From a virus (lineage: Duplodnaviria; Caudoviricetes), in the IMG/VR virus record IMGVR_UViG_3300024988_000243, positions 1 through 48,349 of that record: a stretch of DNA of 48,349 nt. One strand, given 5' to 3'. The position numbers and the translations under genes are program-made. The stretch's first letter is position 1, and every line of letters begins with the position of its first letter. The notes under the pieces were generated by a model, which searched no databases, was not told where the DNA came from, and was given only the letters and a program-made list of their open reading frames with translations. Positions 1 through 48,349 of this stretch are shown here, in pieces.

Positions 1-546
1 TTAGTTAATTTTTACATCAATATCATATTCGGCATAAAGAGCTTTGATTTGTTCCAAATCTTTATGTAAATCTGTAGGATAGATTTTTCCTAAAATACCA
101 CCTTGTTTTGTGCGTGCATTGGCATACATCAAAATAATAGGTACGTTAGCTGCTTTTGCAATATGCCAAAAACCAGTGCGAATGGGTTTTCGTGCTTCAC
201 CATCTTTTGCTCGTGTCGCTTCAGGAGCTATAACCAAATTAAAATTATCATTTTGATTAAATAGATCAACCATTTGAGTCACGATATCTTTGTTGGCTTT
301 GCGATCAACAGGAATACCACCAAGTTTTTCTAAAATAGGCTTGAGAGGACCTTTGAATAGTTCTTTTTTTATCAGTGTATGTATTTTTAATTCTAAAATT
401 TCAAATAAAGCCAGAGAAAGGATGGTATCTAGGTTTGATGTATGCTCGAATCCAATAATAACTTGTTTTTTTTCTAGAAGTTTTGGATCAACATTGTATT
501 GCCAACCTGTTGCTTTAAAAATAGATTTTCCTAAAAATTTTTTCAT
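1..546 (-). CDS. 1-acyl-sn-glycerol-3-phosphate acyltransferase family protein (host flank)
   Basis: HTSNLD (HX4D), GGIPVDR and APEATR/TGF acyltransferase blocks. Likely start MKKFLGK at 546; the ORF track extends to 690. Confidence 0.85.
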   Translation of the reverse strand: MKKFLGKSIFKATGWQYNVDPKLLEKKQVIIGFEHTSNLDTILSLALFEILELKIHTLIKKELFKGPLKPILEKLGGIPVDRKANKDIVTQMVDLFNQNDNFNLVIAPEATRAKDGEARKPIRTGFWHIAKAANVPIILMYANARTKQGGILGKIYPTDLHKDLEQIKALYAEYDIDVKIN

Positions 547-849
547 GGTTATCATCATAGGCTTTGAGTCGCAGCAGTGTAATATGTGTTCTAAGGAAAA
601 TACATATCCGAAAGCGCCAGAAAAAAGTTTTAGATATTTTTTTTGAAAACGCAAAACTATATTTTTCATTTGAATCACAACATTTAACAATCTATCGAAA
701 TCTTTTTAAACTCTACTTCTTAGATTTACTCATGCTTTACTGGAAATTTTATCTGAGTGGAAAATTGAATAGGGTATAAAATCCCTTTACGTCGTGTATT
801 TAAACTTATCTTATTATTAATGTAATCAATCTCATTAGCTTTAGTCCAT

Positions 850-1000
850 CAGGCTTAAAAAAGGATGACACCTCGATGAGTTCTTTTGTTTTTAACCAAG
901 ATAGATAGTCCTAGTACAATTGCCACTGTCTCAGATGGAAATTGTACCGAGTCAGTAATTGCTCAGAAACGAGAGTCGACACAAATGTCTTTTCTTCACG
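850..1000 (-). pseudogene. Degenerate excisionase-like HTH gene remnant
   Basis: Minus strand reads FPSETVAIVLGLS, then WLKTK in another frame, with stops. Resembles small prophage Xis/HTH proteins and lies at the end of the leftward early operon. Confidence 0.4.
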
Positions 1001-1087
1001 CCTGATTTTTTACTTTCAATAGACTAAGAATTTTCAAGCCACCTTATGCAATGTAAATATTTTATATTTCTCAATTTATTAGCTTAA

Positions 1088-1489
1088 TTAGAAATACTTT
1101 AATTGTGCATCAGCATTTTCTTCAGCCAAATATTCTAATTGTGAATTTAGTTTTATAACTTGACTCTCTGTCAGTGAAATCTGTAAACCATTTGGAATAT
1201 CAGTGTTGTCATTACTTTTAATGATAACAAAACTGCAGTCATCAACAGTTAATTGTTGATATTCTTGAACACGATAATCTTCATATTGATAATTTGAACC
1301 ATAATGGTTTGGAATATAACTGAGTTCACGAGTTTTAGTAATAGAAGATGCATACATAGAACATTCTATAACGATACATCCGAACTTTAAACTAAAATAG
1401 ACTAATTCTTCATTTACTTCGATATCATCTGAAACAGTGAATTTAGGAAGTTGTGGACAGAATAGTTCTGATTTTGCCTGCATATTCAT
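1088..1489 (-). CDS. Prophage early-left hypothetical protein
   Basis: 133 aa ORF coupled to the upstream ORF, downstream of the OL operators. Confidence 0.7.
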   Translation of the reverse strand: MNMQAKSELFCPQLPKFTVSDDIEVNEELVYFSLKFGCIVIECSMYASSITKTRELSYIPNHYGSNYQYEDYRVQEYQQLTVDDCSFVIIKSNDNTDIPNGLQISLTESQVIKLNSQLEYLAEENADAQLKYF

Positions 1490-1764
1490 TACTGATTTCC
1501 TATATGAGTAATCAAATTAATTGCATTATTTTTATCAATTAGATGAATTGGATTTCGTATAGATGGTTCAATGCGGCTATTTTTGCTTAAATGGCTGGCA
1601 GCCCAACAAAGTAAGGCTAAACACATGCCAAATAACATAAGTAAAGCAAGTGTTTTTAATACAATGATTTTAAATGTTGTGTATCGATTGAGATTTTGTT
1701 TCCGAATACACTTTAAGATAAATAAACGCTCGGCTTCATTTGCTAAACATGTTTTTAGGTCCAT
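1489..1764 (-). CDS. Prophage early-left small membrane protein
   Basis: 91 aa with one hydrophobic segment (IIVLKTLALLMLFGMCLALLCWAA). Confidence 0.65.
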   Translation of the reverse strand: MDLKTCLANEAERLFILKCIRKQNLNRYTTFKIIVLKTLALLMLFGMCLALLCWAASHLSKNSRIEPSIRNPIHLIDKNNAINLITHIGNQ

Positions 1765-1835
1765 AGCTTTTTACTCTTGAGATTTAAGCTTGTTGCTTAA
1801 AATTTTTGGATTCTTATTCCGCAATGAAGTAAATA

Positions 1836-1870
1836 CTACTAAAAGTAGAATAAAAGTCAACAATTAGTAG
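1836..1870. promoter_or_regulatory. Left operators (OL), two 13-bp palindromic sites
   Basis: CTACTAAAAGTAG at 1836-1848 and CAACAATTAGTAG at 1858-1870. The same motif occurs between cI and cro. Confidence 0.75.
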
Positions 1871-1900
1871 CTTTTATTTTCTACTTTAAATTTTTTTTAT

Positions 1901-1928
1901 AAAAAAAGCCTACTTTTAAAGTAGGCTT
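1901..1928 (-). terminator. Intrinsic terminator downstream of cI
   Basis: AAGCCTACTTT/AAAGTAGGCTT inverted repeat followed by a T run on the minus strand. Confidence 0.7.
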
Positions 1929-1995
1929 GATAACGTTCAATGAAGATTTTTTTTAAATTTTGATCATTCAAAAGTTTTAGTAGATTGTATTTTAA

Positions 1996-2667
1996 TTATA
2001 TTTTTCTATATAAACCAACAACTTTACCTACTAATCGGCAGCCGTCAGAAAGTTTGATTATTTTTTCGGGCCAATTAGGATTTAACGGTTCCAGAAATTT
2101 ATCAGATCCTTCTATTATTAATTTTTTAAAAGTTGCTTCAGTATCGCCTAAACATGCGACGATAACTAAATCATTTGTTTTTAGGTCGCTCACCTGAAAA
2201 TCTGGATTCACGTAAATCCTATCCTGAGGCTCAAACTTAGGAGACATCGAATAGCCAGTTACAATCAAACCATATCCATTTTTACCACATTCTTTAATTG
2301 GTGGTAGATATTCGTCTACTTCCGCATCTCTTAACACTGTTTCAATAGGGCTAAAGGAACCAGCTGCTACCCAAGAAATCACAGGAATTTTTTTACTTTC
2401 TTCAAATCTAATCTTTTTAGATAAATCAACATTTCCATCTAATATTGATCCATGATTTAAAAAACTAATATCTACATTAAATATTTCAGCTAGTTTTTTT
2501 AATTTTTCTTCTCTTGGTTTCGCTGTACCTAATGTATATCTACGAGCCATTTCATAGGTAACACCCATAGCATCTTTTAGATCATTTACAGATTTAATCG
2601 TTGAGTCTTTTGCACTCATTAGATGTTGTAAGCGTTTTGCAAAATCTTGGTACTTGGGTAATTGCAT
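1996..2667 (-). CDS. cI: CI-like phage repressor (HTH plus S24 autopeptidase)
   Basis: N-terminal HTH, VAAG cleavage site, catalytic GYSMSP and TFKKL. RecA-inducible type. Confidence 0.93.
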   Translation of the reverse strand: MQLPKYQDFAKRLQHLMSAKDSTIKSVNDLKDAMGVTYEMARRYTLGTAKPREEKLKKLAEIFNVDISFLNHGSILDGNVDLSKKIRFEESKKIPVISWVAAGSFSPIETVLRDAEVDEYLPPIKECGKNGYGLIVTGYSMSPKFEPQDRIYVNPDFQVSDLKTNDLVIVACLGDTEATFKKLIIEGSDKFLEPLNPNWPEKIIKLSDGCRLVGKVVGLYRKI

Positions 2668-2682
2668 TACATTTGCTCTTTT

Positions 2683-2762
2683 CTACCTTTAGTAGAATTT
2701 ACTACTAAATTTAAGTTGCATCAATTCTATTTTTAGTTGTATATTGTTTCTACTAAAAGTAG
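2683..2762. promoter_or_regulatory. Right operators (OR), three 13-bp sites between cI and cro
   Basis: CTACCTTTAGTAG 2683-2695, CTATTTTTAGTTG 2727-2739, CTACTAAAAGTAG 2750-2762. Confidence 0.75.
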
Positions 2763-2776
2763 TTTTTGGGGTTTTT

Positions 2777-3001
2777 ATGTCACAAAAAGAAGCTTTCGAG
2801 AAAGCAGTGGAAATAGCGGGAACGAGGACAGCTTTAGCTAAAGTATTGGGAATTAGACCATGGGCTTTATTTAAATGGAATTTAGACAAAATTCCAGAAA
2901 ATCGCTGTGAGCAAATTGAACAATTTACTCAGGGTGAGGTTAAGGCATCAGAGCTTCGTCCAGATATTAATTGGAATTATATTCGCAACAAAAAAGCCTG
3001 A
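2777..3001 (+). CDS. cro: Cro-like (YdaS family) regulator
   Basis: Divergent from cI; GTRTALAKVLGI HTH and C-terminal ELRPDI signature. Confidence 0.88.
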   Translation: MSQKEAFEKAVEIAGTRTALAKVLGIRPWALFKWNLDKIPENRCEQIEQFTQGEVKASELRPDINWNYIRNKKA

Positions 3002-3044
3002 TTTCGGAGATAAGGCGAGTATTTATTAAATACAGGATCAATGA

Positions 3045-3917
3045 ATGAAAGCAAATTTAGTAAATAAACACGAAGAATTATCTCAATGTGAGGTTGTTGT
3101 GTTTCCACGAACAGGGCGTCTAGAAACCTCAAAGAAAGAAGAGGGATATACTAAAATGCCTAACTCTTTAATTGATAACCAAATCATGGCGCAATTAAAT
3201 GATAAGGCTTTTAAATGCCTTATGTTTATAGTACGCCAAACATTAGGATTTGATCGTACATTTCATACAATTGCGATTACTCAATTTCAAAAATATTGTG
3301 GTATCAGAAAACGTGACACAGTCATGGGTTGTATTAAAGAACTCGAAAATAAAAAACTTATTGAAGTTAAGCGCAAATCAGGATGTCTAAATGAATATTC
3401 AATAAACAATAACCCATCTCTTGAAAGGGTACTACCAGTAAAACAGACTACTCCCGTTAAAAGTAATGAGAGTCGTACCGCCAAATGGGACGGGACTAGT
3501 CCTATCAAACGGGACTCTAATAAAGAAATATTTAAAGAAACGTTTAAAGAAAATATAAATGAAATTTTTGAGTTTTGGAAAACTACATTTGCAAAGACAG
3601 ATAAAGTTATTTTAACCGAAAAACGTAAATCAAAGATTCAGGCACGCTTAAAAGAAGGGTATTCGGTTCAAGATATTAGAGCGGCAATAGTGAATTGTTC
3701 AAAATCCAAATATCACATTGATCAGGGATATACCGATATTGAATTAATTTGCCGTGAGCCTGAAAAGCTTGATCGTTTTCTTGGCATGAACACACTGAAC
3801 CAAATTACTGGCGTTCAACCTAATTTAGATAGCCGAAATGTAAATCAGATTTGGGAACAAATGCCAACCTATTATGAGCCAGTAGAATCTATTGAGTTAG
3901 AGGAGTGGATGGTATGA
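3045..3917 (+). CDS. Phage replication initiator, lambda O-like
   Basis: EEGYTKMPNSLID N-terminus, winged HTH, low-complexity middle with degenerate AAAnGGGAC repeats (~3425-3520, possible origin). Confidence 0.85.
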   Translation: MKANLVNKHEELSQCEVVVFPRTGRLETSKKEEGYTKMPNSLIDNQIMAQLNDKAFKCLMFIVRQTLGFDRTFHTIAITQFQKYCGIRKRDTVMGCIKELENKKLIEVKRKSGCLNEYSINNNPSLERVLPVKQTTPVKSNESRTAKWDGTSPIKRDSNKEIFKETFKENINEIFEFWKTTFAKTDKVILTEKRKSKIQARLKEGYSVQDIRAAIVNCSKSKYHIDQGYTDIELICREPEKLDRFLGMNTLNQITGVQPNLDSRNVNQIWEQMPTYYEPVESIELEEWMV

Positions 3918-4657
3918 ATGCAATGTCCCCTACAAAAAACATTCAAAGTAAATTGCTATGTCCTCAACACAATACTCGAATGATTGTTATGTTCGGCAGG
4001 GAAAGTTGCCCTATTTGTGCTGTTGAATATGTAAAAGCGTCAAACCATATGCATACCAAACAAGTTAACCATGCAATTCGTCAAAAACATTTTGCGGGTG
4101 CGATCTTACCAAAACGCCATGAAAATTCTGGATTTCGTAATTATATGACAATCTCATCTGGTCAAAAGCTGGCATTGAAGCAAACCACTGATTATGCGAA
4201 AGAAATTATTGGTGGTTCGATAGCCAATTTAGTTATGGTTGGTAGTACAGGGACTGGAAAGACACATTTGTCATGCGCAACTGCAAGAACATTATTAGCG
4301 AAGGGTAAATATGCGCGATACATCACGAGTGAGCATATGGCTCAAAAGATAATGAAATCATGGAATAAGGATAATAAAGATCAGTCAGAACAATCCGTTA
4401 TTGCTGAATTTACTCAATATGATTTGTTGATTCTTGATGAATATGGATTGCATGACCGAGATAAAAGATTAGAACTGGTACATAAGGTTTTGTACGCACG
4501 TTATGACGAAGGTAAGGCAACGATGCTTATTTCAAACATGACGCTTGAGCAGCTAAAAATAGATCTAGGGGATCGTCTTTGGTCTCGATTCCAGCATGGT
4601 GGTCTAACAATTGTCGAATGTAATTGGAATGATGCTCGTAAAGGTAAAGCATCATGA
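3914..4657 (+). CDS. DnaC/IstB-like ATPase helicase loader
   Basis: Cys/His zinc motif, Walker A GSTGTGKT, Walker B LLILDE, GDRLWSR. ATGA overlap with the initiator. Confidence 0.9.
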   Translation: MNAMSPTKNIQSKLLCPQHNTRMIVMFGRESCPICAVEYVKASNHMHTKQVNHAIRQKHFAGAILPKRHENSGFRNYMTISSGQKLALKQTTDYAKEIIGGSIANLVMVGSTGTGKTHLSCATARTLLAKGKYARYITSEHMAQKIMKSWNKDNKDQSEQSVIAEFTQYDLLILDEYGLHDRDKRLELVHKVLYARYDEGKATMLISNMTLEQLKIDLGDRLWSRFQHGGLTIVECNWNDARKGKAS

Positions 4658-4911
4658 TAAACCACGCAAAATTATCCATACCATTTGGTTTTATGATTCA
4701 GGTGCTAATACATAATATAAAAGTTATTAAGTATATTCACTCTAGTCAATATATTTACCTTAGTTATGTATTAAAAATATTAGGGCAACGATATTTAGAA
4801 CTTAAGAAATGCTTCGAAGATTTAATCAATGATTTTAACAGGGCTAATAAATATCAAGATTTTAAATCAATAAAATGTTATTTGAGAGAAAAATATGGAT
4901 TTAAGTCGTAG
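4654..4911 (+). CDS. Hypothetical phage protein
   Basis: 85 aa ORF with ATGA coupling to the loader gene. Confidence 0.5.
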   Translation: MINHAKLSIPFGFMIQVLIHNIKVIKYIHSSQYIYLSYVLKILGQRYLELKKCFEDLINDFNRANKYQDFKSIKCYLREKYGFKS

Positions 4912-5176
4912 AGAGGTTTTAGTTTTGAAAATGAGATCTGATTTTGAAAATTGGTTAAAGAGACAAAATCAATATATGGTTTTAAAATTTCAGCATGGTT
5001 TAGATGTATTGAAATATAGCCCAATTGAAGGATATCAAATACCAGCAGTCGATTTGGCATTTAAACTTTGGAAAGAGCTAAGTTTATGCCGTGAGGAGAA
5101 TAAAACTTTATTAAGAAAATTTAATATTTCTTGCTCCACGCCTACTACTTTATTAGAGGAAAAATATCATGGCTAA
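4895..5176 (+). CDS. Hypothetical phage protein
   Basis: 93 aa ORF overlapping both neighbours in the operon. Confidence 0.6.
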   Translation: MDLSRREVLVLKMRSDFENWLKRQNQYMVLKFQHGLDVLKYSPIEGYQIPAVDLAFKLWKELSLCREENKTLLRKFNISCSTPTTLLEEKYHG

Positions 5177-5870
5177 AAGAACTGATTTAGAGAAACGGGT
5201 TTTAATTGGTCGAAAACTTGCACTTGCGAGAGAAAGAGCTGGTTTACGTCAGGATGATGTTGCTATTGAACTGTTTGGTGTTGCTCAAAAAAATCGTATT
5301 TCAGAAATGGAAAATGGCAAGACGCTACCAGATGCTGAATTACTACAAGTAATGTGTAGTTTATATCATGTCTCTGTTGATTGGGTGTTAGGTTTTACGA
5401 TTAATCCTGAACTGAATGAAACTGAATCAATAGCAGGGATTTTATTTAATGGTTTAGGAGATTTACTGGCTGATAATTTAAATGCAATAACTTCACAAAT
5501 GGCATTGTTATGCGCCAAACATGTCGCATCATTTCCACCTGCATTACAGGTTCGTTTATTAGAACATGCGAAGACTCTTGCTAAAAAATTTATTACCTTA
5601 GATCGAGAACAACAGGAGAAATTACAGCCAGAGATGCTAGATTTACTTCAAACGATTCAAGAGTGTGATAAAGATCGAGCGATTCAGTTTACAAATCTAG
5701 CTAAAGGTATTGAAGACATTACGGAACGAGATGAAGCAGAAATCCAAGAGAAATTACTTCAAGATTTGAAAAGCCAACGTAAAACACGTTTTATTCAAAC
5801 CACTTTGCCCAGCGAGAAAAAAAAGGAACCACAGTTTGATTTTTTTGCAGGTAATATCTTGAATAGTTAA
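5169..5870 (+). CDS. XRE-family HTH regulator, candidate late-gene activator
   Basis: IGRKLALARERAGLRQDDVA...ISEMENGKTLP HTH_3 pattern; last gene of the early-right operon. Confidence 0.8.
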   Translation: MAKRTDLEKRVLIGRKLALARERAGLRQDDVAIELFGVAQKNRISEMENGKTLPDAELLQVMCSLYHVSVDWVLGFTINPELNETESIAGILFNGLGDLLADNLNAITSQMALLCAKHVASFPPALQVRLLEHAKTLAKKFITLDREQQEKLQPEMLDLLQTIQECDKDRAIQFTNLAKGIEDITERDEAEIQEKLLQDLKSQRKTRFIQTTLPSEKKKEPQFDFFAGNILNS

Positions 5871-6148
5871 CTCTATATTTACATCATTTTTTTGCTAAAC
5901 AATAATGGATATCTCTAATTATTTTATGAGATATCCTCAAATCATGATGGGAAGTAGTGAATCATGTGAGGGGCAGATTTGTTATTTAATATACTTTACT
6001 CAAAAAACTATAAAAAGACTGAGTGATAGGTTGGTTTTATGATTTAGAATAAAATGATTTTAATTTGAAGTGAAATATTTAACTTCAAAGTGTTTAATGT
6101 ATTTGATACTATAAAAATAGTTAAAATTATTAAATTGCTGAGAGTAAC

Positions 6149-7042
6149 ATGTCTAATAAACCTGAGTTAATTTTAGTTGCAGATAAACAAAAATTATTAG
6201 AATTAGCTAAAGGATCAAAAATTGAATTTGATAAGAAACTGTTTATTCAAATATCTCTCGCTACAGCAACCATAGTTTCAAAATTTAATCCGATTGCCGC
6301 ACTTATTACTACTGTTGCCGCCACAGCTTATAACTTTGGAAAATCATCGACAGTGGTTGAGGAGGAGGAATTCTTATTAGAGAGAATATTAGAAAAAATT
6401 CAAAATGAGCTTGCTTTATCAAGTCAAATATCCTATGTAACACCTTCAAACGCATCTTCTTTAAAATTAGGCATTGGTGATAAACCTACTAATGGTAGTT
6501 TTTACATTAAACATCCTTTACTTGAAGATTTTTATATAAGACCAAGCGAATACGAACTAACGTTGGCGAGAGAAAAGGAAGCTGCCTTTAGATCTTTAGC
6601 AAGTTGTTTGGGTGCAAAAAGTATAACTTTACTAGATGCAAAACTAATTGACAGTAGTGGTAAGATAAAACTTAATTCAAAAACAATGCAATCGGTCAGT
6701 TCTAATATTGGTATTAGTGCAAGTTTTGATAAAAATGGAGTTGTTAGCCGTGCAGTTTACAGTGAATTTGGCTTACCTAGAAAAGAGCCGTATATTCCTG
6801 CCGAATTAAAATTATGGACTGAATTTGATCCTGACTTGCGAACAATGGCACGAGACCGTTTAGATGGTCATTTGATTAAACATCGAATCAGCCTAAGATT
6901 TATGGATAACTTTTCTGGTGGTGGGAAAATAGCAGCAGAAATTGCAAATAAAGGATTAGATATTGGCGGTAAGATTACAAGAAATCTGAGTTCTGTCTGG
7001 ATTTTTGAAGTAGAGTATTATCCACTTAATGTAGCAGTATAA
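6149..7042 (+). CDS. Accessory (moron) hypothetical protein
   Basis: 297 aa stand-alone ORF with AT-rich flanks; family not recognised. Confidence 0.75.
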   Translation: MSNKPELILVADKQKLLELAKGSKIEFDKKLFIQISLATATIVSKFNPIAALITTVAATAYNFGKSSTVVEEEEFLLERILEKIQNELALSSQISYVTPSNASSLKLGIGDKPTNGSFYIKHPLLEDFYIRPSEYELTLAREKEAAFRSLASCLGAKSITLLDAKLIDSSGKIKLNSKTMQSVSSNIGISASFDKNGVVSRAVYSEFGLPRKEPYIPAELKLWTEFDPDLRTMARDRLDGHLIKHRISLRFMDNFSGGGKIAAEIANKGLDIGGKITRNLSSVWIFEVEYYPLNVAV

Positions 7043-7131
7043 TTATCTATAAAAAACTTTATTCTATAATGGCGTTTGTTTCTCAATTATTTGGTAAAAA
7101 TATAACATTTACAGGTTATTTTTTCGAATAA

Positions 7132-7172
7132 TCGGAACTGTAGTAAATAGCTTGTCTACTCAATGCCAAAAT
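7132..7172 (+). promoter_or_regulatory. Putative late promoter motif, copy 1 of 14
   Basis: TCGGAAC-N28-CAAAAT upstream of the tape measure gene; the other copies are listed under findings. Confidence 0.7.
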
Positions 7173-7202
7173 CACGCTATGTAAAAATAGGGTGATTTTT
7201 TT

Positions 7203-9395
7203 ATGTCTAATCTAGGAAGTGGCTTACAGTATGATGAACTTGGCTTTCTTATTGGCTTACAACAAACTAGTCGTGATGTATCGAAAATTGATAGTAATAT
7301 TGAAAATATACGTAATATTTTGCTAGATTTACACAAAGAATTAGAAAAAAATTTTTCAATTCAAGATAATCAATTTGAGTTAAAATTAAGCGCTTTAGAA
7401 AAAGCACTTTTAGATGCGAAAATTAAGCCAACTGAATTTTCTGATTTAATCAAAGAACAGACTAAACCCATTATTCAAACTAATCTTGCATTAAATCGTG
7501 TCGCTAAATCAATTGAAGATTTAATAGCTGAATCCAACAAAATAGATGATAAAAAATCAGAACCTATACTGAAGCCTAAATGCTCTGCAATTCAAATAAA
7601 TAGCGCTGAAGATGTTATACGTGAATTTGGTAATAATAAGCCCCTAAAAGATCTGAATGATCAATCAGTTAGCTCTAATTCAGATCAAACAATATTCAAT
7701 AAAACTGCTCAAACTATACAGACAGCAATTCGCATGATACCAGCGCCTAATTTGCAAGGTATAGATCCAACATTAGATGCAATTAATGAAGTTGCAACTG
7801 TACTATCACCAGTAAAGCGAGCTGCTGGATTTATGCTACGTCCGCTTACTGGTTGGATGAAGTCACGCAAACGTAATGAGCCATTGCCAAAAGAACAAAG
7901 TGACCATAATCGAAAACAAGTAAAACTACTTCAGCGAATTGCTGATAATCTGCAATCTAGGGGCGGTTTGCTTGGTGGATTAGAAAAGCTACTTGGTGCT
8001 GGTGGAGGTCTACTAGGTGGTCTTTTGGGTGGTCTACTTGGCAAAGGTAAAGGCTTAGGCAAAGGTCTAGCTAAAATCCTCAAATTTGGTAAAGGTTTAC
8101 CTGTAATTGGTGCATTACTCACTGCTATGTCATTTAGTGATTGGGGCACTAAATCAACCAAAGAAAAAGGCGGTACTGTAGGTTCGGCTGTCGGTGGGAT
8201 TGCTGGTGGTGCGATAGGAAGTATCTTTGGACCCGTTGGAACAATTGCAGGGGCTGCAATAGGTTCATGGGTGGGTGAGAAGCTAGGTGGTATCGTAGCG
8301 CCGTATGTAAAAGAATGGACGGATTCTTTAATTGAGGCTGATATACCGTCAATGATTTCAAAGCTTGTCAGTACCGCTTTGAAACTTACACCTGCTGGAA
8401 TGGCTAAGTCACTGTATGACTGGGGCAAAGAAAAATGGAATGAAAAATTTAACGGGCAACCGAATCCAAGTTATCTTTTAAGAAGCCAATATGGTGGGAA
8501 AGGGGTTAACGAGGCGAATCCTGTTCAATTTGGAGCTGCTTATAACTCGAATAAGCCTTTGGAAGAATCAGGAAAAAGAAATGCGGCTTTAGATTTTTTC
8601 ATGGCAAAAGGGTGGAGTAAAGCTCAAGCTTCAGGGATCGTAGCTAATTTAGAAGCAGAAAGTGGTCTTGAGCATAACATTTATAATCGTGATGGCAGCG
8701 GAATGTATGGCCTAGCTCAGTGGTCTAAGACGAGACAGAAACAATTTAAAAAGAAATATGGTAAAAGTATTCAGCAAGCGACTTTTCAAGAACAGCTTGA
8801 GTTTATTAATTATGAAATGACACAAGGAGAAGAAATACCCGCAGGAAAAAAATTAAAAAAAGCTAAAACGGCAAGTGAAGCAGGTCGTGTAGTATCAGAG
8901 TCTTATGAACGTCATGATGAAGGAGAAAGAGAGCATATAAAAAGGGCAAATTTAGCAAATAATATTTACACCAAATCAGAGGGAAATATTCAAACACATA
9001 AAGTTGACAATAAAATAAACAAAGCAGAAACACCTAAAAAATCAGATGATCTTGCAAAGTTTGCTCAAAATGCTGAAATTCCCGTAGCTAGTCCGACTAC
9101 GCAGCAAGAAGCTGAAAAGATAGTACAAAAAGCAAAACAAAATGTACCTGTATTAAATATGCAAACCACAGTTAAACCTATAGCAGCACGGTCCAATAAT
9201 ATTTCAGCGAATTATACACCTCCAAAAGTGGAAACAAATGTGTTGCCAGCAAAAGAGTTTTTAAATTCACCTGCACCACAGGAAGTTGTTGTTACTAATC
9301 AAAATAGTGGTACTATCAATCAAAATGTGAGCAATCGATTATTAGCTCATGCGATTACTGGTGGGTTGGGAATGGGGGACAAGTTTAATGGGTAA
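7203..9395 (+). CDS. Tape measure protein with tail lysozyme domain (P1 Sit-like role)
   Basis: Helical N-half, Gly-rich hydrophobic repeats (GGLLGG, GGAIGSIFGPVG), lysozyme block GWSKAQASGIVANLEAESG...GLAQW. Confidence 0.85.
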   Translation: MSNLGSGLQYDELGFLIGLQQTSRDVSKIDSNIENIRNILLDLHKELEKNFSIQDNQFELKLSALEKALLDAKIKPTEFSDLIKEQTKPIIQTNLALNRVAKSIEDLIAESNKIDDKKSEPILKPKCSAIQINSAEDVIREFGNNKPLKDLNDQSVSSNSDQTIFNKTAQTIQTAIRMIPAPNLQGIDPTLDAINEVATVLSPVKRAAGFMLRPLTGWMKSRKRNEPLPKEQSDHNRKQVKLLQRIADNLQSRGGLLGGLEKLLGAGGGLLGGLLGGLLGKGKGLGKGLAKILKFGKGLPVIGALLTAMSFSDWGTKSTKEKGGTVGSAVGGIAGGAIGSIFGPVGTIAGAAIGSWVGEKLGGIVAPYVKEWTDSLIEADIPSMISKLVSTALKLTPAGMAKSLYDWGKEKWNEKFNGQPNPSYLLRSQYGGKGVNEANPVQFGAAYNSNKPLEESGKRNAALDFFMAKGWSKAQASGIVANLEAESGLEHNIYNRDGSGMYGLAQWSKTRQKQFKKKYGKSIQQATFQEQLEFINYEMTQGEEIPAGKKLKKAKTASEAGRVVSESYERHDEGEREHIKRANLANNIYTKSEGNIQTHKVDNKINKAETPKKSDDLAKFAQNAEIPVASPTTQQEAEKIVQKAKQNVPVLNMQTTVKPIAARSNNISANYTPPKVETNVLPAKEFLNSPAPQEVVVTNQNSGTINQNVSNRLLAHAITGGLGMGDKFNG

Positions 9396-9675
9396 ACTGG
9401 TATTTAGCCTAATTTTAGGAATTTTGCCAATCGCTGCAAATGCTAATTATTTTCCTCCTCTGGATGTTCAAAAACTGATTGAACATCAAGAGGTACTTAA
9501 TGAGAAATGTCGCGGTGGTTCTGGTAAAAATCCAAAGACATGGCAAGCTTGTAATAAAAGGGATGAAATAACCAAAAAAATAGAGAAGAAAGGTTATTGT
9601 AAGGGATCAGTCAATAAGGATGCCTACGGGTATGAAAAGGAATGGATTCCTTGTAAATTAGATAAGACAAGGTAA
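9388..9675 (+). CDS. Small exported Cys-rich protein
   Basis: Signal peptide ending ANA, four Cys, CRGGSG motif. Confidence 0.7.
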   Translation: MGKLVFSLILGILPIAANANYFPPLDVQKLIEHQEVLNEKCRGGSGKNPKTWQACNKRDEITKKIEKKGYCKGSVNKDAYGYEKEWIPCKLDKTR

Positions 9676-9686
9676 ATATTTTTTCT

Positions 9687-9932
9687 ATGGCTAAAAGAAA
9701 ACTATCGTACTCTCAATATTTAACAAGCACCCCAAAGAAGCGTAGTATTTACTTCTGGGCACGCCGCGGGACTTCATTATTGATTGCCCTAGGAATAGGT
9801 GGTTGGGCTTAATCTTATATTGGTCACACTGGAGCAGTTATCGCAGGAATAACAATATTTTTATTGGTTTATGTTCTTATATCGCATTATTTGGCTTTAA
9901 TGGTTATGGCTATAGAAGATATGATGAGTTAA
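9687..9932 (+). pseudogene. Small membrane protein gene with one premature stop
   Basis: MAKRKLSY...GIGGWA*SYIGHTGAVIAGITIFLLVYV...MMS*; in-frame TAA at 9810-9812. Confidence 0.55.
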
Positions 9933-10238
9933 TTTATTATGTACATCTATATAACTAGATGTTGATAGTAAAAATTTAAGTGATAATTTAAAGTTAAATT
10001 GAATGTGTAAGAGTTAAGGGATCATTCCTCTTATTATTGTATGTTTAATGCATAATATATACGCTAGCACTATAAAGCTATCACCAAAGGACAATAATGA
10101 GATGAGCTTAAAGAAAGATTTGAAGTTAGCTACTGACTATTATGCAAACAAATTGAGTATTAAGTGTACATAATTCATTGATAAATGAAATAAAACTTGC
10201 TTATAGATTGATATAGGCGTACAAAGCTATCTCATCGG

Positions 10239-10315
<77 letters not shown>

Positions 10316-10346
10316 ATTTAACTTTACATACGAAAGTTAAGTTAAG

Positions 10347-10373
10347 AAAAAACCTACAATGTAGGTTTTTTTT
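10347..10373 (+). terminator. Intrinsic terminator after the tRNA
   Basis: AAAAAACCTACA-at-GTAGGTTTTTTT. Confidence 0.8.
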
Positions 10374-10511
10374 GTGTCTGTATTTTATAGAAATTTGAAT
10401 AAATAATGCATATTTGAATATTCAAAAAAATCTTGTTAAATTGATTAGATCAGAAGAATAATTCTGAATTTAAAACATAATGAAAACATAAATAAGAAAG
10501 GTAAAAAAAAT

Positions 10512-10724
10512 ATGTCTCAAAAAGAAACTGGTATTGTTAAGTGGTTTAACGATGAAAAGGGTTTTGGTTTTATTGCGCCTGATAATCGTGGTGTAGATAT
10601 ATTTGCACATTATAGCGAAATTCAATGCGATGGTCACCAAACCTTAAAGGAAGGACAGCGTGTTTCTTATATTGTTGGTCAAGGCTTAAAAGGACCTCAA
10701 GCAACTAAGATTACTGTTCTTTAA
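10512..10724 (+). CDS. csp: Cold-shock protein (CspA family)
   Basis: GIVKWFN, RNP1 KGFGFI, RNP2 IFAHYS, GLKGPQA. Confidence 0.97.
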
Positions 10725-10742
10725 TTTAGTTACATCATGAAG

Positions 10743-10766
10743 AAGCCCACCCTTGTTGGGCTTTTT
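10743..10766 (+). terminator. Intrinsic terminator after csp
   Basis: AAGCCCA...TGGGCTTTTT. Confidence 0.7.
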
Positions 10767-10961
10767 AATTTTTATACAAGGTTGGTGCATTAAAGTCGAA
10801 GGCTTTTATAATGCACAATTTAATCAAGTAGTTTTGATAATTGATTTTTCATGTGATACATCTAATTTATTCCATTTTTCTGCTAAATTAAAAATTGTCA
10901 TTTAGATATATTTTATTTTATTTTATATTTGACTGACAATAATCATAAAATGGATAACTAA

Positions 10962-11876
10962 ATGAAGAAATTAATCATAATTTTTATTCCTCTATGCTTT
11001 ACTGGATGCACGTCTTTAAAAAAACATAGAGCACCTTATGAAATCCCTAATGTAACAATTCAGACCAGCCAAAATATTAAGGGAGATATTCTACAATCGC
11101 AACATGATAGGTATTTATATGCCTATAAAAATGCACTAGAAGCAGAAGGGTATACTGTTAATTTTAATGAGGTTAATAAAAAAACTGGCTTAAAAATGAT
11201 AACTATAAGTAATTTAAACTTGCGTAACACAACTCAGGCGGAATTGGACAATAGAAAAAAAGTAAACTTTCATTTATTCAATGAAGGTGCTATTTATGCG
11301 AAATCAATATGTAACAACTTTTTCATCCAAGTAGATGTTGCTAAGTCAAATAGAGAACATACAAGAAAACAATCAAATATCATTGGGGGGTTGCTCTCAG
11401 CAGCATTAGGTCTTACTCAATCCTCTACACAGGCTATTAGTGCGGTTGGCGTTTCATTTAGTGGAGTTGACTCAATGTTTAGTGCATATGATAGCTCTTT
11501 TGTAATTAGTCCTACTCTTGGTTTAGTGCAACAAGCAGCTTTAGCAAATATGGATTTATTTTATAAGGGTGTGAAAAAGGATGACTTTGAGCAAGTATCT
11601 CAAGTAATGAATGCATTGGCTGCGTATAGTGCGCCATGCACTCAAGTCGGATTACAATCGATTGTAGATAAATCCATTAAACAGACTACATCTCTAGAAA
11701 TTGAAGCAAAAGGGTTTAATGGTAGTGAAACTATTTCTAAAGCTTTAGAAACCATTAATCAGCAGAGTAAGGACATGGAAAAACTTCGGAAAGATGTAGA
11801 TAACTACAAAAATCAATTGGAACAATTAATTAAGCCCAATAAACAAATAAATCAGAATATAAATAATTCTGAATAG
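10962..11876 (+). CDS. Accessory lipoprotein
   Basis: MKKLIIIFIPLCFTGC lipobox, central Gly/Ser hydrophobic hairpin, C-terminal coiled coil. Confidence 0.75.
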   Translation: MKKLIIIFIPLCFTGCTSLKKHRAPYEIPNVTIQTSQNIKGDILQSQHDRYLYAYKNALEAEGYTVNFNEVNKKTGLKMITISNLNLRNTTQAELDNRKKVNFHLFNEGAIYAKSICNNFFIQVDVAKSNREHTRKQSNIIGGLLSAALGLTQSSTQAISAVGVSFSGVDSMFSAYDSSFVISPTLGLVQQAALANMDLFYKGVKKDDFEQVSQVMNALAAYSAPCTQVGLQSIVDKSIKQTTSLEIEAKGFNGSETISKALETINQQSKDMEKLRKDVDNYKNQLEQLIKPNKQINQNINNSE

Positions 11877-11885
11877 GTCAATGTT

Positions 11886-12401
11886 ATGGGTACTTTAAAC
11901 TTAACGGCAGTCACACCAGATACACCGTATATCAAAAAAATCAAATTAGCTTTAGAAAAGGCAACAGGTCAAAGCATTCCCTTAGTTGAAATTAAAAAGG
12001 TTCAGCGTAAAGGTGGTGTAAGCGTTGTACCTATCTTTTTAGTATTTGCTGGTGGACAAGAGCTAACATTATTCGCTCGTGCAAGTGCAGATGTCTTCAA
12101 ATCTGAATTGAACGGAAAAGAGATCGTTTTAGCAGGTGATTTCAGTGACGATTATCAACAGACTTTTGATAACGCCGTTTCTGGAATGGCAAAGTTAATT
12201 CGTGAATCACAAGCCAAAGTTGAGCAACAAAACCAAAAAGAAAAGGTCAAATTGCCACCACGAAAAAATCGTAGTATCCAGCAGCAAATCAGTGATAAGC
12301 GCGAAGAAGAAACACAACTCGATCAAGAGCTATCAAATCTGACAGCACAACGAGATCAACTACTCGAGCAATTGAAACAAGCACAGGCAAATGCAGCTTA
12401 A
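11886..12401 (+). CDS. Hdf/DarA N-terminal-like head-associated protein
   Basis: KKVQRKGGVSVVPIFLVFAGGQELTLF resembles the DarA_N fold and the GQTITIVF block of the 35990 ORF; coiled-coil tail. Confidence 0.65.
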   Translation: MGTLNLTAVTPDTPYIKKIKLALEKATGQSIPLVEIKKVQRKGGVSVVPIFLVFAGGQELTLFARASADVFKSELNGKEIVLAGDFSDDYQQTFDNAVSGMAKLIRESQAKVEQQNQKEKVKLPPRKNRSIQQQISDKREEETQLDQELSNLTAQRDQLLEQLKQAQANAA

Positions 12402-12409
12402 AAGCCATA

Positions 12410-12437
12410 AAAAAAGGCTACTTCGGTAGTCTTTTTT
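12410..12437 (+). terminator. Intrinsic terminator
   Basis: AAAAAAGGCTAC-TTCG-GTAGTCTTTTTT. Confidence 0.8.
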
Positions 12438-12504
12438 ATTGGAACAAGAATAAAAAATAGTAGCTCTGAAGCAATAACCTAAACATAAAGCTTTGGAGTC
12501 AGCC

Positions 12505-12870
12505 ATGTATCTCAACTTTCAATCTGTCATCGTTGATATTTTTATAATTGCTTGCTTTGTTATGCATGTCTGTCTTGCATTTGGCAGCATTAAATCAATG
12601 TCAGCAGCTTTATCCGCCTTATTAAACAAAGGAGTAGCTGACGTTATATTCAAGAAAGTAAAACGATTGATCTATGTATTATCATTTCTCATTTTAAGTA
12701 TCTCTTGCCTGATTACATGGCGATGTTATGAATTGCTTTCATTCTTGGATGTGAGTGGTTTTGGGCTCTATATCTTTCTGAGTGCTTTTTTAATTTATGG
12801 CTTTGGAATTTTAGCGATTTATTCCTTCTGTAAAATTCTGCTCATGACAGCACATAGGGCAGGCTTATGA
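12505..12870 (+). CDS. Small multi-pass membrane protein, first gene of the baseplate operon
   Basis: Three hydrophobic segments; GGAG RBS before ATG 12505. Confidence 0.7.
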   Translation: MYLNFQSVIVDIFIIACFVMHVCLAFGSIKSMSAALSALLNKGVADVIFKKVKRLIYVLSFLILSISCLITWRCYELLSFLDVSGFGLYIFLSAFLIYGFGILAIYSFCKILLMTAHRAGL

Positions 12871-13205
12871 TCGATTACAACAAAATCTTAGCAATGATCG
12901 CGCATTGGTTAGAGTCAGAGATCAATGGATATATTGGTTCAGATTATGGCCCAGACTTTAATAGTTTGTTTTTAGCACCGTTAAGCGCACCAGTTGCCAA
13001 TACCTTTATTCAAAAAATGAAAAGCGATATTCCAATCCTAAAACAGTTAAGCGCTGATCAATTTCAGATGTGGGCACAAGACGAAGGTTTTGAGACCAAA
13101 ATTATCTACTTAAGAATTGGTCAACAGATCGTAATTAATTTAAATGAAGTGCGCGAGAAGCAATTAGCGCGAAATGGAGAAACCTTCGATGTTGACGCAA
13201 GCTGA
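12867..13205 (+). CDS. Baseplate wedge/sheath initiator (gp25/gpW-like)
   Basis: HWL...NGYIGSDYG motif, size, and position before the J-like gene. Confidence 0.6.
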   Translation: MIDYNKILAMIAHWLESEINGYIGSDYGPDFNSLFLAPLSAPVANTFIQKMKSDIPILKQLSADQFQMWAQDEGFETKIIYLRIGQQIVINLNEVREKQLARNGETFDVDAS

Positions 13206-14631
13206 TTTTGAAGCACGATTGATTGCCAATATAGATGATTTTGAAATACTGGAACGTTATAACGCACAAGATCCAATCGTCTTAAAATTCTTACGCTCAT
13301 TGGGTGCATATCTTGCATTATTCGGTCAAGAATTTGAAATTTCTGAACTTGAACCATTCAAAAAAACACGAGATCGTTCCATCCTAGCCGATGCATCAAA
13401 CAAGGGTATTCTCCCTATTGGGATGCCTACACAGCATATTTTGGAGGTCATTAACCGATCTGCAAATAGTATTACGCTGAGCCAAGGACGATTAATTGAG
13501 GACAATAGTGGTGGGCGATATTGGCGGTTATTGCAATCTGTCACTGTTTCAGCAGGTTCTACAGGTGAAGTTTTAGTAGAACAAAGTGAATATAGAGAAA
13601 TTCAATATACGATATCCAATTCTGAAAGTTTTCATCGTTATGAGCTGAAGCTACAAGATGATTTGGCTTTAGCTGGATTAACAGTTCGAGATAATACCAA
13701 TCAGAGTTATCAGTTAAAAAAACGCTGGATGAATGTCGCGCCTTTAGATCATGCATTTAATCTTACAACGGACAGCCTACGCCGTGTCTTTGTCGAGTTT
13801 GGTGATGATGACAGAGCAGGGCGAACAGCTGCAGCAAACCAGACTTTTACTTTTGGCATCCTTGAGACTTATGGAGATGTAGACGTTTCAAGATTAAAAG
13901 ATGCGTCATTAGCTGAGGTTTTAACGACAGATGAAACCAAAGTGTCAGTACGTTTTAAGCAAGGCGGTGTTGTTCGAAAGGGTGCAGATCCTTTAAATAT
14001 TTCACAGTTAAAAGTGCTTTCAACTTATCCAGCACTTTATGATGAAGATGCCGTATTTTTAGGTAATTTTGATCAAGCTGTAAGAAAAAAGTTTATGGCC
14101 CGTTGTCACTATATTGCGGTATGGAATGAGAACGAACAAGATCGGTACTATGGGGCAACATACCAGGATATAAATCATTTACATATTGCCGTAGTTGCAA
14201 AGGATATTGCTGAGCAAGCAAGCTTAGAACAAGAAATCATTCAATACATTGGACAAATTGATAACCTGTATAAAGATCGGGTACGTGTACACGCCGTTGT
14301 TGAAAAACCATTTGTGGTGACTTTTAAAGGGAGCTTAGCAGCGGTACATGCCGTTGATGTTGTAAAAGCACAAATTAAAGAGTTGTTTTTGGAACGATAT
14401 GGACAGACACAGCTGAGTTCAAGCCGTTGGTTAGTCACAGGGTTTAATTCACAGGAAATCTCAACGCAGGTACGCAATAAAATTACAGCCTTTCAGGACA
14501 ACATTAGTGACTTTTCGTTGATGGTTCCCAATGAGCTGAATAAACCACATGAATGGGTTTATATGTCAGCAAATAGCATCACCATCATTTTAGAACGGTC
14601 CGCTGAAATGGGGGTTGCATGGAACCTATAA
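13174..14631 (+). CDS. Baseplate wedge protein (gpJ / P1 BplA-like)
   Basis: RDRSILADASNKG, VEFGDDDRAG and KGADPL motifs; possible start at 13189. Confidence 0.75.
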   Translation: MEKPSMLTQADFEARLIANIDDFEILERYNAQDPIVLKFLRSLGAYLALFGQEFEISELEPFKKTRDRSILADASNKGILPIGMPTQHILEVINRSANSITLSQGRLIEDNSGGRYWRLLQSVTVSAGSTGEVLVEQSEYREIQYTISNSESFHRYELKLQDDLALAGLTVRDNTNQSYQLKKRWMNVAPLDHAFNLTTDSLRRVFVEFGDDDRAGRTAAANQTFTFGILETYGDVDVSRLKDASLAEVLTTDETKVSVRFKQGGVVRKGADPLNISQLKVLSTYPALYDEDAVFLGNFDQAVRKKFMARCHYIAVWNENEQDRYYGATYQDINHLHIAVVAKDIAEQASLEQEIIQYIGQIDNLYKDRVRVHAVVEKPFVVTFKGSLAAVHAVDVVKAQIKELFLERYGQTQLSSSRWLVTGFNSQEISTQVRNKITAFQDNISDFSLMVPNELNKPHEWVYMSANSITIILERSAEMGVAWNL

Positions 14632-15758
14632 GTTTTACTCGTCCAATAGATGAGCAACCGAACAACCACATAGGCTTAGAAACTGCAATGGCAAAGGCTT
14701 TTAAACAAGTCTTTGCAGATGTATTTCAACAGCGGATTCAAGATATTTTAGATTATGGCGCACCGCACTTAGGTAGCCGTACAGTCGTTGAAAGGTTTAC
14801 AAAACAAGATGGTTTAGTGGTTTTACGCCGTCCTCAAACCTCAGATACCTTGATGCGCGTAATCTATGCAAACTGGTCAAGCATGGCAAATAAACGGGGC
14901 TTAGGATTTCTTGAGTTTGTATTGCGTATGCTATGGACTGATCAGTGGCAAATTAAACGGATGTGGCATCCAATCAGCACTTATACAAGTTACCCGTTAT
15001 ATTTGGTTGATGAAGAAAAGCCAAATCATTTTCTAACGAGTCGCATCCGTATTTCGATTGATGAATCCGTAGATTTAGCGGAATTAATTGAGCTATCTCC
15101 AATTCTTAGAAAATTAGTACCAGCCAATATCGTGGTAAAAGTACATGCCAAAGCTTTAGATACTGAGTTAGGCGATACTGAGCTTGGTGCAGCTGTAATC
15201 GCTAAAAATTATCTAATCTTTGATGAAAGTAACGGGATAACCAATAATTTACCTGTAAATCAAAACACGATTCAGGACTTTGATTTTGCAGTTATACGTT
15301 ATATCTGGGATGGTAATGGTGGTATCGATTTAGATACTCGGACGCGAATCATTAATCCATCCCGAAACATTGATGTGGGTTGGAGTAGGGCAGTTTCTGA
15401 TGGTGCGTATTTATTTTGGAATGGAGACAATACGGGAAGTGGTGTTGAATGTGTTTTGCTGAATTTAAAGCAGCTTAAACAAGATTTCTCTAACCAGAAT
15501 AACTTTGAAATCTCTTTAAGAGCGTACTGGTACTCACAAAAGAATACAGGCAATTTCAGTATTCAGTTTGAATCTTACAAAGGTGGTACCATGCAACCGA
15601 ATAACTATGATTTTGTAAATGTAGGGGGCAATTCAGTTCAAAGTATGACCTTGAATGCGAATGTTCAGCATCAACAGAATTCAAATAATGATGGTGTGGA
15701 AGTAGGTCGGTTGACTTACCACAGCTCGACACTCGAAGGCAGTTTGGCACTCATTTAA
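14619..15758 (+). CDS. Baseplate protein (gpI / P1 PmgA-like) with extra C-terminal beta domain
   Basis: KRGLGFLEFVLRMLW and FLTSRIRI blocks; C-terminal WDGNGGIDLD...GDNTGSGVE domain. Confidence 0.65.
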   Translation: MEPISFTRPIDEQPNNHIGLETAMAKAFKQVFADVFQQRIQDILDYGAPHLGSRTVVERFTKQDGLVVLRRPQTSDTLMRVIYANWSSMANKRGLGFLEFVLRMLWTDQWQIKRMWHPISTYTSYPLYLVDEEKPNHFLTSRIRISIDESVDLAELIELSPILRKLVPANIVVKVHAKALDTELGDTELGAAVIAKNYLIFDESNGITNNLPVNQNTIQDFDFAVIRYIWDGNGGIDLDTRTRIINPSRNIDVGWSRAVSDGAYLFWNGDNTGSGVECVLLNLKQLKQDFSNQNNFEISLRAYWYSQKNTGNFSIQFESYKGGTMQPNNYDFVNVGGNSVQSMTLNANVQHQQNSNNDGVEVGRLTYHSSTLEGSLALI

Positions 15759-15916
15759 TGATAGGAGTTCATCTCACTATATTTATATATTAGTTTAATG
15801 ACATCGTAAGCATGCTTAAACAGTAGATTCCCAAATAATGAATTTGGAACACTTCATAAATTAAGATTATTGAATCTGAAAAAATAGCCCTAATACACAT
15901 CTATTGGGGCTATTTT

Positions 15917-16840
15917 ATGTCTGAAACAGGTCGAAAAACGAAAAGAATTACATTTAATTTACATGAGCGTGGGCGTAAACATTCAGGCAAAGATCGAAGT
16001 AATGTTGATATGAATGAAATGATTCGACAGATCAATAGCCCGCAAGTACAAGAAATGGTTAAAACTGGCACTTTGTATGGATTTAATGGACATGAAATTC
16101 GCAAACGTTACGGGATGAATCCGCCTGACTCCACAGTTATTGATGGCAAGGTAGTCTATCTTGAGCGCTCATTTAGAACTTTAGAATGCTATGCAGATAA
16201 AAACGGGAATGTATCGCATGTCACTGAGTTTTTGGATAATGAATCTGGTGAGTGGGCACGTAAGCAATATCTGGCTCGTATAGGTGGATTTAGTTCAGCA
16301 CAAAATTATAAAAAAGCTGGATTAGGACTAATTCCTGTAGGTTTTTTTGGTTTTGACTATGTGGGTCAACCGAATTATTCAACCAATGTTGGTGATGGTC
16401 AGCTATTTGATGGACTTGCCATTCCTGTAGAACAGAATGGATTAGTCGCATGTTTTGATAGTGCAACAGACCTTACATTACTTTCACCTTCTGAAGCTAT
16501 GATTGCACATTTGCTTGAACAGCAAATTGTCCGTGACTTTGACAATATTCATACTCAGTTACAGCTTTTACAGATGAATAGTCAAGCCTTAGAACAGATT
16601 GATACTTTAGCTGGTCAAATTGCACGTAAAGAAAAGCGGCAATTAATTCAAGCACAGCGTGAGCAAGATCTAAATTCTGGTTTAGTTGGACAGACTCGTT
16701 CTTTTGACTCTGTATGCGCTGAAGCTGAAAAATTGTTAACTGAAAGTGATTTAGCACGTATGCGAATCAGTGGTGAAATGCCCAAAAACAACAAGGTTAA
16801 ACCACGTATTTTCACCAGTATGTTTAGATTTGGGGGATAA
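15917..16840 (+). CDS. Prohead protease/scaffold (P1 Pro-like)
   Basis: GFNGH, GGFSS and GFDYVGQPNY pattern (His/Ser/Asp-type prohead protease); helical C-terminus. Confidence 0.7.
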   Translation: MSETGRKTKRITFNLHERGRKHSGKDRSNVDMNEMIRQINSPQVQEMVKTGTLYGFNGHEIRKRYGMNPPDSTVIDGKVVYLERSFRTLECYADKNGNVSHVTEFLDNESGEWARKQYLARIGGFSSAQNYKKAGLGLIPVGFFGFDYVGQPNYSTNVGDGQLFDGLAIPVEQNGLVACFDSATDLTLLSPSEAMIAHLLEQQIVRDFDNIHTQLQLLQMNSQALEQIDTLAGQIARKEKRQLIQAQREQDLNSGLVGQTRSFDSVCAEAEKLLTESDLARMRISGEMPKNNKVKPRIFTSMFRFGG

Positions 16841-16846
16841 ATAGTT

Positions 16847-17653
16847 ATGTCTTTACCTAAAGATTCTCTTAAATGTATTCAGGATGCTTGGTACAAGCTT
16901 TTAATCGATTTCCGTGCATGGTACATGCCTGAAACCATTCAGACAGAAGAATGGAAAAAGCGAGATATTCGAACAGCAATCAAAAGTTGTCCGTCTCGTA
17001 TGATGGATGACTCAGAATTAATGCTGGCTGAATATCGTAAAAGCCAAAATGCAGATGTTGTAACTGGAGCAACGGCATTCATGCCAATCATGTTGACTGC
17101 TACAGCGATGTTAGATCAACCGCCTGATACGATGCAGCTTTTACCGATGCCTTATTTTGTGCCTGTTGTGATAGGCGATAAGCAAGTAAAAATCCGACTC
17201 ATCGCTAAAACTGTGAGAGCACAATTGGCTTTCTACGCAACTAATGCACATGATGCGCGATCGATCAGCGACCAGTTTTGTACGTATATACAAGATGAAG
17301 GTAAACGCCGTTTCCAAGTGCCTTTTGATATGGGCATGAATCATATTGAAAAAAGTACATTTACAATTGTGGAAAATCAATTGTTACCTTCACCTGTTCC
17401 AAGCGAAGAAATTAACCTGTCTATCTTTATTATTGATACTCAATTAGTTGGCTATACGCCACAAATTATTGGACTTGGTGGACCTAACGATAATACGACG
17501 GATAACGGTTACAATCCGGACGGTTCAGTAGTTGATAAGCCCCTTCAGGATCTAGTTGTAATTCAGGCTGATCAGTTCTCAGTAGATGGTCATACTCGTG
17601 TTTTAGCAGATCGTGATACGGGCAATATTACAGTGGAGCGTATTAATGACTAA
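16847..17653 (+). CDS. Virion structural protein (putative tail completion/neck)
   Basis: 268 aa ORF in a late operon; role inferred from context only. Confidence 0.5.
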   Translation: MSLPKDSLKCIQDAWYKLLIDFRAWYMPETIQTEEWKKRDIRTAIKSCPSRMMDDSELMLAEYRKSQNADVVTGATAFMPIMLTATAMLDQPPDTMQLLPMPYFVPVVIGDKQVKIRLIAKTVRAQLAFYATNAHDARSISDQFCTYIQDEGKRRFQVPFDMGMNHIEKSTFTIVENQLLPSPVPSEEINLSIFIIDTQLVGYTPQIIGLGGPNDNTTDNGYNPDGSVVDKPLQDLVVIQADQFSVDGHTRVLADRDTGNITVERIND

Positions 17654-18131
17654 GTTTATAAATTTTGATGCTGTTTTATTTACAGACTTTGACTCTGCCT
17701 CTTCAAATAAGATACCGAGAACAGTAGAAGAAAATATTTCTCGTGGTCGTGCGGCAATGCGAGTTGTATTGAAGACAAAACAGGATTTTGACCATGCTAT
17801 GTATACGCGGGAGTTAGGTTGGATTGATTTTATTTGGGGAGAAACAGGAGTCGTTCGTCTAAACGGAAAGACAAAGGGCGGGAAAGGGATTGTTCATATC
17901 ATTGAAGCGAGACAACGTAAGAACGCAATGACAGCTCTCGAAGTGCATGCTCTTATGTATCGAATTGTAACTACAATTGCAAGGGCTAAGCCGCATGAGA
18001 AAAATATTGTAGAACGTAATGGTGAAAGGAGATTAACAATCGAATCTGATGGGTTAAAAGTTATTTTGATTAAAGAAATATTAAGAAATGCTTGGTTACT
18101 GAGCGGGTTTGAAAATCAAACTATTGTTTGA
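17646..18131 (+). CDS. PBECR-type (phage Barnase/EndoU/colicin E5-D/RelE-like) nuclease
   Basis: AMYTRELGWIDFIWG...GKGIVHIIEAR...NAWLLSGFE pattern of PBECR1 domains; N-terminal FDA/FDS leader. Confidence 0.7.
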   Translation: MTKFINFDAVLFTDFDSASSNKIPRTVEENISRGRAAMRVVLKTKQDFDHAMYTRELGWIDFIWGETGVVRLNGKTKGGKGIVHIIEARQRKNAMTALEVHALMYRIVTTIARAKPHEKNIVERNGERRLTIESDGLKVILIKEILRNAWLLSGFENQTIV

Positions 18132-18175
18132 TATCTAAATGAAATTAGATTTAGCTCTATATTAAAATGGTAATT

Positions 18176-18272
18176 TAAAGCTATCGTTGAATATGGTAAC
18201 GCCGATGGGAAAACCATATCTACGCATTGCAATCCTACACCTCGCCGTATTGCAATGGGAGCGATAGCTTTA
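18176..18272 (-). ncRNA. Candidate structured small RNA (three-way junction)
   Basis: Perfect stems 18176-18186/18262-18272, 18191-18197/18213-18219 and 18225-18233/18249-18257, plus a minus-strand promoter. Strand is inferred from the promoter. Confidence 0.6.
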
Positions 18273-18274
18273 TT

Positions 18275-18302
18275 AATTTACTACATTTCCAAAATTTGTC
18301 AA
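18275..18302 (-). promoter_or_regulatory. Sigma70-like promoter pointing into the structured element
   Basis: Minus strand TTGACA (18302-18297), 16 nt spacer, TAAATT (18280-18275). Confidence 0.6.
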
Positions 18303-18460
18303 ATAAACAAAATCACAGAATATGTTCAACAAACATAATATTAATTCCTTTATAGAGACCAAGATTTTTAATCAATTTATATCTTTTAAAATATTGGAAC
18401 TTAGTAGCCTTAGCAAAGTATAAAAAATACAAAATAACCATAGTGATAAATAGGTGATCT

Positions 18461-20002
18461 ATGGCTATTCAGTTTTATTTAACCAGTGCAGGAAAAAATG
18501 CAGTACTTAATGCTGCTAGTTTAGGCTTAAATGTTTCGTTGACGCATATCGCTGTCGGTTCAGGTAAATATGATCCGTCAAATGCGATGACTTTAACCAA
18601 TTCAGCTCTAGTTTCAGAAATTGAACGTTATCCCTTGAATGGTGGTAGCGTAGAACCATTATCACACACCTTAAGATTCGTAGCTAATATTGAACCTACA
18701 CAAACCACAGATGGTTATGAAATAGGACTAATCACAGATCAGGGTGTTTTATTTGCTATCGCAGCTACAACTTCCAATACACCATTAATTCGATTGGTTG
18801 CGAATATTGTATCAATCGTCACTTTTGGAATGATTTTATCAAATCTCAATTTAAGCAACTTAGTTATTAGTGTTGATCCAAATACACCTATTGCTGTGGC
18901 ATTAATGAATCAGCATCTTGGAGGTGTTGATCCCCATCCTCAATATGCAACAAAAACACTGGTAAATAGCTTAATTGATATTAATGTAGAGGATGCAGTC
19001 GATTATTTAGTCTCTTTGCTTGTTGCACATCAAAATGCTTCAAATCCTCATCCTCAATATCTCCTAGCATCAACTTTTGGTGTTGAACTAAAAATGACAG
19101 CTAGTGTGGATACCGTGATCAAAGATGAAAATAGAGTATTCGGATGGAATGGTGAAACAGGTGATACTTTAGCTTTTCATAAAACACCAAAATGGTGGGT
19201 AAGACATGATGAAACTGTAACTTTCAAGCCTTTTCGATCATATGGATATTTCCTCTTGAATCTTCAATTTCAGCCAGAGGGAGAGGGCAAATTAGATATA
19301 GCTATCTTTGATAAAAATAATCAAAAACTCACTGAAAATAATATTCTTAGTATTAATTCAACCAGTTATAACGAAGTAATTAAACATGTGTTTTACTTAA
19401 ATCCAGGTGAATATGCAAAAATAAGAATTTATGGTGAAGTATGGAATGACAATTGGGGATTTTTTAGTGGTTCAATATATGTTGATGATCGTCCAAAAGT
19501 ATTTAGCCCAGTAGGATACCAATCAAGTGTCAATTTAACGAATATTGTTGAAAATGGAAGCATTTCAAATGATATTCCGCTTGATTATACAAATTTTTCT
19601 AGTTCTGAATGGTCAAGATTTGATGCAGATCAAAATCTACATATAGCATTAACTTCAACCACATCTTTTACTGATCCATCAAATGTAAATCCTCATTATC
19701 ACCGAAGATCGTTTGGAAATAATATTGCCTTGTGGATTATTATTCAAGTTGGTAAACAGACAACACAAACACCAAGTGATTTAGAAGCAGTTGATTGTAA
19801 AGTTATTCGTGGTTCCACAGATAATCAAGGAAATATTGTTATAACAATTCCACTTTCAATGCGTTCAGTTTCAACTCCAAATAATGAAACATTGGTTTAT
19901 CAAGTTGCTTACTATTCTTCAAATGTAAATAAAACAATAAATGATTCAGCATTTCCAGTTGGAAATCTTGATGGCATACATGAATTCTATGTGAGGCATT
20001 GA
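18461..20002 (+). CDS. Tail fibre protein
   Basis: Tail-collar N-terminus (LTSAG...THIAVGSG...EIGL), two HxxxxxPHPQY repeats, beta-rich C-terminus. Confidence 0.85.
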   Translation: MAIQFYLTSAGKNAVLNAASLGLNVSLTHIAVGSGKYDPSNAMTLTNSALVSEIERYPLNGGSVEPLSHTLRFVANIEPTQTTDGYEIGLITDQGVLFAIAATTSNTPLIRLVANIVSIVTFGMILSNLNLSNLVISVDPNTPIAVALMNQHLGGVDPHPQYATKTLVNSLIDINVEDAVDYLVSLLVAHQNASNPHPQYLLASTFGVELKMTASVDTVIKDENRVFGWNGETGDTLAFHKTPKWWVRHDETVTFKPFRSYGYFLLNLQFQPEGEGKLDIAIFDKNNQKLTENNILSINSTSYNEVIKHVFYLNPGEYAKIRIYGEVWNDNWGFFSGSIYVDDRPKVFSPVGYQSSVNLTNIVENGSISNDIPLDYTNFSSSEWSRFDADQNLHIALTSTTSFTDPSNVNPHYHRRSFGNNIALWIIIQVGKQTTQTPSDLEAVDCKVIRGSTDNQGNIVITIPLSMRSVSTPNNETLVYQVAYYSSNVNKTINDSAFPVGNLDGIHEFYVRH

Positions 20003-20006
20003 ATTT

Positions 20007-20279
20007 ATGATCAATGAATATCGGAATGCGATCAGAGACCTAATCAATAAGAACATTCAGCAGGGAAAGCTGAATAGTCTTATTGTCTGGGATGTCAAAT
20101 CAGATGAAGCACAAGATCCAACATTATTGAGCTTCAGGATTTATGGTTCACGTAATCACACGGATGTGATTCAGGTCGCTTGTGGTGTTTCTGGAATTTG
20201 GGAAAAGTTACCTGAAAAACGAATTGCAGTACCTCTAATCACAGATGTAATGCGGTTACGGCGTGAATATCATGTATAG
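20007..20279 (+). CDS. Small baseplate protein (gpX/LysM-like)
   Basis: WDVKSDE..DPTLLSFRIYGS pattern, 90 aa. Confidence 0.55.
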   Translation: MINEYRNAIRDLINKNIQQGKLNSLIVWDVKSDEAQDPTLLSFRIYGSRNHTDVIQVACGVSGIWEKLPEKRIAVPLITDVMRLRREYHV

Positions 20280-20369
20280 GAGGAAGTTTGTTTAATAATT
20301 ATACTGTTAAAAATAAAGATCATTTGAAAATAACGTATCTTGATTTTTATATTTATTTGCGAGGTCTAA

Positions 20370-21242
20370 GTGCTAAATAATGCAGTCAATCGAGTAGCAA
20401 ATGGTCGTCATTTAGCTGCTAGACGTGTCGTCATGAATACGCTAGGGAGTATCCCAAGCCAAGTATGGCGTAAGCGAATTGTATATAGCAATCCAGCAGA
20501 TGCAGGTCTACCCGTAGATCCGCTTTCATTTGAAGCAAATGCCTTATCAATCCAAGATGAACCGAACTATGAATATAATCATTTAGGTTTTGCCTATGTT
20601 TTAGCAGATAAGTTTAACGGTGGTGTGATTCATAAAAATAACAGTATAAATAGCCCAAATGATTTGACCTTAATCGTTCAAATTGCTGCTTACAACGCTG
20701 ATTTAGACACTTTGACAGAGCAGATTAATGAGATACCAGATACCCAATTTCAAGAGGGTGATTTGCTGGCTTTGATGATCTATGAAGGATTCATTGTATG
20801 GTTTGAAATCGTTGGAATCACTGGGCAAACCTTGATGTCAGATTTTGGTAAAAAGTATGTTTTAAACCGCCGTGATGAGTTAGGTATTGATCCGATTCAG
20901 AGCGAAGTAGAGTTAAGGGTGGCCATCAAAGTGTTAAGAGATTTAATAGAGTTCAGACGAGGCGAAGTTTTTAACACAGGAATTAGCTTTACTGACAAAG
21001 AAAATAATCAAAGTCTTGAACTTACTGATGATATGCAAATCACAGCTCAAGTGAAATCAAATGCTAGTCAACTCATTTCTACTTTGGATGTTCAAAAAGA
21101 TAGTGATCAAGTTGGGCGCGTTTGGGTGGAATCAATAACAGATAGTAGCCAGTGGCCGTTAGATTATGCCCAGTTAGAAGTCACAATTAAGCAAAATGAT
21201 GTCGTCATAGGCGAACATATATTGCCTTTCAAAGTGGTGTAA
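20370..21242 (+). CDS. Structural protein (putative neck) with C-terminal BppU-like domain
   Basis: C-terminal IEFRRGEVF...ITAQVK...SQWP...LEV pattern; GTG start. Confidence 0.5.
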   Translation: MLNNAVNRVANGRHLAARRVVMNTLGSIPSQVWRKRIVYSNPADAGLPVDPLSFEANALSIQDEPNYEYNHLGFAYVLADKFNGGVIHKNNSINSPNDLTLIVQIAAYNADLDTLTEQINEIPDTQFQEGDLLALMIYEGFIVWFEIVGITGQTLMSDFGKKYVLNRRDELGIDPIQSEVELRVAIKVLRDLIEFRRGEVFNTGISFTDKENNQSLELTDDMQITAQVKSNASQLISTLDVQKDSDQVGRVWVESITDSSQWPLDYAQLEVTIKQNDVVIGEHILPFKVV

Positions 21243-21244
21243 CC

Positions 21245-22477
21245 ATGAAAACAGCAGCTCATATTAATTTATCTGGTGATCGTCCGAATCGTTGGGGATC
21301 AGTGAAAGGCAATTTATCTGATCAGACAGATTTAAAGGAAGCCTTACAAGGCAAAACAAGCAAAGAAGAAACAACAGGATTAGCTGAAAATCTAAATCAA
21401 GTACAAGCTTTGGCTCAAACGAACGAGCTAAAAATTGGTACCAAAGCAGATCAAATTGATTTGGAAACGGCACAGATACAGGTTGAAAACAATCGTTTAG
21501 CGATTTTGACTAAAGTCGATATACAAGCTCTTGCTATGCTTGCTCAGTTAGTTGATACAAAAGCAGATCAAGCATATGTTAATCAACAGATTGCTGATCT
21601 AGTTGGGGCAGCTCCAGAAGCTTTAAACACAGTTTACGAGCTTGCAGCTGCTATACAAAATAATCAAAGCATAATTGATACGCTCAATCTGTCAGTAGCG
21701 AATCGCATTCGATTTGATGTTGCGACTCAAGCGCTAACAGAGCTTCAAAAGCAAAATGCACGTACAAATATTGGTGCAGAAAAGCTTGGGACAGCTCAGG
21801 AACTGGTGAGTCAAATCACTGCACAAAGCTTAGGTGCAGCTACAGCTGCTCAAGGTTCAAAAGCTGATACTTCTTTACAGAGTGCAGATGTCGCACCAGT
21901 CGCATTAACAGGTCTATTTTCAAGCTTAGCAAATCAAAACAAAATCTTTGATGTGATATTCAATACTTATGCCCTAGGTTCTAATGCTGAAATTTCTGCT
22001 TCAGATACGCTTGGGCAAATGCTCGGGAAAATTCAAGCTCAAATTAAAAATATGGGAACTGGGGGAAGTAGTTTTAATTGGGTCGATGCAACTTCGATTA
22101 ATGGTTTTTCATTGCAAGGAGGTATCCAACATAAATCACTTAAGTTTGCTAAAAAAGATGGGATGTTGTGGATTTGTGGGGCATTGACAATACCGGGTTA
22201 TATGGGTGCAGGATTAAAAATATTTAATATTTTAAATTCTGATTACTTGGTTGAACAATACGTTACAAATATTTATGGTGGTGAAACTCAAATCGCAGTT
22301 TTTCCCATAAATTTTCATGCAAATACTTATTTTCAAGCGCCTAGTAATTCAAATATGTTGGCAATGTTTTATATATTAAATGGAAATTTTTATTTGAAAT
22401 TGCAGTACCAAATCCCAAGTGATGGTGGATTTATTGCATTCAAGCCAACACCAATCGGACGCTTGGCAAATTCCTAA
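21245..22477 (+). CDS. Second fibre/whisker-like protein
   Basis: WGSVKGNLSDQTDL, KAD repeats, APEALNTVYELAAAI, QKQNARTNIGA, variable C-terminal domain. Confidence 0.75.
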   Translation: MKTAAHINLSGDRPNRWGSVKGNLSDQTDLKEALQGKTSKEETTGLAENLNQVQALAQTNELKIGTKADQIDLETAQIQVENNRLAILTKVDIQALAMLAQLVDTKADQAYVNQQIADLVGAAPEALNTVYELAAAIQNNQSIIDTLNLSVANRIRFDVATQALTELQKQNARTNIGAEKLGTAQELVSQITAQSLGAATAAQGSKADTSLQSADVAPVALTGLFSSLANQNKIFDVIFNTYALGSNAEISASDTLGQMLGKIQAQIKNMGTGGSSFNWVDATSINGFSLQGGIQHKSLKFAKKDGMLWICGALTIPGYMGAGLKIFNILNSDYLVEQYVTNIYGGETQIAVFPINFHANTYFQAPSNSNMLAMFYILNGNFYLKLQYQIPSDGGFIAFKPTPIGRLANS

Positions 22478-22558
22478 TGTTATTTTGGAACTAATGAGAA
22501 AAAATTTAGATTTTTCTTAGAGAATATCTATATCAAATCATTTGAAGTAATAAAGACA

Positions 22559-22861
22559 ATGACCTATTTAGTTTTCAATAAAACAGGAAAAAGTACAGGT
22601 GATAAAGAAATGGTTGGGCAATGTACTTCAGCTATTTTTAATTATCAGGTAATTGGTGTTGATGCAGTGGTTAATTTCTTTGGTAGTAATCACCCGAATC
22701 CCAATATTAATGATGAAGAACATTGGTCGCCAATTGTGACAATTAGTACAGGTGTTCCAGACACGGAACCATTTCGACAACATGCGTGGGATAAATTGCG
22801 TTATGTCGTCACTGCTGGTACAGATGTCGAGATTTATGTTTCCAGTGGTGTGTCTGGGTAA
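22559..22861 (+). CDS. Hypothetical late protein
   Basis: 100 aa beta-rich ORF with its own late motif and downstream terminator. Confidence 0.7.
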   Translation: MTYLVFNKTGKSTGDKEMVGQCTSAIFNYQVIGVDAVVNFFGSNHPNPNINDEEHWSPIVTISTGVPDTEPFRQHAWDKLRYVVTAGTDVEIYVSSGVSG

Positions 22862-23015
22862 TCAGCTAATTACTACTCATATGAGTCCATCATCATTGAT
22901 GGGCTTTTTTATTTGTCTCATTAAATTATTTGCTATTGGAACTGCTTAAATCAAACTATTTTTAACATGCGAAATTAGGCTATCAATTTTCATAAACCTA
23001 TTTGCAGGTGAAAAA

Positions 23016-24770
23016 ATGTCAGTTTTATCTGATTCTCAAAATGCACAATATCAAGCGCAATTATCAGCAGTTGCACAATGCCAAAACTATTTTTATCAAC
23101 AGGGTGAAACAGGAAGTTTTGATAGTGTAAACAATATGGTCGAAACGAGACCCACAGTATTAAATCAAATTCTAGACACCATTGGATTTGATAGTGCTCT
23201 AGATATAGATAATGCGATTAAATGTGGTATTTCACAATATCAGTATTGTCATGGTGGTGATCTTCCACATCCTTCTGTTTTAGCCACTGCATTAAATGCA
23301 GGATATATAATTGCTAATAAAATTAAACCTTTAGCAGGAACTTATCAAAAGTTCGAAGATGGTTTTGATGATGTAAGTAATACGCATCAAGAATCAGTCA
23401 GTATTGTACCTGCTGTTACTGTAGCAACAATCGCCACTTTAATTGCATTTGCAACACCGATTATTGCGTACATTCCTAATAGTAATGGTTCAAATGAAGT
23501 ACCTATTGTAGCTGTTCGTTTCACAACAGATCGCGCTTTTGGTGCTATGAATAAAGGTGAATATTTGGATGGAATAAATGCATCTAAACCATATTCAGAA
23601 GGCCGCTTCCGTTTTGTGTTAGATAATGGAGGTTCTGGAACTACATATACAACAACCGCTCATACGAAATATGCAGACTTTTCTGCTAAGACACCTGATA
23701 CAAATGCCCCATTATTACCATTTATTGGGGGAAATATATCAATCAGAATTAATGGTAAAGAAGTTGCTCACACGCGTAACCGTAGTAAGTCGAAATTAAC
23801 TGGTCAAATTTCGGCTATTGCTGAAAAATCAGCAAAAATTGCTGGTGTAGAATATAAAGTAACTGCGAGTTCAATTAATTTAGATACGAGTGTTATTTCC
23901 GTAACTTTAGATCAAGCCTTACCAAATGGTGCAAAATTGGAGGTATTTTTAGTTGCTGATTATGATGCTCGTGATAATGCTAATAAATATAAGCTTGATC
24001 CTGTTGGTGTCAGTATCATGGCAGATTATGAGACTCTCGTAAGCTCACCAATTGTCACCCAAATTCGAGCATCTAAGTTATTGATCAATCAGATTACAAG
24101 CGAATTAAATGTTGGTTTTATTGGTACAGCATTGTCATTAATGCAGGGTAAAATTTATCTTGAACAAACTGTGCGACTACTTGGCGAAGGCAAAGAACGT
24201 GCTCAATATAATGAACGTGAGTTTACATTTGATGTAAGCCGAGGAGTAACAGGTAATTTAGCTGCCGCATACAATACGACTAGCGATCTATTTGGTGAAT
24301 TGATGAAATATATCGAAGCCGCTAAAACAGGAATTGTTCAAGATACTGGTGGAGCAACAATTGGGTTTGATTTATATGTTGGTGACAATGCTAAAGTTTT
24401 CTTTGCACAGTTATCAGCTGATAAAATGCCAACCAAAACTGGAGCAACAGCTGGACATGGACAGATTGTTCGTATTGGGACACTAGTTGATGGTACTAAT
24501 GTTTATCATGTTCCAAGTTCTGCTGGTGTATTAGTTGAAGTAAATCAAGCATTTGAAATGCTATTGGTCGGGCGTGGTAGTGAGCCTGTCCGCAATCCTT
24601 TGGTTGGTATGATTGAAATGCCATTAACCGTTAGTGAGGCTACGCCTGATCCACGTGAGAGTTTACTTGGTCTAATTGGTTCACAAGCTGCTGAGTTAAA
24701 TCCACTTGATCGTTATGCAGACCAATTTGCATTGATCAACGCATTGAATATGCCAAGACTTAAAAACTAA
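23016..24770 (+). CDS. Major capsid protein (P1 gp23-like)
   Basis: 584 aa, own late motif and strong terminator, N-terminal propeptide-like region with FDS motifs, RIGTLVDGTNVYH block. Confidence 0.75.
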   Translation: MSVLSDSQNAQYQAQLSAVAQCQNYFYQQGETGSFDSVNNMVETRPTVLNQILDTIGFDSALDIDNAIKCGISQYQYCHGGDLPHPSVLATALNAGYIIANKIKPLAGTYQKFEDGFDDVSNTHQESVSIVPAVTVATIATLIAFATPIIAYIPNSNGSNEVPIVAVRFTTDRAFGAMNKGEYLDGINASKPYSEGRFRFVLDNGGSGTTYTTTAHTKYADFSAKTPDTNAPLLPFIGGNISIRINGKEVAHTRNRSKSKLTGQISAIAEKSAKIAGVEYKVTASSINLDTSVISVTLDQALPNGAKLEVFLVADYDARDNANKYKLDPVGVSIMADYETLVSSPIVTQIRASKLLINQITSELNVGFIGTALSLMQGKIYLEQTVRLLGEGKERAQYNEREFTFDVSRGVTGNLAAAYNTTSDLFGELMKYIEAAKTGIVQDTGGATIGFDLYVGDNAKVFFAQLSADKMPTKTGATAGHGQIVRIGTLVDGTNVYHVPSSAGVLVEVNQAFEMLLVGRGSEPVRNPLVGMIEMPLTVSEATPDPRESLLGLIGSQAAELNPLDRYADQFALINALNMPRLKN

Positions 24771-24779
24771 TTTTTATAT

Positions 24780-24807
24780 AAAAAAGGCGCCTTTATGCGC
24801 CTTTTTT
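24780..24807 (+). terminator. Intrinsic terminator after the capsid gene
   Basis: AAAAAGGCGC...GCGCCTTTTT. Confidence 0.85.
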
Positions 24808-24842
24808 ATTTCTATCATTTTCTAATTAATAGGTGAGGAAAA

Positions 24843-25298
24843 ATGTCTGAAGCTAATATTAATTTAAAAAAACGCGCTCCAAAACCAAAAGTTGTTATTA
24901 CAAATACAAAGCTAGATGCAGAGGTAAAGAAATTAACTTCAGATTCAAGCAAGAAAGAGATAAGTACTCATATTTCATCATCACAAGTTGAGATCGAGGG
25001 TGAAACTACAAAGGAGGAGCAAATCTATACAGCTATGTCCCAAGTAAAAAAGGAGAAAAATAGTGAAATTGTGGAAAAAGTAATAAGCCCTGACTCAAAG
25101 CAAAAAAATGGCTTGATCCTTGATGTTAAAAACCATGGATTAAGTACAATTTTTGAACCAATCTCAAAAACCACGATTAAAGCTGGAAGAACAGCTCAAA
25201 TTGAGTGTTTAAGTCCTACCGTAAAACAAGCAGTAGTTAATAATCTAAATCAATTTAATGAGTTAGGTAAAAAGGTTGAGGTTTTAAGCAATGAATGA
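24843..25298 (+). CDS. Hypothetical structural protein
   Basis: Low-complexity N-half; C-terminal ~60 aa module paralogous to the next ORF. Confidence 0.7.
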   Translation: MSEANINLKKRAPKPKVVITNTKLDAEVKKLTSDSSKKEISTHISSSQVEIEGETTKEEQIYTAMSQVKKEKNSEIVEKVISPDSKQKNGLILDVKNHGLSTIFEPISKTTIKAGRTAQIECLSPTVKQAVVNNLNQFNELGKKVEVLSNE

Positions 25299-26091
25299 GT
25301 TCAATGGTACGAATCCGCTTCTGGATGCGCTAGGTGATGAGCCTACAATTCGAGATCTCACAATCAATAACAACATAAGTTTTAAAATTGTAGAACCGCT
25401 GACTGGTTTACAGATTCAAGCTGAAACTATTGTTCGTGTGCATGGTGAAGTTGCATTTCAACAAATTCAAAACAATATTACTCAACTGAATGAGCTGAAA
25501 CGGCAAGATGTTGTAACGTGTACTAATATGATTGTGAATGAGCAAATAACACAATGGGAATTAACTAACTGTACTATTTCGAATGGATTATTGACTTATA
25601 CAGGAGGTTTCGCAATTGAAGAAGGCAAATCTTCAGAAGCACCGTTACCTTCTTTATTTGCAACGAAACCATTTGAGGTTGGCGAAGAATTACAATTTAC
25701 TGTAAATCCAAATACTGCCAAGCAATTATGTATTGCTTTTGATAATGGGTCTAAAATCGGGGATTTTAGTGATGGGTCCGCAGCTGTAAAAGAGCGTTCT
25801 GATATTCAGAGAATTCAATTATTTAATGGCCGATCTGCTCCACAAGGTAACATAGATACTACAACTTTGTCTGATGGTTATCTAATTGTCATGACATTAC
25901 AAAATGACTATCAAGCATTACTCACAATCAAAGATACAAGCACAGAACAAGAGTTGGCTAGTTTAATGGTAGATGCATCTAATTTTGAGATTGGACCTTT
26001 TACTCGCATTTGGATTTATGCGGAACTTGAAAGCACAGCATCAATGTTTAACCTCCATTATACAGTTCAAAACCATATTAATCAGAGTTAA
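25291..26091 (+). CDS. Putative decoration protein
   Basis: N-terminal module paralogous to the 24843 ORF plus a beta-rich extension. Confidence 0.6.
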   Translation: MNEFNGTNPLLDALGDEPTIRDLTINNNISFKIVEPLTGLQIQAETIVRVHGEVAFQQIQNNITQLNELKRQDVVTCTNMIVNEQITQWELTNCTISNGLLTYTGGFAIEEGKSSEAPLPSLFATKPFEVGEELQFTVNPNTAKQLCIAFDNGSKIGDFSDGSAAVKERSDIQRIQLFNGRSAPQGNIDTTTLSDGYLIVMTLQNDYQALLTIKDTSTEQELASLMVDASNFEIGPFTRIWIYAELESTASMFNLHYTVQNHINQS

Positions 26092-26105
26092 TTGTTTGAT
26101 TCTCT

Positions 26106-26134
26106 AAAAACTCTGCAAAGGCAGAGTTTTTTTT
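26106..26134 (+). terminator. Intrinsic terminator
   Basis: AAAAACTCTGC-aaag-GCAGAGTTTTTTTT. Confidence 0.8.
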
Positions 26135-26205
26135 ATTGGAACATTCAAAATTATAGGGTTTTACAGAGTGCAAAATAATTAAAACTTTAGCCAAAGGCAA
26201 ACAAA

Positions 26206-26487
26206 GTGAACACAACAAAGATATTAGGTGAGGGGGTTGGGATACAAAGCCAAGGCATTGTAGATCAGACCGAAACACAAACAAATGAAGGTCTTACCTC
26301 AGCTTTAATTATAGGGCGTTTTATGCGTGGACGCGTAGATAAACCTATGACCATCCATCAAGGCAATATTCGTGGTCAATTAGGCTATGAGCCAAATAAT
26401 ACTGATTACATTGCTGTTCAAGATTGCTTAGATACTGGTGTGCCAAGTGTCCGAGTATTACGTGTTAGATCAATAACAGAAATGTAA
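26206..26487 (+). CDS. Tail sheath N-terminal module (stand-alone)
   Basis: IIGRFMRGRVDKP...VRVLRV matches the usual sheath N-terminus and directly precedes the sheath body. Confidence 0.65.
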   Translation: MNTTKILGEGVGIQSQGIVDQTETQTNEGLTSALIIGRFMRGRVDKPMTIHQGNIRGQLGYEPNNTDYIAVQDCLDTGVPSVRVLRVRSITEM

Positions 26488-26503
26488 GGTTAATGGAGTA
26501 AAT

Positions 26504-27787
26504 ATGTCAAATTTAAAATTAACCAGTAATGGAACCTTAATTCTAGACGGTAATAGCGCTGCAGTATTGGATCTAAATTTTGAGACCTTTAGCTTTTTAA
26601 AAAATACAGACCTTGAAGTTGCCTTTTTTAGTAAAGTGGTTACGCCTACTTCACTTCTAGACATCACAATGCATTTGCGAATCATCGATTCAATCACAGG
26701 CGATGAAGTGATTAAAATCAAGGGTATCGTTGATGGTGATCCAGAAAACTTAGCTTCCATTATTGCTGTTGCAGATGCTACTGAAGAATTTGAACAATTT
26801 GATTTACAAATCCATGATGCATTAGGTGCAATTTTATTAAGTCGTGCTTTTAATCCAGCAAATAGTCTTGGACGAAATAAGGAAACATTGTCTTTATCAG
26901 ATGAAGTGCCGCTAAATTTCAATGCTGATGAAACCTATTCATTGATTACCACTTTAGTTGATAAACCAGCTTATTTGGTTTTACCTAGAGTAATTGATAT
27001 TGATGTTTACGTTTCCTTATTACGTGTAGCAGAAAAACTAAATATTCCGTTGGATGTTGAGATTGACGCAACTATGACAGCCGAACAAGCGATTCAATTT
27101 GCTGAAAGTCTGGATGCTCAAACTCATCAAGTCCAACTCATTTGGTCTCCGAATGTATGTCGTGCAAGAGATACAACTTCTCTACGTGGTCGTAAAGTCC
27201 CAGCAACTTATATTGGTCAGTACATCGGTGACAAGTTGCTACGTAATGCTCGTATTAATGCTCACGGTTTTGCACCTATTCATTATGCAGTCGCTTGGAA
27301 AGACTATCCTTTTAAGAAAAAAGCTTTAGAACTACGTTCAGATGTTGTACTTGATGAATCAACTCTAGAAATGCTGGCCCAAGCTAAAGTGAATGTTGTT
27401 CGTCCGATTAAGTTTGAGCGTGTGATGTATGTCCTAAGCGATGTTCTTACTCAGCGACAAAGTAAAAACAGTGCATTGCGCTTGGTGAATGCTGCTGAAA
27501 TCGCTATGCGCACCAAAAATGATGTTGTCGATATTCTAAAGAATCATATGTTGAAACCAACCGAAGATTATTTAGATAAAGCGAGTAAGGAAATAGACAA
27601 ATATTTGTCTGAAGCTGCGACTTCGGGCTGGTTAAAACCTGCTGAAGATTTGAATGGTAAACCTTACGCATTTAGATTAATTCCTGACAAGGATTTTCCG
27701 TTTGAACGAGTTCGTTTGTATTTGGCACGCCGTCCAGAAGGTGCAACCCGTTCTGTAATTTTTGATGACGATGTTTTAGTTAAATAA
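26504..27787 (+). CDS. Contractile tail sheath protein (P1 gp22-like, main part)
   Basis: EMLAQAKVNVV, SALRLVN and C-terminal PEGATRSVIF sheath-like blocks. Confidence 0.75.
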   Translation: MSNLKLTSNGTLILDGNSAAVLDLNFETFSFLKNTDLEVAFFSKVVTPTSLLDITMHLRIIDSITGDEVIKIKGIVDGDPENLASIIAVADATEEFEQFDLQIHDALGAILLSRAFNPANSLGRNKETLSLSDEVPLNFNADETYSLITTLVDKPAYLVLPRVIDIDVYVSLLRVAEKLNIPLDVEIDATMTAEQAIQFAESLDAQTHQVQLIWSPNVCRARDTTSLRGRKVPATYIGQYIGDKLLRNARINAHGFAPIHYAVAWKDYPFKKKALELRSDVVLDESTLEMLAQAKVNVVRPIKFERVMYVLSDVLTQRQSKNSALRLVNAAEIAMRTKNDVVDILKNHMLKPTEDYLDKASKEIDKYLSEAATSGWLKPAEDLNGKPYAFRLIPDKDFPFERVRLYLARRPEGATRSVIFDDDVLVK

Positions 27788-27800
27788 ATAGGTGATAAAA

Positions 27801-28580
27801 ATGTTTGGTACAAATAATCCATTTAACCAAAAACCACAACAAAATGTATTACGTGAATTTGATTCTGCCGCAGTTGGAATTAGTAAGAGCATAAATACAT
27901 TGTTGACCAGTTCGATTCGCGAAGAGCTTTCATTTATTGAACATATAAGAGAAACGGCGTTACATATTGTTTCTGATCTTGTTGATGCAGTTATAGATAA
28001 CACCTTAGATGAAAACGAGTTACCAACAGATCGATTAGATTTACTCATTCTTGATGCCTTAGATGTTGCAGATGATGAAAATGGTACTTTGGAAAATGCA
28101 TTAGTTGCTTCTATTGATGATGTTTTGTCTAGCTTTGGTATTGATGATTCCGTAATTGTCGAGATCTTTAGCGATAATATTGAAGCTGCTGATGCGGCTA
28201 TTGAGGTTGCTGCAGAACAGATAATTGCCAATATGCCTGATGAAGGTGATGCATTAGATCAATTTATTCGTGAATTTATCTATGGAAACGCAGAAGAAAA
28301 ACAAGGTTTTGACTCTCAGAGTGGCAAGGAAAACCGTTCTTATGAGCCGAAATATATTAAGTCTGTTGACGATCGTAAAGTTTATTACAAAGCAAATATA
28401 GCGATCCGTAGTGGACTTAAAAAAATTGTGAATAAACGTTTATCCGCTAAACGGGCTATTGTTGCAAGTAACCAAGAAATCGGATTGAAAAAGACTCGTT
28501 TAAAAGAGCGTTCAGCAAGTTTTTTGCGTAAACGTATGAGGTCATTACTGAAAGGTAAAAAGATTGGTTTTAATAAATAA
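27801..28580 (+). CDS. Acidic head core/scaffold-like protein with basic C-tail
   Basis: Acidic helical core flanked by two FDS motifs; K/R-rich C-terminus. Confidence 0.55.
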   Translation: MFGTNNPFNQKPQQNVLREFDSAAVGISKSINTLLTSSIREELSFIEHIRETALHIVSDLVDAVIDNTLDENELPTDRLDLLILDALDVADDENGTLENALVASIDDVLSSFGIDDSVIVEIFSDNIEAADAAIEVAAEQIIANMPDEGDALDQFIREFIYGNAEEKQGFDSQSGKENRSYEPKYIKSVDDRKVYYKANIAIRSGLKKIVNKRLSAKRAIVASNQEIGLKKTRLKERSASFLRKRMRSLLKGKKIGFNK

Positions 28581-28592
28581 ATTAAAGCTTAA

Positions 28593-28620
28593 TTTAAGGG
28601 CTAAGAATCTAGCCCTTAAA
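28593..28620. terminator. Bidirectional terminator
   Basis: TTTAAGGGCTA...TAGCCCTTAAA between convergent genes. Confidence 0.75.
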
Positions 28621-29160
28621 TTAATCAATCGATGTTATTTTATAGACTTGAGTAATATACATATAGAAAAATAAATAAGTTATTATTAATGTTAGTAATC
28701 CAACAAATGGAGTTGTTATTTTAAAAGTATTGTTTGAAATTTCAAGATTGTTTTGTACTTCAGTTCTATTTGTGTTAGAAGCGTTGGCTATAGATCTTGC
28801 CCAATAGAATAATTGGTACCCTACAAAAAATACACTACTTAATACCAAAAATAATACTAAATAAAAAATTTTAGAATGAAATTTTTGTTGGTTTCTAAAA
28901 GTATCATGACGTATTTTTACATCTTCAATTTTTTTATTTAAGAAAAATTTTTTTTCTTCAAATTGTAGTTTACTTTCTTCCATCATTAATCTTATTTGTT
29001 CACGTCTTTGAGTAACAGCATAGCTTCTTAACTCTTTAAGCTCACTTTCATCACCACAAAGTGATGGTCTATCATCACATTTACTTGGTGTTTCTCCATT
29101 TGTATGAAGTGAGATATTCATCAAAAATAATAATAAAAACAAAATTTTAAGATTATTCAT
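28621..29160 (-). CDS. Accessory membrane protein
   Basis: Signal-like N-terminus, coiled coil, two TM segments; very AT-rich. Confidence 0.7.
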   Translation of the reverse strand: MNNLKILFLLLFLMNISLHTNGETPSKCDDRPSLCGDESELKELRSYAVTQRREQIRLMMEESKLQFEEKKFFLNKKIEDVKIRHDTFRNQQKFHSKIFYLVLFLVLSSVFFVGYQLFYWARSIANASNTNRTEVQNNLEISNNTFKITTPFVGLLTLIITYLFFYMYITQVYKITSID

Positions 29161-29578
29161 TTTTAAAATCCTTTAAAATAGGGGGAGCTTCGAAAATAGG
29201 ATGTGTATTGCAGCCAGATTCTACTGGATCTTTAGGTATCTCTCCGTTTTGGATAGATGGTGATTGCTGTTTTGAAATTGATTTTGATAATACTTCTATG
29301 GAAGTATTATTTGAAATTTCAATTGATTTCTTTATGGTTTTGAAAGTGAAACTAGGCGTACAATTTGGTGTTGGTTTAGGTTCTTTGGGAATGTCCTGAC
29401 AATATGGACAATATTTTTCAGGTTTTTTTACAATTGTTTTTTCAATGTTTAGATTGTGAGAGTCTTGTTTGAAAAAATTATTTTGGGTACTTTCAAGGTT
29501 ATTAATATTTAAGCTTTCTTTAGCCGATGAATAATTTGATATTAATAGAAATAGTCCCATAATTAAAAAAAATTTCAT
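29153..29578 (-). CDS. Accessory exported protein
   Basis: Signal peptide, CPYC motif, Pro-rich; overlaps the 28621 ORF. Confidence 0.65.
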   Translation of the reverse strand: MKFFLIMGLFLLISNYSSAKESLNINNLESTQNNFFKQDSHNLNIEKTIVKKPEKYCPYCQDIPKEPKPTPNCTPSFTFKTIKKSIEISNNTSIEVLSKSISKQQSPSIQNGEIPKDPVESGCNTHPIFEAPPILKDFKNE

Positions 29579-29757
29579 TATAAATTTCCTTTTACTTATT
29601 TATTAATATATTTTTTAATTTAAATGTGGTTAATAAAAATTTTAATTAGATTTTTGTAAAAATATTATAGCTTATCGAAATATGTATTGGAACTATAAAA
29701 ACTAACTAATAAATAAGGATTCACAATAGACATATCACATAAGCTTTGAGAACAACG

Positions 29758-30405
29758 ATGCGTCAAGTCAATCCAATGCTTTTAAATCAGATGAAAGCTG
29801 ATTATTTAGCAATTCAACAACTAGGTTCGCCGATTTTGTCGTGCCAAGGCATGTTAGTCCCACAAGGCATGGAAGATTACCGCTTTTTAATTAAAAGCTG
29901 TCCACGTCCGATTATTAGTAATGAAGATCCAGCGGAAGTCCAATATCCAGGGGGGTTCACTGGAATAGTAGCTGGGCCTCCTAAAACGCATTACACGGGT
30001 AATTTACAATTACTGGTAACGGAAGCAGGACATGATCAACTTTTTGCTGAATATCTTGTGGCAAATAAAGGCATGATTAATTGTGATTATTATGATGGAC
30101 ATGTCGCAAATTTTACCCGTGCATACTATCTGGAAAATTGTGCAATTCGATTTGAAATGGCTGAATTTGATACGGACAGTCGATCTCAAGTAATGACAAT
30201 TTCATGTCCGATTGATTTCAATTTCTTCGGTGGTTTTGCCAAGATTGGGAGTAATGGCACAGTATTACCTGGTCAACGTGATATTGCTGGTATTGAGGGC
30301 TTGATTAACCGTGTTCAGAACGTCGTAAATGCTGCACAGTCAGCAACAAATTTAGCTCGCTCAGCTACGGGGGTAGCACGGCAAATTGGTTCTTTATTTG
30401 GGTAA
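29758..30405 (+). CDS. Tail tube protein (P1 Tub-like)
   Basis: FLIKSCPRP...AEVQYPGG...FDTDSRSQVMTI tube-like pattern; first gene after a late motif. Confidence 0.7.
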   Translation: MRQVNPMLLNQMKADYLAIQQLGSPILSCQGMLVPQGMEDYRFLIKSCPRPIISNEDPAEVQYPGGFTGIVAGPPKTHYTGNLQLLVTEAGHDQLFAEYLVANKGMINCDYYDGHVANFTRAYYLENCAIRFEMAEFDTDSRSQVMTISCPIDFNFFGGFAKIGSNGTVLPGQRDIAGIEGLINRVQNVVNAAQSATNLARSATGVARQIGSLFG

Positions 30406-30410
30406 CGACT

Positions 30411-30857
30411 ATGTACTTGTTACCTGATGATGGCTCTCGATGTCCAAAAGTGATTGCTGGTTCTATCGAAGAACTAGCAACGACTTTTTATCAAAAACTA
30501 CAAATGAAAGGCTATTCACTTCTTGTTGAAGATGTCACTAATGCTTTGATTGAAGAAACAAAGCGTTATGCTGGATGTGCGACTTTGAGATGTCAGCGTG
30601 GTTCAACTAATATCATCATAATAGACAAGACCATTGTCCTTGAAGGCTTTGAATGGTTCATTATTGAACCGTGTCTAAGTGCAAACTGTGACTTGATCCA
30701 AGCTCAACTAGTTGAAGCATCACGTAGCATGGGCGGTGATGGTTTTGGCATGTCAGTGAGTGAAGCTGAACAAGCATATAATCAAGCAAAAGAGTTAATG
30801 CCTAAAAATGCTTTTGTGGAGCCTCCTTTTAGTTTTAAAACTTTAGGGGGCAATTGA
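30411..30857 (+). CDS. Virion structural protein (possible head-tail connector)
   Basis: 148 aa helical ORF in the tail operon. Confidence 0.5.
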   Translation: MYLLPDDGSRCPKVIAGSIEELATTFYQKLQMKGYSLLVEDVTNALIEETKRYAGCATLRCQRGSTNIIIIDKTIVLEGFEWFIIEPCLSANCDLIQAQLVEASRSMGGDGFGMSVSEAEQAYNQAKELMPKNAFVEPPFSFKTLGGN

Positions 30858-31753
30858 TGCGAATCGCGATATTGGCAACCAATAAAATCATTTCTGCGTC
30901 TGAGTTGATGATTGCAACATTAAGAACGGATCTTGTTCCTGTACCTGTCAGTATCGAGTTTGCAGTCAAGTATACAAAGGAACTCAATGATCAATTGGTA
31001 GATGGGGCGGAAATTATCGTGAATGATATTCCATATCCATTTGAAATCGTTTACTCACATCCCGTTAAATTGCAAACGATTAAAGACAATTCCCGAATCG
31101 GGGCTATTTCATGCATCGCCGTGTTTAAAGGTTGTAAAAAGATACTGGAGCAAGCAAAAAAGGCTGTGATTTTGGAGCAGACTTCTTTTAATGCTGCATA
31201 TCGTGCGTGTGGTGCCTCTAATATGCGCTTGGGTGATGATATACCTTTACCTGAATTTATTTGTCTCAACGGTACCTTGATTTCAGAGCGTATAGCACTT
31301 TATTTACAACAAGAAGCTGCGGTGATTTGTTTTAAAGAAACAAAGATTTGTATTTTAAAACTCGATGCACTTTTTAAACAAGAAGCGGTTCTGAAATTAG
31401 ATCCAAGTGAAATCCAATGGTTTAACAGCGATCAAATTGAGAAGTTTCAAAAGTCCTCTTATGTCTCCGTTGATCAAGATGGTTCGACGGTTATTGGGGA
31501 CGATACGACGACGAAAGGGCAGTCTGTTATTCAGAAAGCAGGTCTTGATGCGCGACAGTTAAAGAATCTGGAAAAGGTACTAATTCCGCGTGGCGTGGTT
31601 CATCGTTCGTTAAGTCTTGAAGTAAACGCTGGCGATATAGTCGAAGTAGAACATAAGAAATATGTGATTTTGACAGCAGCTCATGAAGTAGAAACAGGTG
31701 CTATTGGTGGCAATGTCGGTTCAACCTCAAAGCTTTGGTTAGCAAGTTTATAG
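30857..31753 (+). CDS. Baseplate hub protein (gpD/gp27-like)
   Basis: LRTDLVPVPVSIEF start and AGDIVEV...YVILTAAH end; precedes the spike. Confidence 0.65.
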   Translation: MRIAILATNKIISASELMIATLRTDLVPVPVSIEFAVKYTKELNDQLVDGAEIIVNDIPYPFEIVYSHPVKLQTIKDNSRIGAISCIAVFKGCKKILEQAKKAVILEQTSFNAAYRACGASNMRLGDDIPLPEFICLNGTLISERIALYLQQEAAVICFKETKICILKLDALFKQEAVLKLDPSEIQWFNSDQIEKFQKSSYVSVDQDGSTVIGDDTTTKGQSVIQKAGLDARQLKNLEKVLIPRGVVHRSLSLEVNAGDIVEVEHKKYVILTAAHEVETGAIGGNVGSTSKLWLASL

Positions 31754-31761
31754 GTGCTGTG

Positions 31762-32235
31762 ATGAATGGTTTTAAAAAAGCAAAAATCCTCAGTTACGAT
31801 GCGCAAAGCAGAACTGCAAAGATTCACATACCCGGTCTTACGGATGGCGCAAGTACGGGCTTAACAGCAACTTTTGCTTATCCTGTTGGAGATAGCGATA
31901 AAGATACTGAGCGCGAAATTTTAGAGGGTGAGGATATCTATATCTTCTTTGAAAATAATGAGCAATCGCGTCCTGTCATTGCATTCTATAGTAGTCATAG
32001 TAAAGGTGCTGCGGTCGATACACGCCGTATACGACAAGAGAATATCGAGCTTTTAGCACGTAGCAAGGCAACGATTGAAGCGCCTTCTATTGAATTAAGA
32101 GGTGAAACAAAGATTACAGGCAACGAGCAAGTCACTGGAAACGTCATCGTTGGTTCTGGTGCAACAGGCGTATTTTCAAATGTTTTTGGGAAAACGCTAA
32201 CCATAGCAGATGGCATTGTGATTCAAATTTCATAA
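31762..32235 (+). CDS. Baseplate spike protein (gpV/gp5-like)
   Basis: OB-fold (KIHIPGLT...IFFENNEQSRPVI) and short beta-helix repeats. Confidence 0.8.
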   Translation: MNGFKKAKILSYDAQSRTAKIHIPGLTDGASTGLTATFAYPVGDSDKDTEREILEGEDIYIFFENNEQSRPVIAFYSSHSKGAAVDTRRIRQENIELLARSKATIEAPSIELRGETKITGNEQVTGNVIVGSGATGVFSNVFGKTLTIADGIVIQIS

Positions 32236-32252
32236 AATTTTAAAGGTGATAT

Positions 32253-32666
32253 ATGAGTGAATTAAATGTTCAATATCTTCAATCATTAGAAGATCATATC
32301 AATGCTGTGCAGACTTGCGAAGATCTTCAAAAGGCGGTGGATACAGTGATGAATGCTTTAGGTGATCAATTGCAAGCATTGACCGATGAATTAGAAATAG
32401 TTGGGGCGATTCAGGAATTATTAGAAATCCCGAACAATCTTGCAAAAGTTATTACATGGATCCAAAAATATATTGAATTGGTTTTGTCACCAATGTATCA
32501 GCCATATTTAAAATGTGCAGCCCAAATCGCTCAATTAATAGCTAAAATTCAGCAATTGCAAGCCACTATCATGGATAAAATGAATTCAATTACAAATTGT
32601 TCAATTAATATTCCAACGATTAATTTCCCTGAAATTATTCCCCCTGAAGTGCCGACTTTACCTTAA
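32253..32666 (+). CDS. Helical protein following the spike
   Basis: 137 aa amphipathic helices, Pro-rich end. Confidence 0.7.
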   Translation: MSELNVQYLQSLEDHINAVQTCEDLQKAVDTVMNALGDQLQALTDELEIVGAIQELLEIPNNLAKVITWIQKYIELVLSPMYQPYLKCAAQIAQLIAKIQQLQATIMDKMNSITNCSINIPTINFPEIIPPEVPTLP

Positions 32667-32747
32667 TTTTGTTATTGGAACGACCAAGCATTAACGCCGC
32701 TGGAATTAGCCAAAATTACGTTAATTCTTAGATATTTTGGTTTAATT

Positions 32748-34292
32748 ATGGCGGCTTCAGACATCCTTTCCTTGTTGTTGGGACCAAGTACAAATAGCGT
32801 ACCCCAGCAACTTCTCGACATTAATCAGGAGAACATGGCGCAAATGTATAATTCAGTTGCACCATTTTCGTTAGGCACGTATACAACACAAGAAAATAAG
32901 AAAAGAACACGTAAAGAAATACTTACTAAATGGGAGCAAATGTTAAAGTTTGCACCTATAGCGGAAGGTATTGGTATTCATGTCATGGCTGCGCTTGGAA
33001 GTGATATATATAGTGGCCAACAAATATTTATTACGCCTACAGCGCGATTACGGGGTGATATTGGATCTACCGAAAAAGCGCAATTAGAAAAATTACAAAA
33101 GCGGATCAAACCAGTAGAAAAAATTATTAATCAATACATCGCTAAATTATGTTCAGAAGCAATTTCATTTGGTGATGCATATGCAAGAGTGTTCGGTAAA
33201 AAGGGTTTGGGTATCACTGACATATTATGTAATGAATATACTTATGCACCCCAAATACAAGCATTTGAACAAGGTTCCAAGACAGTGGCTTATTTTGCAC
33301 TGAATCCAAAAAATTGGTCTAAAGTGATTACGAAATTAAATGCCACACAGATGGTTCGAATGAAATTACCTCGAATACAAAATGTACCCCAAACAGATTC
33401 TTTAGAACCTAGTTTACTTTCTCAAATATTGGAAGATGATGATCTAAATAGATTACCGATTTTACCCGCACAAGTTGGGGGGTCTTTTCTATATACAATA
33501 GAGAAAGCTTATGATGATGTCATCCTTGCACTTTCAACAATGAATAGTCAGCAAGTCGCTGATACAGTAAATCAAATATTTTTAACATTGAATATGTCAG
33601 GAATGTCAACCGCGCAGCGAGAAGCATATATGCGTGGTCTTGAAGGAATGCTTAAAGATCATGAAATGTTTATAAAAAGAGCGATGGAAGGTGGAGAGGG
33701 CATTTGGAATACTAAATATCACATATTGCCTACTTGGGATGAAAAACAAGTCTTAAATCCAATGGGGGATATTAAAGGGCAGCGTAATTCACCTGTAAAT
33801 ATAGAAACATTTATGATTAATGTACGTTTATTAATGGGAGGAATTGGTCTCGATCCTTCAATGGTTGGTTGGGCTGATATGCTTTCTGGTGGTATCGGTG
33901 ATGATGCGGCATTTACTACATCAAGTCAGATTATGCGACGCTCAATGTATATTCGACAATCTGTTGTCCAGTTTGTAAATGATCTTATGCATATCGATTG
34001 GGGTTTTTGCTATAACGAACAATTCAATGAAAATGAATTGGATTTCCCTTGGCAAGTTGAGTTTTCTAGTACTCAGTCAGCAGCTGTGACAGAAGAAAAT
34101 ACCAATAAACAAACTCAGATGAATACATCCTTACTTAAAATTCAAGTCATTAACTCACTCAAAGAATCTGATTTAAGTCAGGAAACGATGCAATATATTT
34201 TAGAAAAAGATGCTGGTTTTAACTATGACGATTCATGTCGTATAGCAGCTGATATTGCGAAATCTCGTTTCAATCGACAGGGCGAACAATGA
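32748..34292 (+). CDS. Portal protein (P1 Prt-like)
   Basis: 514 aa; FGDAYARV, LMGGIGLDPSMVGW and PWQVEF portal-like blocks. Confidence 0.75.
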   Translation: MAASDILSLLLGPSTNSVPQQLLDINQENMAQMYNSVAPFSLGTYTTQENKKRTRKEILTKWEQMLKFAPIAEGIGIHVMAALGSDIYSGQQIFITPTARLRGDIGSTEKAQLEKLQKRIKPVEKIINQYIAKLCSEAISFGDAYARVFGKKGLGITDILCNEYTYAPQIQAFEQGSKTVAYFALNPKNWSKVITKLNATQMVRMKLPRIQNVPQTDSLEPSLLSQILEDDDLNRLPILPAQVGGSFLYTIEKAYDDVILALSTMNSQQVADTVNQIFLTLNMSGMSTAQREAYMRGLEGMLKDHEMFIKRAMEGGEGIWNTKYHILPTWDEKQVLNPMGDIKGQRNSPVNIETFMINVRLLMGGIGLDPSMVGWADMLSGGIGDDAAFTTSSQIMRRSMYIRQSVVQFVNDLMHIDWGFCYNEQFNENELDFPWQVEFSSTQSAAVTEENTNKQTQMNTSLLKIQVINSLKESDLSQETMQYILEKDAGFNYDDSCRIAADIAKSRFNRQGEQ

Positions 34293-34993
34293 TGTTGAGA
34301 TTAAATACACCAGGTAATAATGGTCCTTGGTCTGGTATGCCAATTAATGAGGCAAGAAAATTTTATGACAAAATATATTCGCTTGGAGTTTTATCCACAC
34401 TCCATTTTGGTGTGTGGTTAGAACCTTTCGATCCTAAAAGTGCGCTTGCTAAAAGTTCAATTGAACTAATTGATGCTTATGACTTAACACATCCTGAAGC
34501 AGGTCAATTCAATGCATTCGAAAATGGAGAAAGTGGATTTTTAGCAAGTACTACAATTGAGAATATCCCATTGTTGGATAGAGAAAAGTTACCTTGGCTA
34601 TGTCAAAGTATTGATTTATCTGTAATGGATGCACAAACCGATAGTATTCAGGTTGGTGCATTTCAACTCAATCACATCACTGGAAATAGTTCGGGTGAAA
34701 TATCTATACCATTTATTGAGACACGCAATGCATCCATTCTAAATAGTGCTTTGGCAATAAAAGCGATCATGTTTCCTGATGGTGAGGATGGGGGTACACA
34801 AGCATTACCGAATGATTATCTAATGCGTATGACAATATATATTTATGATAAACAAAGCTACTCAACTAAGGTTTTTGAAATTAAACATTTGGTCGCTTTA
34901 CAAACAGGAAGTATTCCACTTGATGCCACAAATCGAAATGGAGTCGGTATCGTCACGCTGAATTTTATAAAGATGTTTCCGATGTTGAAATGA
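34289..34993 (+). CDS. Tube-fold baseplate/tail initiator protein
   Basis: QSIDLS...QVGAFQ...EISIPFIET tube-like pattern. Confidence 0.5.
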   Translation: MMLRLNTPGNNGPWSGMPINEARKFYDKIYSLGVLSTLHFGVWLEPFDPKSALAKSSIELIDAYDLTHPEAGQFNAFENGESGFLASTTIENIPLLDREKLPWLCQSIDLSVMDAQTDSIQVGAFQLNHITGNSSGEISIPFIETRNASILNSALAIKAIMFPDGEDGGTQALPNDYLMRMTIYIYDKQSYSTKVFEIKHLVALQTGSIPLDATNRNGVGIVTLNFIKMFPMLK

Positions 34994-35064
34994 ATTTAGT
35001 TAGTTGTGATATAGGTTTTTTTGCATTATTTTTAAGTAACCAATTATAAAAATATGGAATTGAT

Positions 35065-35895
35065 ATGTTAAAAAACCTTTTAAGAACAATATTTTTGGCA
35101 TCTACATATTTAACAGTAAATATGGCATTTGCTAATAATTTAGGTCCAAATGAGGCTATCAAAGAATGTACTAATTACAGAGGAGTAGCTTTTGAAGAAG
35201 ATGGACATTTTTATACGACTTACGCCATTGCTAAATTTGCAGGACTTAGTAATAAAGAGTCAATGCCTTTATCTTTCTTTTCTGAATATCCAGATGAAAG
35301 TCAGTATACAGCAACGAAAAACTCTTTGATTAGTATGATTAGACTTCAAAAAGTTTTAAATAAAAATGGCTTTGAAAAACAAGTTGTTGAAAAGCTGCAT
35401 TCTTTACATGGAGGCGATAGCAAAGCTATAGAGAAAAGGCGAAATTCATTAAAGAGTGCAATATCAGCCAATTTAAAAAGTTCAAATAATTTATGGAAAG
35501 CTGGATTATTAATACATGCGTATGCTGATGCCTATGCGCATACAAAAGGTGATTATAGTCAAACTAATGAGGAAGGTTACACATACCCACTCGGTCATGC
35601 ATTTGACTCTTTATTTAAAACTAATCCTGATAAAATTGTAACTGCAAAAAAGAAATATACTGATTACACTAGGTCATTATTCTCTTTACTGGAAACTCCA
35701 GAAGCAGATAAAAGCAAGTTTGAGGATTTTTTAAAAAAGATTAATTCACCAGAATGTAATAATGATCAATGTGTTCAAAAAATAATTAAAGATGAATCAT
35801 CTATAGGATTAATGAAATTTTCCACTTGTATGAAGAATCAGATGAGGTCTTTGACTCAAAACGAGATTCAGGATGTAATGGATCAGATTAAATAA
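35065..35895 (+). CDS. Exported His/Asp metal-binding protein (phospholipase C/P1-nuclease-like), accessory
   Basis: Signal peptide; DGHFYTTY, PDE, LHSLHGG, LIHAYADAYAH and LGH motifs. Confidence 0.6.
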   Translation: MLKNLLRTIFLASTYLTVNMAFANNLGPNEAIKECTNYRGVAFEEDGHFYTTYAIAKFAGLSNKESMPLSFFSEYPDESQYTATKNSLISMIRLQKVLNKNGFEKQVVEKLHSLHGGDSKAIEKRRNSLKSAISANLKSSNNLWKAGLLIHAYADAYAHTKGDYSQTNEEGYTYPLGHAFDSLFKTNPDKIVTAKKKYTDYTRSLFSLLETPEADKSKFEDFLKKINSPECNNDQCVQKIIKDESSIGLMKFSTCMKNQMRSLTQNEIQDVMDQIK

Positions 35896-35989
35896 CCTAT
35901 AAGTTTAGCTTAATTGGAACTCTATCAAATCTCAGTTAAATAAATTGTCAAAATTGCCTCAATCAGAAAAATATTGAGGCATTTTTTCA

Positions 35990-37360
35990 ATGCGAAATTT
36001 CGACATATTTACTTCATTATATGGGCCACACACCAGTCGTTTAGTACAGGGTTTTGATTTTGTAAATAGTGGGGGGTGTTCAATTGGAGTGATCAAAGGG
36101 AAATATTGTCAGCTTAATGCGATTGTGGCAGAGTCAGCAACAGAAGAAGATCAGTGGCGTATTGTGAATCTAAAAGGTTCAATCAATAACATCGCAGCCT
36201 TTGACTCAATTGCCGTTTTAGGTGCAGTTGATAATGATCATGCCAGTGCATTAGCACAATTGCAGTTTGGACGTATGTTTGATGCTATTGAAGATGATGT
36301 AATTGAAAGTAATACCAACGGTCTATTGCGACATTTAGCAACACCACAATTTCATAAGCATAAACAACTTATCCATCGAGCTCATTTAGTCGCATTACAA
36401 GATATTCCGTGTGCGGTATTACCAAGTTGGGATGGTATAGAACTTACAACGCATGAAGCAAAAACAGCAAATCTGCTTTTAGATATGCAACTTCATGATG
36501 ACAATACTGAACTTTTATCAAGTTTCGATGGTATATCTAATTTACTTAGATCAATTGGTGCTGAACATCCTGATTTTGATTCAATTATTGTTAAATATCA
36601 ATATTTCGATAAGTTGATAGCTATGCTCCATACTGCAATCAAAATTGCATCAAAAGGCGGCGTAGAAGTTATAAGTGTAGATCAAAGTAAGCCATTTCAG
36701 CACAAAAAAATGCTGAATGTTGCTGTTTCCTATGATTTTGAAGATGGGCAAACTATCACGATTGTATTTCATCATCCTGATAGGAGTGTTAAGCGGATTG
36801 TAGCGCAAGATATATTATTATCTTGGAAAATTTTGATGAATAAGCGCGATATTACTAGCGTAATTCAACCCAAACAAGCTGAGAATATTGCTTTACCTGT
36901 GCTTGCAGGACGTTTAGTTAAATTGATTAATCAGAACAGCTTACGTTTTAAACGCACACAAAAGAAAAAAGCTGGAAATGAGCTAGTTTGGGCTGTTGCT
37001 AAACAACGTATCGCAAATAAGCGCAATCAAAGAAAGGCATTGGTTTCCCAGATTCAGGATTTACTAAATCAAATTGAGCGTTTGAATATTCAAAAGGAAG
37101 TTAAAAATCCCAATAATAGTGCTATTGGATCTGCAATGTTTAGCGCTGACAATCATGCAAACTCAAATGTGAATAGTGATGATACAGACTATCTAAACAA
37201 AGTCATCAAGGGTGATGTTGATTTTTCTAAAGCTGATGATGTTGAAGCACAACTTGAATCAATTAGTGAACGTTTAACGTCTGAAACCAATGATTTATTT
37301 GAAAAGGCTGTTTCTGCTTATTCAATGTATCAAATAAAAAAAGCTGAAACGGTCAATTAA
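35990..37360 (+). CDS. darA: DarA-like head protein (defence against restriction)
   Basis: DarA_N-like block (SKPFQH...FEDGQTITIVFHHPD...WKILMNKRDIT), coiled coil, DarA_C-like DTDYLNKVIKG. Confidence 0.7.
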   Translation: MRNFDIFTSLYGPHTSRLVQGFDFVNSGGCSIGVIKGKYCQLNAIVAESATEEDQWRIVNLKGSINNIAAFDSIAVLGAVDNDHASALAQLQFGRMFDAIEDDVIESNTNGLLRHLATPQFHKHKQLIHRAHLVALQDIPCAVLPSWDGIELTTHEAKTANLLLDMQLHDDNTELLSSFDGISNLLRSIGAEHPDFDSIIVKYQYFDKLIAMLHTAIKIASKGGVEVISVDQSKPFQHKKMLNVAVSYDFEDGQTITIVFHHPDRSVKRIVAQDILLSWKILMNKRDITSVIQPKQAENIALPVLAGRLVKLINQNSLRFKRTQKKKAGNELVWAVAKQRIANKRNQRKALVSQIQDLLNQIERLNIQKEVKNPNNSAIGSAMFSADNHANSNVNSDDTDYLNKVIKGDVDFSKADDVEAQLESISERLTSETNDLFEKAVSAYSMYQIKKAETVN

Positions 37361-37373
37361 GGAAAAGCTTTAA

Positions 37374-37691
37374 ATGAATGGCTTAAAGAAGTTAAAACTT
37401 ACAAAAGAATTACGTGCTTTGCTTGAGCAGATCCCAAATCTAAAGGGGATGGAAAAGCTTCAAAGTACAAAACGATTGCGAGAATTGATTGAATTACTTG
37501 GCGGACAAGCGAATCAATCAGTCAATAAATTATTTCAGTCTATTATTGATGGTGACGTTAAAGTATCCATTGAATTACTTAAGCAAGTTCGTAGTGAAGC
37601 TGAAAAGAATTTGAATGATCCGTTATTGATTGAAGCCGTTAATGTTCTTATTACTCAAGTGAATGATCTGGTTGGAACTGAACAAGCTTAG
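37374..37691 (+). CDS. Small protein of the dar operon
   Basis: LKKLKL/MEKLQ repeat and LFQSIIDG similar to the DarA C-terminal motif. Confidence 0.65.
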   Translation: MNGLKKLKLTKELRALLEQIPNLKGMEKLQSTKRLRELIELLGGQANQSVNKLFQSIIDGDVKVSIELLKQVRSEAEKNLNDPLLIEAVNVLITQVNDLVGTEQA

Positions 37692-37748
37692 CCAGTCTTG
37701 AAGCTCTCAAAATAGTCCTAAATGGGCTATTTTTTTTGAGTTTTTGAA

Positions 37749-38914
37749 ATGAGTAAAATTGGCAATATTTCCAAAGATACAGATGTTTTGATTGCTATCG
37801 ATACAATGGTTACAGCTTTGGGTGATCAAGTAATCAGTGAGTGGGATAGTGAGCAGGCTGATCAAGATTTTAATGAAATTTTGACAATAAATAATAATGA
37901 TTACATTAAATCTGCGAAATCCTATTTTTCAGAAAACCTACAGTCTAAACAAATCAAAACAGCTATTGGATTAGTAACAATTAACTCAAAGTCGAAGGGG
38001 AAGATGCTTCATCGTCTGCGTCCAAGTTCGGCTCTAGTCATACCACGTATTCCTGAAATTTTAATGTATGGAAAAATTGGAGAACGTGAGGAATTAAATA
38101 AAGAGCGATCAGATGATTTTGTTGCTTTTTATACTTTTGAAAAGGTTATTCAGATAGAGACGTTGAGCATTATTGCTCGTATTAAAGTAGGGGAGCTATC
38201 AAATGGATTATTAGCTTATTATCTTGCTGCAAAAAAAGAAGTCCCAGATTTTGATTCCTCGTGGGTCGATGATCAAACAAAGACGAGAGGTCACAAAGAG
38301 GGACTTGAAAGCCAGTTTACACCTAACTTACATGCTCAAGGCACCATAGGCTTAGAAACCGACTTCGATTCAATTGAATCATACGATGACAATGAAATCA
38401 ATCTATTTATACAAGTTCTAGACAAAAATGGTAATGTCTTAACTGAAAATGAAGCTGAAAAGCTCATCTTTGGGGAAAGCCGTAACTCTGACCAGAATAA
38501 AATTTTAAAAGGACGTAGTAATAACGTCAAAACAGCCAAAGGAACCAAAGTATCAACCGTATTTGCTGTGTTAGAAGCCGATCAAGTGATTGCTTCACAT
38601 ACGACTACAGGGGCGGAAAATCCTAATTATCCTCAAGAACTTCAACCATGAGATCGTAGTCGAGAATCTTCCCAAGCATGGGTGCAAAAAACTTCAAATA
38701 CTTTAGATCCTGAAAGCTTGGAACGTTCAGGTCGTGCAGATACTGGTGCGCCTATCGTCGGGGATGATTTGGTGGTTGAGTCTGGTAATTGCCGTACCAT
38801 GGCAATCCAGTTTGCCTATTAGCGTGGAAATGCTGATGAATACAAAGAATGGTTGATTGGTGAATCAGAATATTTTGGCTTTAGCGCCGATCAAATCAAC
38901 CAAAGCTATTTATA
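37749..38914 (+). pseudogene. Polyvalent protein (LPD3-like plus DdrB-like ParB domain), interrupted and truncated
   Basis: ORF stops at TGA 38649-38651 within PQELQP*DRSR. Homology continues in frame (GAPIVGDDLVVESGNCRTMAI), second stop TAG 38820-38822, then joins Rhs DNA near 38900. Confidence 0.75.
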
Positions 38915-39836
38915 GCTCAGGTAATACGGCTCGAATCTATTATATTGTAACAGATGCACAAAACACTCCAAGACGTTTAATTGACAGCGGGACACAAGCA
39001 GTTGCATGGAGTTGGGACAGTACAGCCTTTGGTCTAGGTGCTCCAACGGGTACAGAAACTTTTAACTTACGTTTTCCAGGTCAGTATTTTGATGCGGCAA
39101 CAGGTCAGTTCTATAATCACAATCGTTATTACAACCCTGAATTGGGTCGTTATATGGAAGCTGATCCGATTGGGTTAGATGGTGGTCTGAATCCGTATGC
39201 GTATGCAGGTAGCAATCCTGTCATGTTTAGTGATCCAAGTGGATTAATGAGTATGTTGGATGATGCTGGTTTATCAATGGTTACAGGTCTTAATAATTCA
39301 TTAAATCAGATTATTCTTAACCAGCAGATTAAACTGTTAAATAGCTCCTTAGCAATGACAGAGTTATCAGATTCTGAGCTAGGTAATATTACAGGGGGGG
39401 TGCCCCATTGTTTTATGTTGGTGGAGCTGCTTTAGGATTTACCCTATCTGTTGATAGTTTGGTAGATGGTCAACCCCCTCAAGGAAAAGGGGCAAAAGTT
39501 GCAGATAAGGCATTTGATTTTTATAGAGGGGCTAAAGCAGCCAATATTCCACATTTTAATCCGCGACCAAGTGACTTTAAAGTTGATCTTAACGGTTTTG
39601 TAAAAAATGGCAGTGACCCTTTTGCGCGAGGAGTATCGTTATTTGATAATTCTAACAGTTTAATTTCAAAGGGGTTTATTCCATATAAGGTTGATCCAAA
39701 AAGTTTTCCAAAAGAACTAGGAATTTTTCAGAGAGCTACAGATCCAAAACATTTTGAAATTATTCCTACTCCTGGAACTTTTTTAACTCCTGAGCAATAT
39801 ATACACTTGTGTTCTCAAATTAAATGTGTGAGATGA
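38903..39836 (+). pseudogene. rhs: Orphan Rhs core plus C-terminal toxin (Tse2/ADP-ribosyltransferase-like), frameshifted at a G7 tract
   Basis: NLRFPGQY...HNRYYNPELGRY...DPIGLDGGLNPYAYAGSNPV..DPSG; toxin FYRG..RGVS..HFEIIP in the next frame; G7 at 39394-39400. Confidence 0.8.
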
Positions 39837-40129
39837 AACTAATGGAAAACTATACTATTAATTCTCCTGATGATTTTCAGGATTATGATTGGGAATATGA
39901 ATCTAAAGGATGCTTAGAAATTGATGTTACAATTTTTGAAGATTCTTATATTTTTAATTTTTATGATATGCGAAGAATATATAATGCAGAGAATGCCAAC
40001 TATCTTGGAAGTAATTGTTTCTACGATAAAAATTTAGTTCTATTATCCAGCGTTAATTTGAATAATATTAAGGATTTTTTGAATAAAATTGTGGAAAGAA
40101 ATGAATTATCATATTTTATTAAAAAGTAA
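39833..40129 (+). CDS. Putative cognate immunity protein
   Basis: Small acidic ORF with ATGA overlap on the toxin stop. Confidence 0.7.
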   Translation: MKLMENYTINSPDDFQDYDWEYESKGCLEIDVTIFEDSYIFNFYDMRRIYNAENANYLGSNCFYDKNLVLLSSVNLNNIKDFLNKIVERNELSYFIKK

Positions 40130-40475
40130 TTAATACGTTATTTAAGTCAATATTGTGTGGCATTTCACTGTTGTAGGGTGGAATAACTAGCTGGTGAAAT
40201 ACTAACCAATTATTCTCCTGAGAGTAATTGGTTTTTTATCAGAGGTTAAAAAGTAGGTGGAGAGAGATTGTATAAGAATATCTATGCATTGAAATAGAGG
40301 TGTTTTATACAGGTCAAGTTAAATTATACTTTTAATATTAACGCAATTTATAGAAACAAATTGGACCAGATCATTAAGAAAGTAGAAGCCACTTTACAAG
40401 CTGCATGATTGGAACTTGATTAAAATTCATAATCAAATTTGTTGAAAAATAGCCTTATCAAGATAGGGCTTTTTT

Positions 40476-41318
40476 ATGGCAAATGACATCAATGGTGTTC
40501 AGGCAGCAAATGCTGATAAGACAACTTTACCCGTGGATTATAGTGCTGATCCATTCTGGGGTTATGTGTCTAAACATAAATTTGCTGAGTTTAATCTATG
40601 CACGATGGAACGTGATGCAGAAACTAAAGAACCAATTTTCTCGTACGACTTGTCACAGCCGACTATTCGAGCATTCTTGACTGATGGGGATATTAGTTTT
40701 GAAAGCCAATGGCAAACTCCGTTTGAGAACTCTAATCCTGAATTAAAAATGCCTATGATGATGGCTGCCCTACAAACTGGGCAAGCTTTGGCTTCAGGTG
40801 GCGCTGCTGGTACAGCGATTCGAAACAATTTGGGTGATGCTGCAGCTGATCTTATTAGTAAAGGATTTCAACCTTTAGCTGATTTTGCAAAAAGTGTTGA
40901 AGGCAAAACCAATCTTAATAAAGTTAATACAACTCAAGTCTTTCTTTCTACAGCTTCAGTTCATCTTAACTTAAGTGTTTTCTTTATTGCTTTAAAAGAT
41001 GCTCGAGCAGAAGTCGAGAACAAATTGATGTATCTCCAGTCTTGGTCATTACCAACAAAATTATCACAAGGAACGGTTCTGACAGATTTAATTTCAGAGG
41101 GAGGAGACGGTTTATTTTCAGGATTAATTCCTCCCTACATCACTGTCACCACACACGGTAAAACTTATATGCCTTTTATTCTCCAAAGTGTATCAGCACC
41201 TATTGTTGCACCTATTGATAAAGAGGGTAATCGACTAAGCCTTAGTGTGAATTTAAGCCTGATTAGTCGAGCAGCTTGGGATGCTCAAGATGTTCGTAAT
41301 TTATATAAAGTCGAATGA
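40476..41318 (+). CDS. Baseplate/tail tube initiator (T4 gp48-like)
   Basis: ESQWQTPFEN and PFILQSVSAP blocks; preceded by a late motif. Confidence 0.6.
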   Translation: MANDINGVQAANADKTTLPVDYSADPFWGYVSKHKFAEFNLCTMERDAETKEPIFSYDLSQPTIRAFLTDGDISFESQWQTPFENSNPELKMPMMMAALQTGQALASGGAAGTAIRNNLGDAAADLISKGFQPLADFAKSVEGKTNLNKVNTTQVFLSTASVHLNLSVFFIALKDARAEVENKLMYLQSWSLPTKLSQGTVLTDLISEGGDGLFSGLIPPYITVTTHGKTYMPFILQSVSAPIVAPIDKEGNRLSLSVNLSLISRAAWDAQDVRNLYKVE

Positions 41319-41328
41319 AGGATAGTAA

Positions 41329-42027
41329 ATGTTAAATTTTGATCCGATCCCTATTGGTGGGAAAACCTATCAGCTAAATGAAATTAGCTTTAATGAGGCG
41401 TTAAAAGTCGCTGCAATTGATCCTAAATTGAATGAGAAACGAATAACGTCTTTTTTGTCTCAAGCTTTGCAGAATCCACAATTACCTTTAATGATGACAG
41501 CTCAAGAACGATATTTCTTGATGATCAAGTATGTGCAAAATCAAACCAATACTTTGTTCTCGAGCAACATGGATTTATCAAATTGCTTTAAAGAACAAAT
41601 GAGTTGGGCTTCGGAGGTTTCCGAAGTTGGTATAACGGTTCGCCAAATAAATGGAAATGAAGCCGAGTATTTAGAATCAAACTGTAAGAATGCAGCAGAA
41701 TGGATTGCATGTTTATTAGCATTTCAGATTAAGTATGAAAATCATGAGTACTTGGGAGAACTCCCAGACCGTAGTGCAATCGATCAAATTTATAAACAGC
41801 AATTCATTCAGCGTTTAGATTATATAAAAGCACTTCCACAAACTGAATTTAATCTGATCTATCTTGATTATTTGAAGCTAAATAGCGAGCTTTTTACTCA
41901 TATAGAGCTAAGTGTGAACAACGAAGGTTTTGTGGTACAGAGAGGTGCAGATGACGCGCCTGTTCGATTTCGTGCCTCTACCTGTTTTATCGGAATTATC
42001 AAAGAGCTGGACAAGTCATTTACTTAG
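41329..42027 (+). CDS. Baseplate/tail assembly protein
   Basis: MTAQERYFLM motif; operon position. Confidence 0.55.
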   Translation: MLNFDPIPIGGKTYQLNEISFNEALKVAAIDPKLNEKRITSFLSQALQNPQLPLMMTAQERYFLMIKYVQNQTNTLFSSNMDLSNCFKEQMSWASEVSEVGITVRQINGNEAEYLESNCKNAAEWIACLLAFQIKYENHEYLGELPDRSAIDQIYKQQFIQRLDYIKALPQTEFNLIYLDYLKLNSELFTHIELSVNNEGFVVQRGADDAPVRFRASTCFIGIIKELDKSFT

Positions 42028-42031
42028 CACA

Positions 42032-42235
42032 GTGCAAAACTTATCAAGTCACTGCAAGATGTCTTTATTCGATACACTACATTTACCTGTGAGTTTTGAA
42101 GCAGATTATTACGCTTCAGATGCTTGGGATGAGCGAAAGAAAGAAATTGAGAATGATGTGCAAAGGCAAAATACATTATTCAAGCTTGGTAATGAAATAA
42201 TTAAATGTATCAATAATTTAGGTTCGAGAAGATGA
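42032..42235 (+). CDS. Small tail assembly chaperone-like protein
   Basis: MSLFDTLHLPVS pattern followed by a charged helix; reading frame is open from 41930. Confidence 0.5.
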   Translation: MQNLSSHCKMSLFDTLHLPVSFEADYYASDAWDERKKEIENDVQRQNTLFKLGNEIIKCINNLGSRR

Positions 42236-43569
42236 ACACAACAAAGATATTAGGTAAGGCGGTTGAAATACAAAGCCAAGGCACAATAGATAATACCGAA
42301 ACACAAACCAAAGAGGGACTGACTTCAGCCTTAATTATTGGGCAATTTATGCGTGGTCGTATCGATAAACCTATGACTATTCATCAAGGTAATATTCGCG
42401 GTCAATTGGGTCATGAGCCTACTAATATTGATTATCAAGCAGTACAGGATTGCTTAGATACTGGTGTACCTAGTGTCCAAGTGTTGCGTGTCGGGCGAGT
42501 GATTGTAGATCCTGAAGTCCCTCATATCATTAGTTGTGAAGGAGCTACTGAAAATATAGGCTTTTTCATAACTGGTAATTGGCAGATTTATATCGATGAT
42601 GAAATAGAGCCATATGTCGGTGAAATTTCAAATGCATTAAGTCAGCTTTTGTCATCTTATTCAGGAAAAATAACAGGGGATTGGGATGGATCAATGTTTA
42701 TGCAAAATATTGATAGTGTTCCTCATAGATTTAGATTTGTTCCAGTAGAAAATGTAAGTCATGTCGCTACTACAGATAATCCAACATTTATGGAACATGA
42801 AGATGGGAGTCTAACCTTTTGCTTAAACTTCGCCGTAGCTCCTGTGGATCAGGATTTATATACACCAGCGATTCTAGCTCTTAATCCAGTGGCTTACTAC
42901 TTAATGAGTGAAACTGTTGGTTCTGTACTTAATGATTCATCATTATCAGGTTATGACGGAGAGATTCAAGAGACCAGTGCTATTACTTATAAAGCTGATA
43001 AGTTGCGTAAAGGCTCACAAGGATCAATGGGTTTTAATATTGCAAGTAACTGGACGACGGCACAATGCTATGTCAGTGATGCTGTTGCAGGGGATACATT
43101 CAAGAAACTTGCTGCATCTGGAAAGTCTTTCACCATAGCCTTTTGGTTCAAACCCATAGGTATTAGAAATTATAATTGGTTAGCCACATATTTGATAAAT
43201 AAAGACTTTGGTGAAGCAAACTATAGACTTATTGCCTATAATGGTAATGCACTTCTTGGGCAGTCACCTGAGAATCTGAGCCAAGTGTTAATTGAAAGTT
43301 ACGATCAGATGATCAATAAAGTCCAGTTTGTAGTGTGGTGCAAAGATAACGCTACAGGTAGGTTTAGTTTAACTGTGAATGGGATGACTAACACTGCTGT
43401 CGTAAATTCAAATGATGCAAGTTCTGATGGTCTAGGATTCTTTTTCCCAATGTCAGCTGGTTATAGCAGCTATGGTTTACGTGGCTATATGTCTGATATG
43501 GCAGTTTTCGACTACGCATTAACAGATGCGCAAATTGCTAATTTGTATCAAAAAGGAAGAATTGTTTAA
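42232..43569 (+). CDS. Sheath N-terminal module fused to a LamG/ConA-like domain
   Basis: First ~88 aa nearly identical to the 26206 ORF; C-terminal ILALNPVAYY...SFTIAFWFK...MSDMAVFDYALTDAQIANLY. Confidence 0.8.
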   Translation: MNTTKILGKAVEIQSQGTIDNTETQTKEGLTSALIIGQFMRGRIDKPMTIHQGNIRGQLGHEPTNIDYQAVQDCLDTGVPSVQVLRVGRVIVDPEVPHIISCEGATENIGFFITGNWQIYIDDEIEPYVGEISNALSQLLSSYSGKITGDWDGSMFMQNIDSVPHRFRFVPVENVSHVATTDNPTFMEHEDGSLTFCLNFAVAPVDQDLYTPAILALNPVAYYLMSETVGSVLNDSSLSGYDGEIQETSAITYKADKLRKGSQGSMGFNIASNWTTAQCYVSDAVAGDTFKKLAASGKSFTIAFWFKPIGIRNYNWLATYLINKDFGEANYRLIAYNGNALLGQSPENLSQVLIESYDQMINKVQFVVWCKDNATGRFSLTVNGMTNTAVVNSNDASSDGLGFFFPMSAGYSSYGLRGYMSDMAVFDYALTDAQIANLYQKGRIV

Positions 43570-43724
43570 TATCATTAGATATCACGATAAACATAAACCA
43601 CCTAATTAGCTGTCCAATACCATTTGAACAGTTCAAAGACGGTGGTTTTTTATTGGAACATCGTCTCAATCATAGAATTTCAATCCTTCAAAATGAACCT
43701 AAATAAACTTAGGTGAATTACAAA

Positions 43725-44120
43725 ATGGCTGAGCCAGTAAGTAGTGGAGTGGGGGCAGCAGCAATTGTGAAGTTCTATGGTCTAATCACAATTTTATCTA
43801 TTGCAGCTTCTTTAGCATATTTGATTGTTGTCATGACTCGTGAACCGCGATCAAGAAAAGAATGGGTTATTTCGCTTGTAACGACACTCGTTGGAAGTAT
43901 TGCAGGTGGTTCGCTTGTCGTTCAACGATTTGGCTTACATGATTGGTCGTCAAACTGGTTCGGTATGTGTGCCTTAGGTGGAATCATTTTTTGTTGCGGA
44001 TTGCCTTTTTGGGCAATTGTCCGTTGGATCTTTAACTATATAAATGCGCGTGAAAACTCGACGATTTTTGAAGTAGTGAAAGAAGTCAAAAAAGAACTCA
44101 AAGGGGAGAATGAAGAATGA
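43725..44120 (+). CDS. Holin
   Basis: Three TM segments, charged C-tail, ATGA coupling to the endolysin. Confidence 0.75.
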   Translation: MAEPVSSGVGAAAIVKFYGLITILSIAASLAYLIVVMTREPRSRKEWVISLVTTLVGSIAGGSLVVQRFGLHDWSSNWFGMCALGGIIFCCGLPFWAIVRWIFNYINARENSTIFEVVKEVKKELKGENEE

Positions 44121-44626
44121 GTAGTTATCCTGAATTACCTTGGATTGCTGAAGCGCGTAAACATATCGGTTTAAGAGAAGATACAAGCAAATTCAAACAT
44201 TCGCCAATCATTATAAGTTGGTTAAAGGCACTTGGCGCATGGTGGATTGATGATGAAACGCCGTGGTGCGGTACTTTCGTTGCTCACTGTTTACAAACCG
44301 CAGGCATTAAATTCCCTAAAGATTGGTTTCGAGCTTTAGCTTATCTAAGTGGTGGCAATAAGCTAACTAATCCAGCGTACGGTTGTGTTGCTGTTAAAAC
44401 ACGTAAGGGAGGTGGTCATGTCTGTTTTGTCGTAGGTACAGACAAATGGACAGGAAAGCTAGTCTGCTTAGGCGGTAATCAGTCAAATATGGTTAGTTAT
44501 GCTTTATATAACGAATCCGATTTTGAAGCTTTTATGTGGTATGGCCAGACATCTAGTCCAGCTCAACATCGTTATGAGTTGCCATTATTGAGTAATGTAA
44601 AAGCAATTGATATAACAGAAGCATAA
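44117..44626 (+). CDS. Endolysin, TIGR02594-type NlpC/P60-like peptidase
   Basis: PWIAEARKHIG, DDETPWCGTFV, GGGHVCFV, LGGNQS. Confidence 0.88.
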   Translation: MSSYPELPWIAEARKHIGLREDTSKFKHSPIIISWLKALGAWWIDDETPWCGTFVAHCLQTAGIKFPKDWFRALAYLSGGNKLTNPAYGCVAVKTRKGGGHVCFVVGTDKWTGKLVCLGGNQSNMVSYALYNESDFEAFMWYGQTSSPAQHRYELPLLSNVKAIDITEA

Positions 44627-44629
44627 ATT

Positions 44630-44666
44630 AAAAACGCTGATTATTATCATTAATAATCAGCATTTT
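44630..44666. terminator. Bidirectional terminator
   Basis: GCTGATTATTA...TAATAATCAGC flanked by A/T runs. Confidence 0.7.
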
Positions 44667-44675
44667 TAAAAATAG

Positions 44676-45026
44676 TCAATTAATGTGAATTGGATGCCAC
44701 TTATTTTTACTCATTAGATTCGATACTTTGACTTTATATTTTTCTGCTGAAAGTGCATTTTTTTCTTGATGTCTTGTTCTATTACAAAAAAGGCAAGCAG
44801 CTACAATATTAGTTCTTTGGTTTGTACCTCCATCTTGCCGTGCAACAATGTGTTCAGCAGTACATTTTAATAACTGTGCAGAATCTTCTGTAACTCTGTA
44901 GAGCTGACAAAATTCTTTCAGATTTTTAGTCCACATTGGTTGATTACAGTAAAAACAAAGACCATTTTGATTTTTAAAAGATAATGCTCTATATGATCTA
45001 ATAGAACTAGAGAATTTTTTTTTCAT
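44676..45026 (-). CDS. Small HNH endonuclease
   Basis: CFYC...AEHIVARQDGG...NIVAACLFCNRTRH; likely ATG at 45026. Confidence 0.88.
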   Translation of the reverse strand: MKKKFSSSIRSYRALSFKNQNGLCFYCNQPMWTKNLKEFCQLYRVTEDSAQLLKCTAEHIVARQDGGTNQRTNIVAACLFCNRTRHQEKNALSAEKYKVKVSNLMSKNKWHPIHIN

Positions 45027-45419
45027 AGAAGCTCCGATACAAATAAATTTGTTGAAGCTTCTGTGCGTTGGTGTTGCCAAGAAGTGTAAGGTGTTTGGAT
45101 TAGAAACAAGCTAATATTTAATGAATTTTTACCTAGACAAAAAATACAGCAATGTTAAAACAGTACTTACATTCATTAATGATGAACTACATATAAAATA
45201 ATTGAAGTAAAAGTTAGTGTCAATAAGAAAGAAATACGAAAATTAAAATTCTTTAAAAAACAATGATTAATTTTCATTAAAAAAGATAACTGCTTTAGTT
45301 TTATAAATAAATATCACTATGAACATATCAATTAACTATTTTATAGAGAAATGAATTTCATAAGTGTAAAAATAATATAGCTATAAAAATACTTCGGTAA
45401 TATAATTTTTGTAGAAATA

Positions 45420-46667
45420 TTATAATATTTGATTAATATGATTGTTTCTATTTTCTCCCAAGACAACAATTTCAATCTCGTTCATTGCAGAACGTAATTT
45501 TTTATCACTAATCTGAACATAGCCTGTGATGACATCATTCTTGTCCTCCTTCTTATGATTTAGTAGTTTTTTAATTGTATATTTCCCATAGTCCAAACTT
45601 TCGGCAATAGATCCATAGGTACGGCGCAGATCATGAAATGTAAACTGGATACCACAACTTTTATTGATCTTAGCTCTAACTTTTGAAATATTTGTTATGT
45701 GGCCAGATTCAGATTTTGCAGAAGGGAAAACCCAATCTACAGTAATTTGCTTTCTACGCTTCTTCATCATTTCCCAGAGGAAATCGCCCATTGGTAGGGT
45801 GTGTGGTACATTGTTCTTAGGATCTATTGAAGTGATATACCCATATTTTAAATCCAAATCAGACCATGCTAGTGACTCGCATTCTTCACGTCTAAAGCCG
45901 GTTAGGATTAACGTGATGAGAAAGTCTTTGTTGGTCTCAAGCTGCTGTCCTCGATCTTCAAAGTTTAGAACAGCTTTAATCCAATCTGATAGCTTGTCTT
46001 GATTGATATATGAGCTACGTCTACGAATCTTATTCCATGACTTTTTAGTTGTTAAAGTTTTGACTGGATTGAGTGGGGGGATGATGGGTTGTTCATCGTC
46101 ATCTAGATAGTATTCGATCGAAAAATTATAAATTGCTCGAAACACACGCATACACATATTGGCTTGAGCTTTACTGTTAACTGAAAGCTCTTTATGTTTT
46201 TCTTGAACCATTATTCTAGTAATGTCTTTAAGCTTAGTATCCTTCCAAGCTTTTAAGTAGCCATTAACCACATCACTGTAATCTTCTAATGTACGCAGCT
46301 TTAATGTTCGTTCATTAATATAGACGAGATATGCTTCATTTAAAGTCGGCTGAGAATTTTCAATATCAAAAATTGATTTAGCATCTGCAATCTTCTTCTT
46401 TTTCTTATCTATTGGCTTTATACCCATCGTTATGTCTAAAAGAGCTTCTTGAGCCAATACTCTTGCTTGAGCCAGAGTAATTTGGCCATGAATACCTAGA
46501 GTAGACCGAGTAGACCTGCCATTAACCTTTTTCTCAACAATATAAGTTTTATATGAAGTATTTACACGCACAGCAAAGCCAATTAACTCGCTATCACGAT
46601 AAATCGCAGGAATTAATTCGAGTTGATCAATAAATGACTTAGTTAGCTTTACTCTATCAGCTGACAT
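45420..46667 (-). CDS. int: Tyrosine integrase with arm-binding domain
   Basis: LTGFRREE, HDLRRT, LLNH, GYV catalytic set; N-terminal arm DNA-binding domain. Confidence 0.95.
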   Translation of the reverse strand: MSADRVKLTKSFIDQLELIPAIYRDSELIGFAVRVNTSYKTYIVEKKVNGRSTRSTLGIHGQITLAQARVLAQEALLDITMGIKPIDKKKKKIADAKSIFDIENSQPTLNEAYLVYINERTLKLRTLEDYSDVVNGYLKAWKDTKLKDITRIMVQEKHKELSVNSKAQANMCMRVFRAIYNFSIEYYLDDDEQPIIPPLNPVKTLTTKKSWNKIRRRSSYINQDKLSDWIKAVLNFEDRGQQLETNKDFLITLILTGFRREECESLAWSDLDLKYGYITSIDPKNNVPHTLPMGDFLWEMMKKRRKQITVDWVFPSAKSESGHITNISKVRAKINKSCGIQFTFHDLRRTYGSIAESLDYGKYTIKKLLNHKKEDKNDVITGYVQISDKKLRSAMNEIEIVVLGENRNNHINQIL

Positions 46668-46723
46668 AAGCTAGAATCCGCTTGTTTTAACAACAATTAG
46701 CTACATATTACAATAATTCTTAC

Positions 46724-46742
46724 GGTCTACTATAGGTCTACT
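46724..46742. repeat. Tandem GGTCTACT repeat, putative integrase arm sites
   Basis: GGTCTACT at 46724 and 46735 (11 bp period), upstream of int. Confidence 0.55.
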
Positions 46743-46828
46743 CAAGAAAAAACTTGTAATTCAAATTGAATTTGGCTAATATTGTTTTTGAATGGAAATG
46801 TTGATAATACAAGCATTTACAGTTTATA

Positions 46829-46905
<77 letters not shown>

Positions 46906-46912
46906 TATAAAG

Positions 46913-46948
46913 CAACCGCTTAGGTGTACTAATCCTAAGTGGTTTTTT
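46913..46948 (+). terminator. Intrinsic terminator after the tRNA
   Basis: AACCGCTTAGG...CCTAAGTGGTTTTTT. Confidence 0.75.
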
Positions 46949-47326
46949 AATATCTAAATCTATGTAAGCACTATGTAATTGTAAGTTTTCGTGCAATTTT
47001 GCACTGAAATTTTATATATTATTTTGCACTAATTCATAAAATAAGCCATGCATATGCATGGCTTTATTCATTTTAATTTCTGAAATAAATAATATTTGGA
47101 CCGCCCAATGATCCTGTAAGAATTCTACCTAAGTTTTGGATCTGTTCCATTGAAGCATAGGCAACTTTATATACTAGTGTTTCATTGTTAGCGGTATTCA
47201 CGTTACGCATAGATAACGGTAGCCTAATCCTTCAAGTTGCTCTATCGCCTTAATTCTATATCTGACTCAGTTACCTTAGTCATCACATTCGCCCCAGACT
47301 TATGGTTCTTGTTGTATGTTGCTTTC

Positions 47327-48349
47327 TCAAATATCTTCTTGGACGTTATAACCATACTGCTGAATACCAGCCATCATCTCTCCAGTGTAATTATGGCAAG
47401 CTTGTAAATAAGTTTCTGCATCTGACCATAATACACCTGAGACACCAGAGGCATTTAACGGAATGACTGTTACTTGCTCTCCAATCTGAACAATTGGCTT
47501 GGTCAAAGAGCACTGGATTTGAATTTTATGTGCTTCATGATTCCAATCAATATGTTCAGACTCAAACTCTCGACTTCCTCCTACAACAGTTAGCTCTATA
47601 TTTGTCTCGGTTGGCGTTTGGTTTAATTGCTTAAATTCCATTACACGTGCAATTGAACATGGGTCATGATAACAAGACTCCAACTGCGAACCTTTCTGAA
47701 CACCTGAGAAGTCAAATGCTATTGTAGACTCGGGAATTGTTGGGATCTCAGTTTCTGTTGGTATTTCCACAGCAGATTCGATGGGTTGTTGTGCCGCTTG
47801 TTGTGGCTTGACCTCATCCATTGGAATGACAAACTTTTTCACTTTCCAACTTAAGCCATCACGTTCCATAATGATTTTTAACTGTTTTTCATTGTTTGGA
47901 TTTTTGAATGTGACTTCAAACATGTTCATCGATAAATAACGTGTGCTATAATCTAATGTTTCTTGTGAAATTGTCTGATTTGATGATTGCTCTGTATGTG
48001 CTTTTAAGCTGTCTTTGAAATCTTTTCCTTGGAGCATCAATGTCATACCTTCAGGCGTAACGACAGCATCTACCATTTTATCAACCATGGTTGTTGCGAT
48101 CATTGTTCCCAATGCTTCCCAACCATTAGTTTCTTTTGATGCCATTTCCTTAACCATGTAAGCATTCATTTGATCTTTGAAGCTCTGACGGACACTGGGA
48201 TAGTCCATGTATGCAGAGACTTTCTCACTGTCACCTGCTTGTGCTGCATTCTTAATGCTATTGAGGACGAGATAGGGGGAAGCATAATAGTAGCCCCCAA
48301 CTAGTACGATAACGACAGCGATTATAGCCCCGATCAATTTCTTATTCAT
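47327..48349 (-). CDS. DUF2939-like membrane-anchored protein (outside the element)
   Basis: N-terminal TM, YASPYL...DYPSVRQSFKDQ...VTPEG pattern. Confidence 0.7.
   Translation of the reverse strand: MNKKLIGAIIAVVIVLVGGYYYASPYLVLNSIKNAAQAGDSEKVSAYMDYPSVRQSFKDQMNAYMVKEMASKETNGWEALGTMIATTMVDKMVDAVVTPEGMTLMLQGKDFKDSLKAHTEQSSNQTISQETLDYSTRYLSMNMFEVTFKNPNNEKQLKIIMERDGLSWKVKKFVIPMDEVKPQQAAQQPIESAVEIPTETEIPTIPESTIAFDFSGVQKGSQLESCYHDPCSIARVMEFKQLNQTPTETNIELTVVGGSREFESEHIDWNHEAHKIQIQCSLTKPIVQIGEQVTVIPLNASGVSGVLWSDAETYLQACHNYTGEMMAGIQQYGYNVQEDI

Follow-up and report, generated by a model that had tools for sequence, protein, structure and literature searches.

A terminase-less P1-like prophage of Acinetobacter with retained particle genes likely makes DNA-free particles

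A 46-kb element spanning ~675-46868 of a 48,349-nt viral record (IMGVR_UViG_3300024988_000243, analysed over its whole length and hereafter called the window) belongs to the P1/ABMM1-like myophages, has a lambdoid early arm, is inserted at a tRNA(CAT) gene and is devoid of terminase. This Acinetobacter element likely makes DNA-free particles, and its product, as predicted from the genes, is probably tails that kill related bacteria. The explanation that I tentatively favour, with somewhat less than even confidence, is a host-kept, damage-inducible cluster that would release tailocin-like free tails, predicted killers of related Acinetobacter, together with empty proheads. What the element contains, what it has lost, the presence of the same losses in different strains and the pattern of selection are direct observations (features in Table 1).

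Table 1. Features of the window, with positions and strands
Feature	Position	Strand	Remarks
plsC-like acyltransferase and upstream region (host flank)	1..643	-	PF01553
Deletion scar, attL lost	643..675		329 nt at the same place in G003, including a tRNA 5'-half copy
xis pseudogene, start lost	~760..1010	-	70% nt to G003 xis (HTH_17-like)
cI (-) and cro (+)	1996..3001	-/+	cI: HTH and S24 peptidase
RepO-like initiator and DnaC-like loader, both open	3045..4657	+	
HTH regulator	5169..5870	+	phrog_7396
Tape measure protein with lysozyme domain, 730 aa	7203..9395	+	ABMM1 counterpart 762 aa
Cargo: tRNA-Met, cold-shock protein, 304-aa ORF	10239..11876	+	
Hdf, 12493 ORF, PmgA-like (by position), BplA wedge, gp16-like wedge (by position)	11886..15758	+	
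Head protease and probable tail terminator	15917..17653	+	P1 Pro match, E 3e-23
PBECR1 nuclease-like ORF in terS-terL position	17646..18131	+	PF18809
Collar/fibre protein and gp26 plug	18461..20279	+	
90-nt scar of lost gp25 orthologue	20280..20369	+	ribosome-binding site of next gene kept
gp7-like stopper (synteny only), tail fibre, 100-aa conserved ORF	20370..22861	+	fibre: P1 S, E 9e-12
Major capsid protein, P1 gp23 family	23016..24770	+	
Sheath N-part, sheath, gp21 orthologue (C-half relaxed)	26206..28580	+	
Tail tube, 148-aa conserved ORF, hub, spike, 137-aa ORF	29746..32666	+	
Portal (open, relaxed) and tube initiator Tub	32748..34993	+	P1 Prt, PDB 9ums, E 6e-66
darA (in-frame internal deletion, relaxed), ddrA, ddrB pseudogene	35990..38903	+	
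Rhs toxin gene 3' end and open immunity gene	38904..40129	+	TIGR03696
PmgG tube linker, PmgB-like chaperone, sheath-N/LamG fusion	40476..43569	+	
Holin-like membrane protein (inferred) and CHAP/TIGR02594 lysin	43713..44626	+	late-promoter motif at 43653
Tyrosine integrase, open	45420..46667	-	
attR core (tRNA 5' half) and host tRNA(CAT) gene	46815..46905	+	ARAGORN: Met

An earlier reading of the letters alone (hereafter the sequence-only reading) had described a grounded P1-like prophage with a degenerate xis-like gene and no att repeat, and all three descriptions hold. The tRNA 5'-half copy that directly follows plsC in G003 and G001 is attL; it is gone from the window, which passes from 643 straight to 675. 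The attR core is kept at the tRNA(CAT) gene, which I take to be tRNA-Ile2 in spite of the ARAGORN call. Over 267 nt, the xis remnant differs from the 88-aa xis of G003 by at least 8 indels. The left host flank is 93-95% identical in nucleotides to G003, G145 and G230; the integrase shares 91% of its amino acids with integrases of other remnants at the same tRNA site and 51-53% with those of P1-like relatives. The tRNA-Met at 10239, which also occurs as cargo in G251, was rejected as an att partner, having no self-match to the tRNA at 46829. The element lacks the terminase, the pair of att sites and the working excisionase of a functional ABMM1/P1-like temperate phage, and its P1-type morphogenesis orthologues, standing in ABMM1 order, mark its descent.

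The claim that the element holds no terminase is upheld by tblastn and by a profile search of all frames, with 0 credible matches. ABMM1 TerL gave a best E value of 2.8 against the window, and phrog_2, PF03237, phrog_4179 (terS position) and phrog_4315 (gp25) gave 0 matches in its six frames at a cut-off of E<=10; a terminase concealed in another reading frame is thereby ruled out, and the locus contains no DNA packaging motor. Terminase loss is rare in this capsid family: among 247 genomes, terL is present in 20 of the 21 capsid-positive ones, all Acinetobacter, the remaining one being a 12.7-kb contig. Damage had been called selective, touching terminase, xis, att and ddrB. Selective loss is supported, but it is not confined to these: also missing are the terS-position gene, the P1 gp25 orthologue, an ABMM1 gp82-like gene, RusA, the 280-aa gene after the HTH gene, the 1236-aa SNF2/methylase (DarB-like) gene and ~180 codons of darA. 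Each deletion spared the next late promoter or ribosome-binding site, and the PBECR1 ORF and the terS-position gene of G250 begin at the same ATG. The ddrB gene is indeed broken, with in-frame stops at 38649 and 38820 and truncation at 38903, and the Rhs toxin gene is 5'-truncated and frameshifted near 39400. The gp25 orthologue is present in all 16 loci that cover its position; no PDB entry matches its fold, which is similar to that of phage SWIM-domain proteins. In P1, gp25 is annotated 'tail stability', its knock-down gives a plating efficiency of 0.11 (PMC10695390), and the virion structure paper does not name it (PMC12810830).

Of the contractile tail genes, those for the sheath, tube, tape measure, hub, spike, wedges and fibres are open, gp25 is missing, and the stopper and terminator are candidates. 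The proteins encoded between Hdf and the gp16-like wedge are 97-100% identical to those of G249/G250, and hub and spike are 98-99% identical to those of intact prophages. Sequence and profile searches identified no adaptor (PmgC) orthologue and no P1 protein counterpart of the stopper or the terminator; for the latter there is an Atlas lead to the T4-gp15 family (score 0.88, 12% of members). The 304-aa cargo ORF is absent from the X6, X9 and X12 forms.

As the sequence-only reading had it, the cI/cro, replication, particle and lysis ORFs are open and their upstream motifs are preserved. The A-G site and the Ser and Lys motifs of cI can be read off the sequence, and the closest relatives of the RepO-like and DnaC-like proteins share 66% and 80% of their amino acids. 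TTGGAAC occurs 16 times on the + strand versus 3.9 expected, 13 of these occurrences standing 58-79 nt before late genes, and the bipartite late motif is found, in 5-12 copies and on a single strand only, in 8/8 intact relatives and ABMM1. The HTH regulator, which is kept in all intact relatives, is a candidate late activator. On the favoured explanation, RecA-dependent cleavage of cI would switch on the cro-RepO-DnaC arm, and, with attL and xis lost, the locus would be amplified where it sits. Next, the HTH protein would activate the 12-13 late promoters with TTGGAAC; for want of a terminase, tails and proheads would be built apart from each other, and would be released by the holin and the CHAP lysin, while baseplate and tip genes would be swapped with circulating phages by recombination. 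Free tails are the product expected by analogy with a P1 pacA knockout, which makes both proheads and complete tails without joining them into virions, according to the part of PMC9024508 drawn on here. The sequence-only reading had proposed tails or protein-filled heads plus tails; the free tails fit the P1 analogy, while joined protein-filled heads are less likely, because unpackaged P1 and T4 heads do not join tails and because it is the genes for internal cargo (ddrB, DarB-like, part of darA) that decay.

The deletions are shared between strains. The contig of isolate X6, 1.75% diverged, runs over 11884-20419 with 153 substitutions and no gap, so that both deletions are common to X6 and the window, and continues across the integrase, the tRNA and the right flank. 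An assembly artefact is ruled out, since this independent contig has the same junctions. All four counted indel events are intergenic in 26,245 aligned nt that are 89% coding; a net 1-nt loss lies somewhere within 20420-26206, and X6 leaves 420-9757, with the genes of the switch, of replication and of the tape measure, uncovered. X6 and X8, which have another cassette in place of the Rhs toxin/immunity genes, come from one study and look clonal; few independent strains were seen. With the right flank the same in X6/X8, attL lost and the lysin present, the element combines a fixed chromosomal site with a lysis cassette. The three nearest species genomes do not carry it: the site is empty in G145 and G179, and G230 gave no match to the capsid. 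A search of viral_contigs, which near-identical records may have escaped, turned up no terminase-less junction; the metagenome scan, from which runs X1/X2 were excluded, gave one identical copy and one 1.6-kb relative, neither counted as support, and four RNA runs contained just 5-8% of the window's words.

Shared deletions at 1.75% divergence, indels confined to intergenic DNA and constraint on capsid and tail together support retention of the locus across strains. Window-private nonsynonymous and synonymous codon changes number 17:80 in the capsid, 11:33 in the sheath, 3:20 in the tube and 14:72 in the baseplate group, for a neutral expectation of 2.5-2.8:1. Particle genes had been read as intact, with dN/dS as the proposed check: capsid, sheath and tube are constrained to the same degree as in terminase-bearing relatives, but the portal (32:59 versus 7:46, p 0.006), DarA (30:30 versus 6:26, p 0.004) and gp21 (31:25 versus 4:21, p 0.001) are relaxed, gp21 alone passing the Bonferroni threshold for 27 genes. 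Strain-level dN/dS covered five proteins, among the matches listed. The tail-core group taken whole is relaxed as well (0.57 versus 0.29, p 0.003). None of 112 highly conserved capsid columns is changed; in the portal 4 of 95 are, against 0-1 in each of 17 close relatives. Portal changes are mildly enriched in residues 273-345, presumably the clip (11/68 versus 26/355, p 0.03, the interval being chosen post hoc). Were the 460 differences neutral, one branch should have gathered ~8 nonsense changes, and the window's particle genes have 0. This is not the picture of a neutrally decaying cryptic prophage, on a branch that includes time before terminase loss; much of that long branch, even most of it, may predate the loss. 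Baseplate genes are 97-100% identical to circulating prophages and fall within the diversity of intact ones (dS 0.04-0.13 to the nearest), in contrast to capsid, portal, protease and sheath, which have no close intact donor (dS 0.6-1.4; the next clusters for capsid and portal are at 87%).

The favoured explanation has evidence against it. A function in tails only needs no capsid held as tightly as in active phages, which it leaves unexplained; tails without gp25 may be defective, given its annotation and its presence at all 16 loci that include its place; and the relaxation of gp21, which is essential in P1, and of the whole tail core counts against a product made of tails. It is conceivable, though I doubt it, that the capsid itself is the selected product, as DNA-free P1-type heads with a portal freed from the motor, which would either be joined to tails to kill or deliver protein, or serve as decoy or poison shells against those related phages whose baseplate genes the locus keeps exchanging with its own. 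Joined DNA-free particles, in which the altered portal would let empty or protein-filled heads take up tails to form a PBSX-shaped killer or protein-delivery device, could account for the keeping of capsid, protease, portal, Hdf, the DarA N-part, DdrA and the probable stopper and terminator genes, as well as for the mild enrichment of portal changes; unpackaged proheads of P1 and T4 do not behave in this way, however, the main ejected cargoes are broken (DdrB) or lost (DarB-like) and no PmgC adaptor orthologue was identified, which makes such particles improbable.

Ordinary slow decay, that is, a grounded hybrid phage with its packaging deleted whose open genes reflect past constraint and recombination with superinfecting relatives, is rather unlikely but deserves weight: ddrB, Rhs and darA are decaying now, baseplate genes were recently exchanged, few strains are independent, and loss of terminase and att is typical of decaying prophages in the parts of PMC7744054 and PMC13626063 drawn on. 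It does not readily account for the open capsid, portal, protease and sheath genes, which lack a close intact donor, for relaxation that is gene-specific, for indels that are all intergenic or for the missing nonsense changes. The late motif common to intact relatives and ABMM1 raises a quite different and less probable explanation, anti-phage interference, whereby an incoming ABMM1-like phage would trans-activate the late promoters of the element, which would then either spoil the heads of the newcomer with its own capsid and altered portal subunits or abort the infection through its lysis genes. Relatives do integrate at the same site, the portal is changed at conserved positions beside a conserved capsid, and the keeping of head genes would be explained; but fibres, tape measure, an own cI/Rep arm and refreshed baseplate genes would not be needed, and PADLOC gave no convincing match to the cargo genes (best E 0.001). 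Packaging in trans, with a helper phage or another part of the genome supplying the terminase, would make a transducing or satellite-like element, and suits the open portal, capsid, replication and integrase genes and the commonness of related phages. It is nevertheless highly improbable: attL and xis for excision are lacking, the deleted terS-position gene holds the pac site in P1, portal relaxation speaks against a working motor partner, and identical junctions are fixed in place across strains.

The closest known systems are Acinetobacter phage vB_AbaM_ABMM1 and its prophage relatives, which, in the portions of the sources consulted (OQ471969; PMC10345192), share with the element their late genes and the order of these (capsid 61%, portal 62%, tube 69% aa), the late motif and the union of a lambdoid-type early arm with a P1-like late arm. 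The genome of ABMM1, an active temperate myovirus, is 75.7 kb long and includes terL, gp01, gp05 (gp25) and xis; the element, at 46 kb, lacks all four, as well as attL. P1 (PMC12810830; PMC9024508) has orthologues of the element's Prt, Pro, gp23, gp21, BplA, PmgG, Tub, gp26, S, DarA and Hdf. It is a plasmid prophage with pacA/pacB and gp25, genes whose deletion in nature would give something like the window. Defective prophages of the grounded or border-less kind, in the parts of two surveys drawn on (PMC13626063, PMC7744054), have likewise lost the att core and packaging genes, but also portal, lysis and structural genes, which are kept here under gene-specific constraint. PBSX of Bacillus subtilis, likewise a defective prophage, has both head and tail genes and works as a killer particle. 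The claim that PBSX-like elements arose through packaging loss does not stand, since PBSX packages 13.4-kb host DNA (bioRxiv 2024.11.15.623857, in the part drawn on) and is therefore not born of such a loss; the element, in contrast, encodes no terminase within the locus, which is what was searched.

R-type tailocins, of which the R-pyocin is an example, share with the element a chromosome-locked set of contractile tail, baseplate, fibre and lysis genes, the lack of packaging and the recombination of tip genes. Those compared here (carotovoricin, PMC13195805; Marinomonas MEDPRO2, PMC10870725) have no capsid or replication genes, and carotovoricin is genus-wide, unlike the element, which keeps capsid, portal, protease, cI/cro, RepO/DnaC and integrase, and is lineage-restricted, being missing from the three nearest species genomes. 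In the part of the literature reached by a brief search, no tailocin made by Acinetobacter was found; if active, the element would be a narrow-range killer for the genus. It resembles a partly domesticated tailocin, since packaging and excision are gone and the head, switch and replication genes are still there, and it makes the origin of tailocins from myophages, and the usefulness of empty capsids to the host, testable.

The ABMM1 TerL, from an active temperate Acinetobacter myovirus, gave no match in the window better than E 2.8, and four family profiles for the packaging and gp25 genes gave 0 matches at E<=10, which bears out the sequence-only claim that no terminase ORF is present. In the comparison set of 18 capsid-centred loci (three pairs being duplicates), full terL occurs in 15 of the 15 reaching the terminase position, preceded by the ABMM1-type gene gp01 in 13, and gp05 in 16 of the 16 covering its own position. 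gp02 is P1 PacB (E 2e-79) and gp05 is P1 gp25 (E 3e-42); gp01 is taken as the putative terS because of where it lies and of an Atlas lead, a look-alike cluster in which 11% carry Terminase_6C. The capsid is present in 21 of 247 Acinetobacter species genomes, 20 of them with terL; the one without it is a 12.7-kb contig beginning downstream of the terminase position. Six loci (L005, L007, L008, L010, L015, L017) have a second, diverged terL-like stretch after the intact terL (24-46% to ABMM1 TerL). The TerL of ABMM1 and relatives contains an insertion at about residues 62-208, absent from P1 PacB, which I take to resemble an intein. The opposite remnant, with terL, collar, Tub and darA pieces, occurs in genome G172, where capsid and sheath gave no match.

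Damage had been described as selective. The losses of terminase, attL, xis (at least 8 indels) and ddrB (two stops) stand, but they extend further, to gp25, RusA, the recombination arm, two conserved ORFs, a 1236-aa SNF2/methylase gene and about 180 codons of darA. The deletions are tidy: the PBECR1 ORF uses the ATG of the former terS as its own start, the gp25 scar retains 90 nt including the ribosome-binding site of the next gene, and 12 copies of the late motif T(T/C)GGAAC-N28-31-A(A/G/C)AAT survive, all on the + strand.

The window is a provirus record. The plsC-like gene of its left flank is 93-95% identical to those of G003 (A. modestus), G145 and G230, and the flanks, judged by sequence, are Acinetobacter. 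The late region corresponds gene for gene to ABMM1 and matches P1 orthologues (portal E 2e-41, protease 3e-23, BplA 4e-16, capsid 5e-5), the portal profile reaching P1 Prt (PDB 9ums, E 6e-66). In the early arm, cI, cro, RepO and DnaC are nearest to other Acinetobacter prophages (56-80% aa). The integrase is 91% identical to those found in separate remnants that occupy this site in G002 and G003, in contrast to 49-53% for those of P1-like relatives, and the element is therefore a hybrid. In G001, G002 and G003, terminase-bearing P1-like prophages occupy the interval bounded by this plsC gene and the tRNA; the site is empty in G145 and G179. In the former three, prophages from plsC to tRNA(CAT) (L021-L039) form tandem arrays with a common att core within the tRNA 5' half, and two integrase types, about 51% alike, share the one site. 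Past the tRNA, the flank shares 98% identity with G003, against 93% for plsC, which suggests a separately transferred island.

Part of 15900-23000 was found in twenty sequencing runs (half or more in 16; 14 studies), two possibly being the source sample, and six runs were aligned to the window. X6 and X8, from the same study and with identical counts, were counted as one. Since one X6 isolate contig (59,314 nt) aligns over 11884-20419 with 153 substitutions and zero gaps, X6 carries both deletions. X10 reads through the terS junction, differing at 2 of 736 nt, pieces from X9, X10 and X12 at about 99% fall across the left arm, and the X6 and X8 match runs on through integrase, tRNA and right flank. 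Four X6 pieces (26,245 nt, 89% coding) hold 460 substitutions, and each of their 4 indel events falls between genes; this count omits the X6 cold-shock piece (3 gap letters, of which two compensate each other inside the gene) and a compensating pair from the paralogous 259-nt repeat. X6 is without cover at 420-9757, and its 20420-28349, outside the aligned pieces, is 1 nt shorter than the window by record coordinates. Among the top listed X6 alleles only, synonymous to non-synonymous codons stand at 16:3 in particle genes and 12:17 in two cargo genes; for proteins encoded on a contig of equal length, residue differences number 6 for portal, 2 for protease and 1 for sheath.

Coordinates of features in the window, unless a locus or genome is named
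Feature	Position	Remark
Cargo swapped in X6	10767-11883, 35076-35825, 39220-40444	
ddrB stop	38820	common to window and X6/X8
Longer sequence in X6/X8	38903	4,383 extra nt
Rhs toxin/immunity cassette	38904-40129	in ddrB, behind late promoter
Rhs of G094	L233:7420-12282	1620 aa
Sheath N-terminal domain, copy 1	26207-26465	
Sheath N-terminal domain, copy 2	42233-42491	83% nt to copy 1; fused to LamG lectin domain
Low-GC or reverse-strand cargo ORFs	6149-7042, 28621-29578, 35065-35895, 44676-45080	unknown, DUF6765, HNH
Strongly strain-variable stretch	29153-29578	
Flank past tRNA	46977-48349	
ABMM1 terL	L001:682-2673	
Opposite remnant	G172:C1 about 294-302 kb (L238)	

The X6/X8 Rhs cassette has a different C-terminus and immunity gene, its extra sequence sufficing for a full Rhs like that of G094, and Rhs at the ddrB position is absent from every intact relative checked. 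The sheath N-terminal domain is coded separately; relatives have 2-3 copies that vary at the C-terminus and may be adhesins decorating the sheath. The four stretches of cargo ORFs gave no convincing defence-family match.

Divergence was measured against the four nearest intact prophages. For Hdf, PmgA, BplA, gp16, hub, spike and PmgG the window lies within intact-prophage diversity (nearest dS 0.04-0.13), whereas for the HTH regulator, protease, capsid, portal, gp21, sheath and DarA it lies far outside (mean dS 0.65-1.7); for capsid and portal no other cluster exceeded 87% among candidates scored. This split, low for baseplate genes and high for capsid, portal and sheath, therefore points to an old backbone exchanging baseplate genes with circulating phages, in either direction. 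By three-taxon counts, capsid, sheath, tube and baseplate are constrained at the level of intact phages, while portal (p 0.006), DarA (p 0.004), gp21 (p 0.001) and, somewhat, the tail-core group (p 0.003) are relaxed; all of them, relaxed genes included, stay well under the 2.5-2.8 expected at neutrality, and gp21 alone survives Bonferroni correction across 27 genes. An independent test, on positions that 90% or more of 72 homologues share, agrees for the head genes: 4 of 95 conserved columns are changed in the portal (17 close relatives, 0-1 each) and 0 of 112 in the capsid (21 relatives, 0-4). That the portal, through which DNA passes, and an internal protein in contact with DNA are relaxed fits a long time without packaging; a donor phage with divergent terminase would fit it as well.

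A P1 pacA knockout reportedly forms no virions, but about as many proheads as complete tails (PMC9024508), and gp25, unnamed in the accessible text of the P1 virion structure paper (PMC12810830), gives on knock-down a reported plating efficiency of 0.11 (PMC10695390). For these reasons I favour, at somewhat short of an even chance, an inducible cluster that would release free tails acting as a tailocin, along with empty proheads. gp25 is nevertheless annotated as tail stability; it has a phage SWIM-type domain fold with no PDB match. From general phage biology, cI cleavage would lead to induction, the locus would amplify in place, the HTH protein would activate the late promoters, and the released tails would kill.

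The constrained capsid is the loose end of this free-tail reading and motivates two others, interference with other phages, which is unlikely, and a joined head-plus-tail particle, which is less likely still. Slow decay refreshed by recombination is rather unlikely but still a serious rival, because degraded prophages are reported commonly to lose terminase and att (PMC7744054, PMC13626063).

In the literature covered, which left out most subscription papers, neither the element nor an Acinetobacter tailocin is described. From its genes alone the element is predicted to work like an R-type tailocin, yet it is not a member, because it keeps head and replication genes; carotovoricin-type tailocins (PMC13195805) and MEDPRO2 (PMC10870725), as far as their accessible text goes, have neither. 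It differs also from PBSX, reported to package DNA (bioRxiv 2024.11.15.623857), and my verdict is that it is a putatively domesticated defective prophage.

What the first reader, a model, noticed from the sequence alone, without database searches (positions are those of the whole stretch)
17646..18302. PBECR-type nuclease followed by a convergently transcribed three-way-junction RNA: candidate new nuclease-RNA module
Seen: 45 nt after the nuclease stop is a 97 nt element with three perfect stems (TAAAGCTATCG/CGATAGCTTTA, ATATGGT/ACCATAT, CATTGCAAT/ATTGCAATG). Its two GC-rich 15 nt loops both contain CGCCG. A minus-strand TTGACA-16-TAAATT promoter predicts a start (~18269) at the base of the closing stem. 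It is not a simple terminator or a tRNA. Established: BECR-fold proteins are RNases, and type III toxin-antitoxin systems use RNA antitoxins; no protein immunity gene follows this nuclease. Inference: a constitutive RNA antitoxin, decoy or guide for a late-expressed, possibly virion-packaged RNase.
Basis: partly seen in the sequence, partly recalled or inferred. Interest (0 to 1): 0.82.

Follow-up and report, generated by a model that had tools for sequence, protein, structure and literature searches.

The report
Hidden antisense RNA partners phage ribonucleases
A folded ~95-base element with an opposite-strand promoter motif follows this prophage's predicted RNA-cutting enzyme and most of its relatives, even inside giant phage protein genes, and is likely an undescribed RNA antidote that would protect the phage-carrying cell from the enzyme.

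Summary
Observation confirmed and larger than one locus. The 97-nt three-stem element after the PBECR1 gene (Pfam E 1e-12; His84 kept 36/36) belongs to an uncatalogued family. Across 49 distinct copies, 20 of 26 pairs change compensatorily, and wobble pairs favour the antisense strand (P2 41:1; P1+P3 64:14). An antisense sigma-70 site sits at a fixed distance in 37 of 49. The model hits directly behind PBECR1 in 47 of 54 protein-found loci and nowhere else in 927 kb; 33 of 36 motif-found loci have PBECR1 upstream. In 33 of 49 copies the element lies inside the coding sequence of large phage proteins; one protein has a copy behind each of three domains. Hdf-PBECR1 fusions carry it; nine Hdf proteins with other ends do not. 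No Rfam match, no paper found, no earlier scan finding on this family. Best reading (0.6): a constitutive RNA antitoxin that binds the RNase, type III-like but outside the known type III families. No transcript or binding evidence was obtained. Eight PBECR2 and three PBECR3 loci hint that the layout is general.

The parts
17646..18131 (+). Solo PBECR1 gene, 161 aa, start overlapping the stop of the upstream late gene; predicted BECR-fold RNase with His84 and Ser153
   Evidence: Pfam PF18809 E 1e-12; His 36/36, Ser/Thr 31/36 in alignment A4; model pLDDT 92; best fold matches are CdiA-CT, RelE/ParE and colicin D at Z 4.0-5.3
18176..18272 (-). Predicted three-way-junction RNA: closing stem P1, 9-bp P2 with 15-nt loop ACG-N7-GUAGG, P3 arm; near-invariant junctions GCUCC and CGUAG
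   Evidence: covariance model R1
18176..18186 (-). P1, 3' arm (pairs with 18262-18272)
   Evidence: sequence; 6 of 7 family pairs with changes on both sides
18191..18219 (-). P3 hairpin with 15-nt loop
   Evidence: sequence; 6 of 7 family pairs with changes on both sides, 82% of cells paired
18225..18257 (-). P2 hairpin, 9 bp, with loop 18234-18248
   Evidence: 8 of 9 pairs with changes on both sides; G-U on antisense 41, on sense 1
18275..18302 (-). Sigma-70-type promoter motif TTGACA-16-TAAATT; predicted start near 18268-18269
   Evidence: same position in 37 of 49 copies
16847..17653 (+). Upstream conserved late gene (phrog_4333), left flank of the cassette
   Evidence: in L012 the cassette sits between this gene and a 169-aa gene
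18303..18460 (.). Gap where relatives carry a 169-aa gene and the putative large terminase gene; both are absent from the window

Best explanation
The PBECR1 domain and the folded element behind it form one cassette, in which a predicted opposite-strand ~90-nt RNA likely binds the domain and blocks its predicted RNase activity. The RNA would be made from its own sigma-70 promoter in the lysogen, ahead of any late-gene expression, so that leaky or late-made nuclease is held inactive in the producing cell. A nuclease delivered with the virion would then act only in cells that lack a matching RNA. Shown: the fold, its strand bias, the promoter motif, the linkage. Inferred: transcription, RNase activity, binding, packaging.
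For: Linkage both ways: 47 of 54 protein-found loci and no off-target hit in 927,222 bases; 33 of 36 and 10 of 13 further motif-found loci have PBECR1 within 260 nt upstream. The element is duplicated with the domain: three domains in L072, each followed by a copy. It is lost with the domain: 63 of 63 Hdf-family loci with a complete PBECR1 have it, 0 of 9 with another C-terminus, 0 of 3 with a truncated domain. Fixed geometry (9-bp P2, 15-nt loop, 29-30 nt P3 arm) and near-invariant unpaired bases persist while the domains fall to 18% identity, median 36%; this is what a protein-bound RNA looks like (inference). Selection is on bases, not peptide: in 33 coding copies ACG 31, CGT 33, GGA 31, while the first codon varies among Pro, Ala, Ser, Thr, and 16 copies are non-coding. 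A U-rich tail follows P1 in 19 of 49 against 14% background, so many copies would end at the domain boundary. It fills the slot where polymorphic toxins keep an immunity gene (the immunity rule from passages of 10.64898/2026.08.28.747851). His plus Ser/Thr active-site layout kept (PMC5512222 section 19). Nearest folds are CDI toxin tips, RelE and colicin D.
Against: No transcript was seen: four raw RNA runs had no reads on the A. baumannii prophage stretch and were no test. No binding or toxicity data. Fold matches are weak (best Z 5.3; Foldseek none at E<=0.001). The strict antisense, convergent position also fits silencing by base pairing. Some PBECR1 domains lack this family (L044/L064/L065, L108, L110) and some copies lack an upstream PBECR1 (L079, L087, L101, L247, L255; G591). 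Counts are inflated by near-identical loci: the 63 Hdf fusions are 93-100% identical, and protein-found hits reduce to 20 distinct RNAs, about half of them in the model's training set. P2 pairing and the invariant bases were partly selected for by my patterns; P1 and P3 were not. Whole-RNA divergence does not track protein divergence (rho 0.07, p 0.16); only the variable loop does (rho 0.31), which kinship alone can give.
Confidence: 0.6

Rival explanations
1. Type I-like cis-antisense silencer: the RNA, or the act of convergent transcription, lowers the nuclease mRNA by pairing with its 3' part.
For: All 63 model hits are antisense and immediately 3' of the domain; own promoter motif. Convergent antitoxins are common in type I systems (recalled).
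Against: Pairing with its own mRNA needs no conserved fold, yet helix lengths and unpaired bases are fixed. In solo genes the element lies wholly after the stop. In 33 copies it lies mid-gene in proteins of up to about 4,000 aa. Orphan copies exist with no nuclease mRNA to pair with.
Confidence: 0.17
2. The RNA is a cofactor or guide: it is bound by PBECR1 and activates or aims it, perhaps packaged with it in the virion.
For: Same one-to-one linkage and rigid fold; variable loop segments inside an invariant frame.
Against: The variable part of loop 2 is 6-7 nt; neither loop matches its own locus better than other loci (longest match 6.2-7.2 nt own, 6.4-7.1 nt other; 38 copies). A housekeeping-type promoter points to expression in the lysogen, when the nuclease is not needed (inference).
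Confidence: 0.12
3. The RNA is a decoy against host defence nucleases, with PBECR1 as its processing or protecting enzyme.
For: Three-arm, roughly tRNA-sized fold; tandem copies 95-140 nt apart in several loci; orphan copies.
Against: A decoy need not sit at a fixed distance behind each domain, nor vanish when the domain is swapped. Not called as tRNA by Rfam.
Confidence: 0.06
4. The element works as folded single-stranded DNA, a recombination site for shuffling domain cassettes in polyvalent proteins.
For: Strand-biased G-T pairs fit single-stranded DNA as well as RNA; the cassette is mobile.
Against: Promoter motif at a fixed distance with the start at the base of P1 and U-rich tails are transcript features; other swapped C-termini lack the element.
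Confidence: 0.05

Closest known systems
Type III toxin-antitoxin systems ToxIN, CptIN, TenpIN (PMC12283969, passages)
   Same: Protein endoribonuclease paired with a non-coding RNA; tandem copies occur in some loci.
   Different: There the antitoxin is a pseudoknot repeat upstream of the toxin in one operon, before a terminator. Here it is a three-way junction downstream on the opposite strand with its own promoter, often inside coding sequence, and the protein is BECR-fold.
AbiF with RCd22 / abiF motif (PMC12373285, abstract)
   Same: Prophage-encoded toxin neutralised by a conserved structured RNA through direct binding, in cis and in trans.
   Different: Abi_2/AbiD/F protein linked to Cas13, not BECR; no match of this element to any Rfam family; AbiF is an abortive-infection-like gene, not a domain of virion proteins.
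PBECR domains of polyvalent proteins (PMC5512222, passages and section 19)
   Same: The protein is PBECR1, solo here and fused in relatives; predicted RNase, likely packaged.
   Different: The section names no inhibitor or RNA partner and proposes mRNA or CRISPR RNA targets.
Polymorphic toxin-immunity pairs, e.g. CdiA-CT/CdiI, BECR-Tox2/Imm2, MuF toxins (10.64898/2026.08.28.747851 and PMC5576092, passages)
   Same: Swappable C-terminal toxin domain with a partner encoded directly behind it; related fold.
   Different: The partner is a protein on the same strand; here it is a predicted antisense RNA.
C4 antisense RNA of P1/P7 and CI RNA of P4 (Rfam RF01695; mechanism recalled)
   Same: Small multi-arm phage RNA in a phage with P1-like morphogenesis genes.
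   Different: No Rfam match; no loop-complementary target nearby; no antirepressor gene follows on the RNA's strand.

Membership tests
PBECR1 (PF18809) | Profile match above the curated cut-off | tested here: met
   48.9 bits against 27.6
PBECR1 (PF18809) | [quoted passage not shown] | tested here: met
   His84 36/36; Ser153 is Ser/Thr in 31/36, Asn in 5; definition from PMC5512222 section 19
PBECR1 (PF18809) | BECR fold, helix plus four-stranded sheet | tested here: inconclusive
   Model pLDDT 92 has that topology; top matches are BECR proteins but Z<=5.3, Foldseek not significant
PBECR1 (PF18809) | RNase activity | not testable with these tools
   needs an assay
Type III TA (ToxIN/CptIN/TenpIN) | Antitoxin repeats upstream of the toxin in one operon, followed by a terminator | tested here: not met
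   Element is downstream and antisense in all 63 hits; definition from PMC12283969 passages
Type III TA (ToxIN/CptIN/TenpIN) | Pseudoknot antitoxin | tested here: inconclusive
   The 11 top covarying pairs are all nested in P1-P3; no loop-loop pair stands out, but invariant bases cannot show covariation
Type III TA (ToxIN/CptIN/TenpIN) | ToxN, CptN or TenpN family toxin | tested here: not met
   Only PF18809 matches at E<=0.1
Type III TA (mechanistic sense) | RNA neutralises the toxin by direct binding | not testable with these tools
   No protein-RNA tool or assay available
Type I TA | Antitoxin RNA complementary to the toxin mRNA | tested here: inconclusive
   Complementary only to read-through or downstream sequence; lies after the stop in solo genes
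C4/CI antisense RNA | Rfam model match | tested here: not met
C4/CI antisense RNA | Loops complementary to sites in a neighbouring leader | tested here: not met
   Own-locus matches no longer than other-locus matches within 1.4 kb, 38 copies; none in the window

The most novel reading that the evidence does not exclude
Phage-delivered BECR ribonucleases use RNA, not protein, as their immunity factor: each nuclease domain carries its own antisense RNA gene and promoter written into the DNA right behind it, even within the reading frame of multi-thousand-residue virion proteins. PBECR1, PBECR2, PBECR3 and LPD13 would each have their own RNA family, and orphan RNAs would give immunity against rival phages.
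Probability: 0.4. Interest if true: 0.95.

Novelty: new variant of a known kind. Interest (0 to 1): 0.85.

Why it matters
PBECR domains occur in up to 26% of polyvalent phage proteins and have no described inhibitor in the section read (PMC5512222, section 19). How a phage makes and packages such RNases without harming its own cell is open. This gives a specific, cheap test: one 161-aa protein and one 97-nt RNA. It would add an RNA antitoxin class for the BECR fold, show non-coding RNA genes and promoters hidden antisense inside long phage genes, and explain a 'linker' peptide after the domain as the by-product of an RNA. The element is common in one family of Acinetobacter baumannii prophages, so lysogens for a Northern blot are easy to find.

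Tried and rejected
C4-like loop targets: none in the window or within 1.4 kb in 38 copies. Antisense peptide from the RUG codon in P2: frames run 5 to 200+ aa with no conservation. Shared CGCCG in both loops: not conserved. Rfam: no relevant match in the window or 32 further loci. blastn of the region against phage and plasmid records: no match. An exact P1-P3 pattern found nothing in viral contigs. Expression: 14 RNA runs hold the whole A. baumannii stretch as contigs, which cannot show strand or ends; four raw runs gave no reads and were no test; contig-level laying is left undone. Motif fragments were not found in the supplements searched for PMC6182133 and PMC11472050; I do not know whether those strains carry the prophage or whether the files list sequences. 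The first structure model was poor (pLDDT 51). Sequence search of the PDB gave no relative. The 1.84-billion-protein profile search never ran, so family size is not measured. MuF_C was not found in 250 genomes. Folding z-scores of the 120 nt behind PBECR2/3 domains were not significant. An early idea that the PBECR1 start was borrowed from a native gene was dropped when L012 showed the cassette as an insertion with the native gene intact.

Full report
Setting. The window is a whole 48-kb virus record with an integrase, lambdoid repressor and replication genes, and P1-like morphogenesis genes including Hdf-like, DdrA-like and PmgG-like ones. Its closest named relatives are in Acinetobacter. ORF 17646-18131 is a solo PBECR1. 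Ten related phages lack it at this site and carry a 169-aa gene and a putative intein-bearing large terminase instead ('terminase' is my reading of the sequence, Pfam names only the Hint domain). In A. bohemicus the nuclease and element sit between the upstream gene and an intact 169-aa gene, so they are an inserted cassette. In the window the 169-aa gene and terminase are absent and several late genes are split, so this prophage may be defective while the cassette is intact.

The observation. All stated features are present. The element is unique in the window, with 0 in 20 local shuffles. Taken alone, the + strand folds better (z -4.9 against -2.5) and the promoter site is within chance. Rfam has no match.

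The family. Homologues found through the protein showed a shared motif right behind the domain. A scan of viral contigs with the DNA motif alone gave 36 loci; 33 have PBECR1 within 260 nt upstream, and a looser pattern added 13 loci, of which 10 do and one is a non-pairing chance match. The profile used for this tally was built partly from the first set. From 83 motif matches I kept 49 distinct copies with at least 7 of 9 P2 positions pairable. On these, 91% of cells pair, 20 of 26 pairs change on both sides, and the covariation score is 0.76 against 0.20 in shuffles and 0.11-0.19 in slid controls. P1 and P3 were not used in selection and still show 6 of 7 such pairs each. Wobble pairs mark the strand: G-U on the antisense strand 41 and on the sense strand 1 in P2, 64 and 14 in P1 plus P3. 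The best sigma-70 match in the 70 nt upstream ends 10-17 nt before the invariant G in 37 of 49 copies, 13 nt in 16; 31 of 49 beat their shuffles at p<=0.05; mean score 10.8 against 9.0 shuffled and 8.4 on the other strand. Three of the copies without a good site are inner members of tandem pairs. A U-rich tail follows P1 in 19 of 49 against 14% of background windows.

Linkage. A covariance model found the element behind PBECR1 in 47 of 54 protein-found loci; four misses end at the contig edge and three belong to one divergent phage group. All 63 hits in 927,222 bases are antisense and next to a domain. These loci are redundant: 20 distinct RNAs remain, about half of them training sequences, and L046 is identical to the window. 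In 146 Moraxellaceae-level genomes the model hit 4; three have PBECR1 upstream, one does not. In the family of A. baumannii phage ABMM1, 63 of 63 loci with a complete PBECR1 have the element, 0 of 3 with a truncated domain and 0 of 9 whose Hdf-like protein ends in another domain; the 63 are near-identical and count as about one event. In L177 a small protein gene follows the other C-terminus instead. L072 has three domains, each followed by a copy.

Hidden in coding sequence. 33 of 49 copies lie inside open frames, some about 4,000 codons long. Third codon positions stay fixed while amino acids change, and 16 copies are non-coding, so selection acts on the bases. My patterns selected for these bases; in 19 protein-found copies most of them are still kept in 16-19, three in only 12-14. 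No antisense peptide is conserved.

The protein. His84 is invariant and Ser153 is Ser/Thr in 31 of 36, the layout described for active PBECR families (PMC5512222, section 19). A confident model is closest to CdiA toxin tips, RelE/ParE and colicin D, at Z 4.0-5.3, a coherent but weak set; Foldseek gives nothing significant. That several of these cut tRNA is recalled, not tested. Packaging is inferred from that paper and from the gene's place among late genes.

Mechanism. Rigid geometry, invariant unpaired bases, one copy per domain, loss with the domain, a housekeeping-type promoter and the position of an immunity gene point to an RNA that binds and inhibits the nuclease (0.6). Antisense silencing (0.17) fits the orientation but not the conserved fold or the orphans. 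A guide or cofactor role (0.12) lacks targets. None of these is shown: I obtained no transcript and could not test binding.

Wider pattern. Seven of 8 distinct PBECR2 loci have an antisense promoter motif 66-134 nt behind the domain, against a local background of 0-54% of windows, and none on the sense strand; so do 2 of 3 PBECR3 loci and 1 of 4 EndoU controls, the last at threshold. Pairs of these loci share the intervening sequence, unrelated to R1, but folding z-scores were not significant. In L247 an orphan copy lies 5' of a second closed-stem sequence with a U run that abuts an LPD13 gene. These are leads from small samples.

Literature. Nine full-text searches found no report of an RNA tied to PBECR domains; only 4 papers hold both 'PBECR' and 'RNA'. 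Seen: PMC5512222 (passages, section 19), the 2026 BECR preprint (passages; 'noncoding' and 'antisense' occur 0 times), PMC5576092 and PMC12283969 (passages), PMC12373285 (abstract), the rest as listings. In PMC8040213 one 33-nt candidate, HMP2_1418, has PBECR1 within 5 kb 21 times among 104 instances; it could overlap a relative of this RNA, and its alignment files, like three files of PMC10690425 and the supplement of PMC5320573, were not searched. Subscription papers are mostly outside the library. Earlier scan notes describe other three-way-junction RNAs at HNH genes, none on this family.

Verdict. A real, uncatalogued RNA family tightly paired with PBECR1. It likely works like a type III antitoxin but fails the ToxIN/CptIN/TenpIN definition. 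Interest 0.85.

Noticed in passing
L187-L195 (PBECR2) and L196-L198 (PBECR3), 0-140 nt behind the domain: Antisense sigma-70 motifs in 7 of 8 and 2 of 3 loci, with intervening sequences shared between loci (L190/L192, L189/L191, L196-L198) and unrelated to this family; no Rfam match for the PBECR2 set.
   Followed up: partly
L247:600-900 and L079:1500-1782: An orphan copy of the RNA lies 5' of a second, different closed-stem sequence ending in a U run; in L247 that one abuts an LPD13 gene. Looks like an array of immunity RNAs.
   Followed up: partly
L110:1770-1850; L108:5330-5430 (Helicobacter phage FrG12G): Divergent PBECR1 domains followed by a different three-arm fold with an antisense TACAAT box (L110), and by an antisense TTGACT-17-TAGGAT motif inside the ORF (L108).
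   Followed up: partly
window 18303-18460: The 169-aa gene and putative large terminase that relatives carry here are missing from the whole record; sheath (26206-27787) and genes at 35990-39836 are split. The prophage may be defective.
   Followed up: partly
window 11886-12401; L112-L186: The Hdf-like protein has swappable C-termini: none here, PBECR1, a domain with a recalled ADP-ribosyltransferase-like ExE motif followed by a small gene (L177), or a weakly phosphoribosyltransferase-like domain (L178). It behaves like a polymorphic toxin carrier.
   Followed up: partly
window 17646-17710, 15917-16840, 23016-24770: A repeated FDSA/FDSV peptide motif in PBECR1 and two late proteins, possibly a head-processing or packaging signal; meaning recalled, untested.
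   Followed up: no
window 10239-10312 and 46829-46902: Two tRNA genes, both with CAT anticodon, one inside the phage and one beside the integrase.
   Followed up: no
L002:7321-9315: The putative terminase of the relatives carries a Hint (intein) domain near its N-terminus.
   Followed up: no
L107:5335-5925 (phage ABMM1): An annotated 'hypothetical protein' overlaps the RNA; relatives start this gene further downstream, so the annotated start may be wrong.
   Followed up: no
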